A DNA stretch of 24,000 nt from Candidatus Woesearchaeota archaeon (GTDB taxonomy: Archaea; Nanobdellota; Nanobdellia; Pacearchaeales; UBA284). Shown here one piece after another: positions 1 through 24,000 of the stretch. The position numbers were made by a program, and so were the translations under genes. Every line of letters begins with the position of its first letter. Within the stretch, counting starts at the first letter, position 1. The DNA lies in contig CAYGZP010000003.1 of the NCBI GenBank assembly GCA_964354405.1, positions 8,666 through 32,665 of the forward strand. The letters are read 5' to 3'. Under the pieces are notes generated by a model, which worked only from the letters and a program-made list of their open reading frames with translations, made no database searches and had not been told where the DNA came from.

Positions 1-126
1 TCCAAGTTGCTTATCCAGTTCTTCTACTGTTTGCTGGTAGCGTTTAATCTGGTTTTTGTAATCCGCGATTTCTACTTCATGGGATTTCTTTGTAGCATCC
101 CGTTCGATTTGTTGCCATTTATTCAT
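1..126 (-). CDS. hypothetical protein, N-terminal 42 codons only (runs off the left edge)
   Basis: Hand translation of the minus strand from the ATG at 126-124 gives MNKWQQIERDATKKSHEVEIADYKNQIKRYQQTVEELDKQLG with no stop before position 1. Its start overlaps the stop of the upstream gene (TAATG). The charged, heptad-like sequence suggests a coiled coil. Confidence 0.4.
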   Translation of the reverse strand, partial: MNKWQQIERDATKKSHEVEIADYKNQIKRYQQTVEELDKQLG

Positions 127-350
127 TACGCTTCCTCCTCTTCAATTGTTTCTAATTCTCCTTCTTCAAAAATTTCTTGAGCATTGTCAATAATAGATTT
201 AACAGCATACTCATTCCCAAATTTTACTTCCATATGGTATGTTGTTCCCTGCTCCTCCCATGAAACGATTGCTATTCCGCAATCAAAATTTTCTGCTAAC
301 TGACTCCTAACTTCCATCAAAATATCGTTTTGTGTTTTTGGAGTTTTCAT
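126..350 (-). CDS. hypothetical small acidic protein (74 aa)
   Basis: ORF-track entry, co-oriented and tightly packed in the late operon. It has an acidic C-terminus (EEGELETIEEEEA). The ATG lies 3 nt downstream of a TTATCG-N4-CGATAA palindrome. Confidence 0.6.
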   Translation of the reverse strand: MKTPKTQNDILMEVRSQLAENFDCGIAIVSWEEQGTTYHMEVKFGNEYAVKSIIDNAQEIFEEGELETIEEEEA

Positions 351-353
351 ATT

Positions 354-369
354 TTATCGTTTACGATAA
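354..369. repeat. palindromic box TTATCGTTTACGATAA (copy 1)
   Basis: Perfect 6+6 inverted repeat with a 4-nt spacer. The minus-strand spacer TAAA contains the TAA stop (361-363) of the putative endolysin gene. The next ATG (350) follows 3 nt after the box. Confidence 0.9.
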
Positions 370-903
370 TTCGGTTAATAGATATGGAATTGTCTTTTGG
401 TTGTATCTATTCATTTCCGAATAGACGAGGTTGATGAATCCGTCCCATTGTGAAGGATAGATTGTTTGGCATCCTTCGCTTGAGGTGGATTTGTAACTGC
501 CCTTATGGATGTTGATAGCGATGCCCATATCGTCTCCAGTGCCGTCTCTCGTAACAGGCAACTCCTCTTTGGCGTTAGCAGGTCGCAACGCTGGATAGCC
601 ACCTCCGGGTTTGCTAATGCCATGATTCCCTTTACGAAAGCGATGAACGCCCGTTTTGAGAACCGCAATGCCTTTTCGATATACAGACGGATCAGTGTTG
701 GCGTTGAAAGTAGCATGAACAGAAGGAGATAGTAGTATAATCGCATCGTCGTAAATACCCCTATCATTCTTTCCTTTGACTCCCATTGAGTCAGCATAAT
801 ATCCGCGAATCCCTACCAGCGCAACACGATCTTCGATCCCCGCTTTGATGACCATTGCGAGGGTCTTTTCTTTCGCTTGCTGTGGTCTGGAGTTAGGAAC
901 CAT
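361..903 (-). CDS. putative endolysin / cell-wall hydrolase (180 aa)
   Basis: Last gene of a cassette of small membrane and lipoprotein genes with overlapping stops and starts. The segment INIHKGSYKSTSSEGCQTI resembles the His...Ser-x-Gly-Cys active-site pattern of YkuD / L,D-peptidase-like folds; this is from memory, with no search done. The function is inferred mostly from context. Confidence 0.6.
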   Translation of the reverse strand: MVPNSRPQQAKEKTLAMVIKAGIEDRVALVGIRGYYADSMGVKGKNDRGIYDDAIILLSPSVHATFNANTDPSVYRKGIAVLKTGVHRFRKGNHGISKPGGGYPALRPANAKEELPVTRDGTGDDMGIAINIHKGSYKSTSSEGCQTIYPSQWDGFINLVYSEMNRYNQKTIPYLLTELS

Positions 904-1073
904 TAGCCTTTACGCACAACATTGATGAGTCCAACGAGTCCGAGTCCTGCGACAAGGATTGCTTCTTGGAGTTCTGGTTCGATCTTCACTCCGACTGCCG
1001 TAGCAATAAGAATCAATCCGCGCCATGTGCTATTCTCTGATAGCCGCTGAAGTAGTATATTTACGATTTTCAT
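903..1073 (-). CDS. small membrane protein, 56 aa (holin/antiholin-like), not in the ORF track
   Basis: Hand translation gives MKIVNILLQRLSENSTWRGLILIATAVGVKIEPELQEAILVAGLGLVGLINVVRKG. It has two hydrophobic stretches. Its stop overlaps the endolysin start (TAATG) and its start overlaps the upstream stop (ATGA). Confidence 0.55.
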   Translation of the reverse strand: MKIVNILLQRLSENSTWRGLILIATAVGVKIEPELQEAILVAGLGLVGLINVVRKG

Positions 1074-1228
1074 TTTTTTGTTCCTTTTGGTTCGGGCAGT
1101 TCATAAGTAAGCCTGCCGTAATCTGTATCTAACGAAATTCCAAGTGTTGTGCAGCTTGTCAAGAATGCCATCGCAAGAAATGCGAATGAGATCAGAATCA
1201 TTCCAACTGCGATTTGTTTAGCGTTCAT
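1070..1228 (-). CDS. small lipoprotein, 52 aa (o-spanin-like), not in the ORF track
   Basis: Hand translation gives MNAKQIAVGMILISFAFLAMAFLTSCTTLGISLDTDYGRLTYELPEPKGTKK. It has a positively charged N-terminus, a hydrophobic core and a lipobox-like LTSC. The mature part would be only about 27 aa. It lies inside the lysis cassette. Confidence 0.6.
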   Translation of the reverse strand: MNAKQIAVGMILISFAFLAMAFLTSCTTLGISLDTDYGRLTYELPEPKGTKK

Positions 1229-1400
1229 TGTTGCGAATCTTTTTAAACATATACACTGCCGTCAAAATTCCAGCGATAAGAGAAACAAACAATCCACCGA
1301 GGCGCAATCCAGTTTCAATGTGCGGCATCATGCTTACCATGAATCCAGTAAAACTCGTTGTTGTTCCTAAAACTCCTGTAAGTGTAGCGTTATCGTTCAT
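1218..1400 (-). CDS. holin-like membrane protein (60 aa)
   Basis: Two predicted hydrophobic helices (SFTGFMVSMMPHI and LGGLFVSLIAGILTAVYMF) and a basic C-terminal tail (KKIRNNER). It is the first gene of the lysis cassette and overlaps the lipoprotein gene start by 11 nt. Confidence 0.6.
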   Translation of the reverse strand: MNDNATLTGVLGTTTSFTGFMVSMMPHIETGLRLGGLFVSLIAGILTAVYMFKKIRNNER

Positions 1401-1404
1401 CCGT

Positions 1405-1644
1405 TTATAATGTTATTGGTTCCCACTGTCTTTCAACTCGATCTTCAAACCAAACCACAATAGGCTCCCATTCGCCTTCTTCTGGTTTTTCTATTTTTAC
1501 CACTTCTACAAGACGAGGATCTTCCCATCCATCTGGAAGTGGGTATGGGCGAATCGTATCAATTCGCGGGTTACCTTCATCATCCAGCACTACACTTGCA
1601 AGTTCCCTTATTCCGTTTGGAAATATAAGTCCAAATGTTTTCAT
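1405..1644 (-). CDS. hypothetical protein (79 aa)
   Basis: ORF-track entry, co-oriented, with 3-4 nt gaps to both neighbours. No recognisable motif. Confidence 0.6.
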   Translation of the reverse strand: MKTFGLIFPNGIRELASVVLDDEGNPRIDTIRPYPLPDGWEDPRLVEVVKIEKPEEGEWEPIVVWFEDRVERQWEPITL

Positions 1645-1647
1645 AAA

Positions 1648-3687
1648 TTATGCTCCGTATGCTACCTCAACAACATCAACGCTTGCAACCCATCTCCAAG
1701 TTTCAGATAAAATTCCTGTAACTTGAACACTTAAAAAATCGCTTGCGTCATTTGCTGTAATGTTAATTGATGTTAGTGATGCTGTGTCTATTCCAATTGT
1801 ATTGACTGTTCCAACAAGCGTTGTAGTTGCGGCAACATTTTTAATTGAGAATTGACGAATATAACTTGCTGTTGCTGATCCATCGCTTTTAATTCCAGCA
1901 ATGTTAATTGTTCCTGTAAGGTATTTTCCAGATGGAATAGTTAGATATGTCGTTGCTCCATCAAGTGCCATTTCGACTGCTGTATTGGTAGTCGTCTTAC
2001 AGCGAAGGACGAAACGGGCGCGTTGGGCATCGCCTTGGGCGGAGAATTGACCTGCTGAATGCGCGTGCATTGCACGCCTATCAGAAAGTGAATTTGCTCC
2101 AAATGCGACACAAAGTGCATTAGATGATCTTGAATTTGAAGCTCCTAATACACTGGAGTTTGAACCAGATGCGGTTGAATTGTCAGAACTAAAAATACCA
2201 GAATTTGACCCAGAAGAAATATTGGATTGACCTCCAATTACTGTTGAATAAGAACCTTGAGCTTGTCCATTAAATCCTCCAACTGATACCGAAGCCGAGC
2301 TGGTCGCAGACATTTGTTGACCCATAGCTACACAGGCAAAATTACTTGCTAAACAAGATGTCCCCCCTGCAACTGAATAACTTCCAGAAGCAGTATTATT
2401 TGAACCAGCTAAAATTACCGCATTTAACCCGCTTGAAACTTGAGTCGCAGCAAATCTTTGTAATTGCAAATCAACGGCATAGTTTCCCCTCGCATTCCCC
2501 CCAGTCGTCGTGCCATCCGGCTTCGGGCCTGCGATCAGTGCCCCCATGCCTTTCGGCGTGAGGACGAGATCAGAATTTGTAGCGGTGGTGTTCTCTGATA
2601 GAGTGACATTCGTGCTGACGCTATGCCCATTTACAAGTGTTCCTACTGTAATGTCCGTTGTAAAAAGTGAAGCTCCACCGCCAACGCTTGTGCTGACTTG
2701 GAATGTCGCTCCGCTGACATTGATAACATAGTAGTTTGTCGTTGTATTAAGACCCGATCCGCCAGTCAATGCGGTAAATCGAACTGGTTGACCATTTGCA
2801 AAGGCAGAACCTGTTGCCGTAATAATGTCAGTTGAAGCAACTCCAGTTATTGCAAATGATTCAATGGCATCTTCAACAATAAGACCAGAATTTTGCAATG
2901 TGCTTCCACCCGTGCCGTCTGCACGAAGGATGGCGTTGTCAACTGATCCAGTTGTAATTGTTGTAGGTGTTGTCCATGTAGGGGTTCCTGCGCCAGCAGA
3001 GGTTAAAACTTGACCCACAGTTCCAATAGGAGTTACGCCTAATGCTGAAGTGCTGGCACCATAAGCAATTCCACCAGCAACAAACGCTGAGGACTGACCC
3101 GTGCCGCCTCGATTATAGGCAACAGTATTTCCATTCCATGTAGCAGAAGTAATTGAACCCGGATAATCAAATGTATTGGTTGACCACGATACATTTGATG
3201 GAGATTGATCGTGTCTATCCCAAGAGCCTGCTGCCGTTGCATTATCAAGCAAAACAACTGTGACATATCCACCAGATGGAATAGATACTATAAGCGTATT
3301 TGAGTTGTTATTAACTAAAATTGCACCAGAACTTTGATTGTTGTTGAAACTAAAAATTGTGCCTTTTGTAAGCGTAGTTGCGTCTGGTAATTTGATTGTT
3401 TGTCCACCAGACCCAGTGACAAGCGAAACTGGTGCGGATGCAACGGTTAAAACAACTTGAGTTCCAGATGCAGTAATTGTTGCGAGGTTATTGAAAAACG
3501 CATTTGCTGAGATGTTATTGTTAGCGTCTTTTACAACTACTGTGCTATCAATGGCGATTGTTCCAGAGGTAGTAATTGTTCCACCAGTTAATCCTGTTCC
3601 TGCGGTTATGCTGGTGACTGTTCCGGCACCTCCACCACCACCTGCAATATCAAGTTTTCCTGTGAATGGATTGAATTTGTATGCCAT
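1648..3687 (-). CDS. tail fibre protein (679 aa)
   Basis: The N-terminal MAYKFNPFTGKLDI motif is one I recall at the N-termini of many phage tail fibres. The composition is Gly/Ser/Thr/Asn/Ala-rich and beta-repeat-like. The C-terminal half carries repeats of the form GxxNxASGSxSxxxGG, like YadA/Hep_Hag head repeats. Confidence 0.8.
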   Translation of the reverse strand: MAYKFNPFTGKLDIAGGGGGAGTVTSITAGTGLTGGTITTSGTIAIDSTVVVKDANNNISANAFFNNLATITASGTQVVLTVASAPVSLVTGSGGQTIKLPDATTLTKGTIFSFNNNQSSGAILVNNNSNTLIVSIPSGGYVTVVLLDNATAAGSWDRHDQSPSNVSWSTNTFDYPGSITSATWNGNTVAYNRGGTGQSSAFVAGGIAYGASTSALGVTPIGTVGQVLTSAGAGTPTWTTPTTITTGSVDNAILRADGTGGSTLQNSGLIVEDAIESFAITGVASTDIITATGSAFANGQPVRFTALTGGSGLNTTTNYYVINVSGATFQVSTSVGGGASLFTTDITVGTLVNGHSVSTNVTLSENTTATNSDLVLTPKGMGALIAGPKPDGTTTGGNARGNYAVDLQLQRFAATQVSSGLNAVILAGSNNTASGSYSVAGGTSCLASNFACVAMGQQMSATSSASVSVGGFNGQAQGSYSTVIGGQSNISSGSNSGIFSSDNSTASGSNSSVLGASNSRSSNALCVAFGANSLSDRRAMHAHSAGQFSAQGDAQRARFVLRCKTTTNTAVEMALDGATTYLTIPSGKYLTGTINIAGIKSDGSATASYIRQFSIKNVAATTTLVGTVNTIGIDTASLTSINITANDASDFLSVQVTGILSETWRWVASVDVVEVAYGA

Positions 3688-3688
3688 A

Positions 3689-3955
3689 CTATGGGTAAGT
3701 TATTGTTACTTTTACCAAATTTGTGTCGTTTACTGTTGGAGGCTGAGTAGCATACTCAAGTGTTAGTGTTGCTACTAAGACTCCTGCATTTTTGTATAGA
3801 ACAGTCGCAATATTATTTGTGGCACCATAGTAAGTGATGTCAATCTCGTCATATGGCGGGATGTCGAATCCAGTAACTTGTTTCAATTGCTCATAGATAT
3901 TGAAATTCTGTTGATCTGGAGTTAGATTGATAAAGCAGGGTTGAGAGAGTGCCAT
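3689..3955 (-). CDS. hypothetical structural-module protein (88 aa)
   Basis: ORF-track entry. Its stop lies 1 nt from the tail fibre start, and its ATG lies 6 nt downstream of palindromic box copy 2. Confidence 0.6.
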   Translation of the reverse strand: MALSQPCFINLTPDQQNFNIYEQLKQVTGFDIPPYDEIDITYYGATNNIATVLYKNAGVLVATLTLEYATQPPTVNDTNLVKVTITYP

Positions 3956-3961
3956 AATATT

Positions 3962-3977
3962 TTATCGGTTACGATAA
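3962..3977. repeat. palindromic box TTATCGGTTACGATAA (copy 2)
   Basis: Perfect half-sites. The box directly abuts the TAA stop (3978-3980) of the upstream minus-strand gene. Confidence 0.9.
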
Positions 3978-4244
3978 TTAGCCAACTGGTGGAAGAGCAG
4001 CAGCAAGAGCTTCGTTAGTAAGGAAGTATTGCTGGTCTTCAGTTTTTTGCACAAAGCAATTTTGAGTAACTGGGGTGAGGCTACCAATGGTTGCGAGTCC
4101 GAAATAGAATTGATAGAGTTTAGCGGAATCGGAGGCTGAGTCATAGCATCCATAAGAAATTGGGTTAATACCAGCAGCATCAGCAATCGTTTGAAGAAAA
4201 GGATAGGATTTATTGCGGTAGTCGAGATCGGTAAAGCAAGCCAT
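3978..4244 (-). CDS. hypothetical structural-module protein (88 aa)
   Basis: ORF-track entry. I prefer it over the overlapping 3962..4330 ORF, which would overlap the upstream 204-aa gene (4302..4916) by 29 nt. Confidence 0.55.
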   Translation of the reverse strand: MACFTDLDYRNKSYPFLQTIADAAGINPISYGCYDSASDSAKLYQFYFGLATIGSLTPVTQNCFVQKTEDQQYFLTNEALAAALPPVG

Positions 4245-4249
4245 AATTT

Positions 4250-4290
4250 AAAAAAGGGGTTAGGGTGAGGAAGGATTACCTTCCCCACCC
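4250..4290 (-). terminator. GC-rich hairpin plus T-run after the 204-aa gene (candidate leaky intrinsic terminator)
   Basis: The minus strand reads GGGTGGGGAAGG-TAAT-CCTTCCTCACCC, a 12-bp stem with one G-U pair. It is followed by TAACCCCTTTTTT. The T-run is offset by 7 nt, so terminator strength is uncertain. Confidence 0.5.
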
Positions 4291-4301
4291 AAGGTTGAGG
4301 T

Positions 4302-4916
4302 TTAGTAGTAGATGCCAACAACGTAGGCATTCACATAGAGTGCGCCAACACGTCCAGCAGTATCAGCACCAGAGGTGACATTCACGCCAGCGTTTGCGTA
4401 GGTGAAGGTGGTCGAGTCAACGACAGTAACTTCAGCCTGCACATCGTTGAACGTAGTGTCGGTCATGCTGGCAATCGTGATCGTGTCACCCGTGGCAAAA
4501 CCATGAGCAGCACCAGTAACGATTGTGGCAACGCCCGAAGTGCGGGAACGAGTTGCGGTAGCTTGACCAGCACCAACAGTAGATTTCAACAAACGAAGTT
4601 TGCGGGAACCAGTGATAACATAAGGATTGGCGGCAATCGCAAGAGGATTGTAGCGGCCTTGGTTATCAAGAGCGTCAGTGATGGTGAGCGAAGAGGTGAT
4701 GTTTTCGCCAGTGGTTCCGTTGTCAACGATCACAATTGGATCGGTGGCAGTAGTTCCGCGAGCGTAGGCAGTCTCCAGCACGATGCTTGTTGGAAAGAAC
4801 TTAGTGTCTTGGTCGTTAAGAACCAAGAGGTCAGCGTCTCCAGCAGCGAGGAGGTTAACGGCAATCGGGCCAAACAAGTTGACACGATCATAAGCGAGTG
4901 GTCGAGAATTAGACAT
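4302..4916 (-). CDS. virion structural protein (204 aa), function unassigned
   Basis: Immediately downstream of the putative capsid gene with similar strong codon bias. The segment GAAHGFATGDTITIASMTDTTFNDVQAEVTVVDSTTFTY resembles a beta-domain motif seen in phage structural and fibre proteins (from memory). Confidence 0.65.
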   Translation of the reverse strand: MSNSRPLAYDRVNLFGPIAVNLLAAGDADLLVLNDQDTKFFPTSIVLETAYARGTTATDPIVIVDNGTTGENITSSLTITDALDNQGRYNPLAIAANPYVITGSRKLRLLKSTVGAGQATATRSRTSGVATIVTGAAHGFATGDTITIASMTDTTFNDVQAEVTVVDSTTFTYANAGVNVTSGADTAGRVGALYVNAYVVGIYY

Positions 4917-4935
4917 ATATTTTATTTAAGGTTGT

Positions 4936-4963
4936 GGGGAGAGGCTTGAATAAGCCTCCCCCC
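4936..4963 (-). promoter_or_regulatory. intercistronic GC-rich hairpin after the capsid gene
   Basis: The plus strand reads GGGGAGAGGCTT-GAAT-AAGCCTCCCCCC, with one A/C mismatch in the stem. No U-run follows on the minus strand, so an mRNA-stabilising or processing hairpin is more likely than a terminator. Confidence 0.45.
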
Positions 4964-4971
4964 TGTTTAAC

Positions 4972-6384
4972 TTAGGAAGGCACAACGATGTCACCCACAC
5001 CAGCGCAGCTATAGCAATCCTGATTGTTCTCAGGAACGATGTAGCTTTGCACAGGGCAGCAGGAACCATAGAGGTTTTTGCTTTGTGGCAGGCGATGCAA
5101 GAACGAGTGCATGATGGTTGGGTCTTTGACCTGTGCAGCGAGACGGAACTGGGCTTGATAGAAGCCCGTTTTGCGCCAGCGGTTGCACTCCCAATCTGGG
5201 TTCTTCCATTCCCAATCGCCAGCGTAGTTCTGGGTCATTTGCTGGGCTTGGCCGTATCCGGTCGGGGATGGCATTGTCCATTTAACCATTGCTTTGTTCA
5301 CCATAGCAACCGAGATGCCGAAGTCGGCAGTGCGGTATGCGCGGTTAGGAATATAAGCGCAACCGTTTTCAAGGACAGTCTTGATGTAACGAGGAACGCG
5401 AACGAGACGTGCCCATGTAGCAGGATCAGCTTCATTGAATGTAGCGAGCGATGCGTTGAAGGCGGTGTCAGCGTTGAAGCGAGCGGAGTTGATGTCGTAT
5501 CCGAAGGCATAGTCACCGATGATGCGGTTGATGCCGAGTTTCAAACGAGTAAGACGCTCATCGAAGTCGGTGTTTGCATCCCAGTAACCATTGTTACGCT
5601 TGGCTTGGAAGTAAAGCGCACGGCCAACTTGAGGATCAGGGATAACGATGTCGAGCAATGGCTGACCAGTCGCATCTTGCAGATCAAGGCGGAAAGCGTC
5701 ATCTTCGTCTTGGAGGTCAACGAGAGCGTCGTCGAGCATATCAAGCGAGAGATAAGCAATCTTATTGAGGTCGGCAGGAGCGAGCTTAACGCGAATCGCG
5801 CAGAGGTCGTAGCCAGCTTCGTTGTTGATGGTATGCTCAGGAACGAACCATGCAGAGTCGTCAACGAGTCCGCAGTAAGTGCCGTCATCCGTGGTGATAC
5901 CCATCCATTTGTGGCCGGAACCACCGATGTAGTTGGAACGAAGGAACTCTTCGTGGACGTTCTTGGTGATGCGAGCATTCGACTCCTCGAACTGAAGGAT
6001 TTCTTCAGCAGGGAAGAGGCGATAAAGAAGGCTCTCAACGCAAATCCAGTCAGTCGTCATCTCTTTACGGAGAAGCTCGAAAGTGTAGCTCTCAGTGCCG
6101 GGGCGCTGAATAACTTCAGGTTTGCTATCGCAAGAATCAGTCTCGCAGTAGGTGTCGGTGATCGCACGGAAAGGAGTGCAAGGATCGTGGAAGCCACGGC
6201 CAAAGCGGAATGCTTTCTGTTCGGTTGTATGATTCAAGGGCCATGATTGCTCCTCGAAACGTGTGAAATATGCAGAGTTGGTGACGAGTTTCTTTACATA
6301 GAGGTCGTTGAAATACTCGCGGCCCTCGCGGAAGAAACTATCAATCTCAGCACAGGAATTGAAATATAGCTGATCTGATGCCAT
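4972..6384 (-). CDS. putative major capsid protein (470 aa)
   Basis: Gene order is portal, small ORF, scaffold, then this gene. It shows the strongest codon bias in the window: there are no TTA, CTA or TCA codons across about 400 codons, which is why the codon-aligned antisense frame stays open. It has a long structured leader and is bracketed by hairpins. No sequence motif was recognised. Confidence 0.65.
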   Translation of the reverse strand: MASDQLYFNSCAEIDSFFREGREYFNDLYVKKLVTNSAYFTRFEEQSWPLNHTTEQKAFRFGRGFHDPCTPFRAITDTYCETDSCDSKPEVIQRPGTESYTFELLRKEMTTDWICVESLLYRLFPAEEILQFEESNARITKNVHEEFLRSNYIGGSGHKWMGITTDDGTYCGLVDDSAWFVPEHTINNEAGYDLCAIRVKLAPADLNKIAYLSLDMLDDALVDLQDEDDAFRLDLQDATGQPLLDIVIPDPQVGRALYFQAKRNNGYWDANTDFDERLTRLKLGINRIIGDYAFGYDINSARFNADTAFNASLATFNEADPATWARLVRVPRYIKTVLENGCAYIPNRAYRTADFGISVAMVNKAMVKWTMPSPTGYGQAQQMTQNYAGDWEWKNPDWECNRWRKTGFYQAQFRLAAQVKDPTIMHSFLHRLPQSKNLYGSCCPVQSYIVPENNQDCYSCAGVGDIVVPS

Positions 6385-6583
6385 AATGATTGGTTTTGTT
6401 TGATTTTAGTTGGTTTGGTTTTAGTTTGATTCACAAACGCAAAAGGCCCGAAAGCCCCAAGCGAATGCTTGTTGGTTTCGAGCCGGAGTTCAACCCTCGG
6501 TGTCTTTTGCAAGACCAGTCCGGAAACAGATTTTCATGCGAGTTCTGATACTCGCCAGCCAGAGTGCGGCTGAATCACTAATT

Positions 6584-6599
6584 TTATCGTAAACGATAA
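6584..6599. repeat. palindromic box TTATCGTAAACGATAA (copy 3)
   Basis: Perfect half-sites in the capsid gene leader. It lies about 15-30 nt downstream of the predicted TSS and about 200 nt upstream of the ATG. Confidence 0.9.
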
Positions 6600-6621
6600 T
6601 TTCGTCTTTCTCTTACATCGG

Positions 6622-6650
6622 ACATTGCAACAGACTATTTACAGTGTCAA
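6622..6650 (-). promoter_or_regulatory. candidate sigma70-like promoter for the capsid operon
   Basis: The minus strand has TTGACA (6650-6645), a 17-nt spacer and CAATGT (6627-6622). The -35 is perfect and the -10 is weak. It sits directly downstream of the scaffold terminator. Confidence 0.3.
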
Positions 6651-6655
6651 GCAAC

Positions 6656-6701
6656 TTTTTTCAAAAAAGTTTGGGGGAGGTAGCGCGATTCTACCTCCCC
6701 C
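6656..6701 (-). terminator. intrinsic terminator after the scaffold gene (bidirectional-looking)
   Basis: The minus strand reads GGGGGAGGTAG-AATCGCG-CTACCTCCCCC, a perfect 11-bp stem, followed by AAACTTTTTTG. A T6 run is also present on the other side of the stem. Confidence 0.6.
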
Positions 6702-6730
6702 ATCTATGAACCAGATTTCAGAATGACGGG

Positions 6731-8014
6731 CTATGCAGTCCTTCCTTGCGGCGAAAACCTTGATAGTTTCGCGGCCAGTCCCTCACTGATACTCATTCTT
6801 GGTTTCTGGGAATCCGATGCACTTGGCGATGAGGAGATGCGCGACGATCCTTTCAGTTGTGCGATATACTCGTCTTTCTCTTTCACCATCTCTTGGTATG
6901 CCTTGAGTTGTGCTTGAATCTTCTGATAGGCGCGGCCTTGGTGGATCAGTCGGTTCATGTCTTCAACTGATGCCTGCTCGTTTGTTTGCTGTGTTGCTGC
7001 CAGTGCAATGGCCTCGTCGCGGGAGATGTCGAACTTGATTCCCTTTTCCTTCATGTAGTCAGCAACCACATCTGGAATTTCGGTAGCCCGATCAATCTCC
7101 TGTTGAGTATTTTTGTATCCTTCACGCCACTGGTTCAGATACTTGTTCCTGCCTTCTTGCTCTTTTTGTTTAGCGGTTTGAATGATATTCTGCTTGGTTT
7201 CTTCAAAGTTGACAAGAGCAGCGTGATGTCCTTGAGTTGCTTTGATGAAGCTGTTGACTTGCTCAGCGAATTGATACTGCTTGAATTGCGAGAGTGAGTT
7301 CGTGATTTCCTCGAACGCTTGGTCGCGGTCGGCTTCTGCCGCTCTACGATCCTCTTCGGAGGACGCATTGAAGATGGAGGCATTTGCATTGACAGCACGG
7401 GAGAATGTCGAAAGAAGAGTTGGATCATTCGATAGCAATTGTCGCGCAGTGTCGTAGGTATTCTTGATAGGATCGAGGTAAGTTTTTTTGAAGTCTGGAT
7501 TGCTCGTAATATCGTGGAAGTCCAGCTTACCCCGGAGTTCCTTGATCTGCTCTGATAGTTGTTGCTCAACGTCCAGCTTCTCTTGGTTGGCTTTGTTGAG
7601 TTGTTCTTGGTAGTGGTTGGCTTCTTTAGTCGATGTTGACTCGGAGACCATTCGCTCAAGTTCTTGGATTTTGGTTTCAAACTTGGGGATTTCATCTTTC
7701 TTGTATTTCTCAAGTTCTTCTTTGAGTTTGCGGTTCTCTTCGATTTGCCGCTCAACGAATCCTTTTTTCTTTCCTGTGCGGTCAGACGTGATTTCAGCTT
7801 CGGTAACTCCCGTGTGTTCTTCTGGTGGTTCTTCTTCATTGAATTTTTTAATGCCGAGATTGGGATCACCAATATTGGTAGCACTTGGCTTGCCTTCGTC
7901 GGATTGTTGTTGGCTGAACTTCTTGAGGAAGTCAGATGTGTTACCTTTAATCGGAACTTGAGGTTTAGCCTTCAGTTCTTTGATTACTTCTGCTGTGTCG
8001 TTTGGGTCTGCCAT
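6731..8014 (-). CDS. putative scaffolding protein (427 aa)
   Basis: Lies between the portal and capsid genes. It is highly charged and E/K/Q-rich with long heptad-like stretches (for example KKDEIPKFETKIQELERMVSE and EKLDVEQQLSEQIKELRGKLD), which is typical of scaffolds. Confidence 0.65.
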   Translation of the reverse strand: MADPNDTAEVIKELKAKPQVPIKGNTSDFLKKFSQQQSDEGKPSATNIGDPNLGIKKFNEEEPPEEHTGVTEAEITSDRTGKKKGFVERQIEENRKLKEELEKYKKDEIPKFETKIQELERMVSESTSTKEANHYQEQLNKANQEKLDVEQQLSEQIKELRGKLDFHDITSNPDFKKTYLDPIKNTYDTARQLLSNDPTLLSTFSRAVNANASIFNASSEEDRRAAEADRDQAFEEITNSLSQFKQYQFAEQVNSFIKATQGHHAALVNFEETKQNIIQTAKQKEQEGRNKYLNQWREGYKNTQQEIDRATEIPDVVADYMKEKGIKFDISRDEAIALAATQQTNEQASVEDMNRLIHQGRAYQKIQAQLKAYQEMVKEKDEYIAQLKGSSRISSSPSASDSQKPRMSISEGLAAKLSRFSPQGRTA

Positions 8015-8017
8015 AAA

Positions 8018-8263
8018 TTAGATTTCGTCGAGGTCTGGGTCGATTGTGATGTCCGCTGGTTCTTTATGTTTTCCAGCAACTTTTGTTTTTTTGAATGCTC
8101 CCTGCTCCTCAGTTCCAATAGCTTCAATAGTTTTGATTGCATGGATAAGCGTGGTTACTCCTTCTGGTGGGTTTACATTAAGTAGTAAATACGCCTGTAG
8201 TTTGTTCCAGTCTTCGTGTGAGGTTATTGCCGCGCATAGGGATTTTACTTTTTCTGTTGTCAT
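8018..8263 (-). CDS. hypothetical protein (81 aa)
   Basis: ORF-track entry. Its start overlaps the portal gene stop (8260-8263), and its own stop is 3 nt from the scaffold start. Confidence 0.6.
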   Translation of the reverse strand: MTTEKVKSLCAAITSHEDWNKLQAYLLLNVNPPEGVTTLIHAIKTIEAIGTEEQGAFKKTKVAGKHKEPADITIDPDLDEI

Positions 8264-10740
8264 GTTTGTGTTGGTGTTTCTTCCATCTCAACTTCTTCGG
8301 TAGCTTCTGGAGTTTCGACTTCTTCAGTCTCTTCTTCCTCTGGCTCTTCTTCCATCTCTGGAGCTTCCATCTCCGGTTGCTCTGCCTTCATCTTACCTTT
8401 AGTTTTCTGAATCTCAGCACGGGCTTTAGCCTTCTGAAGCGCGAGTTGGGTGATGCCCTGTTCCTTGCGCTGCTCAGTGCGTTGAGCGTGTGAGATAGAA
8501 GCCTTGCCAATCGAGATGTCAGCGAGCTTCTTCTTGGTATCAATCTCAATACCAGATTTAGCAGCGAGGTATTGGAGTTTGATGTCTTCTTCGGAGTTTG
8601 GTTGACCAGATTTTTGAGCTTCAGCTTCTGCCATCTGAACATACACTTGCTGGAGTTCGTCGGCCATTCCTTGAGCTTCGTTCATACCTTGCATGAATTG
8701 TTTCAAGAAGTCCTGCTTCGATGGGTCTTTGCTGATATACTCAACGTGCGCCATGATATGACCACCCTTGAACTTGATAGCACGGACTGCTTTCGAGATT
8801 TCGGCAAACTCTGGATTACCTTGCTGAACGGATTGCAGGTTCATCTGCAACTGCATTGCCAAGTCTTGGAAGTGACCTTGAGCGTGTTCGATGTGCGGAT
8901 CAGTTGGCAGCACAGGGAAGTTTGCAGGGTTGACGAACGCATCAGTCATACCAGCATTCTCAAATCCAATGATACGGGCAGTATCGTCGATCTTGCTTGG
9001 CTTAGTATTCCGATAGCGAGCTACGTTATCTCGGCCCGATAGTGCGGCGATTGCATCCTTAACTGCATTCTCCTGCCCTTCGTTTGCTGGAGTGATTGCT
9101 GTAATCTGCAATAGTTTTTCTGCTGTGATGAGTTTGAACGATGGGCTACCTGCTCCATTGATGAGGTTGGAGCGGATGCTTGTGATGTTCTTCCATTGTG
9201 CGGCTTCTTTTGGAGTGCCAAGTTCTTCAAGAATCTCGTAGAACTTCTTCACATACTCGTATCCATCATCGCTGGATTTGGAGCTTACGAAGCGTTTGTA
9301 GAGTTGTTTGAAGTAAAGAGTTTGGCACTCATTGAATCGACGAATCTGAGTTCCAGATAGTTTAGCTGACTCGGCGGCATCCAGTTCTGCTTCGCCTTTT
9401 GTCCTCTGCTTTCCTCCAGCGGTAGGTGCGTTGATACGATACTGCCCCATGCCCCTATACATATCTCCCATGAAGAACTGCATGAAGCTCATGCTTTCTG
9501 CTACTGGAAGTTGGAAGCGGTTCTGGATGAACTTTGCCCCATCTGGCATTACGCTAATAGGCAACCATTCCATCTGCTTCAGCATCTTGGTTGCGTCTGG
9601 CCCTTGTCCTTCGATCATCAACATGGAGTTGAGTCGAACAGCATCAACCAGCGAGTTCATTGTGAAGTCATACTGGCGGCAGGCAACGAACGCCGATTCC
9701 GCTTGGCTCTTGATGTCTTGGAAGAGTCCGCTACCAACTGAGTCGGTGAGCATATACATGATCTCATCCCATGAGTCGAAAAGTCCAATCTTGAGCATCA
9801 TAAACCCGTGTTGGGTTCTGATGTCATCTTCGCTGATCTTGCCAGCACCCTTGATGTTGGAGTTGATATAGTCGGAGATTGGTTGGTAGTCTTGAAGGAT
9901 AATCGCCTTGCTGATTTTGCCATCGAACTCTCTCCAGTAGACTTCGTAGAGGTCGATCTTTTGGTTTACCGATAGTGACCAGTTGAATCCAGATTCGCTG
10001 ATCGTGCGGAAGAAGTCTTCACGGGTCTTGCGGTGGTTGCTGAATGCGCGGTGGAATCTGATAGCATCAATTGCTGCGTCCACATTCCATCCCATTGCTT
10101 CTGCTGCTGCACGATTCTCAATCTTCTTGTAGAGTTCGTATGGAGTCAAACGGACACGGCGAACAAACTCCTCAAGGTTGCAGAAGTCGATCCTAATGTC
10201 GTCTGGAAATAGAAGGTCGGAGAGGAAGACGTGTTCTGGCATCCATCCCATTGGTGAATCCCACATACCGATGCCTTTTCCATACAACAGCATTTCCTCA
10301 AGGTCTTGCTCTGTATTGTAGAGGTATCCGGGCCATTCTCGGATTGCTTGGTCGAATGCAATGGAAATGTTTTCGGAGTTAACGAGTCGTTCTTTTTCAT
10401 TTCCAAATTTGCTCTTGATCGTGCAACAAGCCTGCCGCTCGGTGATTACATCGTAGTAACTGGACTTCTGGTTATCAACAATGAATGCAAGTTGTCCGTA
10501 GTTCACATCCGATTGCCAAGGAAGTCGCTTCTCCGCGAGCTTGCTATAACCAGTAGGCGGGAATGATTTATAGGCTTTAAAAATACGTATACGTTTGTTC
10601 TCGCGTCCGATGTTAGCAAGTCGAAGATGATTTGCTATGTTCCAGCAATGCGAGGCATTGGAGATTCGTGTTTCCGGTGGTTTACCATTTTCATCAAGTG
10701 TAGCTAAACTGAAATTATCGGAGCCGATGCTTAAAGACAT
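8260..10740 (-). CDS. putative portal protein (826 aa)
   Basis: It is the largest head-module ORF, immediately upstream of the scaffold and capsid genes and near the terminase. The C-terminal tail is extremely acidic (EMEAPEMEEEPEEEETEEVETPEATEEVEMEETPTQT). The assignment is by size and synteny only. Confidence 0.6.
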   Translation of the reverse strand: MSLSIGSDNFSLATLDENGKPPETRISNASHCWNIANHLRLANIGRENKRIRIFKAYKSFPPTGYSKLAEKRLPWQSDVNYGQLAFIVDNQKSSYYDVITERQACCTIKSKFGNEKERLVNSENISIAFDQAIREWPGYLYNTEQDLEEMLLYGKGIGMWDSPMGWMPEHVFLSDLLFPDDIRIDFCNLEEFVRRVRLTPYELYKKIENRAAAEAMGWNVDAAIDAIRFHRAFSNHRKTREDFFRTISESGFNWSLSVNQKIDLYEVYWREFDGKISKAIILQDYQPISDYINSNIKGAGKISEDDIRTQHGFMMLKIGLFDSWDEIMYMLTDSVGSGLFQDIKSQAESAFVACRQYDFTMNSLVDAVRLNSMLMIEGQGPDATKMLKQMEWLPISVMPDGAKFIQNRFQLPVAESMSFMQFFMGDMYRGMGQYRINAPTAGGKQRTKGEAELDAAESAKLSGTQIRRFNECQTLYFKQLYKRFVSSKSSDDGYEYVKKFYEILEELGTPKEAAQWKNITSIRSNLINGAGSPSFKLITAEKLLQITAITPANEGQENAVKDAIAALSGRDNVARYRNTKPSKIDDTARIIGFENAGMTDAFVNPANFPVLPTDPHIEHAQGHFQDLAMQLQMNLQSVQQGNPEFAEISKAVRAIKFKGGHIMAHVEYISKDPSKQDFLKQFMQGMNEAQGMADELQQVYVQMAEAEAQKSGQPNSEEDIKLQYLAAKSGIEIDTKKKLADISIGKASISHAQRTEQRKEQGITQLALQKAKARAEIQKTKGKMKAEQPEMEAPEMEEEPEEEETEEVETPEATEEVEMEETPTQT

Positions 10741-10743
10741 ATA

Positions 10744-11418
10744 TTAAATAAGTTGAAGTTCTTCCCACCTCAGTGAGTTTTTTGAATTTTTTTTAAGGTT
10801 TAGTTTTGCTGGCAATACCTGTAAATTTGAAGGTATATGCAATCCTCCCTTTGAAATTGGAATTACATGGTCAACATGAAACTGAATTCCAAATCTTTTT
10901 TCAAGTCTTATTCTTTGCAAGTATATTGTTTCAATAATCAGTTTTTGATTATGCGTCAAATCTGGTGTGTTGTTTTTTTTGGTGGCTCTACGTTTCGCGC
11001 TTCCTTTTCTTAAAAGTAATTTATATCTTTCCGGATTTTCCTTTTTCCAATTTTTAAAATTTTCTTTAGCTTTTACTGAATTTAATTTATTCCACTCCCT
11101 TGAATTTTGCCGATGTTTTTCTGGATTTTTTTTCTTTTGCTCCCGATCTCTTTTTCTAAAAAGATCAATATTGTTTAAACGAGCAATTTTTGTTTTAGCG
11201 AGTTTTTTTAGTCTGTTTTTAGAATACCATTCTCTTTCATATCCCCTACGAGAATTTAAATTTTCATTCCTATTTTTTGTAGACCATTCATTTTGAGATT
11301 TTTTAAGTTCGCAAAATTTTTCTTCAGTAACCCAATATCCTTTTTTGCGAATCAATGCCCAGAAAACCATGCCATCCTCTCGGACATCCCCGCGCTTATA
11401 TTTGATGATGGTTTCCAT
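10744..11418 (-). CDS. HNH endonuclease (224 aa)
   Basis: C-terminal HNH motif FHVDHVIPISKGGLHIPSNLQVLPAKLNLKKN (the DH..P..GG.H..N..N pattern). The N-terminal half is basic and repetitive (W..KNR, RKR, KKN). It is adjacent to the portal and terminase, as packaging-associated HNH proteins are. Confidence 0.8.
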   Translation of the reverse strand: METIIKYKRGDVREDGMVFWALIRKKGYWVTEEKFCELKKSQNEWSTKNRNENLNSRRGYEREWYSKNRLKKLAKTKIARLNNIDLFRKRDREQKKKNPEKHRQNSREWNKLNSVKAKENFKNWKKENPERYKLLLRKGSAKRRATKKNNTPDLTHNQKLIIETIYLQRIRLEKRFGIQFHVDHVIPISKGGLHIPSNLQVLPAKLNLKKNSKNSLRWEELQLI

Positions 11419-11420
11419 TT

Positions 11421-11436
11421 TTATCGTTTACGATAA
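11421..11436. repeat. palindromic box TTATCGTTTACGATAA (copy 4, identical 16-mer to copy 1)
   Basis: Perfect half-sites. The minus-strand spacer TAAA contains the TAA stop (11428-11430) of the 125-aa gene. The HNH gene ATG (11418) follows 2 nt after the box. Confidence 0.9.
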
Positions 11437-11805
11437 TTTATTCAAAGCGTTTCTTCGCTTGTTACATGAAGAACATCCGCGAGCTTTATGCTCAAGTTTA
11501 GTTCCTAAAACCTTATCGGTAGCCGCTGCTACAGTGTGGATAGCTTGGGCAATACGATCCCCAAGTCCATCAGCATACCAGCAACGATCACTTGGTTGAC
11601 GCTGGCAGATTTGATCTTCAACCATTTGCTCAATGTTACTTGGCAGTTCAACTCCGTTTGAGCGATAATCCTTTTGGATATTCTGCATCAAGCTACTCCA
11701 TGTGCTTCCGTAAACAATAGCAGGGAATGTGAGTTTATCACGCTTGATCTCATACTTCCAGTAAAAGCCACCGACTGGAGCGAGGTTTTTGTTTTTCAGT
11801 TTCAT
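11428..11805 (-). CDS. hypothetical protein (125 aa), first gene of the leftward late cluster
   Basis: ORF-track entry. It has a C-terminal Cys pair (GCSSCNKRRNALN). No assignable function. Confidence 0.55.
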   Translation of the reverse strand: MKLKNKNLAPVGGFYWKYEIKRDKLTFPAIVYGSTWSSLMQNIQKDYRSNGVELPSNIEQMVEDQICQRQPSDRCWYADGLGDRIAQAIHTVAAATDKVLGTKLEHKARGCSSCNKRRNALNKLS

Positions 11806-11841
11806 CTTGCCTTTCGACGGAAAATATATTTTCTTATTGAT

Positions 11842-13692
11842 ATGTCAAGAGTTTTTTCTTCCAACAAGGGTATTCAGAAATATGGGATGAAGTTCCCAGA
11901 AAACATGGACGAACTTGGAATAGAACTTTATTGCTATGCAATTTCCCGTGGAGAATATGGAAAAGAATACTGCGTTAAGCACAATATTAACCTAACAGAT
12001 TTTAAATTACTCTCTCCATCTGAACATTTCCTTAATGCTGTGAAACTTCAATGGCCGACTGAGGTTTCTATCTACAGTCGAGGATATACGAATACTCAGT
12101 TGGTTAGGACACTGGATGAGTTATGTTCCAATACTGACATCTGTTTAGCAGGCGCGGCTTCGATGGGTAAGTCATTTCCAGTTGCACTTTGGATTTATCT
12201 TGATTGGTGTTCTGCCCCACACTGCACTTCTTCTTGGGTTGCTACAACTACTCTGGGTGCATCTGAAGATCGTATCTGGGGTATCATTTCTAAACTTTGG
12301 AAGTCTGCCAGTGTTCAGTATGGTAAGTTGATCGACTATAGACACATGATTGTTTGGGGAGGCGCATCCAACGACGAAGATAAAGATTATCGTAATGCGA
12401 TAAAAGCTCTCGCTTTTCAGTCTGGTAACGAAGGTCAGAAGGCTATTGATACTACCCGTGGTCGTAAGAATGATCGTGTTCGATTGGCACTTGATGAGTT
12501 GCCCGAAATGGAGTTAGGAGCAATCACTGCTCGCGTTAACCTTTCTGCAAATAACGATATTACATTTATAGGTATCGGAAACCCGTCAGCAGGCGACAAC
12601 CCTCACACTCGTTGGGCAATGCCTAAAGGTCATTCCAACTTCGATTCTGTCAATCCAGACATGATGAAGTGGGATACGGAAACTGGCGTTTGCTTATTCT
12701 ACAACGGCATGAAGTCTCCTAACTTCGCTGCGCCTGCCCATGAACCATCTCCATTTCCGTTTCTGATGGATCGCAAGAAGCAGGAAATAATGCTCAAACA
12801 ATGTTACGGCGATGAAAATGCTATTGACTATGTTCGTAATGCTATCGGTTGGTGGCCGAAAACGGGATTTGCTCAAACTATTCTCACTGCTGATCTCATT
12901 CGTAACGCCGATACGAACGAAGAACCACTTTGGGATTCTGAAGGATTTACTAAGGTAGCAGGATTCGATACCGCATTTACAGTTGGTGGTGATAGATGCG
13001 TTCTGACTATCGCCAAACTTGGGTATGTGCGAGGGACTCGCAATCGTGTTATGTGGCTTGAGAGTCAAAAGGTAATTCAACTATCTGCTAACGCCGCTGC
13101 TGAGTTTGAAATCCAACTGGCTAACGAAGTTGTTGCTTTATGTCGTGCTGCTGGAGTGCAACCATCTAAATTCGGTATGGACGTGTCTGGTGATGGTGGC
13201 CGAGTTGGACAGGCTATTATTCGTGAGTGGCTACGTTTTGATTCCTCTGGAGCCGCAATCGCTCTTATCTCATCTATGGGTAAACCTACTGACCGAATCG
13301 CGGCAGAGGTTGATAAACGCCCGTGTAAGGATGTTTACGATAGGTTGGTATCTGAGTATTACTACTCATGCTATCACGCATTCAAGAGTCGAGTTATTTA
13401 TGGCATTGATCCCGCTTCCGATTTGGCGCGGGAACTTTGCCTTCGCCGATACACGATTAAATCTAAGAAGATCGCCATTGAAACTAAAGATGAGTTGAAG
13501 GGTAGGACTGGTTACTCTCCCGATTTGAGTGACAGCTTGATCTACGCACTCGAAATGGCGCGGCGTAATGGACTCGTATTTATCGGAAACGATAAACCAG
13601 TTCCAACTAACCGATTCTGGGCGCGGGATGAGGTATCAATTGATACCACTCAAGACGATGACTACGGATCAGACGATAACGGAGATTGGTAA
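11842..13692 (+). CDS. terL: terminase large subunit (616 aa from the ATG at 11842)
   Basis: Walker A-like LAGAASMGKS. Walker B-like RVRLALDELPE. RNaseH-like nuclease motifs GFDTAFTVGGDRCV and SPDLSDSLIYALEMA near the C-terminus. The track ORF begins at 11674, but that extension overlaps the divergent 125-aa gene, so I chose the internal ATG at 11842 (MSRVFSS...). Confidence 0.85.
   Translation: MSRVFSSNKGIQKYGMKFPENMDELGIELYCYAISRGEYGKEYCVKHNINLTDFKLLSPSEHFLNAVKLQWPTEVSIYSRGYTNTQLVRTLDELCSNTDICLAGAASMGKSFPVALWIYLDWCSAPHCTSSWVATTTLGASEDRIWGIISKLWKSASVQYGKLIDYRHMIVWGGASNDEDKDYRNAIKALAFQSGNEGQKAIDTTRGRKNDRVRLALDELPEMELGAITARVNLSANNDITFIGIGNPSAGDNPHTRWAMPKGHSNFDSVNPDMMKWDTETGVCLFYNGMKSPNFAAPAHEPSPFPFLMDRKKQEIMLKQCYGDENAIDYVRNAIGWWPKTGFAQTILTADLIRNADTNEEPLWDSEGFTKVAGFDTAFTVGGDRCVLTIAKLGYVRGTRNRVMWLESQKVIQLSANAAAEFEIQLANEVVALCRAAGVQPSKFGMDVSGDGGRVGQAIIREWLRFDSSGAAIALISSMGKPTDRIAAEVDKRPCKDVYDRLVSEYYYSCYHAFKSRVIYGIDPASDLARELCLRRYTIKSKKIAIETKDELKGRTGYSPDLSDSLIYALEMARRNGLVFIGNDKPVPTNRFWARDEVSIDTTQDDDYGSDDNGDW
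13580..13595. repeat. palindromic box TTATCGGAAACGATAA (copy 5, inside terL)
   Basis: Perfect half-sites. It encodes FIGNDK about 100 nt before the terL stop. The 16-mer is identical to copy 8 in the helicase gene but is read in a different frame. Confidence 0.9.
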
Positions 13693-13847
13693 GTAGCAGG
13701 AACGGGTATGCATCCCCTTTTCAGATGTGGGCTTTCTGGAGTCTAGGAGGCTCATGCCCCGCCCATCCAGCCGCTCACCTATCTACCGCTACGCAATCGA
13801 GGAAGGTTAAAGACGGCAGTATATGACCACCTGCCTGCTAAAATGGT

Positions 13848-13860
13848 GGCCGGGTTAACT
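13848..13860. repeat. 13-bp direct repeat GGCCGGGTTAACT (left copy)
   Basis: Exact match to 14415-14427. It overlaps the stop codon (13855-13857) of the HNH-AP2 gene. Confidence 0.9.
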
Positions 13861-14346
13861 GGTAAATGCGTCACGAAAAGCCATTGCGTCCGTGAGATGC
13901 CTACGATGCGTGTATTTTCGTTGCCCATTACGCTGGACTTGGACTTTCCACCACACTCCCGATTTTCTTGGTATCGTAACTTGTCGAATATTAACCATTT
14001 TGTGGTCGCACCTTTCGGAGTTGATGCAGTTTTCCGATACGGTAGCAATGCGTAAATTTTGTATGCGATTGTCGATTTTTACGCGATTGATGTGATCAAG
14101 AATTCCGTTTGGCCATTCTCCATAAAATAAAACCCATGCTACTCTATGGGCTAACATTTTTTGTCGAACGCCATTATGAAATAATGTTATGGATAAATAT
14201 CCGTGGCCATCACTTGTTCCTGCTGGTTGACCAACTCCTTTTGATGTTGGAACTCCGTTTGATCGAACAGACCCAGCAATCCGAGTGATGATTCCAGTTG
14301 TTGGATTGTAAGAAAAATATTGTCGAATAATTTCAGGTGAGTGCAT
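13855..14346 (-). mobile_element. free-standing HNH-AP2 homing endonuclease gene (163 aa)
   Basis: GYLSITLFHNGVRQKMLAHRVAWVLFYGEWPNGILDHINRVKIDNRIQNLRIATVSENCINS is the classic HNH_3 homing-endonuclease pattern (HR..w...G......DHIN....DNR..NLR). The C-terminal VWWKVQVQRNGQRKYTHRRHLTDAMAFRDAF is AP2-like. It is flanked by 13-bp direct repeats in an otherwise non-coding gap. Confidence 0.8.
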
Positions 14347-14414
14347 TTAAAGATAATGCCGATGCAGTGTCCTTATTTCAAGTTTTATTTTAGCTGCAAA
14401 TTATATAAAAGGGA

Positions 14415-14427
14415 GGCCGGGTTAACT
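14415..14427. repeat. 13-bp direct repeat GGCCGGGTTAACT (right copy)
   Basis: Exact match to 13848-13860. It lies 69 nt upstream of the HNH-AP2 start codon. Confidence 0.9.
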
Positions 14428-14635
14428 CAGCATTATTGATGCCCACAGGTGATCGTTTCTGTCGCTTGCATCTCATCCGCCGACCATATAAAATTTAATA
14501 CTGGGCCAAGGCGTTACTCTTGGTCACGGTTTCGGTGACGGCCCCGTGTATTGCCGCTTGGATTGTGAGTCCAATCAAACAAGACTACTTTAAAGCTCGT
14601 AGTTAGCTGCATGACTCCATGCTTCCCAGTAAAGA

Positions 14636-14863
14636 TCAATCCAGAATACCTTCAAGTTCCAAGGTATTTGCTACTTCTTCTGGCACTACTATACGAATCA
14701 TTTTCTCCCCGTCAAGAAAACCAAGGGTTTCTTTAACGCGAATATCGCTTTTCCTTACCCAACATTGGTTGAATTTCTGAACAAACAGAATTTTTGTTGG
14801 GTTCTCACTTACTTCAATTCCCTCGCAGATTATGCGGGATTCAAACGTGTTACTTGTAGTCAT
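14636..14863 (-). CDS. hypothetical early protein (75 aa)
   Basis: ORF-track entry and last gene of the leftward early operon. Its start overlaps the upstream nuclease gene by 14 nt. Confidence 0.55.
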   Translation of the reverse strand: MTTSNTFESRIICEGIEVSENPTKILFVQKFNQCWVRKSDIRVKETLGFLDGEKMIRIVVPEEVANTLELEGILD

Positions 14864-15149
14864 AAATTAAATATCCTAAATCTCTTGCCCATCCTACTTC
14901 GTGGTGGACTTTGGAGTGGCACGGACGGCAAAGAGCCATGAAAGAGGACTTATCACACAAGAACTTACCCCTCCCTTTTTTGTGATGCAGGTCGCTTGCG
15001 GCTTGGTTGCATATCTCACACTGGTAGTTTTTTTCTTCAAAGTATTCTGTTTTGGCTTTCTCGTAGTCGGCATTCTTTGCTTTTCTTGATCCTGATAAAC
15101 TCTTTAACTTGCCACCCGTTTTTTTGAAACCTTTTTTTCGACTGAGCAT
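14850..15149 (-). CDS. small zinc-finger / HNH-type nuclease (99 aa)
   Basis: CEICNQAASDLHHKKGRGKFLCDKSSFMALCRPCHSKVHH carries the CxxC...HH...CxxCH..H pattern typical of small phage HNH proteins. The N-terminus is lysine-rich. Confidence 0.65.
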   Translation of the reverse strand: MLSRKKGFKKTGGKLKSLSGSRKAKNADYEKAKTEYFEEKNYQCEICNQAASDLHHKKGRGKFLCDKSSFMALCRPCHSKVHHEVGWARDLGYLIYDYK

Positions 15150-15328
15150 TTGTAGTAGTCTGTTAGCTGTTGAAGTCCGAGCGTGGCCAATTCCAGTTCT
15201 TCGTAAATTTCTCTGACTGACTCTGGGAAGGGTTTGCCTCGCTGGTGCATGGTGGTTGGACTGCCTGCTGAGTATGGACTGACTCTGAGGTAGTATTTAC
15301 CTTCTTGGATTTCGAGGAAGACGTGCAT
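15104..15328 (-). CDS. hypothetical protein (74 aa); overlaps both neighbours
   Basis: ORF-track entry with globular-looking sequence (VREIYEELELATLGLQQLTDYY). It overlaps the 3' 166 nt of the HTH ORF and the 5' 46 nt of the nuclease ORF. No SD is visible, so its coding status is uncertain. Confidence 0.35.
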   Translation of the reverse strand: MHVFLEIQEGKYYLRVSPYSAGSPTTMHQRGKPFPESVREIYEELELATLGLQQLTDYYKCSVEKKVSKKRVAS

Positions 15329-15576
15329 AATGCGATTACTTTTTCAACCTGTTCTTTTTTAAGAATGCTCTTGGAGTTTACTTCGATCTGATTGATCAAT
15401 GATCCAGTCACGCCGATCTTGTCTCCAAGTTCTCTGACAGTCAACTTCAGTGTTCTGCGTGTCTCACGAAGTTGGTTAGCAAAAGTCTTTCGTCCAAGAG
15501 AACGAACTGTGCGTGATTGCTCGTAGGCACTCATGCAAGTTTCATAGGCATCTTCTAATGGATGTTTCATTTCCAT
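15163..15576 (-). CDS. XRE-family helix-turn-helix transcriptional regulator (137 aa as drawn)
   Basis: LKLTVRELGDKIGVTGSLINQIEVNSKS matches the HTH_3 pattern (helix, turn, then the S...I..IE recognition helix). It is divergent from the rightward early arm. The last ~55 residues are low-complexity (SSSKSKK..QSQSEK) and overlap another ORF, so the true C-terminus is uncertain. The real start may be the second Met, at 15570. Confidence 0.7.
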   Translation of the reverse strand: MEMKHPLEDAYETCMSAYEQSRTVRSLGRKTFANQLRETRRTLKLTVRELGDKIGVTGSLINQIEVNSKSILKKEQVEKVIALCTSSSKSKKVNTTSESVHTQQAVQPPCTSEANPSQSQSEKFTKNWNWPRSDFNS

Positions 15577-15578
15577 AA

Positions 15579-15607
15579 AAAATAAACCAAGAGTATTGAC
15601 AAGTCAA
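15579..15607 (-). promoter_or_regulatory. leftward sigma70-like promoter (TTGACT-17-TATTTT)
   Basis: On the minus strand the -35 TTGACT is at 15607-15602, the spacer is 17 nt, and the -10 TATTTT is at 15584-15579. The predicted TSS near 15572 is 1-2 nt before the second Met codon (15570) of the HTH gene, implying a near-leaderless mRNA. Confidence 0.5.
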
Positions 15608-15624
15608 CACTTTTTTGATACTAT
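15596..15624 (+). promoter_or_regulatory. rightward sigma70-like promoter (TTGACA-17-TACTAT)
   Basis: The -35 TTGACA is at 15596-15601, the spacer is exactly 17 nt, and the -10 TACTAT is at 15619-15624. The predicted TSS near 15631 is 2 nt before the ATG at 15633. Confidence 0.55.
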
Positions 15625-15632
15625 GATTGCTT

Positions 15633-16001
15633 ATGGATAACACTAACAACATCAAAGATAAAGCAGAAAAAATACTCGCTGAAACAAGGAAAACTGTCAT
15701 GGTTACGAATATGGCTTTAGCCACCGCTATGAATACTTCTTTCATGGCTACCTACGAAAACGATGACGGCATTCTTGTCATGGCACTCAAGCCTAACAAC
15801 ACTGCTATTCTCGCAGCTACGGGAAACAACAGTAACTCTATAATCAAATCAGACATCATCATTACAAAGGATGGTATCGGTGAACGCCGCTCCACCTTTC
15901 AATGCGAGACAGAAGAAGATGCCAGTCAAATCTGGGACTTACTCAATGATAGAATGTTTGAGTGGTCGAAGGGTGAAGTTGAACAAGTAGAAATCGGCTA
16001 A
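15633..16001 (+). CDS. hypothetical early protein (122 aa), first rightward gene
   Basis: ORF-track entry trimmed to the first ATG (MDNTNNIKDKAEK...). Its stop TAA directly abuts palindromic box copy 6. Confidence 0.6.
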   Translation: MDNTNNIKDKAEKILAETRKTVMVTNMALATAMNTSFMATYENDDGILVMALKPNNTAILAATGNNSNSIIKSDIIITKDGIGERRSTFQCETEEDASQIWDLLNDRMFEWSKGEVEQVEIG

Positions 16002-16017
16002 TTATCGGAACCGATAA
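16002..16017. repeat. palindromic box TTATCGGAACCGATAA (copy 6)
   Basis: Perfect half-sites. The box begins on the nucleotide after the TAA stop at 15999-16001. Confidence 0.9.
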
Positions 16018-16094
16018 TCTGGACTATAATGTAGGACACTTTTTCAAATGTGATTGCATTTGTTCCATTTTTTCTATGAATGGAAAAAAGATGC

Positions 16095-16123
16095 TTGACA
16101 TAGAATACAACCTATAGTAGTTT
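16095..16123 (+). promoter_or_regulatory. candidate sigma70-like promoter (TTGACA-17-TAGTTT)
   Basis: The -35 TTGACA is at 16095-16100, the spacer is 17 nt, and the -10 TAGTTT is at 16118-16123 with the conserved T, A and final T present. A leader of about 150 nt with hairpins follows before the ATG at 16277. Confidence 0.4.
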
Positions 16124-16276
16124 TCAGTCGTGCGAGAAATTGCACCTTCGGGGTAGGAGCCGAAGTTGAAGAAGTTTAAATTAACAAATAAAATATGACC
16201 TTCCGTGGTGGGAGCCAAACTCCTATGCGTCTGTTGCCGCACTTCTTCGCCCATCACGGGGGTCGCCTTTCATAAA

Positions 16277-16549
16277 ATGATTATTAAACGTAATACATTC
16301 ACATTGGTAGAAACACGTCACTTAGATAACATCAAATTATCTGTATCCGGAATTGGTTTATTAACTCACATCACAAGATGGACAGAAGATAACCTTAATA
16401 TAGAGCAGATATTAGATCGCATATACGACATGAGTCACCATGATCCAAGTGCAGCAATCGGATACTTGGAACTTTTGAAAGAAGAAATCATTGAGAATTT
16501 TTTTTCTGAACAAGAATTACAATCAATTCAAGCCTTAGCTGAAGTATGA
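16277..16549 (+). CDS. hypothetical protein (90 aa from the ATG at 16277)
   Basis: ORF-track frame starting at 16205 (a GTG). I chose the internal ATG (MIIKRNTFTLVETRH...). Its stop overlaps the next start (ATGA at 16546). Confidence 0.5.
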   Translation: MIIKRNTFTLVETRHLDNIKLSVSGIGLLTHITRWTEDNLNIEQILDRIYDMSHHDPSAAIGYLELLKEEIIENFFSEQELQSIQALAEV

Positions 16550-17520
16550 AACCGAAAAAACTTGGAAGACTTATTTTAAAGGAAGAGTTGTTCGCTATCA
16601 CTGGATGCTTGGAGGAAGCGATAATCCTAAACCAAATGTGTTATTGGTCGGAAAGAATGAATGAAACAGATAAGTTTTTGGAGGAAGAATACACAATGCT
16701 GGTCGAACACGTCCCTGTATTATCCCACGGATGGATATACAAGTCCGCATCTGAACTGGCTGGTGAAATGTTTGGAGCCGTGAGTGAGAAAACAATGAAT
16801 CGAATATTGGATCGGTTGGTAAAAAAGAATTTTCTTCGTCGCAGATTCAATCCTAATCCGAAGTATAAGTTTGATAAAACATATCACTATCGCGTGAACT
16901 TTGTTGAAATCATGTGCCATTTAAAAAATAAAAAGATGCCATTGAGTGGTTATCATATTATTGAGGAGTTTGTAAACAGACTTGAACAAGGTGTCGCTCC
17001 GAAGCGTCATTTTGACGGATCGGAGAATCATTCTGACGGAGCAATACCAGAGACTATAACAAAAACTACTGACAAAGAAAAACCCCTAACCCCTTTGCAA
17101 GGGGAAGAGGAAAGTTCGGCAATGGCCTCACATTCCTCGGAAGTAGTAACTCAACCAAATCTATTCTCGACTAACCCAAGTGAAGCTAACGCTTCGGGTT
17201 CGGCTATCGCCAAACTGAACTCTGCCGATGGCAATGGAACTACCCCCCCAATTCCGCTCGCCCCCCCACGAACTATCCCGACCGAATTGGATACTCCAGA
17301 ATTCAACGCTGCTTGGAATGAATTCCTTCAACACCGAAAGGAAAAGAAATCTCCAATGACACCAACCGCAAAAAATAATATGTTCCGCAAGTTCACAACT
17401 TGGGGAGTAGAGAACGCAGTCGTTGCAATCGACGCTGCAATCTCAAACGGGTGGACTGGAGTTTTCGAACCAAAACAAAACAAGTCCAATTCAAAACCAG
17501 AACGACTTTGCAGCATTTGA
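16546..17520 (+). CDS. putative replication initiator / replisome-organiser-like protein (324 aa)
   Basis: The N-terminal region (EEAIILNQMCYWSE...GWIYKSASELAGEMFGAVSEKTMNRILDRLVKKNFL) looks like a winged-helix DNA-binding domain. The C-terminal TPEFNAAWNEFLQHRKEKKSPMTPTAKNNMFRKFTTWGVENAVVAIDAAISNGWTGVF resembles the conserved C-terminal module of phage replication proteins (from memory). It lies upstream of the helicase. Confidence 0.55.
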   Translation: MKPKKLGRLILKEELFAITGCLEEAIILNQMCYWSERMNETDKFLEEEYTMLVEHVPVLSHGWIYKSASELAGEMFGAVSEKTMNRILDRLVKKNFLRRRFNPNPKYKFDKTYHYRVNFVEIMCHLKNKKMPLSGYHIIEEFVNRLEQGVAPKRHFDGSENHSDGAIPETITKTTDKEKPLTPLQGEEESSAMASHSSEVVTQPNLFSTNPSEANASGSAIAKLNSADGNGTTPPIPLAPPRTIPTELDTPEFNAAWNEFLQHRKEKKSPMTPTAKNNMFRKFTTWGVENAVVAIDAAISNGWTGVFEPKQNKSNSKPERLCSI

Positions 17521-17536
17521 TTATCGTTACCGATAA
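17521..17536. repeat. palindromic box TTATCGTTACCGATAA (copy 7)
   Basis: Perfect half-sites. The box begins on the nucleotide after the TGA stop at 17518-17520 and lies 25 nt upstream of the methyltransferase ATG. Confidence 0.9.
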
Positions 17537-17561
17537 AACCAAAACCTAAATAGAAAGAAAA

Positions 17562-18314
17562 ATGAATGAGCTACACTTATTTGCTGGAGCAGGGGGAGGA
17601 ATCCTCGGCGGGATGCTTCTCGGACATACCACAGTCTGTGCTGTCGAACTTGAACCTTACTGCCGAAAAGTCCTACTCCAAAGACAACGAGACGGAATCC
17701 TGCCTAAGTTCCCAATCTGGGATGATGTCACAACTTTCGACGGAACTCCGTGGAGAGGAAAAGTCGATGTCGTTTGCGGAGGATTCCCTTGCCCGGATTT
17801 CTCCAATGGAAATCAAAAGGAAAGTAGATTCACAGGACTACAAGGAAACAGGGGAGGACTATGGTTTGAAATGTTTAGGATTATATGCGAAATACGACCC
17901 AAGCTCGTCTTCGTGGAAAATGTGCCAAACCTCATTAAATTTGGGATTGGAACAGTCCTCGGAAATTTGGTCGAAAGCGGGTATAATTCAAGATGGTGTT
18001 TGTTGGGAAGCAAGGATTGCGAAGGAGTTCATAAAAGAGATAGAGCATGGATTCTCGCTACTCACCCCAACATCGACAGACTACAAGAGAAACAACCTAT
18101 CGACTCCAATGTGGGAAAGAAGAATGAAACAAAGGAAGTCTCCGGGGACACTACCAGAGCAATTGGCTTGGATGGGATTCAAGGGTATGTTAGCCCCCAC
18201 ATTGCCGGAAAAAATGATGAGATGGCCAATTGGCTGGACAGGTTTAAAGCAGTTGGAAATGGGCAGGATGCAAGCGTGGCTGCAACAGCATGGAGAATAC
18301 TTGGAGGAGAATAA
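17562..18314 (+). CDS. DNA (cytosine-5) methyltransferase, compact (250 aa)
   Basis: Motif I LFAGAGGG. Motif IV GGFPCPDFS with the catalytic Cys. Motif VI ENVPNL. Motif VIII-like GVHKRDRAWILA. Motif X-like RFKAVGNGQ. All are in the canonical order. Confidence 0.85.
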   Translation: MNELHLFAGAGGGILGGMLLGHTTVCAVELEPYCRKVLLQRQRDGILPKFPIWDDVTTFDGTPWRGKVDVVCGGFPCPDFSNGNQKESRFTGLQGNRGGLWFEMFRIICEIRPKLVFVENVPNLIKFGIGTVLGNLVESGYNSRWCLLGSKDCEGVHKRDRAWILATHPNIDRLQEKQPIDSNVGKKNETKEVSGDTTRAIGLDGIQGYVSPHIAGKNDEMANWLDRFKAVGNGQDASVAATAWRILGGE

Positions 18315-18318
18315 ATGA
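17566..18318 (+). other. second complete 250-codon ORF in the +1 frame of the methyltransferase gene (candidate overlapping gene)
   Basis: The ORF track shows an uninterrupted 250-aa translation, MSYTYLLEQGEESSAGCFSDIP...MMRWPIGWTGLKQLEMGRMQAWLQQHGEYLEENK. Its ATG is 4 nt after the MTase ATG, and its TGA is 4 nt after the MTase TAA and overlaps the helicase ATG. Coding status is unproven. Confidence 0.35.
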
Positions 18319-19547
18319 AAAAAGTCCCAATAGCACGAAAGAGTGAAGCCGCAGCATTGTCGCTGATAGCAATCGACAGAAACATACTTTCCCAACAAAC
18401 ATGGGATAGTGGTTATTTCGCCATAAACGCCAACAGGCTCGTTTTTGAAGCTCTCCAAGGGGTTCACCAGCGGACAGGCGTTTGTTGCCCGTTCTCTGCC
18501 ATCGCAGAGTTGGAAGCTACAGGAAAGTTGGATGCGGCGGGTGGTGAAGAATCTGTCCACGACACATTACGCACGATGAACGTAGCTTCGGGTAAGGTTT
18601 GCCAAGACATGGCTGACGATTATCGGAAGCACCTGCACCGCACAAAATCATACCGCGATGTCATTACACTTTTCGAGAAGGAAGAACCAAACCTACGGAC
18701 AGGTAAGACAAATCTGAAGGAATTATCGGAAACGATAATGAACTCTGCCGAAGATCGGACGACAAAAGTAAAACCAGTCAAAGACCTCATCATCGAAATC
18801 ATTGATGAGATGGAAGGTAAAGCTGTAAAGGAATTCTTTCCTACTGGATTACTCAAAGTAGATCGTGCGCTCAAGGGTGGAATGCACAAAGGAGAGATGA
18901 TGACAGTAGCTTCAGAGACTGGTGGTGGTAAATCCATCTACCTCGTCCAAGCGGCACTCGCTAACCTGCAAGATGGAAAGTCAGTTCTCTTCTTCAGCCT
19001 CGAAATGAAAGCGAAGGACATCCTAACTCGTATGGCTTGTAACTTGGCAGGCTACCCCGTGCGTGAACCAGAGGATTACAAGAACGCAAACCAACACGAA
19101 CTCCTAAAAATCAACTCTGCATTGTTGCAATTACACAAGTTACCCATCGAAATCGTGGATGGAGTAGCCGAAATTGACGAGATTGAGGCCCAAATCAACC
19201 GATATGTAGGAGAAAATCGGGCAGATGTAATCGTCGTAGATTACCTACAAATCATCTCATCTGACGGGGAAGAAGGCAGAGAAAGTCAGATTTCGGAGAT
19301 TGCAAGGAGGCTAAAACTCGCAGCACTGAAGAATAACTCGATTATGCTGACTGCTTCACAACTAAACGACGAGGGAAGACTACGCGAATCACGGGCAATT
19401 GGAATGCACTCTGACCAAGTAGTGTATATCGAACACATCAAGGAGAAGAGTAGGCTGACAATCAAGAAGAACCGCCGTGGTGCGAGGAACTACATGACAG
19501 AAATCGTCATGCGTGGTGACATCTCAAAACTTGAGGAGGTTTACTAA
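18315..19547 (+). CDS. dnaB: DnaB-family replicative DNA helicase (410 aa)
   Basis: The N-terminal SEAAALSLIAIDRNIL matches the DnaB N-domain opening. Walker A ASETGGGKS. FFSLEM. Walker B DVIVVDYLQI. LTASQLNDEGR matches the SQLnR motif. Confidence 0.9.
   Translation: MKKVPIARKSEAAALSLIAIDRNILSQQTWDSGYFAINANRLVFEALQGVHQRTGVCCPFSAIAELEATGKLDAAGGEESVHDTLRTMNVASGKVCQDMADDYRKHLHRTKSYRDVITLFEKEEPNLRTGKTNLKELSETIMNSAEDRTTKVKPVKDLIIEIIDEMEGKAVKEFFPTGLLKVDRALKGGMHKGEMMTVASETGGGKSIYLVQAALANLQDGKSVLFFSLEMKAKDILTRMACNLAGYPVREPEDYKNANQHELLKINSALLQLHKLPIEIVDGVAEIDEIEAQINRYVGENRADVIVVDYLQIISSDGEEGRESQISEIARRLKLAALKNNSIMLTASQLNDEGRLRESRAIGMHSDQVVYIEHIKEKSRLTIKKNRRGARNYMTEIVMRGDISKLEEVY
18723..18738. repeat. 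palindromic box TTATCGGAAACGATAA (copy 8, inside dnaB)
   Basis: Perfect half-sites. It encodes LSETI(M). The 16-mer is identical to copy 5 in terL but is read in a different frame. Confidence 0.9.
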
Positions 19548-19741
19548 TGAATATTGACCAAGCCTATGGAAAATCCATGATGTTTTTCAAGTATGCACTA
19601 GACATCTGGGAGTCTGAAGACAAAGAAAGATATTGCATTGCAGAAAATTACTGGAGTGAGGGAATGAAAATCTACGATGAGTATTTTTCTAATAAAAAAA
19701 TATTGACGCAGATACAAGATGTAGATACGATGCTTCCATGA
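19547..19741 (+). CDS. hypothetical protein (64 aa)
   Basis: ORF-track entry. Its start overlaps the dnaB stop (TAATG) and an SD-like GAGGAGG lies upstream. Confidence 0.55.
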   Translation: MNIDQAYGKSMMFFKYALDIWESEDKERYCIAENYWSEGMKIYDEYFSNKKILTQIQDVDTMLP

Positions 19742-20001
19742 ATAACACAGAAACAATAATCAAATACCTCAAGCTCTACAACGAGTGGAGGCGCGGCGAT
19801 GAAAAGATGGGACAACCCAATCCTACTGAGATTGGAAAGTTGATTGATGAAGCGTGTGAAATGCTTATTTCATTAGAACGCGAGCGCGACGAGGCGCGGG
19901 AGGCATTGATGGCATTTAACCATGATAAAAAACACCTTTGCGATTCACACAAAGACATGATCGGAAATTGCATGGTTTGCAGCATGAATGAAACAAAATG
20001 A
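19738..20001 (+). CDS. small ERERDEA-motif protein, array member 1 (87 aa)
   Basis: Contains LISLERERDEAREALMAF. The N-terminal YNEWRRGDEKMGQPNPTEIGKLIDEA resembles a small phage protein family I recall. It has ATGA overlaps at both ends. Confidence 0.65.
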   Translation: MNNTETIIKYLKLYNEWRRGDEKMGQPNPTEIGKLIDEACEMLISLERERDEAREALMAFNHDKKHLCDSHKDMIGNCMVCSMNETK

Positions 20002-20189
20002 ACAAATATTTAACATACTTGCCAACTGAATGTCTTATGGCATTCTGTATTATATTATTATTTACTTGGGCTTTCGCAGTTTCGTTTCAACGCGATAACC
20101 TAAAAAAGCAAGCAGTCGAAAGAGGTTTTGCTGAATGGGTTTGCGACTCCTCTGGGAATACAACTTGGAGGTGGAAAGAAACAAAATGA
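19998..20189 (+). CDS. small membrane protein (63 aa) embedded in the array
   Basis: One clear hydrophobic helix (CLMAFCIILLFTWAFAVSF). It ends in KETK like its neighbours and has ATGA overlaps at both ends. Confidence 0.55.
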   Translation: MNKYLTYLPTECLMAFCIILLFTWAFAVSFQRDNLKKQAVERGFAEWVCDSSGNTTWRWKETK

Positions 20190-20455
20190 ATAATACATCA
20201 GCATCAAAAACAGATAGATTAATGTGCAATGTTTCTGCCGACTTTGCACGCAAGCTGAAATTCGAACGAGACGAAGCGATGGAGGCGCTGGATAAAATGT
20301 CGGCCTACATACAAAAAATTACTGGCAGTTGCCCATATGAGTGCTTTGACGCTGAACCTCATTCACATCCATGTAGTGAGGTTTGCGACAATTTTACAGA
20401 TAAAATAAACGAATGCTGGAAAAAACATTTTTTAAAAAATGCAATCGAGCTTTGA
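20186..20455 (+). CDS. small ERDEA-motif protein, array member 2 (89 aa from the ATG at 20186)
   Basis: ADFARKLKFERDEAMEALDKM followed by a Cys/His-rich tail (CPYECFDAEPHSHPCSEVC). The start was chosen at the ATGA junction with the upstream gene. Confidence 0.6.
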   Translation: MNNTSASKTDRLMCNVSADFARKLKFERDEAMEALDKMSAYIQKITGSCPYECFDAEPHSHPCSEVCDNFTDKINECWKKHFLKNAIEL

Positions 20456-20639
20456 ACGCAGTCGGGACGAGGTTGAAAAGTTGATACGCGAACGTGACGA
20501 GGCGCAGGGATTGTTACGCATTTTGGCGGGTCTTGTTGCCTACGGCCTTGGTCAGTCAGGTGAGGAGTGGTCGCTGGAGGCCATGCGCCAAGCGACGACC
20601 GCAATTCAAAATGCAAAATCTTTGGAGGAGACAAAATGA
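20439..20639 (+). CDS. small ERDEA-motif protein, array member 3 (66 aa)
   Basis: ERSRDEVEKLIRERDEAQGLLRIL. It ends in LEETK, and the next start follows at an ATGA overlap. Confidence 0.55.
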   Translation: MQSSFERSRDEVEKLIRERDEAQGLLRILAGLVAYGLGQSGEEWSLEAMRQATTAIQNAKSLEETK

Positions 20640-20983
20640 TTGAATTACCTACACCGGAGACGGATGCGAGTTGTGGATATGCTCTGTCCAGTCACTACGG
20701 GCGGCTTGAGGGGAGCTATCTGCAAATGGATCGGAGTGGTCCGTTTGTTCATGCAGAGGTAGCCCGCAAACTGGAGCGCGAGCGTGACGAGGCGAGGGAG
20801 GCTTTGAAGCGGATAGACGAAGCGATATTGGTAATGAAGCCAAGACATATCGGACAACCCGATATGGATGGGAGGTATCCATGTTGGTCGGTGTGGCTAC
20901 CAAAAAGCGGTAGGGTCGAAAGGAAGAGCCTGCAAGATGCCCTTTTAGAGTTTGCCGCACAAATTAAGGAGGCCGTAAAATGA
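20636..20983 (+). CDS. small TPETDA/ERERDEA-motif protein, array member 4 (115 aa from the ATG at 20636)
   Basis: MIELPTPETDA...VHAEVARKLERERDEAREALKRIDEA. The start was chosen at the ATGA junction, preceded by GGAGGAG. Confidence 0.65.
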   Translation: MIELPTPETDASCGYALSSHYGRLEGSYLQMDRSGPFVHAEVARKLERERDEAREALKRIDEAILVMKPRHIGQPDMDGRYPCWSVWLPKSGRVERKSLQDALLEFAAQIKEAVK

Positions 20984-21339
20984 GCAGCACCATACCAAAG
21001 GCGGATGCGGTTGAAGCTAAACGCCGAGCTGAATGGCTACACAAACACAAAGCGCACAAAGACTGGATTATTTTATCTGTGTCAGAGGTTGCTGTTATTC
21101 GTGACGAGCTGTTGATTCTCGAACGCGAGCGCGACGAGGCGCGGGAGCAAGCCCAAAGGTTGCGAGTCCAATTAAACCATTACACGCAAGCAAATGAAAT
21201 GGCAGAACAAGCCTTCCGTGAACGAGACGAATCGCACAAAATTGCGAAGCGAGCGATTGATGATTTAGCATGGTTCAACCAAACAAATGCACAGAGACTC
21301 CGCAATGAACTTGACCAACTGAAGGAGGCCACGAAATGA
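20980..21339 (+). CDS. small ERERDEA-motif coiled-coil protein, array member 5 (119 aa)
   Basis: LLILERERDEAREQAQRLRVQL plus a second degenerate copy, FRERDESHKIAKRAI. It has ATGA junctions at both ends. Confidence 0.65.
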   Translation: MSSTIPKADAVEAKRRAEWLHKHKAHKDWIILSVSEVAVIRDELLILERERDEAREQAQRLRVQLNHYTQANEMAEQAFRERDESHKIAKRAIDDLAWFNQTNAQRLRNELDQLKEATK

Positions 21340-21557
21340 GCGAGCGACCAACACCAGAGACGGATGCGGCGAGGCACGACTTGAGCGATTACGGCTCACC
21401 CGTGCCTTGCTCTTGGGGAGATTGGATTCATGCCGATGTAGCCAGCAAACTGGAACGCGAGCGTAACGATTACAAGTGGCAGTTGCATATAGCTAAAGGA
21501 GAAATCGCAGAAGCAAGAAAAATGGAAAGAGCATGGAAAAAGGAGGAAACAAAATGA
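21336..21557 (+). CDS. small TPETDA/ERERN-motif protein, array member 6 (73 aa)
   Basis: MSERPTPETDA...HADVASKLERERNDYKWQL. Its 5' 32 nt are 31/32 identical to the next gene. Confidence 0.65.
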   Translation: MSERPTPETDAARHDLSDYGSPVPCSWGDWIHADVASKLERERNDYKWQLHIAKGEIAEARKMERAWKKEETK

Positions 21558-21817
21558 GCGAGCGACCAACACCTGAGACGGATGCCTTCAGCGGAAACAT
21601 GGGTGACTGCATCAAGTTTGCCGAAAAACTTGAACGCGAACGCGACGAGGCGCGGGAGGCATTCAAGATAGTTTACAACGAGCGAGTCCAAATGGAACTT
21701 GAGCGAGACGAATGGAAAAACAAAGCATACTCTCATGCTACAGACTACACTCTAATGGAAGCGAAGTGCTTTAGATTGGAACAACAACTCAAAGAATATG
21801 ATAAACTCAAGAGCTAA
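21554..21817 (+). CDS. small TPETDA/ERERDEA-motif protein, array member 7 (87 aa from the ATG at 21554)
   Basis: MSERPTPETDAFSG...FAEKLERERDEAREAFKIV plus a second ELERDEW copy. The start was chosen at the ATGA junction, preceded by AAGGAGG. Confidence 0.65.
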   Translation: MSERPTPETDAFSGNMGDCIKFAEKLERERDEAREAFKIVYNERVQMELERDEWKNKAYSHATDYTLMEAKCFRLEQQLKEYDKLKS

Positions 21818-22127
21818 AGGCGCAAGAGGTGAGCGGCAGTGGAGAGATCAACTCCGCGCCGAAGGCTACACTGCTAAACGAGGACAGCAATTCGCAGGAG
21901 GACAAGAATCACCAGATGTGGTCTGTGAAGAACTGAAAGGTAAACTCCACTTTGAAGTTAAGTGCGTTCAGAATTTGAATCTTGATAAGGCTTGCGAACA
22001 GGCCGAGCGAGATGCTAAAGGCATTGCTTGGGCCGTGGCTCACAAGAAAAACAATAAGAACTGGAAGGTAACAATCCCTGCTGACCTGTTCTTTAAATTA
22101 CTCAGGGATGGAAGTGACGGACTATGA
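21798..22127 (+). CDS. PD-(D/E)XK-type nuclease, Holliday-junction-resolvase-like (109 aa)
   Basis: SRAKGARGERQWRDQLRAEGYTAKRG...PDVVCEE...LHFEVKC matches the KG..ER......G.....D(V)...E(V)K layout of Hjc/archaeal-type resolvase-like phage nucleases (from memory). Confidence 0.6.
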   Translation: MINSRAKGARGERQWRDQLRAEGYTAKRGQQFAGGQESPDVVCEELKGKLHFEVKCVQNLNLDKACEQAERDAKGIAWAVAHKKNNKNWKVTIPADLFFKLLRDGSDGL

Positions 22128-22309
22128 AACCAAAAACTAAAGCAGGTAAGGCCGCGAAAGTGGCTAAAATCATGGGCGAATACAAGCGTGGAACTCTCCA
22201 TGCTGGTATCAACCCTAAAGGCCCGAAGAAAGCACCAATGGCTAAGAGCCGCAAACAGGCATTGGCAATTGCATTATCACGTGCGGGAATGGCTAAGAAA
22301 AGTAAGTAA
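22124..22309 (+). CDS. small lysine-rich protein (61 aa)
   Basis: MGEYKRGTLHAGINPKGPKKAPMAKSRKQALAIALSRAG resembles a conserved bacterial/phage small-protein family (E[FY]K.G.L.SG......SRKQAIAIALSEA) that I recall as a DUF. It has an ATGA overlap with the upstream gene. Confidence 0.6.
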   Translation: MKPKTKAGKAAKVAKIMGEYKRGTLHAGINPKGPKKAPMAKSRKQALAIALSRAGMAKKSK

Positions 22310-22310
22310 T

Positions 22311-22457
22311 ATGAAAACAGGACTTTACGCTAATATCAACGCCAAACGGAAACGCATCGCAGCGGGTAGCGGTGAGAAGATGAGGAAGGTTGGTAGCAAA
22401 GGCGCACCAACTGCAAAGGCATTTAAACAATCAGCAAAAACTGCGAAGAAAAAGTAG
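22311..22457 (+). CDS. small lysine-rich protein (48 aa from the ATG at 22311)
   Basis: MKTGLYANINAKRKRIAAGSGEKMRKVGSKGAPTAKAFKQSAKTAKKK. The start codon lies 1 nt after the upstream stop. The track ORF (22188) overlaps the previous gene, so the internal ATG is preferred. Confidence 0.5.
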   Translation: MKTGLYANINAKRKRIAAGSGEKMRKVGSKGAPTAKAFKQSAKTAKKK

Positions 22458-22495
22458 TTATAACAAGTTTAGTGAGTTTACAAAAAACTTATAAT

Positions 22496-22720
22496 ATGGA
22501 AAAGAGATTTACGAAAGTAGTCAAGAATGCCAAAACTGGTAGGACTAAGACAGTCAAGTATGGTCAGAAAGGTGCGACAATCTCTCCGGGATCAAAGCGT
22601 GGCGATTCCTACTGCGCCCGTTCAGCTAAGATCAAAGGTGATTGGAAATCCGATCCCAACTCCCCAAACAACCTTTCGCGCAAGAAGTGGCGTTGCAAAG
22701 GTAGCAAGTCAATGAAATGA
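22496..22720 (+). CDS. small basic protein (74 aa from the ATG at 22496)
   Basis: KTVKYGQKGATISPGSKRGDSYCARSAKIKGDWKSDPNSPNNLSRKKW resembles a small conserved phage/viral family (G..g..i.pg...gdSYCARS) that I recall as a DUF. The start could be the GTG at 22472 or the ATG at 22496. Confidence 0.55.
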   Translation: MEKRFTKVVKNAKTGRTKTVKYGQKGATISPGSKRGDSYCARSAKIKGDWKSDPNSPNNLSRKKWRCKGSKSMK

Positions 22721-22878
22721 AAATTAACGGAAAAAATGCTGAGAGCAATGTTGATCTGAATGATGGTCGAGTAGGATGGAAATATCCACTCAACTCCAAA
22801 CAGATCAGCAAGCCTGCGAAGACTTCTTCAAGAAGCGTGGAATGAAACAATACGATTGCGCTGGCAGACCTAAGAAAA

Positions 22879-23133
22879 ATGACGTGTCCAAAATGTGAAT
22901 CACCTACCGAAGTCATCAATAGTAGAAAGAGAGATGGCACAGTAGTAAGGAGGAGGCTTTGTGCCTGTGGAGAAAGGTTTTCAACCAAAGAAGTAATTAC
23001 TGATTCAAGGAAAGTTACTTTCAAAAAGATAGTTAAAGCACTATCCACGACTAAAGCAGTCACTGGAGAGTGGACAGTAAAAGTAGATAAAAATACCCCC
23101 GATTGGGCAAGGAAAATGCTAATTAACCTATGA
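22879..23133 (+). CDS. NrdR-like zinc-ribbon protein without ATP-cone (84 aa)
   Basis: MTCPKCESPTEVINSRKRDGTVVRRRLCACGERFSTKEV parallels the NrdR N-terminus (M.CP.C.....V.DSR.......RRRR.C..C..RFTT.E). No ATP-cone domain follows. Confidence 0.65.
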   Translation: MTCPKCESPTEVINSRKRDGTVVRRRLCACGERFSTKEVITDSRKVTFKKIVKALSTTKAVTGEWTVKVDKNTPDWARKMLINL

Positions 23134-24000
23134 GTATCGTTAACGATAAATTCAGATTTCATGTTCTTTCGTTACCACATACCGTAACCAGCAAAGAATT
23201 TAATGCCTGCGCTTACACGCAAAAGGTAGTTAAGTTTTGCAAGATGATGACTGAACGTGGACACACAGTAATCCACTACGGTCATGAAGACTCAGATGTA
23301 ATCTGCACAGAACACGTCACAGTTCTTACCAACCATGACTTCAAAAAAAGCTATGGGACACATGACTGGAGGAAGACATTCTTTAAGTTCGATACTAACG
23401 ACCATGCGTATCAAAATTTTTACGCAAACGCCATAAGGGAAATTGAAGATAGAAAAGAAAAGAATGACTTCATCCTACCATTCTGGGGATCAGGAGTCAG
23501 ACCGATCTGTGACGCGCATCCTGACTTAATCTGCGTAGAGCCGGGCATAGGCTATGCGGGAGGTCACTGGGCAAGATGGAAAGTATGGGAATCCTACGCA
23601 ATCTATCACGCTTATTGTGGACTGAAGAATGTAGGGAACTGTAACCAAGACTGGTATGATGTCGTTATCCCAAATTACTTCGATATAGAAGACTTTGAAT
23701 ATAGGACAGACAAAGAAGATTACTTCTTATACCTTGGCCGAGTATATAGCGGAAAAGGTGTAGATATTGCTATACAGGCTACAGAGCGCGCAGGGGTGAA
23801 GTTGGTCATAGCAGGACAAAAAGAGGAAGGTTACAAGTTACCAGACCATGTTGAGTATGTAGGATATGCAGACGTTTCCACAAGAAGGAAGCTCATGTCA
23901 GGTGCAAAAGCCAGTTTCCTTCCATCTATGTATGTAGAACCATTCGGCGGGGTGCAGATAGAAAACCTACTTTCTGGCACTCCTACTATAACAACAGACT
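23130..24000 (+). CDS. glycosyltransferase, GT-B fold / GT4-like (partial, 290 codons, runs off the right edge)
   Basis: Hand translation gives MSIVNDKFRFHVLSLPHTVTSKEFNACAYTQKVVKFCKMMTERGHTVIHYG...YFLYLGRVYSGKGVDIAIQATERAGVKLVIAGQ...SFLPSMYVEPFGGVQIENLLSGTPTITTD. The E-x7-E region (EPFGGVQIE) and the GRxxxxKG segment are typical of retaining GT-B enzymes. It is absent from the ORF track because there is no stop inside the window. It has an ATGA overlap with the upstream gene. Confidence 0.75.
   Translation, partial: MSIVNDKFRFHVLSLPHTVTSKEFNACAYTQKVVKFCKMMTERGHTVIHYGHEDSDVICTEHVTVLTNHDFKKSYGTHDWRKTFFKFDTNDHAYQNFYANAIREIEDRKEKNDFILPFWGSGVRPICDAHPDLICVEPGIGYAGGHWARWKVWESYAIYHAYCGLKNVGNCNQDWYDVVIPNYFDIEDFEYRTDKEDYFLYLGRVYSGKGVDIAIQATERAGVKLVIAGQKEEGYKLPDHVEYVGYADVSTRRKLMSGAKASFLPSMYVEPFGGVQIENLLSGTPTITTD
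23134..23149. repeat. palindromic box, imperfect: GTATCGTTAACGATAA (copy 9)
   Basis: 11 of the 12 half-site positions are conserved; the first T is a G. It lies at codons 2-7 of the glycosyltransferase gene, immediately after the NrdR-like gene stop. Confidence 0.7.

Follow-up and report, generated by a model that had tools for sequence, protein, structure and literature searches.

Several phage systems are known in which one conserved DNA element recurs many times in a genome. The conserved inverted repeats (CIRs) of the Streptomyces phage phiC31 are reportedly bound by the phage repressor; they are said to be a conserved palindrome of 16–17 bp that is present in many copies, mostly intergenic, one of them in the control region of the repressor's own gene. 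Temperate growth and repressor binding have both been demonstrated for phiC31. Classical XRE/CI switches have 2–3 clustered operators only. The stoperators of L5 and other cluster A phages, which are recognized by the gp71 repressor, number in the tens and are found in small gaps between genes, close to gene ends. These asymmetric sites of 13–14 bp are bound by a monomer and oriented with transcription, and their proposed effect is to halt elongation where one cistron ends and the next begins (PMC9283540, PMC6550527). T1-like phages (T1, TLS, Stevie) carry 16–21 copies of a 21–22 bp intergenic repeat in a genome of ~50 kb. These repeats are also asymmetric and oriented with transcription, the TLS copies lie ~76 nt upstream of starts, and their function is unexplained, although their authors liken them to stoperators (PMC4319613, PMC11447400).

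Here we analyzed a stretch of 24,000 nucleotides (hereafter the window) that is part of an uncultured freshwater phage genome and contains many copies of a 16-bp palindrome, TTATCG-N4-CGATAA (hereafter the box). Like the phiC31 CIRs, the box is a conserved palindrome with many dispersed copies, most of them in intergenic gaps. Unlike the CIRs, it has a different sequence and belongs to a different host group, several of its copies are embedded in stop codons or coding sequence, no integrase was seen, and protein binding is something that we infer. The box resembles the L5 stoperators in that its many sites are spread genome-wide, in narrow gaps close to where genes end, and shares with CIRs and stoperators the pattern of many dispersed copies of one site enriched in short intergenic gaps. 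Being strictly palindromic and without orientation, however, it is not a stoperator in the strict sense. T1-like repeats are comparable as conserved elements in many copies between the genes of a phage of ~50–55 kb, but do not overlap stop codons. With the operators of 434, P22 C2 and lambda-type XRE/CI proteins, the box has in common a 14–18 bp palindrome with an uncontacted central spacer and, in four related lineages, a position over the early-promoter -10/+1 adjoining a divergent HTH repressor gene. In contrast to classical switches, a switch here has one box at most, that of the window has none, and ~14 more are scattered genome-wide. By analogy, phiC31 CIRs, L5 stoperators and T1-like repeats appear to be the closest precedents for the scattered boxes. 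Our analysis suggests that the box is probably a multi-copy operator on double-stranded DNA, bound by a symmetric dimer of a phage regulator that is most likely XRE/CI-like. A multi-copy operator is an already known kind of system, and read in this way the box sequence is a further example of it.

A recurrent palindrome in an uncultured phage family

All genes at positions 1 to 11805 of the window lie on the minus strand, among them a capsid-like gene (4972–6384), a gene for an 826-aa protein and an HNH nuclease gene. The large terminase gene, on the plus strand, ends at 13692. An XRE/CI-like helix-turn-helix gene (15163–15570, minus strand) is followed by a rightward early operon, which starts at 15633 on the plus strand and encodes a replication initiator, a C5 methyltransferase, DnaB, RusA, an NrdR-like Zn-ribbon protein and a glycosyltransferase. 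PHROG and Pfam scans left most structural genes without an assigned function, and neither Rfam families nor tRNAs were found in the window or at structured elements of relatives.

Compared with 50,697 cultured phage records, the window gave no nucleotide match and its terminase and capsid proteins gave no match; DnaB matched only at <30% identity. A search of 185,579 species genomes found no prophage copy of the capsid gene, and the relatives showed no integrase in those parts that were annotated. Confirmed matches on viral contigs numbered 217 for the capsid, 115 for DnaB and 270 for a tail protein, and 80 loci were kept for comparison for each of these three queries. The phage family is common in freshwater metagenomes, with hundreds of IMG/VR contigs and no cultured relative. 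Related viral contigs with the box number more than 270. Boxes were present in every one of the 80 capsid loci kept, and the box is a simple marker for spotting members of this phage family.

Eight perfect boxes start at positions 354, 3962, 6584, 11421, 13580, 16002, 17521 and 18723 of the window, and a ninth with a single mismatch (GTATCG) starts at 23134. With up to two mismatches allowed, 10 matches were found where 0.76 would be expected, and no shuffled sequence out of 100 gave as many; the two-mismatch match at 10715 is probably due to chance. Six of the nine boxes are at least partly non-coding, in a window of which 7.6% is non-coding (binomial p ~1e-5). A genome of ~55 kb carries ~15–16 boxes, about a third of them inside long genes, and nine fall in the 24-kb window. 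One 16-bp word at ~15 regulatory points per genome offers a handle on the gene-expression programme of the phage. Scanning the 185,579 species genomes with TTATCGTWWACGATAA yielded, among the matches listed, scattered single ones in unrelated taxa, and therefore no sign of a host regulon. A literature search with the motif string retrieved only irrelevant primer sequences.

Symmetry and nucleotide-level selection of the box

The box has a 6+4+6 architecture, with the centres of the half-sites 10 bp apart. The spacer measured 4 nt in roughly 900 occurrences, and a 5-nt spacer was found at a single conserved site. In close relatives, all 227 dereplicated boxes had a K-W-W-M spacer, a rule that is symmetric under reverse complementation. 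The two spacer halves take T or G independently (TT in 112, mixed in 104 and GG in 11 boxes; ~118/91/18 expected), and positions 7 and 10 thus do not covary like a base pair. The spacer is freer in more divergent lineages. At syntenic sites in relatives, all 12 half-site bases are unchanged and the spacer and flanks vary; among single-mismatch boxes, 59 of 60 have the outermost base alone altered. No sense-strand bias was found in spacer or loop orientation once the stop-using TAA cases were set aside, nor in the asymmetry of G-U versus A-C among box variants, and extended palindromic flanks around boxes were not above chance overall. With a spacer of fixed length and half-site centres separated by about one helical turn, the box has the palindromic form of an operator for an XRE/CI-type dimer. 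This anatomy points to a symmetric dimeric DNA-binding protein on double-stranded DNA.

Two boxes lie deep inside coding sequence. Copy 8 (18723–18738) is located in dnaB, where it encodes L-S-E-T-I. Of the 864 synonymous spellings of this peptide, 44 of 45 haplotypes have TTA TCG GAA ACG ATA, and the Leu codon next to it is free to drift. A lineage whose DnaB is 56% identical retains the dnaB half-sites with a changed spacer, which, read by eye, looks like an amino-acid change. Copy 5 (13580–13595) is located in the large-terminase ORF (terL), in the frame F-I-G-N-D-K; its half-sites are invariant in 42 relatives, and the neighbouring codons vary. Collectively, these codon comparisons indicate that the boxes inside dnaB and terL are held by selection at the nucleotide level.

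A DNA palindrome maintained in this way could also have another role, as a recombination boundary, as a small mobile palindrome or as the target of one of the phage's HNH nucleases or of the methyltransferase. Consistent with such a role, the genes flanking boxes differ between relatives, and an HNH gene is inserted beside box 4 in the window and not in L169. Additionally, copy 9 (GTATCGTTAACGATAA, 23134–23149) falls within the first codons of the glycosyltransferase gene (M-SIVNDK-F) and resembles a discrete 18-nt in-frame insertion; the six codons covering it are absent from a subgroup without that box. We nevertheless consider these roles very unlikely, because the sites are syntenic, stable across hundreds of contigs and not polymorphic, no target-site duplications were found at boxes, and the placement of boxes beside promoters or within a switch would not be expected.

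Boxes at promoters and in the genetic switch

The 346 nt that precede the major-capsid-like gene contain copy 3 (6584–6599), and a terminator and a predicted promoter (6622–6702, minus strand) are found just upstream of this box. The canonical terminator (6702–6672) is followed by an A-tract, an invariant TTGACA (6650–6645) and, at 17 bp from it, a -10-like hexamer (predicted -10, 6627–6622), which together give a conserved sigma70-type promoter. Box 3 would occupy about +17 to +32 of the predicted transcript. The first early gene (124 aa) ends in a TAA that is immediately followed by copy 6 (16002–16017). In relatives, this box is 9–10 nt upstream of AAAAGATGC-TTGACA-N17-TAGTTT, and AAAAGATGCTTGACA, a promoter-like element of the replication module (16086–16100 in the window, plus strand), follows it directly; in the window, a 68-nt insertion separates box 6 from AAAAGATGC-TTGACA. 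In at least eight unrelated contexts, a box stands 9–20 nt upstream of an A-tract and TTGAC(A/T). Scans of the window with sigma70 and terminator consensus sequences were at chance level overall. The distances from box to promoter are not fixed.

The box was also considered as a transcription signal in its own right. It was rejected as a Rho-independent terminator, since its 6-bp stem has two G-C pairs and no T run follows on the sense strand; the terminator scan listed no box, and a real terminator is present at 6702–6672. A leaderless or T4-late-type promoter was rejected because copies 1 and 4 do not have the -10 in a fitting position and because relatives differ in the 3' flanks.

The genetic switch of the window (15596–15624, plus strand) consists of back-to-back -35 hexamers, TTGACAAGTCAA (15596–15607), and a rightward -10, TACTAT (15619–15624). 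The switch palindrome reads TATTGACAAGTCAATA. No box is present in the window's own switch, and the nearest one is ~400 bp away. Four divergent lineages, found via distant XRE homologues, carry a box in the switch region that separates the XRE gene from the divergent early gene. The order in all four is early-gene start, box, 11–13 nt, TTGAC(C/T)TGTCAA, 23–27 nt and XRE ATG, and the box overlaps the predicted -10/+1 of the early promoter as well as the early-gene start codon. By analogy with known switches, this appears to be a classical repressor-operator position.

Candidate binding proteins

The XRE/CI-like protein encoded at 15163–15570 is the best candidate binder and, judged from sequence, most likely the cognate protein of the box. 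Its N-terminal 84 residues are nearly invariant among 66 distinct sequences and its C-terminal half varies; the recognition helix, GVTGSLINQIE, is kept in homologues down to 38% identity. Below E 1e-3, a profile of the family matched two solved HTH chains, one bearing the name DBP48 (4e-5) and the other listed as 'Transcriptional regulator' without a name (6e-4), and SinR, P22 C2 and 434 repressor/Cro matched weakly (E 0.05–0.9). Because the window's switch contains no box, the link between the XRE protein and the box rests on the related lineages together with conservation. If the XRE protein does bind, the box would be a palindromic, dimer-type counterpart of stoperators outside actinobacteriophages.

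A second, weaker candidate is the 84-aa NrdR-like Zn-ribbon protein without ATP-cone (22879–23133, plus strand), which could bind the box as a dimer through the same DNA-site mechanism. NrdR boxes are described by the consensus acaCwAtATaTwGtgt and occur in pairs 15–16 bp apart upstream of nrd genes. The box was rejected as an NrdR box, as its sequence differs from this consensus, it occurs singly and nrd genes are absent. Cellular NrdR reads 16-bp palindromes as a dimer with one Zn-ribbon per half-site, the smallest unit being a dimer joined via the Zn-ribbons (PMC12051234). Like NrdR boxes (PMC12051234), the phage box is a 16-bp palindrome, in a genome that encodes an NrdR-type Zn-ribbon; unlike them, it is not paired at 15–16 bp, is not at ribonucleotide reductase genes, and has a different sequence, and the phage Zn-ribbon has no ATP-cone. 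The phage protein matches PF22811 and NrdR structures, the ribbon is nearly invariant in the main group, and copy 9 lies directly 3' of its gene. Even so, binding by the Zn-ribbon protein is improbable. One subgroup encodes a very different ribbon protein of 68 aa, with other residues in the DNA-facing motifs, and yet has identical boxes; in this subgroup, no box adjoins the ribbon gene. In lineage L377, an unrelated 182-aa gene occupies the syntenic place of the Zn-ribbon gene. The structure model of the ribbon was poor (pLDDT 65), and a fold search with it was uninformative. No Zn-ribbon variant with a different palindrome was found, the distant homologues being on contigs that were too short or belonging to the same family. 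On these grounds, the XRE protein is favoured over the Zn-ribbon protein.

From the observed motif, its conservation, its anatomy and its positions, we infer a mechanism in which a symmetric dimer of a phage-encoded regulator would dock on the box as double-stranded DNA. Boxes that overlap or flank sigma70-type promoters, namely at the switch in related lineages, at the capsid gene and at the replication module, would work as ordinary operators. The remaining boxes would occupy the few free bases between packed genes or tolerant spots in long genes, where bound protein could form a roadblock to read-through transcription or silence it, as with the L5 stoperators. By precedent, a single regulator may both restrain read-through at unit boundaries and act at promoters. 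An earlier note on this DNA had suggested, as one option, a protein-controlled gate on translational coupling or on transcription read-through at cistron boundaries; the transcriptional gate comes close to the best-supported reading, a multi-copy DNA operator or roadblock for a phage regulator. As the relatives showed no integrase where they were annotated, the role of the box may be temporal control in the lytic cycle rather than prophage silencing; a role in lysogenic silencing is uncertain.

Stop and start codons at box junctions

The earlier note had placed the palindromes exactly on stop codons and in the position of Shine-Dalgarno (SD) sequences, and the geometry that it described was confirmed. 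The minus-strand genes at 361–903 (180 aa) and 11428–11805 (125 aa) stop inside copy 1 (TTATCGTTTACGATAA, 354–369) and copy 4 (11421–11436), respectively; both end TTA TCG TAA, giving the protein ends TELS and NKLS. Copies 2 (3962–3977), 6 and 7 (17521–17536) begin on the first base past a stop. The stops are GGC TAA on the minus strand for copy 2 (TAA at 3980–3978), GGC TAA for copy 6 and ATT TGA, which ends the replication-initiator gene, for copy 7. Copy 9 likewise begins straight after a TGA stop, that of the Zn-ribbon gene. Downstream of copies 1, 2 and 4, an ATG follows after 3, 6 and 2 nt (at 350, 3955 and 11418, the last being the start of the HNH gene), none with an SD sequence, and the methyltransferase ATG is 25 nt downstream of copy 7. 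The lack of an SD sequence at box junctions is true but not special to them: an SD sequence could be recognised for 9–12 of the window's 39 genes, and for almost none of the structural genes.

The stop-in-box arrangement is conserved in relatives, and its phase is not random; it thereby withstands the refuting condition that the earlier note had set, random phase in related genomes. The comparison covered 427 dereplicated boxes, of which 275 were intergenic and 234 of these had an upstream ORF. Relative to the box start, the stop ended at 0 nt in 75 of the 234, at +9 in 77, at +16 in 21 and at +10 in 3, and ends at -1 to -3 together accounted for 10. When junctions were grouped by unrelated upstream flanks, ~17–19 of 29 independent families had the stop inside or flush with the box. 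In 21 of 37 downstream families, the next start lay -1 to 12 nt from where the box ends. The TAA abutting copy 2 was kept in 58 of 58 relatives spanning the site, and the codons before it differ.

The stop abutment is therefore real and conserved, and it is most likely explained, more simply, by the box's own stop triplets together with the compact genome. One frame of the box is stopped by CGA TAA on either strand, and a second is stopped only by a spacer that begins with TAA. The remaining frame is open and is the one used in terL (F-I-G-N-D-K) and in the glycosyltransferase gene (S-I-V-N-D-K). Because only one reading frame passes through the box, genes stop flush with it or borrow its triplets, and the observed stop positions 0, +9, +10 and +16 are exactly those that the box sequence allows. 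At box-free same-strand junctions, the gap was ≤4 nt in 24 of 30 cases, with a median of a 4-nt overlap; as the genome is extremely compact, a 16-bp element between genes touches a stop and occupies the place of a ribosome-binding site. The stop geometry would then be a by-product of a palindrome that ends in TAA on both strands and whose spacer is often TAA. The best reading of this real, conserved and non-random geometry is a multi-copy DNA operator in a gap-free genome. The box exemplifies a regulatory word with built-in stops that is welded to gene ends and can be mistaken for a translational signal.

RNA-level readings

The same geometry can be read as a translational device in RNA. In one form, which the earlier note had put forward, reinitiation requires the terminating ribosome to melt a hairpin at the junction; in the other, the hairpin is bound by a protein and blocks the downstream SD-less start, making the box a global translational operator like those of T4 RegA or MS2 coat protein. 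The stop inside or flush with the box, the close downstream starts and the switch box overlapping a start codon in four lineages all fit such a device, as does a subclass of boxes in relatives that is embedded in covarying RNA hairpins favouring the sense strand. The anatomy of the box itself argues otherwise. Its RNA hairpin is feeble, with a 6-bp stem and -3.8 to -6.7 kcal/mol; the core stem is invariant without compensatory change, the loop is variable and symmetrically constrained without preference for the sense strand, and flank extension is at chance overall. An invariant stem with a variable loop is the opposite of typical RNA operators. Nor are the boxes confined to cistron junctions or starts: about a third are intragenic and conserved, including the selected copies deep within dnaB and terL, far from gene boundaries, and one is ~200 nt from the capsid start. 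Most genes are SD-less and tightly coupled without a box, near-zero gaps being usual at box-free junctions. The reinitiation hairpin is consequently not supported, and a translational RNA device in either form is unlikely.

A further reading is an RNA processing or stability element, in which the box hairpin would mark a site of transcript cutting or end protection like the RNase III sites between T7 early genes. The intercistronic place directly past stop codons would suit such an element, as would the frequent position just ahead of a new promoter and the long two-hairpin composites of relatives. RNase III, however, needs a longer stem than 6 bp, canonical GC-rich terminators serve this genome at the places that require them, cuts in dnaB, terL and tail genes would be harmful, and there was no Rfam match. 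We regard this function as highly improbable.

Several features run against reading the box as a DNA operator, among them the box-capped RNA hairpins in relatives, the many boxes that lie 1–7 nt before starts, which would suit a translational operator, and the variable distance from box to promoter. In the first of these, a subclass found in relatives and not in the window, the box caps a hairpin of 13–16 bp with G-U pairs and compensatory changes. This hairpin is followed by a second one and a conserved AAAACACGAAAC, just before the start codon. The composite element folds at -29 to -32 kcal/mol on the sense strand (z -6.4 to -7.3), compared with -21 kcal/mol on the antisense strand (z -1.6), and is a genuine RNA structure built around the box. 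These hairpins keep an RNA-level role for the box in play, and RNA-level functions, all taken together, have a minor though appreciable probability. One version, which we consider doubtful, combines both levels, the box being a DNA operator of the CI-like regulator and also an RNA hairpin bound by a phage protein. If this were true, a protein-bound hairpin would gate translation or decay of the downstream cistron, genome-wide, in a largely SD-less phage, and the long, covarying box-capped hairpins of relatives would represent the RNA version at its strongest.

Composite and variant boxes in related contigs

The 16-bp palindrome TTATCG-N4-CGATAA (the box) also occurs within a composite intercistronic element, which was found in relatives only (loci on related viral contigs: L096:20581-20660, L103:20791, L120:13266, L121:16974, L160:12566 and 13165, and L253:8614). 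The order of its parts is (T)AGCCACTCTG, a box-capped hairpin, CAGCAG, a second hairpin, AAAACACGAAAC and ATG. The box-capped hairpin comprises 13-16 bp, with G-U pairs and compensatory changes, and the second hairpin comprises 7-9 bp. Predicted folding was strong (-29 to -32 kcal/mol) for the sense strand alone, and Rfam contained no match for the composite element.

Box number and spacing also varied. In a divergent relative (L253:3300-11400), 15 boxes occupy 12.8 kb; several lie 40-300 bp from one another, and the spacers of some break the K-W-W-M pattern of close relatives. At one site conserved in many loci (for example, in the context AATGCGAGAGCTTTTATCGCATTACGATAATCTTTATCC), the half-sites are 5 nt apart rather than 4. 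This arrangement, with 44 occurrences in 25 contexts, is the sole recurrent spacing variant.

Insertions and an apparent gain at boxes

The HNH / endonuclease VII gene (10744-11418) is an insertion between box 4 (11421-11436) and the portal-like gene. In its place, the relative L169 has the portal-like ATG 12 nt after the box. Two further HNH genes are located at 13855-14346 and 14850-15149. Compared with most relatives, the window also carries a 68-nt insertion (16018-16085), which separates box 6 (16002-16017) from the AAAAGATGC-TTGACA promoter element and contains a perfect TATAAT at 16025-16030.

The glycosyltransferase gene starts with an ATGA that overlaps the Zn-ribbon stop, and its box supplies six extra codons, M-SIVNDK-FRFHVL (23130-23149). 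In the subgroup L153-L165 the box is absent and the protein begins M-RFHIL, so the window copy appears to be a discrete gain of 18 nt in frame. The preceding gene (22879-23133) encodes an NrdR-type Zn-ribbon protein lacking an ATP-cone, as do genes at L153:12398, L154:13174 and other loci. Two very different forms of this protein, of 84 and 68 aa, are present in one phage family, and the 68-aa form has a short C-terminal helix.

Promoter-like sites, leaders and small genes

The switch beside the CI-like XRE gene (region 15560-15640) is a 16-bp palindrome, TATTGAC-AA-GTCAA(C/T)A, built from two back-to-back -35 hexamers. The likely XRE start (MKHPL, 15570) lies ~8 nt past the predicted -10, which suggests that the XRE mRNA is leaderless, like that of lambda cI. 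The large terminase gene and the structural operon are divergently transcribed (11806-11882), and a promoter-like site, TTGACA-16-TATTTT, is located at 11848-11821. The first gene of this operon (125 aa, Cys-rich C-terminus) matched no known family.

Ahead of the capsid-like gene, within 6385-6730, lies a structured leader of ~230 nt that is conserved and whose second hairpin covaries (CAGCC...GGCTG, CAGTC...GACTG and AGGC...GCCT). Beyond the stop codon of this gene, within 4917-4971, is a GC-rich hairpin that lacks a T run.

In the region 20636-21817, an N-terminal PTPETDA motif is common to at least three small genes that lie side by side (starts 20636, 21336 and 21554) and is extended to MSERPTPETDA in two of them. 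Unlike most window genes, all four genes of this region have a strong Shine-Dalgarno sequence, AAGGAGG/GGAGGAG.

In some relatives (L088:11626-14298 and L089:10265-12937), the ResIII/helicase gene gave a weak Pfam intein-splicing match. The protein has 890 aa where this match is present and ~540 aa in other relatives, and together these features suggest an intein insertion polymorphism.

Follow-up and report, generated by a model that had tools for sequence, protein, structure and literature searches.

The box and its setting in the window

The window, the whole 24,000-nt stretch of phage DNA analysed here, encodes among other proteins TerL, DnaB, an XRE-family helix-turn-helix (HTH) protein (15163..15576, minus strand) and an 84-aa NrdR-like zinc-ribbon protein without an ATP-cone (22879..23133, plus strand), and is punctuated by eight perfect copies and one single-mismatch copy of the palindromic box TTATCG-N4-CGATAA. 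The original prediction had placed the perfect copies at 354, 3962, 6584, 11421, 13580, 16002, 17521 and 18723 and the imperfect one at 23134, and all these coordinates and sequences are correct. Its description of a strongly selected element also holds, with 9 matches observed against 0.03 expected, the latter being the mean over 100 dinucleotide-preserving shuffles, none of which (0/100) reached 9 matches.

Seven of the nine boxes lie at gene junctions or in intergenic DNA. Box TTATCGTTTACGATAA (354..369) occupies a junction of minus-strand genes, with the stop codon of 361..903 inside its spacer and the ATG of 126..350 located 3 nt past it. At a second such junction, the outer TAA of box TTATCGGTTACGATAA (3962..3977) is itself the stop codon of 3962..4330, and the ATG of 3689..3955 is 6 nt away. 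Box 6584..6599 is found in the 346-nt region upstream of a gene for a 470-aa protein (4972..6384, minus strand), downstream of both a strong terminator (6702-6672) and a conserved TTGACA-17-CAATGT (6650-6622). Relative to this putative promoter, the box spans about +16 to +31; across the family alignment, its arms do not vary and its spacer reads TTTA, TAAA or GAAA. Box 11421..11436 follows the first gene (11428..11805, 125 aa) of a leftward operon; a promoter-like site (11848-11821) lies 386 nt upstream of this box, and the ATG of an HNH gene follows it after 2 nt. Relatives lack this HNH gene, and sister lineage L302 keeps the box at the same position.

On the rightward side, box 16002..16017 comes directly after the stop codon of the first early gene (15633..16001). 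The promoter at 15596-15624 lies about 380 nt upstream of this box, and a conserved TTGACA (16096) follows downstream. Box 17521..17536 likewise abuts the stop codon of 16546..17520, which encodes a wHTH, initiator-like protein, and the ATG of a C5 methyltransferase gene lies 25 nt past it. The one-mismatch copy GTATCGTTAACGATAA (23134..23149), with its core intact, had been assigned to the 3' end of the NrdR-like gene; it does adjoin the stop codon of that gene (23131-23133) but lies after it, at the junction with the next ORF, where it covers codons 2-7 of a glycosyltransferase-like sequence starting at 23130. The two intragenic boxes, 13580..13595 in TerL (97 nt before the stop codon) and 18723..18738 in DnaB (codons 137-142), are, as originally described, identical 16-mers read in different frames (FIGNDK versus LSETIM). 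A TTATCG-N5-CGATAA sequence inside TerL (12387..12403) is a possible spacing variant of uncertain status.

Boxes are found just upstream or downstream of sigma-70-like promoters, after the first genes of operons and beside terminators. Most are clear of recognisable promoter elements, and conserved -35/-10 sequences do not occur at any fixed distance from them. The overlapping divergent sigma-70-like promoters at 15579..15624 (TTGACA-17-TACTAT rightward; TTGACT-17-TATTTT leftward, towards the XRE gene) contain no box in this window, nor does the 56-bp divergent promoter region of the XRE gene as a whole.

Distribution and sequence rules of the box

The scan of related phages proposed in the original prediction yielded 1,394 core copies and 845 perfect 16-mers in 234 related loci (3.38 Mb), against 0 copies in 73 loci of other phages (0.85 Mb). 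Bacterial genomes show the 16-mer only as single, scattered matches. The box is restricted to this family of uncultured freshwater phages, every genome of which carries it at a density of 15-31 per ~50 kb.

The selected core consensus is D-T-TATCG-KWWM-CGATA-A-H, in which the degenerate positions mirror each other. TATCG-N4-CGATA forms an invariant core, and the outermost T/A is preferred but dispensable, with 275 of the 341 one-mismatch variants falling on this outermost base. The N4 spacing is strict across the family (1,313 copies versus at most 49 for any other spacing), N5-spaced copies being about 4% as frequent as N4 copies. The spacer had been described as variable, and several spacers do occur, but they are not free: they follow the rule K-W-W-M, with position 1 always G/T and position 4 always A/C (250/250 distinct contexts and 31/31 sites of one genome) and a centre of AA/TT or TA, AT being almost never present. 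The flanks are constrained as predicted, although less strictly than the proposed A/T consensus, the rule being that C never occurs on the 5' side and G never on the 3' side.

In a complete relative, whose genome is ~90% coding, 19 of the 31 boxes are at junctions or intergenic. Boxes are enriched at gene junctions. They are also more evenly spaced than random (CV 0.45-0.75 vs ~0.93; P = 0.0006-0.08), which could partly mirror the spacing of gene boundaries; extra copies are kept inside long genes, so that no box-free stretch exceeds about 6 kb.

Such placement could be taken to reflect recombination, with the boxes acting as short shared homologies or boundaries for module exchange; alternatively, a mobile element or homing endonuclease could have left them as relics or use them as targets. 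Several breakpoints of homology between the window and its relatives fall at boxes (376, 3950, 11419-11420 and 16017), the HNH gene is inserted beside box 11421, and genes for an exonuclease and a Holliday-junction resolvase are present in the phage. However, ~17% of junctions have a box and ~17% of breakpoints (by hand count) lie near one, which is the gene-boundary expectation. Moreover, intragenic boxes in conserved genes are kept without mosaicism, conservation stops at 18 bp with no terminal repeats or target duplications, and the K-W-W-M rule would be left unexplained, making this origin highly unlikely.

Selection acts on the DNA

The intragenic copies permit a separation of nucleotide from protein constraint. 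The DnaB box coincides with a 17-nt invariant run in 30 sequences, 90% of whose third codon positions vary. In TerL, 50 variants differ within the box at the spacer alone (GGA/GGT, AAC/ACC) and never depart from KWWM, while the flanking codons vary, and the Gly codon is only GGA or GGT. This invariance at synonymous sites in both genes holds in relatives down to 68% identity, bearing out the predicted nucleotide-level selection: selection on the box acts on DNA.

Several features could nonetheless suit an RNA hairpin, UUAUCG-loop-CGAUAA, serving as a processing site, a protein-dependent terminator or antiterminator (nut/boxB-like), or a translational operator overlapping ribosome-binding regions. 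Many boxes overlap stop codons and lie 2-6 nt ahead of the next ATG, the position of a ribosome-binding site; GAAA and GTAA loops are common; and a G-U pair can lengthen the stem of three copies from relatives. We nevertheless regard a hairpin as quite improbable. The restricted positions mirror each other across the dyad, the spacer being K..M, its centre accepting AA=TT while avoiding AT, and the flanks being not-C/not-G. Changes in the arms are uncompensated, the two bases being complementary in only 8/83 two-mismatch variants hit at mirror positions; the commonest two-mismatch form is CTATCG..CGATAT. Positions 7 and 10 of the box pair no more often than expected, and genuine RNA stems covary in an alignment in which the box does not. 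The folds are also weak (-3 to -6.7 kcal/mol, vs -24.3 for the genuine terminator at 6702-6672), some boxes come after a strong terminator and ahead of the next promoter, in DNA that should yield little RNA, and Rfam contains no match for the box. The symmetric degenerate positions and uncompensated arm changes thus point, as the original prediction had proposed, to the binding site of a dimeric protein.

Candidate binding proteins

The XRE protein is predicted to have a long N-terminal helix, an HTH formed by helices 47-54 and 58-67, and a tail that is disordered and variable. Its recognition helix is GVTGSLINQIE; the pattern GVTGSL(I/V)NQ(I/V)E does not change among 49 variants or in homologues down to ~40% identity, and every examined context with this helix also carries boxes. 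A change at a residue likely to contact bases (N62S) occurs in one lineage only, which has 0 boxes in 6.6 kb; for this single-lineage counter-case, the chance of finding no box is roughly 0.02-0.15. At the sequence level, box and predicted recognition helix are co-conserved, although all family-specific genes co-occur with boxes, so that this pattern by itself would fit other proteins of the family as well. The AF2 model of the XRE protein, in which pLDDT exceeds 95 over residues 10-80, superposes on complexes of P22 c2 with its operator (3jxb and 2r1j among the P22 c2-type fold matches), SinR, HipB and C-proteins. A box about 105 nt upstream of the XRE gene is present only in some sister contigs. 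Of the two binders originally nominated, this protein appears the most likely, the candidacy being favoured by the invariant helix, the co-occurrence with boxes and the fold resembling operator-bound P22 c2, SinR and HipB.

The other nominee, the NrdR-like protein, would bind the boxes as a cone-less NrdR retargeted to phage sites, and we consider this unlikely. It matches Pfam Zn_ribbon_NrdR at 1.3e-9 and solved NrdR structures at about 0.015, is present in all sub-lineages of the phage family and has a box adjoining the stop codon of its gene; NrdR boxes, too, are 16-bp palindromes. Against this, its ribbon hairpin varies by sub-lineage (VINSRK, VIDSRK, VVNSRK, VCDSRE, IYNTRK; 40-50% identity) while the box is invariant, homologues also occur in L298 and L299, phages without boxes, and an ATP-cone is absent from the protein. 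The phage box is unlike the NrdR-box consensus and without the paired arrangement typical of NrdR.

A proposed dispersed operator network

We assign a probability of roughly 55% to the reading in which a symmetric dimer of a sequence-specific protein from the phage itself, most likely the XRE protein, recognises the boxes as operators in double-stranded DNA, with global transcription control or insulation as the likeliest role. What binds the box and what binding does are inferred. Each half-site would be (T)TATCG-K, the two lying one helical turn apart, and a presumably uncontacted centre limited to A/T steps would fit indirect (shape) readout. The presence of 15-31 sites per ~50 kb genome suggests a protein acting genome-wide, and the boxes would then form a network of operators or roadblocks spread over the genome, akin to stoperators except in being palindromic. 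One possibility is that they act as roadblocks against read-through from early promoters; the copy at the promoter of the gene for the 470-aa protein, probably the capsid protein, could be a repressor site, and repression might be relieved as replication multiplies the sites. We found no integrase in the phage and detected no ParB-like protein in its family. The phage looks virulent, and a genome-wide silencer would thus be without the usual lysogeny rationale.

Alternatively, the phage might exploit a host transcription factor or nucleoid protein at the boxes, which we consider improbable. A half-site with its flank, CGATAA(A/T)(A/T), resembles the high-affinity nucleation motif of H-NS, TCGATAAATT (PMC2094087). 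The sigma-70-type promoters imply that the phage depends on host RNA polymerase, and a host binder would also account for the invariance of the box across diverged phages. However, T never precedes CGATAA in the boxes but does occupy that position in the H-NS motif; neither the strict dyad nor the N4 spacing suits H-NS; phages would not be expected to conserve the nucleation sites of a silencer; and the 16-mer shows no clustering among 120 bacterial matches.

Comparison with known systems

Among regulatory systems with comparable sites, NrdR boxes share with the phage boxes a 16-bp palindromic form, and an NrdR-type zinc-ribbon protein is encoded in the window, but the phage boxes are unrelated to the NrdR-box consensus and are not paired upstream of nrd genes, and the cone-less phage protein varies where the box does not. 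In phiC31, the CIRs are reportedly c repressor sites, palindromes of ~17 bp present in many highly conserved intergenic copies throughout the genome. However, phiC31 is a temperate actinophage with a repressor of a different family and CIRs beside phage-specific early promoters, and intragenic, evenly spaced copies, both seen here, are not described for it.

Plasmid RK2 has 12 OB sites. OB is a 13-bp palindrome, TTTAGCGGCTAAA, dispersed over a replicon of ~60 kb and used by a single global regulator, KorB, at variable distances from promoters (PMC11790492). KorB, however, is a ParB-family CTPase sliding clamp, a type of protein not detected in this phage family.

The architecture of the boxes resembles that of the operators of Cro/CI-type, XRE-family repressors such as P22 c2 and 434, which are dyads of 14-18 bp whose half-sites are also one helical turn apart. 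In these classical operators, the central bases are uncontacted yet restricted in sequence, with an A/T preference. As in those systems, the XRE gene is transcribed divergently from the early operon. Cro/CI-type operators, however, number 3-6 and cluster on early promoters, whereas the boxes extend genome-wide, including coding sequence, and the XRE promoter of this window is without one.

In their genome-wide deployment, the boxes recall the stoperators of Cluster A mycobacteriophages (L5 gp71-type immunity repressor), more than 20 copies of a short motif over a ~50 kb genome, mostly in short intergenic gaps of long operons but also at promoters, to which a small HTH protein of the phage binds, with the proposed effect of halting RNA polymerase during elongation (PMC9283540). 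A stoperator, however, is an asymmetric 13-mer that binds a two-domain monomer and functions in only one orientation relative to transcription, whereas the boxes are perfect dyads of dimer-type architecture, many of them intragenic. In the present phages, moreover, we found no lysogeny functions, and the XRE protein that is the candidate binder is of another kind. The density of sites, 15-31 per genome in this phage family, is nevertheless similar.

Anatomy of the box

A pattern search of the window recovered exactly the nine sites of the original prediction, namely, eight perfect copies of the 16-bp palindrome TTATCG-N4-CGATAA (hereafter, the box, with copies named by their start position in the window) and one copy at 23134 that reads GTATCG…CGATAA; dinucleotide-preserving shuffles gave an expectation of 0.03 copies. 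Relaxing the search to the core TATCG-N4-CGATA produced no copies in the window beyond these nine. As predicted, the intragenic copies are one identical 16-mer, translated as FIGNDK in the large terminase (TerL) and as LSETIM in DnaB. TerL additionally contains TTATCGTAATGCGATAA (window 12387-12403, encoding DYRNAIK), in which both hexamers are perfect and the spacer is 5 nt long (TTATCG-N5-CGATAA). Such N5 copies are infrequent but recurring in the family of related phages described below, and are commoner in the sub-lineages represented by loci L165, L289 and L301.

To define the box, we analyzed two separate sets, one of 250 distinct sequence contexts and the other of the 31 independent sites in a single genome, and each yielded the consensus D-T-TATCG-K-W-W-M-CGATA-A-H (IUPAC codes). 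In both, the first spacer position is G or T only and the fourth A or C only, the central spacer dinucleotide is AA, TT or TA and almost never AT, and C never occurs immediately to the left of the 16-mer, nor G immediately to its right. These mirror-image rules for spacer and flanks are characteristic of a symmetric dimer that reads the DNA as a double strand. Spacing is strict, with 1,313 N4 copies vs at most 49 for any other spacer length from N0 to N12, and most one-mismatch variants (275 of 341) lose the outermost T or A. A host factor could also bind the boxes, given that a half-site together with its flank resembles the H-NS motif TCGATAAATT (PMC2094087); in the boxes, however, T was never seen at the preceding position, and dyad symmetry is strict. 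Conservation stops at 18 bp, beyond which the flanks are unrelated; with no larger conserved unit, a miniature mobile element of the MITE or REP type is disfavoured.

A family of uncultured freshwater phages carries the box

We identified 234 box-positive loci (3.38 Mb, overlapping) that together contain 1,394 TATCG-N4-CGATA cores, including 845 perfect 16-mers. The box, which had been predicted to be a strongly selected element, is family-wide among the relatives of the window, but is represented by 0 copies in 73 other phage loci (0.85 Mb, GC 31-61%) that had been recruited through a tail-fibre domain in common or through a distant exonuclease, and which also lack any other repeated palindrome. 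In bacterial genomes, a search with one fully specified 16-mer returned scattered single matches in unrelated taxa, along with two short phage fragments in MAGs. These two fragments belong to the family, one having been placed in a MAG of Chthoniobacter and the other in a MAG of Cellvibrio; the two assignments conflict, and both fragments are probably mis-binned. The box-free loci L082, L088 and L298-300 are devoid of any repeated palindrome and share too few family genes to be informative. A literature search on the box hexamers returned primer-type noise only.

Neither the DNA of the window nor its TerL matched any of 50,697 GenBank phage records, and TerL had no relative, and no prophage copy, in 185,579 species genomes. 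Hundreds of IMG/VR and metagenome contigs were recovered with DnaB and further proteins from the window and from related contigs, and complete relatives were rebuilt from overlapping loci. The terminal overlap of 3.9 kb in one of these, IMGVR_UViG_3300036978_000157, indicates a circular or permuted genome of ~54.2 kb. The encoded proteins include DnaB, a helicase, an exonuclease, an Hjc-like resolvase, a C5 methyltransferase, a dCMP deaminase, a glycosyltransferase and several homing-type nucleases, whereas no integrase, partition gene, ParB, DNA polymerase or RNA polymerase domain was detected by Pfam and PHROG searches. The family looks virulent. Among the structural genes of one relative (L245, 1741-9579) is an ORF of 2,612 aa with three boxes inside; it had no Pfam or PHROG match, and its product could be either an internal virion protein of giant size or an enzyme that is injected.

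Several other features of these genomes were noted in passing. The window carries two HNH endonuclease genes (10744-11418 and 13855-14346), both probably free-standing homing endonucleases; the former is not found in close relatives, where 54 nt take the place of 724 nt, and the insertion adjoins box 11421. A GIY-YIG gene and a TerL with an intein were seen among relatives (L161, L302), and the early region of L302, which represents a sister lineage, contains a gene (4974-5576) whose 200-aa product includes an RNA polymerase alpha C-terminal domain (RNA_pol_A_CTD). Window 19738-21817 is occupied by a run of seven small genes with ATGA-type overlaps; their products are paralogous, with the common motif (K)LERERDEAREA(L) and, frequently, the ending E(T/A)TK. 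At window 17562-18318, two 250-codon ORFs (17562..18314 and 17566..18318) overlap almost completely in different frames; the product of the first is a C5 cytosine methyltransferase of compact build, in which the target-recognition region is very short, and most relatives lack this gene or have another in its place.

Selection acts on the DNA of the box

Across 30 DnaB genes with amino acid identity down to 68%, in which 90% of third codon positions vary, the DnaB box is a 17-nt invariant run. In 50 TerL variants, changes in the box are confined to the spacer, where Gly is encoded by GGA or GGT but in no case by GGC or GGG, and the one non-synonymous change, AAC to ACC, still obeys the K-W-W-M rule of the spacer. 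In DnaB, TerL and the gene for the putative giant virion protein, strong selection on the box takes precedence over synonymous codon choice, and codon-level invariance of this kind can flag DNA signals concealed within phage genes. DnaB contains a second invariant run, of 20 nt (CTCCAAGGGGTTCACCAGCG, window 18453-18472), which does not correspond to a box and has stayed the same across 30 relatives despite variation at 90% of third codon positions; its reverse strand includes the Chi-like GCTGGTGA.

Alternatively, the boxes could work as RNA. Folded as RNA, box hairpins reach -3 to -6.7 kcal/mol, compared with -24.3 kcal/mol for a genuine 12-bp terminator of the phage (6702-6672), located upstream of the leader of the gene for a 470-aa protein (4972..6384, minus strand). 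With such weak folding and no T tract, the box was rejected as a Rho-independent terminator, which would need a stable, G+C-rich stem and a U tract after it. A structured hairpin, such as a nut/boxB-like element or a processing site, is likewise disfavoured by the mirror-symmetric constraints and the lack of compensatory changes: two-mismatch variants at mirror positions are complementary in only 8 of 83 cases, the commonest two-mismatch form is CTATCG…CGATAT, and positions 7 and 10 pair no more frequently than expected by chance. The alignment upstream of the 470-aa gene includes genuine RNA elements for comparison. There, the terminator stem is kept while its loop is free, and the leader covaries, with CAGCC/GGCTG becoming CAGTC/GACTG and CAACC/GGTTG, but the box shows only invariance and a K-W-W-M spacer. 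In a complete relative, two boxes lie directly 3' of terminators and ahead of the next promoter, a position where little transcript would be expected over them. Rfam searches gave no family matches, and no tRNAs were found in the window. Invariance at synonymous sites, symmetric degeneracy and uncompensated arms support the earlier view of the box as a site for a DNA-binding protein, selected at the nucleotide level.

The XRE protein is the best candidate binder

Two candidate binders encoded in the window had been proposed, a helix-turn-helix protein of the XRE type (15163-15576, minus strand) and an NrdR-like zinc ribbon protein (22879-23133, plus strand). Invariance of the recognition helix and co-occurrence with the box favour the former, whereas the variable hairpin of the latter speaks against it. 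The XRE recognition helix, GVTGSL(I/V)NQ(I/V)E, is invariant across 49 variants from the family and remains so in homologues with identity as low as ~40%, while the C-terminal tail is hypervariable. Wherever the surroundings of an XRE homologue with this helix were examined, boxes were present, as in L302 (10 in 19 kb), L303 (5 in 11.6 kb), L306, L307, L430, L432 and L434; the XRE gene of L303-L305 has a box ~105 nt upstream. The only lineage substituted at a probable base-contacting position, N62S (P0124), which has the helicase and the XRE protein in common with the family, contains no box in 6.6 kb, even with one mismatch allowed; two viral scans and a metagenome scan yielded nothing beyond these 6.6 kb, and no alternative motif was found.

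The AlphaFold2 model of the XRE protein (pLDDT >95 at residues 10-80) comprises a 38-residue N-terminal helix, the helix-turn-helix, a fourth helix and a disordered tail, and superimposes on operator-bound P22 c2, SinR, HipB and controller proteins of restriction-modification systems (~1.5 Å, 54 residues). Judging from the co-conservation of helix and box and from the predicted fold, the XRE protein is the best candidate binder of the boxes, ahead of the NrdR-like protein. The latter could nonetheless be the binder: its zinc ribbon is genuine (Pfam, 1.3e-9; solved NrdR structures, about 0.015) and is found in all sub-lineages. Only the ribbon domain (residues 1-38) of this 84-aa protein matches, however, and its putative DNA-contact hairpin varies (VINSRK, VIDSRK, VVNSRK, VCDSRE, IYNTRK) among proteins with 40-50% identity, while the box is invariant; homologues also occur in box-free phages. 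Apart from these two proteins, the only DNA-binding types that Pfam and PHROG recognized among the ~70 proteins of a complete relative were HNH, GIY-YIG and Hjc-type nucleases, DnaB, the helicase and the methyltransferase. A winged helix-turn-helix, initiator-like protein of 324 aa was discarded as a binder, being variable or absent among relatives.

Boxes are placed at gene junctions and near transcription signals

Seven of the nine boxes in the window are at gene junctions, although intergenic DNA makes up only ~7-10% of the sequence. A stop codon directly precedes the box, sits in its spacer or is formed by its terminal TAA, and the next ATG frequently follows 2-6 nt beyond. Genomes contain 15-31 boxes; in a complete relative with 31, 19 are junctional or intergenic and 12 intragenic, three of the latter in the 2,612-aa gene. 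Spacing in each of the four rebuilt genomes is more even than random (CV 0.45-0.75 vs ~0.93; P 0.0006 to 0.08), with a longest box-free gap of ~5.9 kb. The boxes could also promote recombination, but, in a hand count, mosaic breakpoints coincided with boxes no more frequently than gene boundaries did.

Promoters of these phages are of the sigma-70 type, and the terminators are ordinary. In a recurring layout, a promoter is followed by one gene of ~125 aa and then by a box, as in the window with the promoter at 11848, the gene 11428..11805 and box 11421, and with the promoter at 15596, the gene 15633..16001 and box 16002. Upstream of the 470-aa gene, which probably encodes the capsid protein, the order is terminator, conserved TTGACA-17-CAATGT, a box (6584) at about +16 to +31, and a structured leader. 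This conserved leader of ~170 nt (window ~6385-6575, minus strand) forms several stems with compensatory changes, has no Rfam match and may be a riboregulator or attenuator. One relative has a perfect TTGACA-17-TATACT promoter with two boxes (one imperfect) in the leader and another box before the promoter. Boxes 6584 and 16002 in the window, and 19645, 19868 and 28816 in relatives, are near promoter-like elements, whereas the XRE gene's own promoter in the window has no box. The box itself was rejected as a promoter, with no -35 or -10 element conserved at a fixed distance from 31 oriented sites, and 'GATAAT' promoter matches proved to be merely the box half-site.

Other signals in these regions include facing divergent promoters at 15579-15624, the -35 elements of which form the palindrome TTGACAAGTCAA; only 8 nt separate the end of the rightward one from the ATG at 15633, and its mRNA would accordingly be nearly leaderless. 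Box 16002 is followed by a 255-nt non-coding stretch (window 16020-16276) with a conserved promoter-like TTGACA at 16096 and a CTTCGG...CCGAAG hairpin at about 16145-16168, which may encode a small RNA; one relative is missing the first 70 nt of this stretch, so that the box adjoins the TTGACA. In the relative L161 (~11790-13940), a second repeated signal, aaCACGAAACaaaATG, lies directly upstream of several middle-region start codons, often 20-80 nt downstream of a box, and may be a shared translation-initiation cassette.

A putative operator network in an apparently virulent phage

The safest statement that these sequence comparisons allow is that the boxes would constitute a genome-wide operator network of a phage-encoded dimeric regulator. 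We infer that, in this uncharacterised phage family, they function as a dispersed operator- or stoperator-like network, and the layout points to control or insulation of transcription by the host RNA polymerase: boxes come after the first genes of operons, in promoter-proximal leaders and beside terminators, and are evenly spread, with extra copies within long genes. A more specific proposal, to which we assign a probability of only about one in five, is that an apparently virulent phage without lysogeny employs a stoperator-like network in which the XRE dimer, of very small size, occupies 15-31 operators. These would be invariant and evenly spaced, with some embedded in essential coding sequence, and would serve either as roadblocks to elongation or insulators, or else to sense copy number. 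In this last, speculative version, multiplication of the sites by replication would dilute an early burst of repressor, freeing the promoter of the 470-aa gene, and this titration would time the switch to late (capsid) expression.

The putative palindromic, dimer-type network is useful in several respects: it is kept throughout a family of freshwater phages, large, abundant and uncultured, in which nothing points to lysogeny; it is under strong selection; and its sites are laid out more evenly than by chance. The 18-bp box and the DNA-binding domain of ~90 aa might serve as a probe of transcription timing or insulation in lytic phages that use host RNA polymerase alone, and the XRE-box pair as a compact, orthogonal repressor-operator pair.

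Comparison with known systems

NrdR boxes are 16-bp palindromes of a set consensus, usually paired upstream of nrd genes, and are recognized by a regulator composed of a zinc ribbon and an ATP-cone. The boxes described here differ from that consensus and are single and dispersed with no nrd genes nearby, and the 84-aa protein lacks a match to the ATP-cone. ParB/parS and KorB/OB systems need a ParB-family CTPase, and no ParB-like domain was detected among the ~70 proteins searched against Pfam and PHROG. In architecture, the boxes resemble operators of the XRE/Cro/CI type (14-18 bp, half-sites one helical turn apart), with which they share the dyad, the strict N4 spacing and the symmetric degeneracy, as well as a candidate cognate helix-turn-helix protein encoded by the same element and conserved with the sites. 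The genome-wide layout, however, is unlike a clustered Cro/CI switch.

To our knowledge, examples of dispersed operator networks are limited to a small number of plasmids and temperate phages, such as the L5-type stoperators, the phiC31 CIRs and KorB sites of RK2, all of which enforce silencing of a resident element. Like the stoperators of Cluster A mycobacteriophages (>20 copies in short intergenic gaps), the boxes are dispersed and mostly located at junctions, but the protein that binds stoperators, and is proposed to block transcription elongation when bound, is the immunity repressor of a temperate phage, whereas the box phages have no lysogeny genes. The sites themselves differ as well. 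The L5-type stoperator is an asymmetric 13-bp site, bound by a monomer, with its orientation tied to the direction of transcription (PMC9283540). The boxes, in contrast, are perfect palindromes with a dimer-type architecture, and many of them are intragenic.

Follow-up and report, generated by a model that had tools for sequence, protein, structure and literature searches.

A cytosine methyltransferase gene lying immediately upstream of dnaB in the 24,000-nucleotide stretch of DNA analyzed here (the window) is free of stop codons in two frames along its whole length, and the question is whether it encodes one protein or two. The ORF in frame 1, here called alpha, spans 17562..18314, and the ORF in the +1 frame (frame 2), here called beta, spans 17566..18318. 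Both have 250 codons and lie on the same (+) strand, as do all the features located below, with beta shifted 4 nt downstream of alpha at both its start and its end. The two starts are nested in ATG-A-ATG (17562..17568), with alpha beginning at 17562 and beta at 17566, and the two stops are nested in TAAATGA (18312..18318), where TAA ends alpha, TGA ends beta, and the ATG of dnaB (18315) is in between, the beta stop and the dnaB start overlapping as ATGA. The downstream gene was identified as dnaB by the Pfam domain DnaB_C (E=2.4e-30), and none of the neighbors checked was recognized as a restriction-enzyme gene. An earlier note on this DNA had described both frames as open for 250 codons, with nested starts and stops; direct reading of the sequence confirmed this, and every peptide string that it quoted was found where it had been placed.

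The double-open frame is not a product of chance. The probability of (61/64)^250, about 6e-6, offered previously for a stop-free second frame is arithmetically correct, but it is naive as a chance estimate, and synonymous codons were instead resampled with the frame-1 protein held constant. In this codon-shuffling analysis, which the earlier note had proposed, a mean of 5.6 stops was expected in the +1 frame, against 0 in the window gene. The probability of finding no +1 stop was 0.002 with the codon usage of the window, 4.5e-4 with the gene's own codon usage, and 5e-5 when the gene's own codons were permuted. The +2 frame of the same gene contains 16 stops. Homologues, also suggested as a check, gave the same picture: among 86 homologous genes (42–91% identical in frame 1), 84 have no internal +1 stop, while their +2 frames contain 6–23 stops each.

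At the level of lineages, stops were counted in a set of 45, thinned to below 70% identity, and the gene was divided into region A, which comprises motifs I–VIII and ends at motif VIII, and region B, the middle region. Across region A, frame 2 of the thinned lineages had 9 stops where 110 were expected, and across region B, frame 1 had none where 57 were expected (35 lineages). Relative to synonymous permutation, the stop deficit was roughly twelve-fold (39 lineages, GC 44–59%). Each frame is kept open where the information lies in the other. The start of the second frame is also retained. The sequence NTGAATGAG is present at the start of 64 of 79 distinct homologues; within these 64, the alpha start codon is ATG (49), GTG (12), or TTG (3), and the beta ATG is invariant. 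The codon for Asn-2 of alpha is AAT in 64/64 of these genes, compared with 47% AAT elsewhere within them, and because it is always AAT the frame-2 ATG is preserved. By this comparison, beta has a conserved ATG of its own.

Frame 1 encodes all the C5-methyltransferase motifs that had been claimed for it, in the order I (FxGxG), IV (PC), VI (ENV), VIII (RxR), and X (GN). Motif I, LFAGAGGG (17577..17600), is the AdoMet-binding motif and was read directly and aligned to motif I of M.HhaI; motif IV, GGFPCPDFS (17778..17804), contains the catalytic Cys in a PCP rather than the usual PCQ context; motif VI, ENVPNL (17916..17933), was also read directly; and motif VIII, HKRDRAWILA (18030..18059), closes the frame-1-selected region A. 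Motif X, FKAVGNGQ (18243..18266), in which residues G232 and N233 are invariant, lies toward the end of the ORF. The match of alpha to Pfam PF00145 is strong (100.8 bits against a cutoff of 22, E=1.4e-28) and covers only profile positions 3–176 of 324. The AlphaFold (AF2) model of alpha has pLDDT values of 86–96 over residues 1–170 and 93 over residues 241–250 (pTM 0.73), and Foldseek aligned it to M.HhaI and M.HaeIII with E about 1e-14 over 172–189 columns, so that alpha is predicted to have the large-domain fold of C5 methyltransferases. The target-recognition (TRD) region and motif IX, which should stand between motifs VIII and X, are absent from the alpha polypeptide. In their place is a linker of frame-1 residues 167–226 (18060..18239) that is open, predicted to be disordered, and unconserved (column identity of 0.06–0.27), with the low-confidence part of the model (pLDDT of 30–42, all below 50) extending over residues 174–234.

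The missing elements were found in frame 2, as had been suggested for a motif IX-like string that frame 1 lacks. Beta contains a TRD module, LLTPTSTDYK (18058..18087), of the LLPTP.A.D.K type, which is repeated in frame 2 of relatives as 1–4 copies within insertions of variable length; in the middle region these insertions carry repeated WPTP.A.D.K modules that are readable in frame 2 only. Further downstream is the putative motif IX element, LPEKMMRWPIGWT (18202..18240; family consensus LNP..VEWLMGWPIGWT). HMMER places this element on motif IX of M.HhaI, RKLHPRECARVMGYPDSY, in a collinear but weak alignment (second domain, −1.7 bits). A Pfam search reached the C-terminal half (motifs IX–X) with none of the constructs used, namely a hand-made composite, gp42 of Arthrobacter phage Leona, and the beta of phage Bloom. 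HMMER is too insensitive for this region of about 40 residues, and for this reason the motif IX assignment relied on relatives that encode the region in frame. In both Leona gp42 and the single-chain relative P0313, the element is in frame and 12 residues before motif X. Taken directly, the sequence offers weak evidence for EKMMRWPIGWT as motif IX, and the assignment is suggested by homology, in position and sequence, to the element of these two proteins.

In separate profile searches of the two frames, as proposed earlier, alpha matched PF00145, and the frame-2 family profile alone had no methyltransferase match in PDB or Pfam. Beta does match phrog_1008 ("DNA methyltransferase"), the family that also holds the nested beta of Paenibacillus phages and gp42 of the Arthrobacter phage. 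When both frames were joined in a composite profile, it aligned with DNMT3B from end to end (positions 2–239, 35.7 bits), whereas the frame-1-only profile stopped at position 110 (28.9 bits). Beta alone was poorly modeled by AF2 (mean pLDDT 46.7), with values of 31–45 over region A and 62–71 over residues 171–210, and the predicted confidence is complementary between alpha and beta. The idea that frame 2 contains images of the methyltransferase motifs was borne out in part. EKMMRWPIGWT and LLTPTSTDYK are real content, but the supposed images of motif IV (EDSLARISP) and motif X (LKQLEMG) are mostly shadows of frame 1; EDSLARISP is so regarded because the frame-2 residues there vary with the frame-1 third bases across relatives.

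The division of labor between the frames, with motifs I–VIII and X in frame 1 and the LLPTP-type target-recognition modules and the motif IX element in frame 2, is reflected in codon variability. The most variable codon position is position 3 of frame 1 in codons 1–160 and again in codons 231–250, where the signature of frame 1 returns with motif X, and it is position 3 of frame 2 in codons 211–230, the motif IX element. Column identity agrees with this change of frame, and in these alignments selection switches frame along the gene. The family divides cleanly into segments, each with one functional frame and one that simply stays open. In the N-terminal half of beta, identity at fourfold sites showed a raw excess of 1.4–2.4 times, most of which was gone when DnaB of matched divergence was used as a control; the synonymous-conservation check that the earlier note had called for thus found only a modest excess over motifs I–VIII, and strong amino acid selection on this half of beta was dropped as an explanation. 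The N-terminal half of beta is regarded here only as kept open and weakly constrained, and within beta it is this extension alone that looks like overprinted sequence.

The same arrangement extends well beyond this locus. The beta profile finds 24,728 clusters at 50% identity, so that there are at least that many beta-type clusters, and the nested alpha/beta layout was encountered in our survey in phages and prophages of many phyla, where these matches suggest that it is common. The statement that databases hold "hypothetical proteins" derived from the +1 frame proved correct, as such entries were found. In RefSeq, E. coli genomes carry an annotation for alpha but none for beta. No match to the locus was obtained by Megablast among isolate phage genomes, the window having no close cultured relative, and no description of a phage-wide pattern of alpha/beta overlap was found in the limited collection of literature searched. 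Comparison with related phages also points to an exchangeable central cassette (17794..18214), from just after motif IV to just before the beta motif IX. Four phages (L068, L047, L017, and L044) match the window at 89–94% up to about 17793 and at 83–91% from about 18215 through dnaB; between these points no nucleotide match could be detected. One more (L009) matches the window in the methyltransferase gene only. The swapping of this cassette between otherwise near-identical phages is consistent with rapid change of methylation specificity in a phage–host arms race.

Several readings in which beta is not a partner of alpha have to be weighed against these observations. That the second open frame is an untranslated by-product of amino acid composition, codon usage, or nucleotide-level constraint could draw on the similarity of frame 2 over motifs I–VIII, which is partly a shadow of strong frame-1 conservation, and on fourfold sites that are only modestly more conserved there than in DnaB at matched divergence. 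It does not account for the roughly twelve-fold stop deficit next to a +2 frame full of stops, for an ATG kept through a biased synonymous codon, for the frame-2 wobble signature at codons 211–230, or for modular insertions readable in frame 2; the codon-usage artefact contemplated in the earlier note is rejected by the resampling and by the stop counts in homologues and lineages, and we regard the by-product reading as extremely improbable. Still less credible, to the point of being negligible, is a decaying single-chain methyltransferase with two compensating indels or with sequencing errors in the contig. Database chimeras that switch frame at a G-run do exist (P0139 and P0145), but the same frame arrangement is present in hundreds of independent contigs, in isolate phages, and in bacterial genomes from many phyla, and the idea was dropped on finding the same layout in phages of Salmonella, Vibrio, Pseudomonas, Porphyromonas, Synechococcus, Sulfitobacter, and Mycobacterium.

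Programmed frameshifting at two places, a +1 shift following motif VIII and a −1 shift following motif IX, could instead yield one composite polypeptide in which the order I–VIII, TRD, IX, X is restored. Such a product would show the motifs in canonical order and gives a better alignment with DNMT3B than does frame 1 by itself, and the window has the heptamer T_TTA_AAG (18243..18249), a possible −1 slippery site in the frame-2 register, exactly at the second junction. This heptamer was judged incidental: near the second (frame-2 to frame-1) junction, an X_XXY_YYZ heptamer occurs in only 3/41 lineages, and no conserved feature was seen at the first. Moreover, frameshifting needs neither an open frame 2 in codons 1–165, nor an open frame 1 in codons 167–226, nor a frame-2 ATG, and all three are strongly maintained. 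The segment RVDRLKA, which precedes motif X in alpha, and GWTDLKP, the tail of motif IX in beta, are encoded by the same nucleotides, and hence no single shift keeps both. A frameshift-dependent enzyme, among the options listed earlier, therefore finds no support in a site that is not conserved, in frames open far past any junction, and in a conserved beta ATG, and we consider it very unlikely. Slightly less remote, though still improbable, is that alpha alone is a complete minimal methyltransferase with its short variable middle as TRD, and beta an independent overlapping gene of other function. Alpha does hold every catalytic motif and the motif X helix, and beta has no Pfam domain and is annotated hundreds of times as "hypothetical protein"; however, the middle of alpha is unconserved, predicted to be disordered, and without a frame-1 selection signature, its insertions are structured in frame 2 only, and what is conserved in beta is the TRD and motif IX that single-chain relatives carry in frame and split relatives carry on their beta subunits. 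In M.EcoHK31I, furthermore, alpha without beta is inactive (PMC2836561).

The locus is best explained, with good though not complete confidence, as a heterodimeric C5 methyltransferase of the M.EcoHK31I type with complete overlap and nested starts, and all the comparative evidence supports the two-product option that the earlier note had listed. Alpha, read from 17562, would provide the AdoMet-binding and catalytic large domain (I–VIII), a passive unstructured linker, and motif X. Beta, read from the ATG 4 bases downstream, would begin with a weakly constrained extension of ~165 residues, then supply the target-recognition module (LLTPTSTDYK...) and motif IX (EKMMRWPIGWT), both without counterpart in alpha, and end in a C-terminal tail. 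The two products would associate, with the C-terminal part of beta placed as a small DNA-recognizing domain on the catalytic core of alpha, as in M.EcoHK31I. Both ORFs are probably translated and their products assembled into the active enzyme, the subunit ratio may be set by nested starts sharing one ribosome-binding region, and the enzyme presumably protects phage DNA from host restriction. Against this reading count the weak direct evidence for motif IX, the poor model of beta alone, and the ~165 weakly constrained N-terminal residues of beta, a need for which the reading gives no reason; in addition, the TRD of M.EcoHK31I is assigned to alpha, whereas the TRD modules of the window are in beta. 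As for a true overprinted gene, also entertained previously, the +1 ORF seems to be a real gene, but its protein is not newly born, since the part that is conserved shows homology to the ancestral in-frame TRD and motif IX of single-chain methyltransferases.

A broader proposal, which we hold to be about evenly balanced, is that most small (about 230–350 aa) C5 methyltransferases of phages and prophages in many bacterial phyla are not monomers but obligate alpha/beta enzymes whose two reading frames overlap. Their specificity would lie in modular LLPTP.A.D.K cassettes that are meaningful only in the +1 frame and are exchanged by recombination at motifs IV and IX, and in the coextensive subtype two starts 4 nt apart behind one ribosome-binding region would fix the subunit ratio. 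If true, few functional same-strand gene overlaps known from any genome would be longer or more widespread. The family offers hundreds of independent same-strand overlaps of 700–1000 nt with a known biochemical rationale. Annotation pipelines call one ORF of the two, so that alpha passes for a whole methyltransferase and beta enters the databases as a "hypothetical protein" without a Pfam family. If the layout is common, expressing "small" methyltransferases from the alpha ORF alone, or predicting specificity from alpha, would fail.

Relatives of the window gene show a graded series by sequence comparison, from single chain through partial overlap and nested to coextensive. The single-chain relatives, represented by P0313 (410 aa), have the same motif set and the same style of TRD and motif IX sequence as the window, but one frame and one polypeptide hold everything: motifs I, IV, VI, and VIII, three LLPTP copies in frame between motifs VIII and IX, FSEWLMGWPDGWVT, and GNGVCPQQA. 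In Arthrobacter phage Leona, g41 (I–VIII) is followed by an overlapping +1 gene, g42, with three LLPTP copies, EWMMGQPAGWIT, and motif X. M.AquI and Leona gp41/gp42 resemble the window as split C5 methyltransferases with overlapping same-strand genes and with TRD and motif IX on the second subunit; in them, however, alpha ends soon after motif VIII, motif X is on beta, and the genes overlap only in part (by about 250 nt in Leona), while in the window alpha runs full length and motif X is back in its frame. A split of the M.AquI type, with IX and X both on the second subunit, was rejected for the window, where motif X is in the alpha frame. Closer are the Paenibacillus larvae phage pairs (Diva gp49 and the "g49 internal gene" gp50; Bloom gp56/gp57), which likewise have a nested +1 ORF in a C5-methyltransferase gene. 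This annotated "internal gene" ends ...VECLMGFPIGWT, the nested ORFs end ...LNPDWVECLMGFPIGWT as part of their likeness to the window, alpha keeps motif X, and the nested ORF matches the same PHROG as frame 2 of the window. They differ in that beta starts from alpha codon 68 and has 234 aa inside a 351-aa alpha. The nested beta is annotated, yet no discussion of it was found in the phage papers searched.

The closest precedent is M.EcoHK31I, reportedly the subject of Lee, Kam & Shaw 1995. This C5 methyltransferase of E. coli HK31 (YGGCCR) consists of two polypeptides, with beta encoded wholly within the alpha gene, on the same strand and in another frame; beta contributes motif IX, and activity requires this subunit (PMC2836561; PMC3404938). 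For association of the two chains the N-terminal portion of beta is important, the portion that overlaps with the conserved core of alpha, and the predicted TRD of the enzyme is assigned to alpha (PMC2836561). C5 methyltransferases are otherwise monomeric, M.EcoHK31I and M.AquI being the exceptions cited (PMC3404938). The earlier note had named M.AquI as precedent; the idea of a split and overlapping enzyme stands, but M.EcoHK31I is the better precedent because its motif IX comes from a beta that lies within alpha in a different frame. By its published description, the window resembles it in having a beta ORF on the same strand in the other frame, motifs I–VIII and X in alpha, and motif IX in beta. 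It is unlike M.EcoHK31I in that the overlap is complete (250 + 250 codons), with nested starts, instead of a shorter internal ORF, in that the LLPTP.A.D.K modules can be read in the beta frame alone, whereas the TRD predicted for M.EcoHK31I is assigned to alpha, and in being a phage gene adjoining dnaB. The layout is a fully overlapping version of that known for M.EcoHK31I, and it is common to phage and prophage genes in their thousands, each treated in databases as a single gene.

The phage gene adjoining dnaB contains two ORFs of 250 codons on the forward strand, alpha (17562–18314, frame 1) and beta (17566–18318, the +1 frame, here frame 2), with starts nested in ATGAATG and stops nested in TAAATGA, the latter string also containing the dnaB ATG. 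All the peptide strings quoted in the earlier note were found in the window sequence. Against Pfam, the frame-1 product matched DNA_methylase (E = 1.4e-28), restricted to its first 183 residues, and the frame-2 product matched no family. When synonymous codons were resampled with the frame-1 protein held constant, 5.6 stops were expected in the +1 frame, which was stop-free in 0.2% of the resamplings that used the window codon usage and in 0.005% of those that permuted the gene's own codons; the +2 frame contains 16 stops. The stop-free second frame is therefore real, and not the codon-usage artefact that the earlier note had allowed for.

The second frame is also kept open in relatives. By tblastn, the frame-2 product gave full-length matches in isolate phages (98% coverage, E down to 1e-22), located within genes that carry a cytosine methyltransferase annotation. 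The matching frame is +1 relative to the annotated gene in Salmonella phage S9-5, Vibrio phage 1.091.O, and an uncultured spring phage, and in Pseudomonas phage phPA-G the +1 ORF itself was called by annotators, as a hypothetical protein. Among 80 IMG/VR relatives and eight isolate-phage loci, 86 complete genes were analyzable, 84 of which have no internal +1 stop, versus 6–23 stops in the +2 frame of each; the two exceptions carry one nonsense change each in an otherwise intact +1 frame. In a set thinned to 45 lineages (<70% identity), frame 2 had nine stops across the part encoding motifs I–VIII (110 expected), and frame 1 had none across the middle part (57 expected). The earlier note's suggestion that the +1 frame stays open in relatives, with products that lie in databases as hypothetical proteins, was correct; a word search retrieved >500 ORFs of the frame-2 type.

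At least 8000 members of the frame-1 family are present in a large protein database, and an exhaustive frame-2 profile search returned 24,728 clusters with E of 1e-3 or lower, 3,862 of them with E of 1e-30 or lower. In a survey of 80 genomic loci of bacteria and archaea (Pseudomonas, Kluyvera, Citrobacter, Pantoea, Verrucomicrobia, Planctomycetes, Lentisphaerae, Patescibacteria, Chloroflexi, Cyanobacteria, Bacteroidetes, Spirochaetes, Actinobacteria, and one Methanophagales MAG among them), nearly all analyzable loci have an alpha terminating in motif X and a long +1 ORF terminating in EWLMG[FW]P.GWT, which starts at alpha codon 0–1 in closer relatives and at codon 20–110 in distant ones. A few depart from this, with an AquI-like or apparently single-frame layout. 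In two (L126 and L134), alpha ends at about codon 170–188 and the +1 ORF runs on, its tail in L126 containing CLGNGQVP; two others, from Rickettsiaceae/Candidatus Megaera (L156 and L160), have a motif IX-like GFPEGWT and motif X in the alpha frame, with LLPTP-type modules in +1. Of 5426 complete E. coli genomes, only four contain relatives of the gene of Salmonella phage S9-5, and RefSeq annotates there the alpha ORF alone, as "DNA cytosine methyltransferase." No published description of such breadth was found in the literature searched, whose coverage was limited.

Nucleotide diversity per codon position changes along the gene. The most variable position is the frame-1 third position in codons 1–160, the frame-2 third position in codons 211–230, and the frame-1 third position once more in codons 231–250, every position being saturated in codons 171–210. 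Together with the concordant column identities, this switch indicates that motifs I, IV, VI, VIII, and X are contributed by frame 1, and LLTPTSTDYK (18058–18087) and the motif IX element LPEKMMRWPIGWT (18202–18240), both on the forward strand, by frame 2. The middle region varies in length among relatives through insertions bearing one to four WPTP.A.D.K module copies, readable in frame 2 only; the same stretch is featureless in frame 1. At motif IV (17778–17804), the window and its closest relatives have PCP (GGFPCPDFS) and another relative (L010) has PCT in place of the near-universal PCQ, the form found in the rest of the family.

The identity of the frame-2 elements could be approached through Arthrobacter phage Leona, in which two "DNA methylase" genes overlap. 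Motifs I–VIII are in gene 41, and gene 42, in the +1 frame and beginning over the end of gene 41, has three LLPTP modules followed by FTEWMMGQPAGWIT and, 12 residues on, by LKACGNGVV (motif X). A database search with gp42 led to single-chain enzymes, P0313 (410 aa) for example. In that protein one frame holds motifs I, IV, VI, and VIII as well as three LLPTP modules, FSEWLMGWPDGWVT, and GNGVCPQQA. Their in-frame position in such chains identifies, by homology, the LLPTP modules as the target-recognition part (TRD) and the EWLMGWP.GW element as motif IX of the clade. HMMER aligned the family's LNP..VEWLMGWPIGW to motif IX of M.HhaI (RKLHPRECARVMGYPDSY) and the frame-1 tail to motif X, the second domain not being significant alone. 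A composite profile covers DNMT3B end to end (35.7 bits), and the frame-1-only profile ends at position 110. The PHROGs family phrog_1008, "DNA methyltransferase," matched the window frame-2 product (E = 3e-8), Leona gp42 (5e-65), and a Paenibacillus nested ORF (6e-72).

Among its possible explanations, the earlier note had a two-product or frameshift-dependent methyltransferase, and the evidence supports the former. In all 64 genes whose alpha starts with M-N-E, Asn is AAT, making A-ATG, the frame-2 start, versus an AAT share of 47% among Asn codons elsewhere in the same genes; the alpha start itself is ATG (49 genes), GTG (12), or TTG (3). TAAATGAG is retained in genes with N-terminal extensions, and the frame-2 ATG is conserved. 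Programmed frameshifting instead of two separate products is not supported: the window does have a −1 slippery heptamer, T_TTA_AAG (18243–18249), near the frame-2 to frame-1 junction, but only three of 41 lineages have one there, and frameshifting would leave unexplained why both frames stay open far from junctions. Moreover, because the pre-motif-X segment of alpha and the motif IX tail of beta share nucleotides, no single shift keeps both. The AlphaFold2 models of separate chains are complementary in predicted confidence: alpha, resembling the large domain of M.HhaI and M.HaeIII, has pLDDT 86–96 at residues 1–170, 30–42 at 174–234, and 93 at 241–250 (pTM 0.73), and beta on its own models poorly (mean pLDDT 46.7; 31–45 across the part overlapping alpha motifs I–VIII), with its best values (62–71) at residues 171–210. 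The leader upstream of the nested starts (17538–17561, aaatagaaagaaaaATGAATG) has no canonical GGAGG Shine-Dalgarno; it recurs in three relatives (L027, L044, and L052), others having clear GGAGG-like sites, and may bear on the host or on the choice between the two starts.

At fourfold-degenerate third positions of codons 2–165, matches exceeded the composition-based prediction, with peaks at codons 2–40 and 120–140 and, outside this part, at 226–250. An excess of synonymous conservation is thus present, yet modest against DnaB from these phages once protein divergence is matched (0.44 vs. 0.31, 0.51 vs. 0.48, and 0.57 vs. 0.52). We conclude that the N-terminal half of beta is kept open, and presumably translated, under weak constraint on its sequence. 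It may aid subunit association, as in M.EcoHK31I, where deletions at the beta N terminus weaken the interaction (PMC2836561; PMC3404938), or be a mere leader forced by the shared start.

Comparison of 17494–19750 with seven relatives (L068, L047, L017, L018, L044, L081, and L009) revealed phages whose DnaB is 87–98% protein-identical to that of the window and whose methyltransferase is just 46–59% identical. Nucleotide similarity is lost directly past motif IV (~17793) and regained at beta motif IX (~18215), and L009 shares with the window the methyltransferase gene alone (92%), without its flanks. The methyltransferase is a mosaic hotspot, and the pattern suggests cassette exchange through recombination at the conserved motifs. 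With both frames open, a full-length ORF survives a 1-nt indel. Two 249-aa chimeric ORFs from public assemblies (P0139 and P0145) follow frame 2 first and frame 1 past the G-run GGGGAGG (17851–17857), with 86–89% identity to the window across the frame-1-matching part (61% of query), and may be naturally occurring variants or products of misassembly; a comparable chimera, P0281, is found in the Arthrobacter-phage-type family. Upstream lies a 324-aa ORF (16546–17520) with a weak, sub-threshold MarR/winged-helix match (E = 6e-4), whose C-terminal 80 residues recur in several relatives (L042, L054, L059, and L077), there too beside the methyltransferase. Farther upstream, on the opposite strand, are an HNH_3 endonuclease ORF (13858–14346, E = 5e-16) and a Cro/CI-type HTH ORF (15166–15576), ordinary content of a phage early region.

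The sequence comparisons show a real, strongly conserved dual-coding gene, of interest for its complete overlap, its very wide, largely unannotated distribution, and its value as a naturally occurring model for long overlaps between same-strand genes. Its product is most likely an M.EcoHK31I-type C5 methyltransferase, a heterodimer whose chains are encoded in two coextensive frames; both frames would be translated, with alpha and beta assembling to give activity. M.EcoHK31I is built from an alpha and a beta chain whose association is obligatory, alpha having motifs I–VIII along with X, plus the predicted TRD, and beta motif IX (PMC2836561; PMC3404938). An "internal gene" of the same nested kind is already annotated in Paenibacillus larvae phages, and with these two precedents the window gene belongs to a known kind of system. 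It differs from M.EcoHK31I, however, in that the overlap is complete, with nested starts, and in that the TRD modules are in beta instead of alpha.

Follow-up and report, generated by a model that had tools for sequence, protein, structure and literature searches.

The locus studied here raises the question of why a run of small, translationally coupled phage genes should share one short charged motif, and whether what they share is a peptide, a stretch of DNA, or both. The window, by which we mean the whole stretch of 24,000 nt that was analysed, is from an uncultured phage, and all features given below lie on its plus strand.

An array of eight coupled ORFs between two conserved genes

A first, sequence-only reading of this DNA had described eight coupled small ORFs at 19738-21817. 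We have confirmed them with their coordinates and overlaps, all junctions being ATGA overlaps except that between m2 and m3 (17 nt). Seven of the eight do bear a core of the (L)ERERDEAREA type, for which the chance expectation is none, and all the motifs quoted in that reading are present in the ORFs.

The array lies between the genes of a DnaB-like replicative helicase (18315..19547; Pfam DnaB_C, 2.4e-30) and a PD-(D/E)XK-type Holliday-junction resolvase (21798..22127; phrog_244, 2.3e-17, with weak matches to Hjc and PDDEXK_15), which are the left and right anchors of a variable slot. The coupled chain extends upstream to DnaB through g0 (19547..19741), a small ORF kept beside DnaB that lacks the core and is thus not a member of the family, and downstream into the resolvase gene by a 20-nt overlap. 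The proposed location in an early operon is supported. In the syntenic relatives L009, L015, L050 and L051, the DnaB proteins are 68–97% and the resolvases 89–99% identical to those of the window, and g0 shows ~73–77% nucleotide identity over 19600/19604-19741/19749. Between the same anchors, the syntenic relatives carry 1, 1, 5, 6, and 7 family ORFs, and the copy number varies even where DnaB is 96–97% identical. Beyond these relatives, other contigs hold 3–4 family ORFs each, and many phages have a single core copy. A multi-copy array, previously taken to be unusual, is thus not so in this phage group.

The first member, m1 (19738..20001, 87 aa), has a YNEWRRG-type head, a connector, and a Cys/His tail; m1 and m4 both carry LERERDEAREAL. 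The connector core of m1 (ERERDEAREA; GAACGCGAGCGCGACGAGGCGCGGGAGGC) occupies 19876..19904 and is identical over 28–32 nt to cores in L051 and L009. It is followed by an interleaved single-pass membrane (TM) ORF of 63 aa without the core (19998..20189). The next member, m2 (20186..20455, 89 aa from the ATGA-coupled start), has a degenerate head (SKTDR), a core ARKLKFERDEAMEAL with the motif FERDEAMEAL (20258-20284), and a Cys/His-rich tail, and is similar to m4 at E 1e-5. The 66-aa m3 (20439..20639) bears IRERDEAQGL (core at 20484-20510) and has no Shine-Dalgarno (SD) sequence; it starts at a Met within a module which longer relatives carry in their interior (an L030 protein, ...REAWYEMQSSFERSRDEVEELIRERDE...). 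It is probably a truncated remnant.

The three members that were said to begin with MxxxPTPETDA are m4, m6, and m7, with ARKLE, ASKLE, and AEKLE, respectively, before the core. In m4 (20636..20983, 115 aa) the TPETDA head is followed by a connector (core 20774..20802) and a small beta/alpha tail, in m6 (21336..21557, 73 aa) by a degenerate core LERERNDYK (21453-21479), and in m7 (21554..21817, 87 aa) by a connector (21632-21660) with LERERDEAREAF, a second motif LERDEW (21698-21715), and a tail. Degenerate TPETDA heads are additionally found in m2 and in m5 (20980..21339, 119 aa), where the head (IPKADA) precedes a connector with LERERDEAREQA (core 21121-21149), a second motif FRERDESHK (FRERDES at 21214-21234), and a coiled-coil tail.

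The members share C-terminal (K/E)E(T/A)K tails, for which the SD, spacer, and ATGA belonging to the next gene supply the codons. Together with the M..PTPETDA codons these elements form a gene-junction block, a second conserved connector (repeat family D3), which we have found at 20622..20667, at the m5/m6 junction (21322..21367, the reference copy), and at the m6/m7 junction (21540..21585, 91% identical to the m5/m6 block). The TPETDA codons are uniform over 44 instances (ACA 86%, GAG 86%, GAT 80%).

The members are mosaics of a large family

At E ≤ 1e-3 the family comprises 2817 representative clusters, many with 2–6 core stretches; P0138, a tandem-repeat protein of 954 aa with 14 stretches, also matched the profile but is unrelated and was discarded as a false positive. 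No member has a significant match in Pfam, PHROGs, NCBIfam, or PADLOC, and a profile search of the PDB gave only weak Prp19 coiled-coil noise (E 0.019). Similarly, no described defence or anti-defence family was found by PADLOC or by Foldseek (best E 1.8 for the m4 model against the PDB and 0.23 for the m1 model against BFVD), and Pfam and PHROG gave no tail-fibre matches for the array genes.

When the relatives of m4 are compared, they retain its head or its tail but with other partners, the junction being at ERDEAR. We have split 178 non-redundant proteins at the core, which results in a graph of 253 module clusters. The m4 head module (n = 64) has 48 different right neighbours and the m4 tail module (n = 11) has 10 different left neighbours, while 25 of the 26 clusters with at least three members have at least two different neighbours on a side. 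The YNEWRRG head of m1 is joined to many tails, including tails also found on TPETDA proteins, and its Cys/His tail is also found joined to TPETDA heads. Chimeras of m5 are seen in L020 and L009, and head or tail variants of m6 in P0106 and P0112. By these comparisons, the relatives of m4 and m1 are mosaics, with unrelated heads, middles, and tails always joined at the core.

As an independent replicate, we have used an exact 23-mer, which is present in 54 metagenome contigs with 55 instances. Its flanks fall into 38 left and 34 right clusters in 44 combinations, and one right module is preceded by 5 different left modules. At the protein level, 51% of the breakpoint ends lie within 6 aa of the core, compared with 26% for random positions, a signal blurred by HSP extension and by an m4-biased sample; the module graph and the DNA-level analysis below are more convincing than these statistics. 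Overall, the idea of a strongly diversifying family is upheld, but the array does not consist of seven diverged paralogues of one protein, since at least two unrelated kinds of head and many unrelated tails are swapped via the same connector.

Most homology-block ends lie in cores or junction blocks

We have compared the array with related loci and counted where their homology blocks (60 nt or longer) begin or stop internally. Of 46 such ends, 40 are no more than 6 nt away from a core or junction block, these elements covering 40% of the region (p = 5e-11); among distinct ends the figure is 31 of 36 (p = 1e-8). Both binomial p values are overstated, as the instances are phylogenetically related. 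The clustering is also inflated because BLAST readily carries a block on into conserved sequence of any kind; still, the signal is what mosaic joints in conserved blocks would give.

Such ends are found along the whole array. The block shared by m1 and L052 ends in the m1 core (19876-19904). In the m3 core, a block to L030 (20437-20500) ends and a block to L020 (20490-20604) starts within 20484-20510. The m4 core holds the end of the block 20651-20801 (L051, L042) and the starts of 20776-20985 (L050) and 20779-21012 (L012). The block 20994-21147 (L020) ends, and 21127-21369 (L009) starts, in the m5 core. Blocks to L013 and L039 start at the m5/m6 junction block and end at 21469 in m6, while the block 21626-23000 (L009) starts at the first m7 core and those from 21701 (L050, L052) at the second m7 motif.

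One product that such exchange predicts is found in L052, with the m1 head (window 19741-19892, 93% identity) joined to the m7 tail (from 21701). The fusion gene directly precedes the resolvase gene, and its two blocks overlap by 11 nt in GAGCGAGACGA. Its tail is only 79% identical to that of m7, and therefore L052 is no direct derivative of this phage. The evidence for recombination is comparative throughout, that is, it rests on relatives and not on observed events.

The core is uniform at silent sites

The core DNA has the consensus GAG CGC GAC GAG GCG CGG GAG, over about 18–29 nt. We have calculated the codon usage in 89 core instances outside the search seeds, with the same genes as background. 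In the core, GAC encodes D in 84 instances, GAG encodes E in 84, GCG encodes A in 79, and CGC encodes the first arginine (R1) in 67; in the background usage, the four codons account for 49, 48, 28, and 32%, respectively. The arginine R5 is CGG or AGG in 64 of 75 non-seed instances and CGC in only one (4 of 109 overall). The codons of the flanking K, L, E(-2), A(+7), and L(+8) have an entropy near background.

This bias is alike in contigs of 38–47, 47–55, and 55–66% GC, and all core wobble bases are G or C, in a genome of 44% GC. The protection is not invariable, since m4 and its orthologue in L051 differ at 4 of 28 nt in the core, no better than in the flank (90%). By this silent-site uniformity and the mosaic joints in the core, the shared feature of the members is as much DNA as peptide.

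A proposed connector for in-frame recombination

The best explanation for these observations is that the array represents, at this locus, a very large family of small early phage proteins that is unannotated and highly mosaic. In this family, the core is probably an in-frame recombination connector placed in a stable helix, driving the combinatorial shuffling of early accessory proteins. Each protein consists of a head (M..PTPETDA with a variable segment, or the unrelated YNEWRRG type), at least one charged helical connector, (L)ER-ERDEAR-E(AL), and variable middle and tail modules. Two blocks are conserved at the nucleotide level, i.e., the connector core and the gene-start block with its SD, spacer, ATGA, and PTPETDA codons.

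Homologous or short-homology recombination (or template switching) may take place at these blocks, between copies within an array or between co-infecting or resident phages. Against this reading, no phage recombinase was identified in the domain scan of the window ORFs. Because the core copies have the same orientation and the same codons, any exchange would yield an in-frame chimera, deletion, or duplication. Since the connector lies mid-way in a long helix with salt bridges, a junction there is probably tolerated irrespective of the modules joined. The array would then be both a product of and a substrate for the shuffling of modules in the accessory slot from the replication genes to the resolvase. 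Repeated exchange, gene conversion, or selection for recombinability might keep the core uniform. The proteins themselves may act as early accessory factors, with variable modules that make contact with changing targets in the host or in rivals.

Alternative explanations

It could be argued that ERERDEAREA is simply a functional helix, for coiled-coil formation, oligomerisation, or target binding, kept by selection on the peptide, with the mosaicism a passive by-product of repeated sequence and the codon uniformity a result of recent common descent of the motif. The peptide is indeed conserved across contigs of 39–65% GC, many proteins have several core copies, and the spacing A-3, L0, A7, L11, as read from the sequence, is heptad-like and fits a coiled coil. 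The core is also in a confidently predicted long helix: in the AlphaFold model of m1 (pLDDT 82) it lies inside helix 29-70, whose pLDDT is above 90, and in that of m4 inside helix 40-67. As the only explanation, however, this is rather doubtful. It accounts neither for the position-specific codons (R1 CGC in 75%; R5 CGG/AGG in 84% and CGC in about 1–4%), nor for a codon choice independent of GC, nor for the silent-site freedom of the neighbouring conserved residues, and alone it does not predict DNA homology blocks that end inside the core. The two readings are not mutually exclusive. Since the peptide is conserved, and so are the adjoining ARKLE and REAL residues, whose codons vary freely, a function of the helix at the protein level is also likely and may be the primary constraint.

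A stronger form of the recombination connector, which we consider distinctly unlikely, is that the core is itself a selected recombination signal or hotspot, for instance Chi-like or recognised by the recombination machinery of phage or host, and that the helix around it is structurally neutral. If this were true, each phage would be a combinatorial generator of new in-frame early proteins at high frequency within populations, and the family a protein-level cassette system for counter-defence or host takeover, kept by second-order selection for evolvability. A few properties of the core would fit, namely its uniformity independent of GC, position-specific codons, G/C wobble bases, and a length near the minimal homology needed for recombination.

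Far less probable is a cis-acting nucleic-acid signal of 18–29 nt that merely overlaps coding sequence. It could comprise replication iterons by the helicase gene, act as an operator, be a target of methylation, form an RNA structure, or contain an internal SD-like GGGAGG that paces or restarts ribosomes. The conservation at the nucleotide level, the adjoining replication genes, the GCGC and CGCG within the core together with a C5 methyltransferase gene upstream, and the GGGAGG made by the R5 and E6 codons in most copies could speak for it. Against this, all 117 matches to the 18-nt core (≤2 mismatches, 508 kb) read ERDEAR in open frames, in one frame on the coding strand, and none is intergenic. 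Iterons are direct repeats set close together at regular intervals (phasing of about 20 bp), usually next to an AT-rich region and independent of frame, while the spacing in the window is an irregular 226–511 nt and many phages have a single copy; replication-origin iterons are thus rejected, and spacing, frame, and orientation also rule out an operator or inverted-repeat switch. The core copies are all direct repeats, and the only two inverted pairs (13–14 nt) are unrelated to the core. As an RNA element, six cores with their flanks fold inconsistently (z-scores -2.1 to +1.1, no common structure), Rfam returned nothing for the core, and a possible CGCG/CGCG stem shows no compensatory changes, CGA co-occurring with GCA. 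Start codons do not follow GGGAGG at any suitable, constant spacing; only in m1 is an ATG workably placed, and internal translation start is thus no general feature. This reading is already disfavoured.

Finally, there is hardly any probability left that the ORFs are not genes, or that they are unrelated and carry charged, low-complexity patches by chance. In favour of this, the motif is built of common helix-forming charged residues, and the proteins are not recognised by any family database. However, at ≤3 mismatches the back-translated 29-nt pattern is matched 4 times versus 0.00 in 100 shuffles, there are thousands of relatives, gene starts are conserved with SD sequences and ATGA coupling, and pN/pS of the modules against relatives is 0.03–0.39 with pS up to 0.41, which refutes this reading. 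By the same measures, the motif is real and non-random, as the sequence-only reading had it, the ORFs are coding genes, and the modules are under purifying selection. Within the window, ERDEA is confined to this array.

Comparison with known systems

In the tail-fibre adhesins of T-even phages, recombination at gp37 His boxes is reported (Tetart et al. 1998, as cited in PMC3157838), and the glycine-rich motifs (GRMs) of gp38 separate hypervariable segments (HVSs), with exchange at the motifs (Trojet et al. 2011, PMC3157838). The connector proposed here is similar in that short conserved in-frame motifs flank variable segments, so that exchange keeps frame and scaffold; ERDEAR cores separate the 253 module clusters, and the joints map to the motifs by comparison (40 of 46 block ends; the L052 fusion). 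However, gp37 and gp38 are virion receptor-binding proteins, whereas the array genes belong to an early operon. Here, in addition, one charged helix motif serves unrelated heads and tails in thousands of proteins, a phage having several such genes, and its silent sites stay uniform even between hosts that differ widely in GC.

Modular shuffling is also known from T4-type phages, where it is mediated by the PeSL (promoter-early stem-loop) cassettes of their hyperplastic regions (Arbiol et al. 2010, PMC2839356). Such a cassette measures about 100 bp, is intergenic, contains a promoter and a terminator, and moves whole genes, which are inserted, deleted, or replaced by recombination between the copies (PMC2839356). 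As in our array, repeated conserved blocks flank small non-essential ORFs in a plastic region, and close relatives differ in their genes; the junction-block family D3 and the 1–7 family ORFs between the same anchors are the corresponding features here. Unlike PeSLs, the blocks of the array are 18–46 nt long and lie inside coding sequence or coupled junctions, and protein parts are shuffled in frame. Sites resembling promoters or terminators are no more frequent than expected from shuffles, and the junction blocks have none. A diversity-generating retroelement or shufflon was also considered and rejected, as no reverse transcriptase or recombinase domain was found in the window ORFs scanned.

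The idea that linker or boundary sequences guide modular phage evolution reportedly goes back to Susskind and Botstein in 1978 and Botstein in 1980, and Clark et al. are said to have treated boundary sequences in lambdoid phages in 2001. Lambdoid boundary sequences lie between genes and are statistically weakly supported. As in this idea, the modules of the array are bordered by short conserved sequences that would guide homologous exchange, but the connector is intragenic, translated, and quantitatively tied to joints. The arrangement also resembles the lambda nin region, where small coupled accessory ORFs lie between replication genes and a Holliday-junction resolvase, though no homology to Nin, Ren, or Orf was found in Pfam, PHROG, or NCBIfam. 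At the protein level, single alpha-helices rich in E, R, and K (ER/K) are long spacers without fixed sequence. The connector has E/D alternating with R as they do and is predicted to be part of one long helix; unlike them, it is a fixed motif of 9–12 residues with fixed codons.

Phage genome mosaicism is usually ascribed to rare illegitimate joints filtered by selection, and to our knowledge there are few clean examples of exchange guided by short linkers. The array would be a clean and quantifiable case, with a translated connector of 18–29 nt and joints that map onto it. It may therefore offer a natural standard for the in-frame joining of protein modules, as well as a tractable system for measuring the homology requirement of phage recombination. 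Moreover, it reveals an unannotated early-gene family of about 2,800 representative clusters in uncultured phages. The rapid combinatorial turnover of this family makes it a candidate for roles in host interaction or counter-defence.

Host and minor features of the region

Neither a blastn search of the region nor tblastn with two family proteins gave a match among 50,697 GenBank phage records of cultured phages. The motif strings occur in no paper found, and a literature search for Verrucomicrobia phages gave nothing relevant. Upstream of the array lies a C5 methyltransferase gene (17566-18318); a second open frame over this gene was considered as a frameshifted gene, but it has no Pfam match and thus gives no evidence of one.

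An integrated relative of the window phage points to a Verrucomicrobiota host, and the phages carrying the family appear to infect freshwater Verrucomicrobiota. In the Terrimicrobiaceae prophage L046, the family slot is equally placed, between replication genes and RusA/terminase. The interleaved TM ORF of the array, whose C-terminus is KETK like that of family members, is 46% identical (E 8e-14) to an equally placed ORF of this prophage (9762-10004).

Module combinations in the family proteins

The eight coupled ORFs of the array (19738-21817), namely the family members m1 to m7 and one membrane ORF, agree exactly with the sequence-only reading in their sizes, ATGA overlaps, lone 17-nt overlap and every quoted motif. 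That reading had also taken the motif-bearing members as a seven-member expansion of one diversifying family. The shared ERERDEAREA-type core stands, but a simple paralogue expansion does not: in the window itself, alignment past the core is possible just for m4, m6 and m7 and, less clearly, for m2, and from sequence comparison the family members are best read as mosaics rather than diverged paralogues.

We have collected 101 database relatives of m4, which mostly match its first or last half only, at 75-98% identity. One head (TPETDAS...ARKLERERDEA) is followed by dozens of differing continuations, and the m4-type tail (ALK.IDEAI..KPRHIG...) stands behind differing heads or inserted middle modules, the joint always being at (E)RERDEAR(E). 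When 178 non-redundant proteins were cut at the core and the pieces clustered, 447 modules in 253 clusters were obtained. The right-hand neighbours of the m4 head (64 modules in its cluster) are of 48 different kinds, and the left-hand neighbours of the m4 tail (11 modules) are of 10. Of the 26 clusters that contain three or more members, 25 have two or more distinct neighbours on at least one side. Because this sample is biased to m4 relatives, the search was rerun with m1. The m1 head (YNEWRRG...PNPTEIGKLIDEA) is unrelated to the TPETDA heads; it is found on tails also carried by TPETDA proteins, the m7 tail included, and the Cys/His tail of m1 is found behind TPETDA heads. That is, unrelated heads belong to one exchange network through the same connector.

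With a head-plus-core profile, 2817 representative clusters were found at E <= 1e-3, many of them with 2-6 core stretches, and motif ORFs in 40 viral contigs show the same mosaic pattern, often in tandem arrays of 3-6 genes. Two complete head-plus-core units lie in one polypeptide in the family proteins P0105, P0110, P0135, P0086 and P0087, which appear to be fusions of two adjacent genes across the gene-junction block. Profile searches with all members matched no Pfam, PHROG, NCBIfam or PADLOC model, 50,697 GenBank phage records gave no DNA or protein match, and the motif strings had no match in the literature searched. A public run holds an identical contig (L041). The genome-borne relatives all come from Verrucomicrobiota MAGs (Terrimicrobiaceae, Verrucomicrobiales); one of them, L046, is a prophage in a 432-kb contig, with family genes between replication genes and RusA/terminase.

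Codon uniformity of the core

By translation, 119-128 ERDEA instances were located in ~45 loci of 39-65% GC. Synonymous usage in their six central codons is far less varied than in the rest of the same genes: GAC encodes D in 94% of cores (background 49%), GAG encodes E in 95% (48%), GCG encodes A in 87% (28%), CGC encodes R1 in 75% (32%), and CGG encodes R5 in 64% (14%). For the flanking conserved K, L, E(-2), A(+7) and L(+8), codon entropy is near background. The uniformity persists in 89 non-seed instances and does not differ between three GC classes. It is also position-specific, with CGC at R(-1) and R1 and CGG or AGG at R5, where CGC makes up about 1-4% (1/75 non-seed, 4/109 overall). 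The wobble bases of the core are G or C at 7/7 positions in a genome of 44% GC, and in 508 kb the 18-nt core was matched 117 times, every time in an open frame that reads ERDEAR. Comparable uniformity is seen in the gene-start block (SD, spacer, ATGA, ...ACA CCA GAG ACG GAT GCG). An independent replicate was made with the exact 23-mer GAGCGCGACGAGGCGCGGGAGGC, which in 54 metagenome contigs gave 55 instances, 54 of them family-like. These instances pair 38 clusters of left flanks with 34 of right flanks in 44 combinations; five different left modules precede one right module.

Most core copies contain GGGAGG, a strong SD-like string inside the coding sequence (e.g., 19897-19904 and 21653-21660). 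It arises from the codon choice at R5 and E6, xGG being used at R5 in 84% of instances, and no start codon consistently placed after it was found.

The AlphaFold model of m4 (pLDDT 65) has a hairpin, a core-bearing helix (40-67) and a small beta/alpha tail, and that of m1 (pLDDT 82) has two helices, one at 3-18 and a long one at 29-70 in which the core exceeds pLDDT 90, together with a short Cys/His knuckle. Neither model has a fold match in PDB or BFVD. According to these models, the core is predicted to be a salt-bridged helical segment, rich in E, R and D, that should accept any adjoining module. An explanation at the protein level only, in which the core is a functional interaction helix, is probably true in part and is compatible with much of the data, but it leaves the position-specific, GC-independent codon uniformity unexplained. 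A cis-acting DNA or RNA signal, which could be another source of conservation at silent sites, is disfavoured by the frame, strand and spacing of the cores and by the RNA folding and Rfam results. Chance origin, including the case of unrelated proteins with a chance charged patch that the sequence-only reading had considered, is excluded, since the back-translated core pattern has 4 matches in the window versus 0 in 100 shuffles and the profile reaches 2817 representative clusters.

Ends of DNA similarity and the proposed exchange

We have aligned the array with related loci by blastn and compared the block ends with the cores and gene-start blocks. Block 20651-20801 (L051, 90%) ends at the m4 core, and block 20776-20985 (L050, 94%) starts in it. 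In the same manner, the m5 core contains the end of 20994-21147 (L020) and the start of 21127-21369 (L009), the m3 core contains the end of 20437-20500 (L030) and the start of 20490-20604 (L020), and 21701-22308 (L050) starts at the second motif of m7. For blocks of at least 60 nt, 40 of the 46 internal ends (31/36 distinct ends) fall no more than 6 nt from a core or junction block, although cores and junction blocks together cover 40% of the region (p = 5e-11). BLAST extension into conserved sequence contributes to this clustering, which is nevertheless what the alignments should show if similarity changes partner within conserved blocks.

In a related contig, L052, a fusion joins the m1 head (19741-19892 of the window, at 93% identity) to the m7 tail (from 21701), and the resolvase comes directly after it; an 11-nt overlap between the two blocks falls in GAGCGAGACGA. 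Judged by its sequence, this fusion is the predicted product of core-by-core exchange.

Since all the cores are direct repeats with the same codons, exchange between any two of them gives an in-frame chimera, and exchange inside one array would additionally lead to deletion or duplication. The near-identical stretch between copies is 20-32 nt, which is reportedly near the minimal homology found by Shen and Huang in 1986 for efficient recombination in E. coli and that found by Martinsohn et al. in 2008 for phage annealases. Repeated exchange would, through concerted evolution, make the core homogeneous across its many copies, and might also push its wobble sites to G or C. No recombinase gene was found in the window, so host functions or genes beyond it would have to act.

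The closest known cases are the T-even tail-fibre adhesins, where a passage of PMC3157838, citing Tetart 1998, describes recombination between conserved motifs, and the hyperplastic regions of T4-type phages with PeSL cassette shuffling (PMC2839356). By analogy, the array would work like both, but it belongs to neither: it does not encode a tail fibre, and its blocks do not have the make-up of a promoter-terminator cassette. Its position corresponds to that of the lambdoid nin region. Recombination at conserved motifs and cassette shuffling are already known kinds; what is new here is an intragenic, translated, universal connector that is common to unrelated modules, in a very large uncharacterised family.

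Copy number, selection and individual ORFs

The sequence-only reading had proposed a comparison of copy number across related phages, and this gives 1-7 family ORFs between the same DnaB and resolvase anchors: 1 in L015 and L051, 5 in L050, 6 in L009, and 7 in the window. The differences hold even at 96-97% DnaB identity. The left edge of the slot is variable too, as L052 has an additional short ORF (MTYETRTVKV..., 62-160), absent from the window, between g0, the small ORF after DnaB, and the m1-type head.

Module pairs between phages show pN/pS of 0.03-0.39, with pS up to 0.41. This indicates that the proteins are under purifying selection, against the suggestion that the ORFs are not genes, and that modules can be old beside the uniform core.

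m3 starts at a Met internal to a module of longer relatives (L030), overlaps m2 by 17 nt (20439-20455), and has an A/T-rich upstream region without SD. It is likely a truncated remnant, or scar, of a rearrangement that did not use the connector. The interleaved membrane ORF (19998-20189; 63 aa, ...RGFAEW...G.TTW.WKE) has counterparts in L009 (5194-5265) and in the L046 prophage (9762-10004), which encodes a homologue of 46% identity; this ORF of the Terrimicrobiaceae prophage (58% GC) likewise lies just upstream of a TPETDA gene. One automatic annotation of L041, the identical contig, overlooked the membrane ORF and took a longer m2 start instead.

The small proteins share C-terminal (K/E)E(T/A)K tails, for which the SD, spacer and ATGA of the next gene supply the codons (AAGGAGGnnACnAAATGA; 19984-20001, 20172-20189, 20622-20639, 20966-20983, 21322-21339 and 21540-21557). 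The protein ends are thus shaped by an initiation signal, under a dual-coding constraint, and in relatives the endings EETK, EGAK and EEAK dominate.

Operon and gene content of the window

The rightward operon occupies the + strand from 15627 onward. A repressor-like gene on the minus strand (15163-15576; phrog_8) faces it, and divergently oriented promoter-like sites lie between the two at 15579-15624. An O-like replication initiator (16546-17520, +) is followed by a C5 cytosine methyltransferase (17562-18314, +) and a DnaB-type helicase (18315-19547, +), and then by ten short ORFs chained by stop/start overlaps: g0, m1, the membrane ORF, m2 to m7, and last a PD-(D/E)XK Holliday-junction resolvase (21798-22127, +; phrog_244, 2.3e-17). 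The remainder of the window holds the large terminase subunit gene (11674-13692, +) and, around it, three HNH endonuclease genes (10744-11418, 13855-14346 and 14850-15149, all on the minus strand), from which the window is taken as phage. A single terminase-associated HNH gene is usual, and the three here exceed this.

The C5 methyltransferase matches its Pfam model over positions 3-176 of 324, no more than the first half. A second open frame of 250 codons (17566-18318, +), offset by 4 nt, spans the entire gene and has no Pfam match. The slot between initiator and DnaB holds this methyltransferase in the window, holds an N6/N4 methyltransferase in L050 (3305-3964), and is empty in L051 (4413-4420); it is a second variable cassette site among otherwise syntenic phages.
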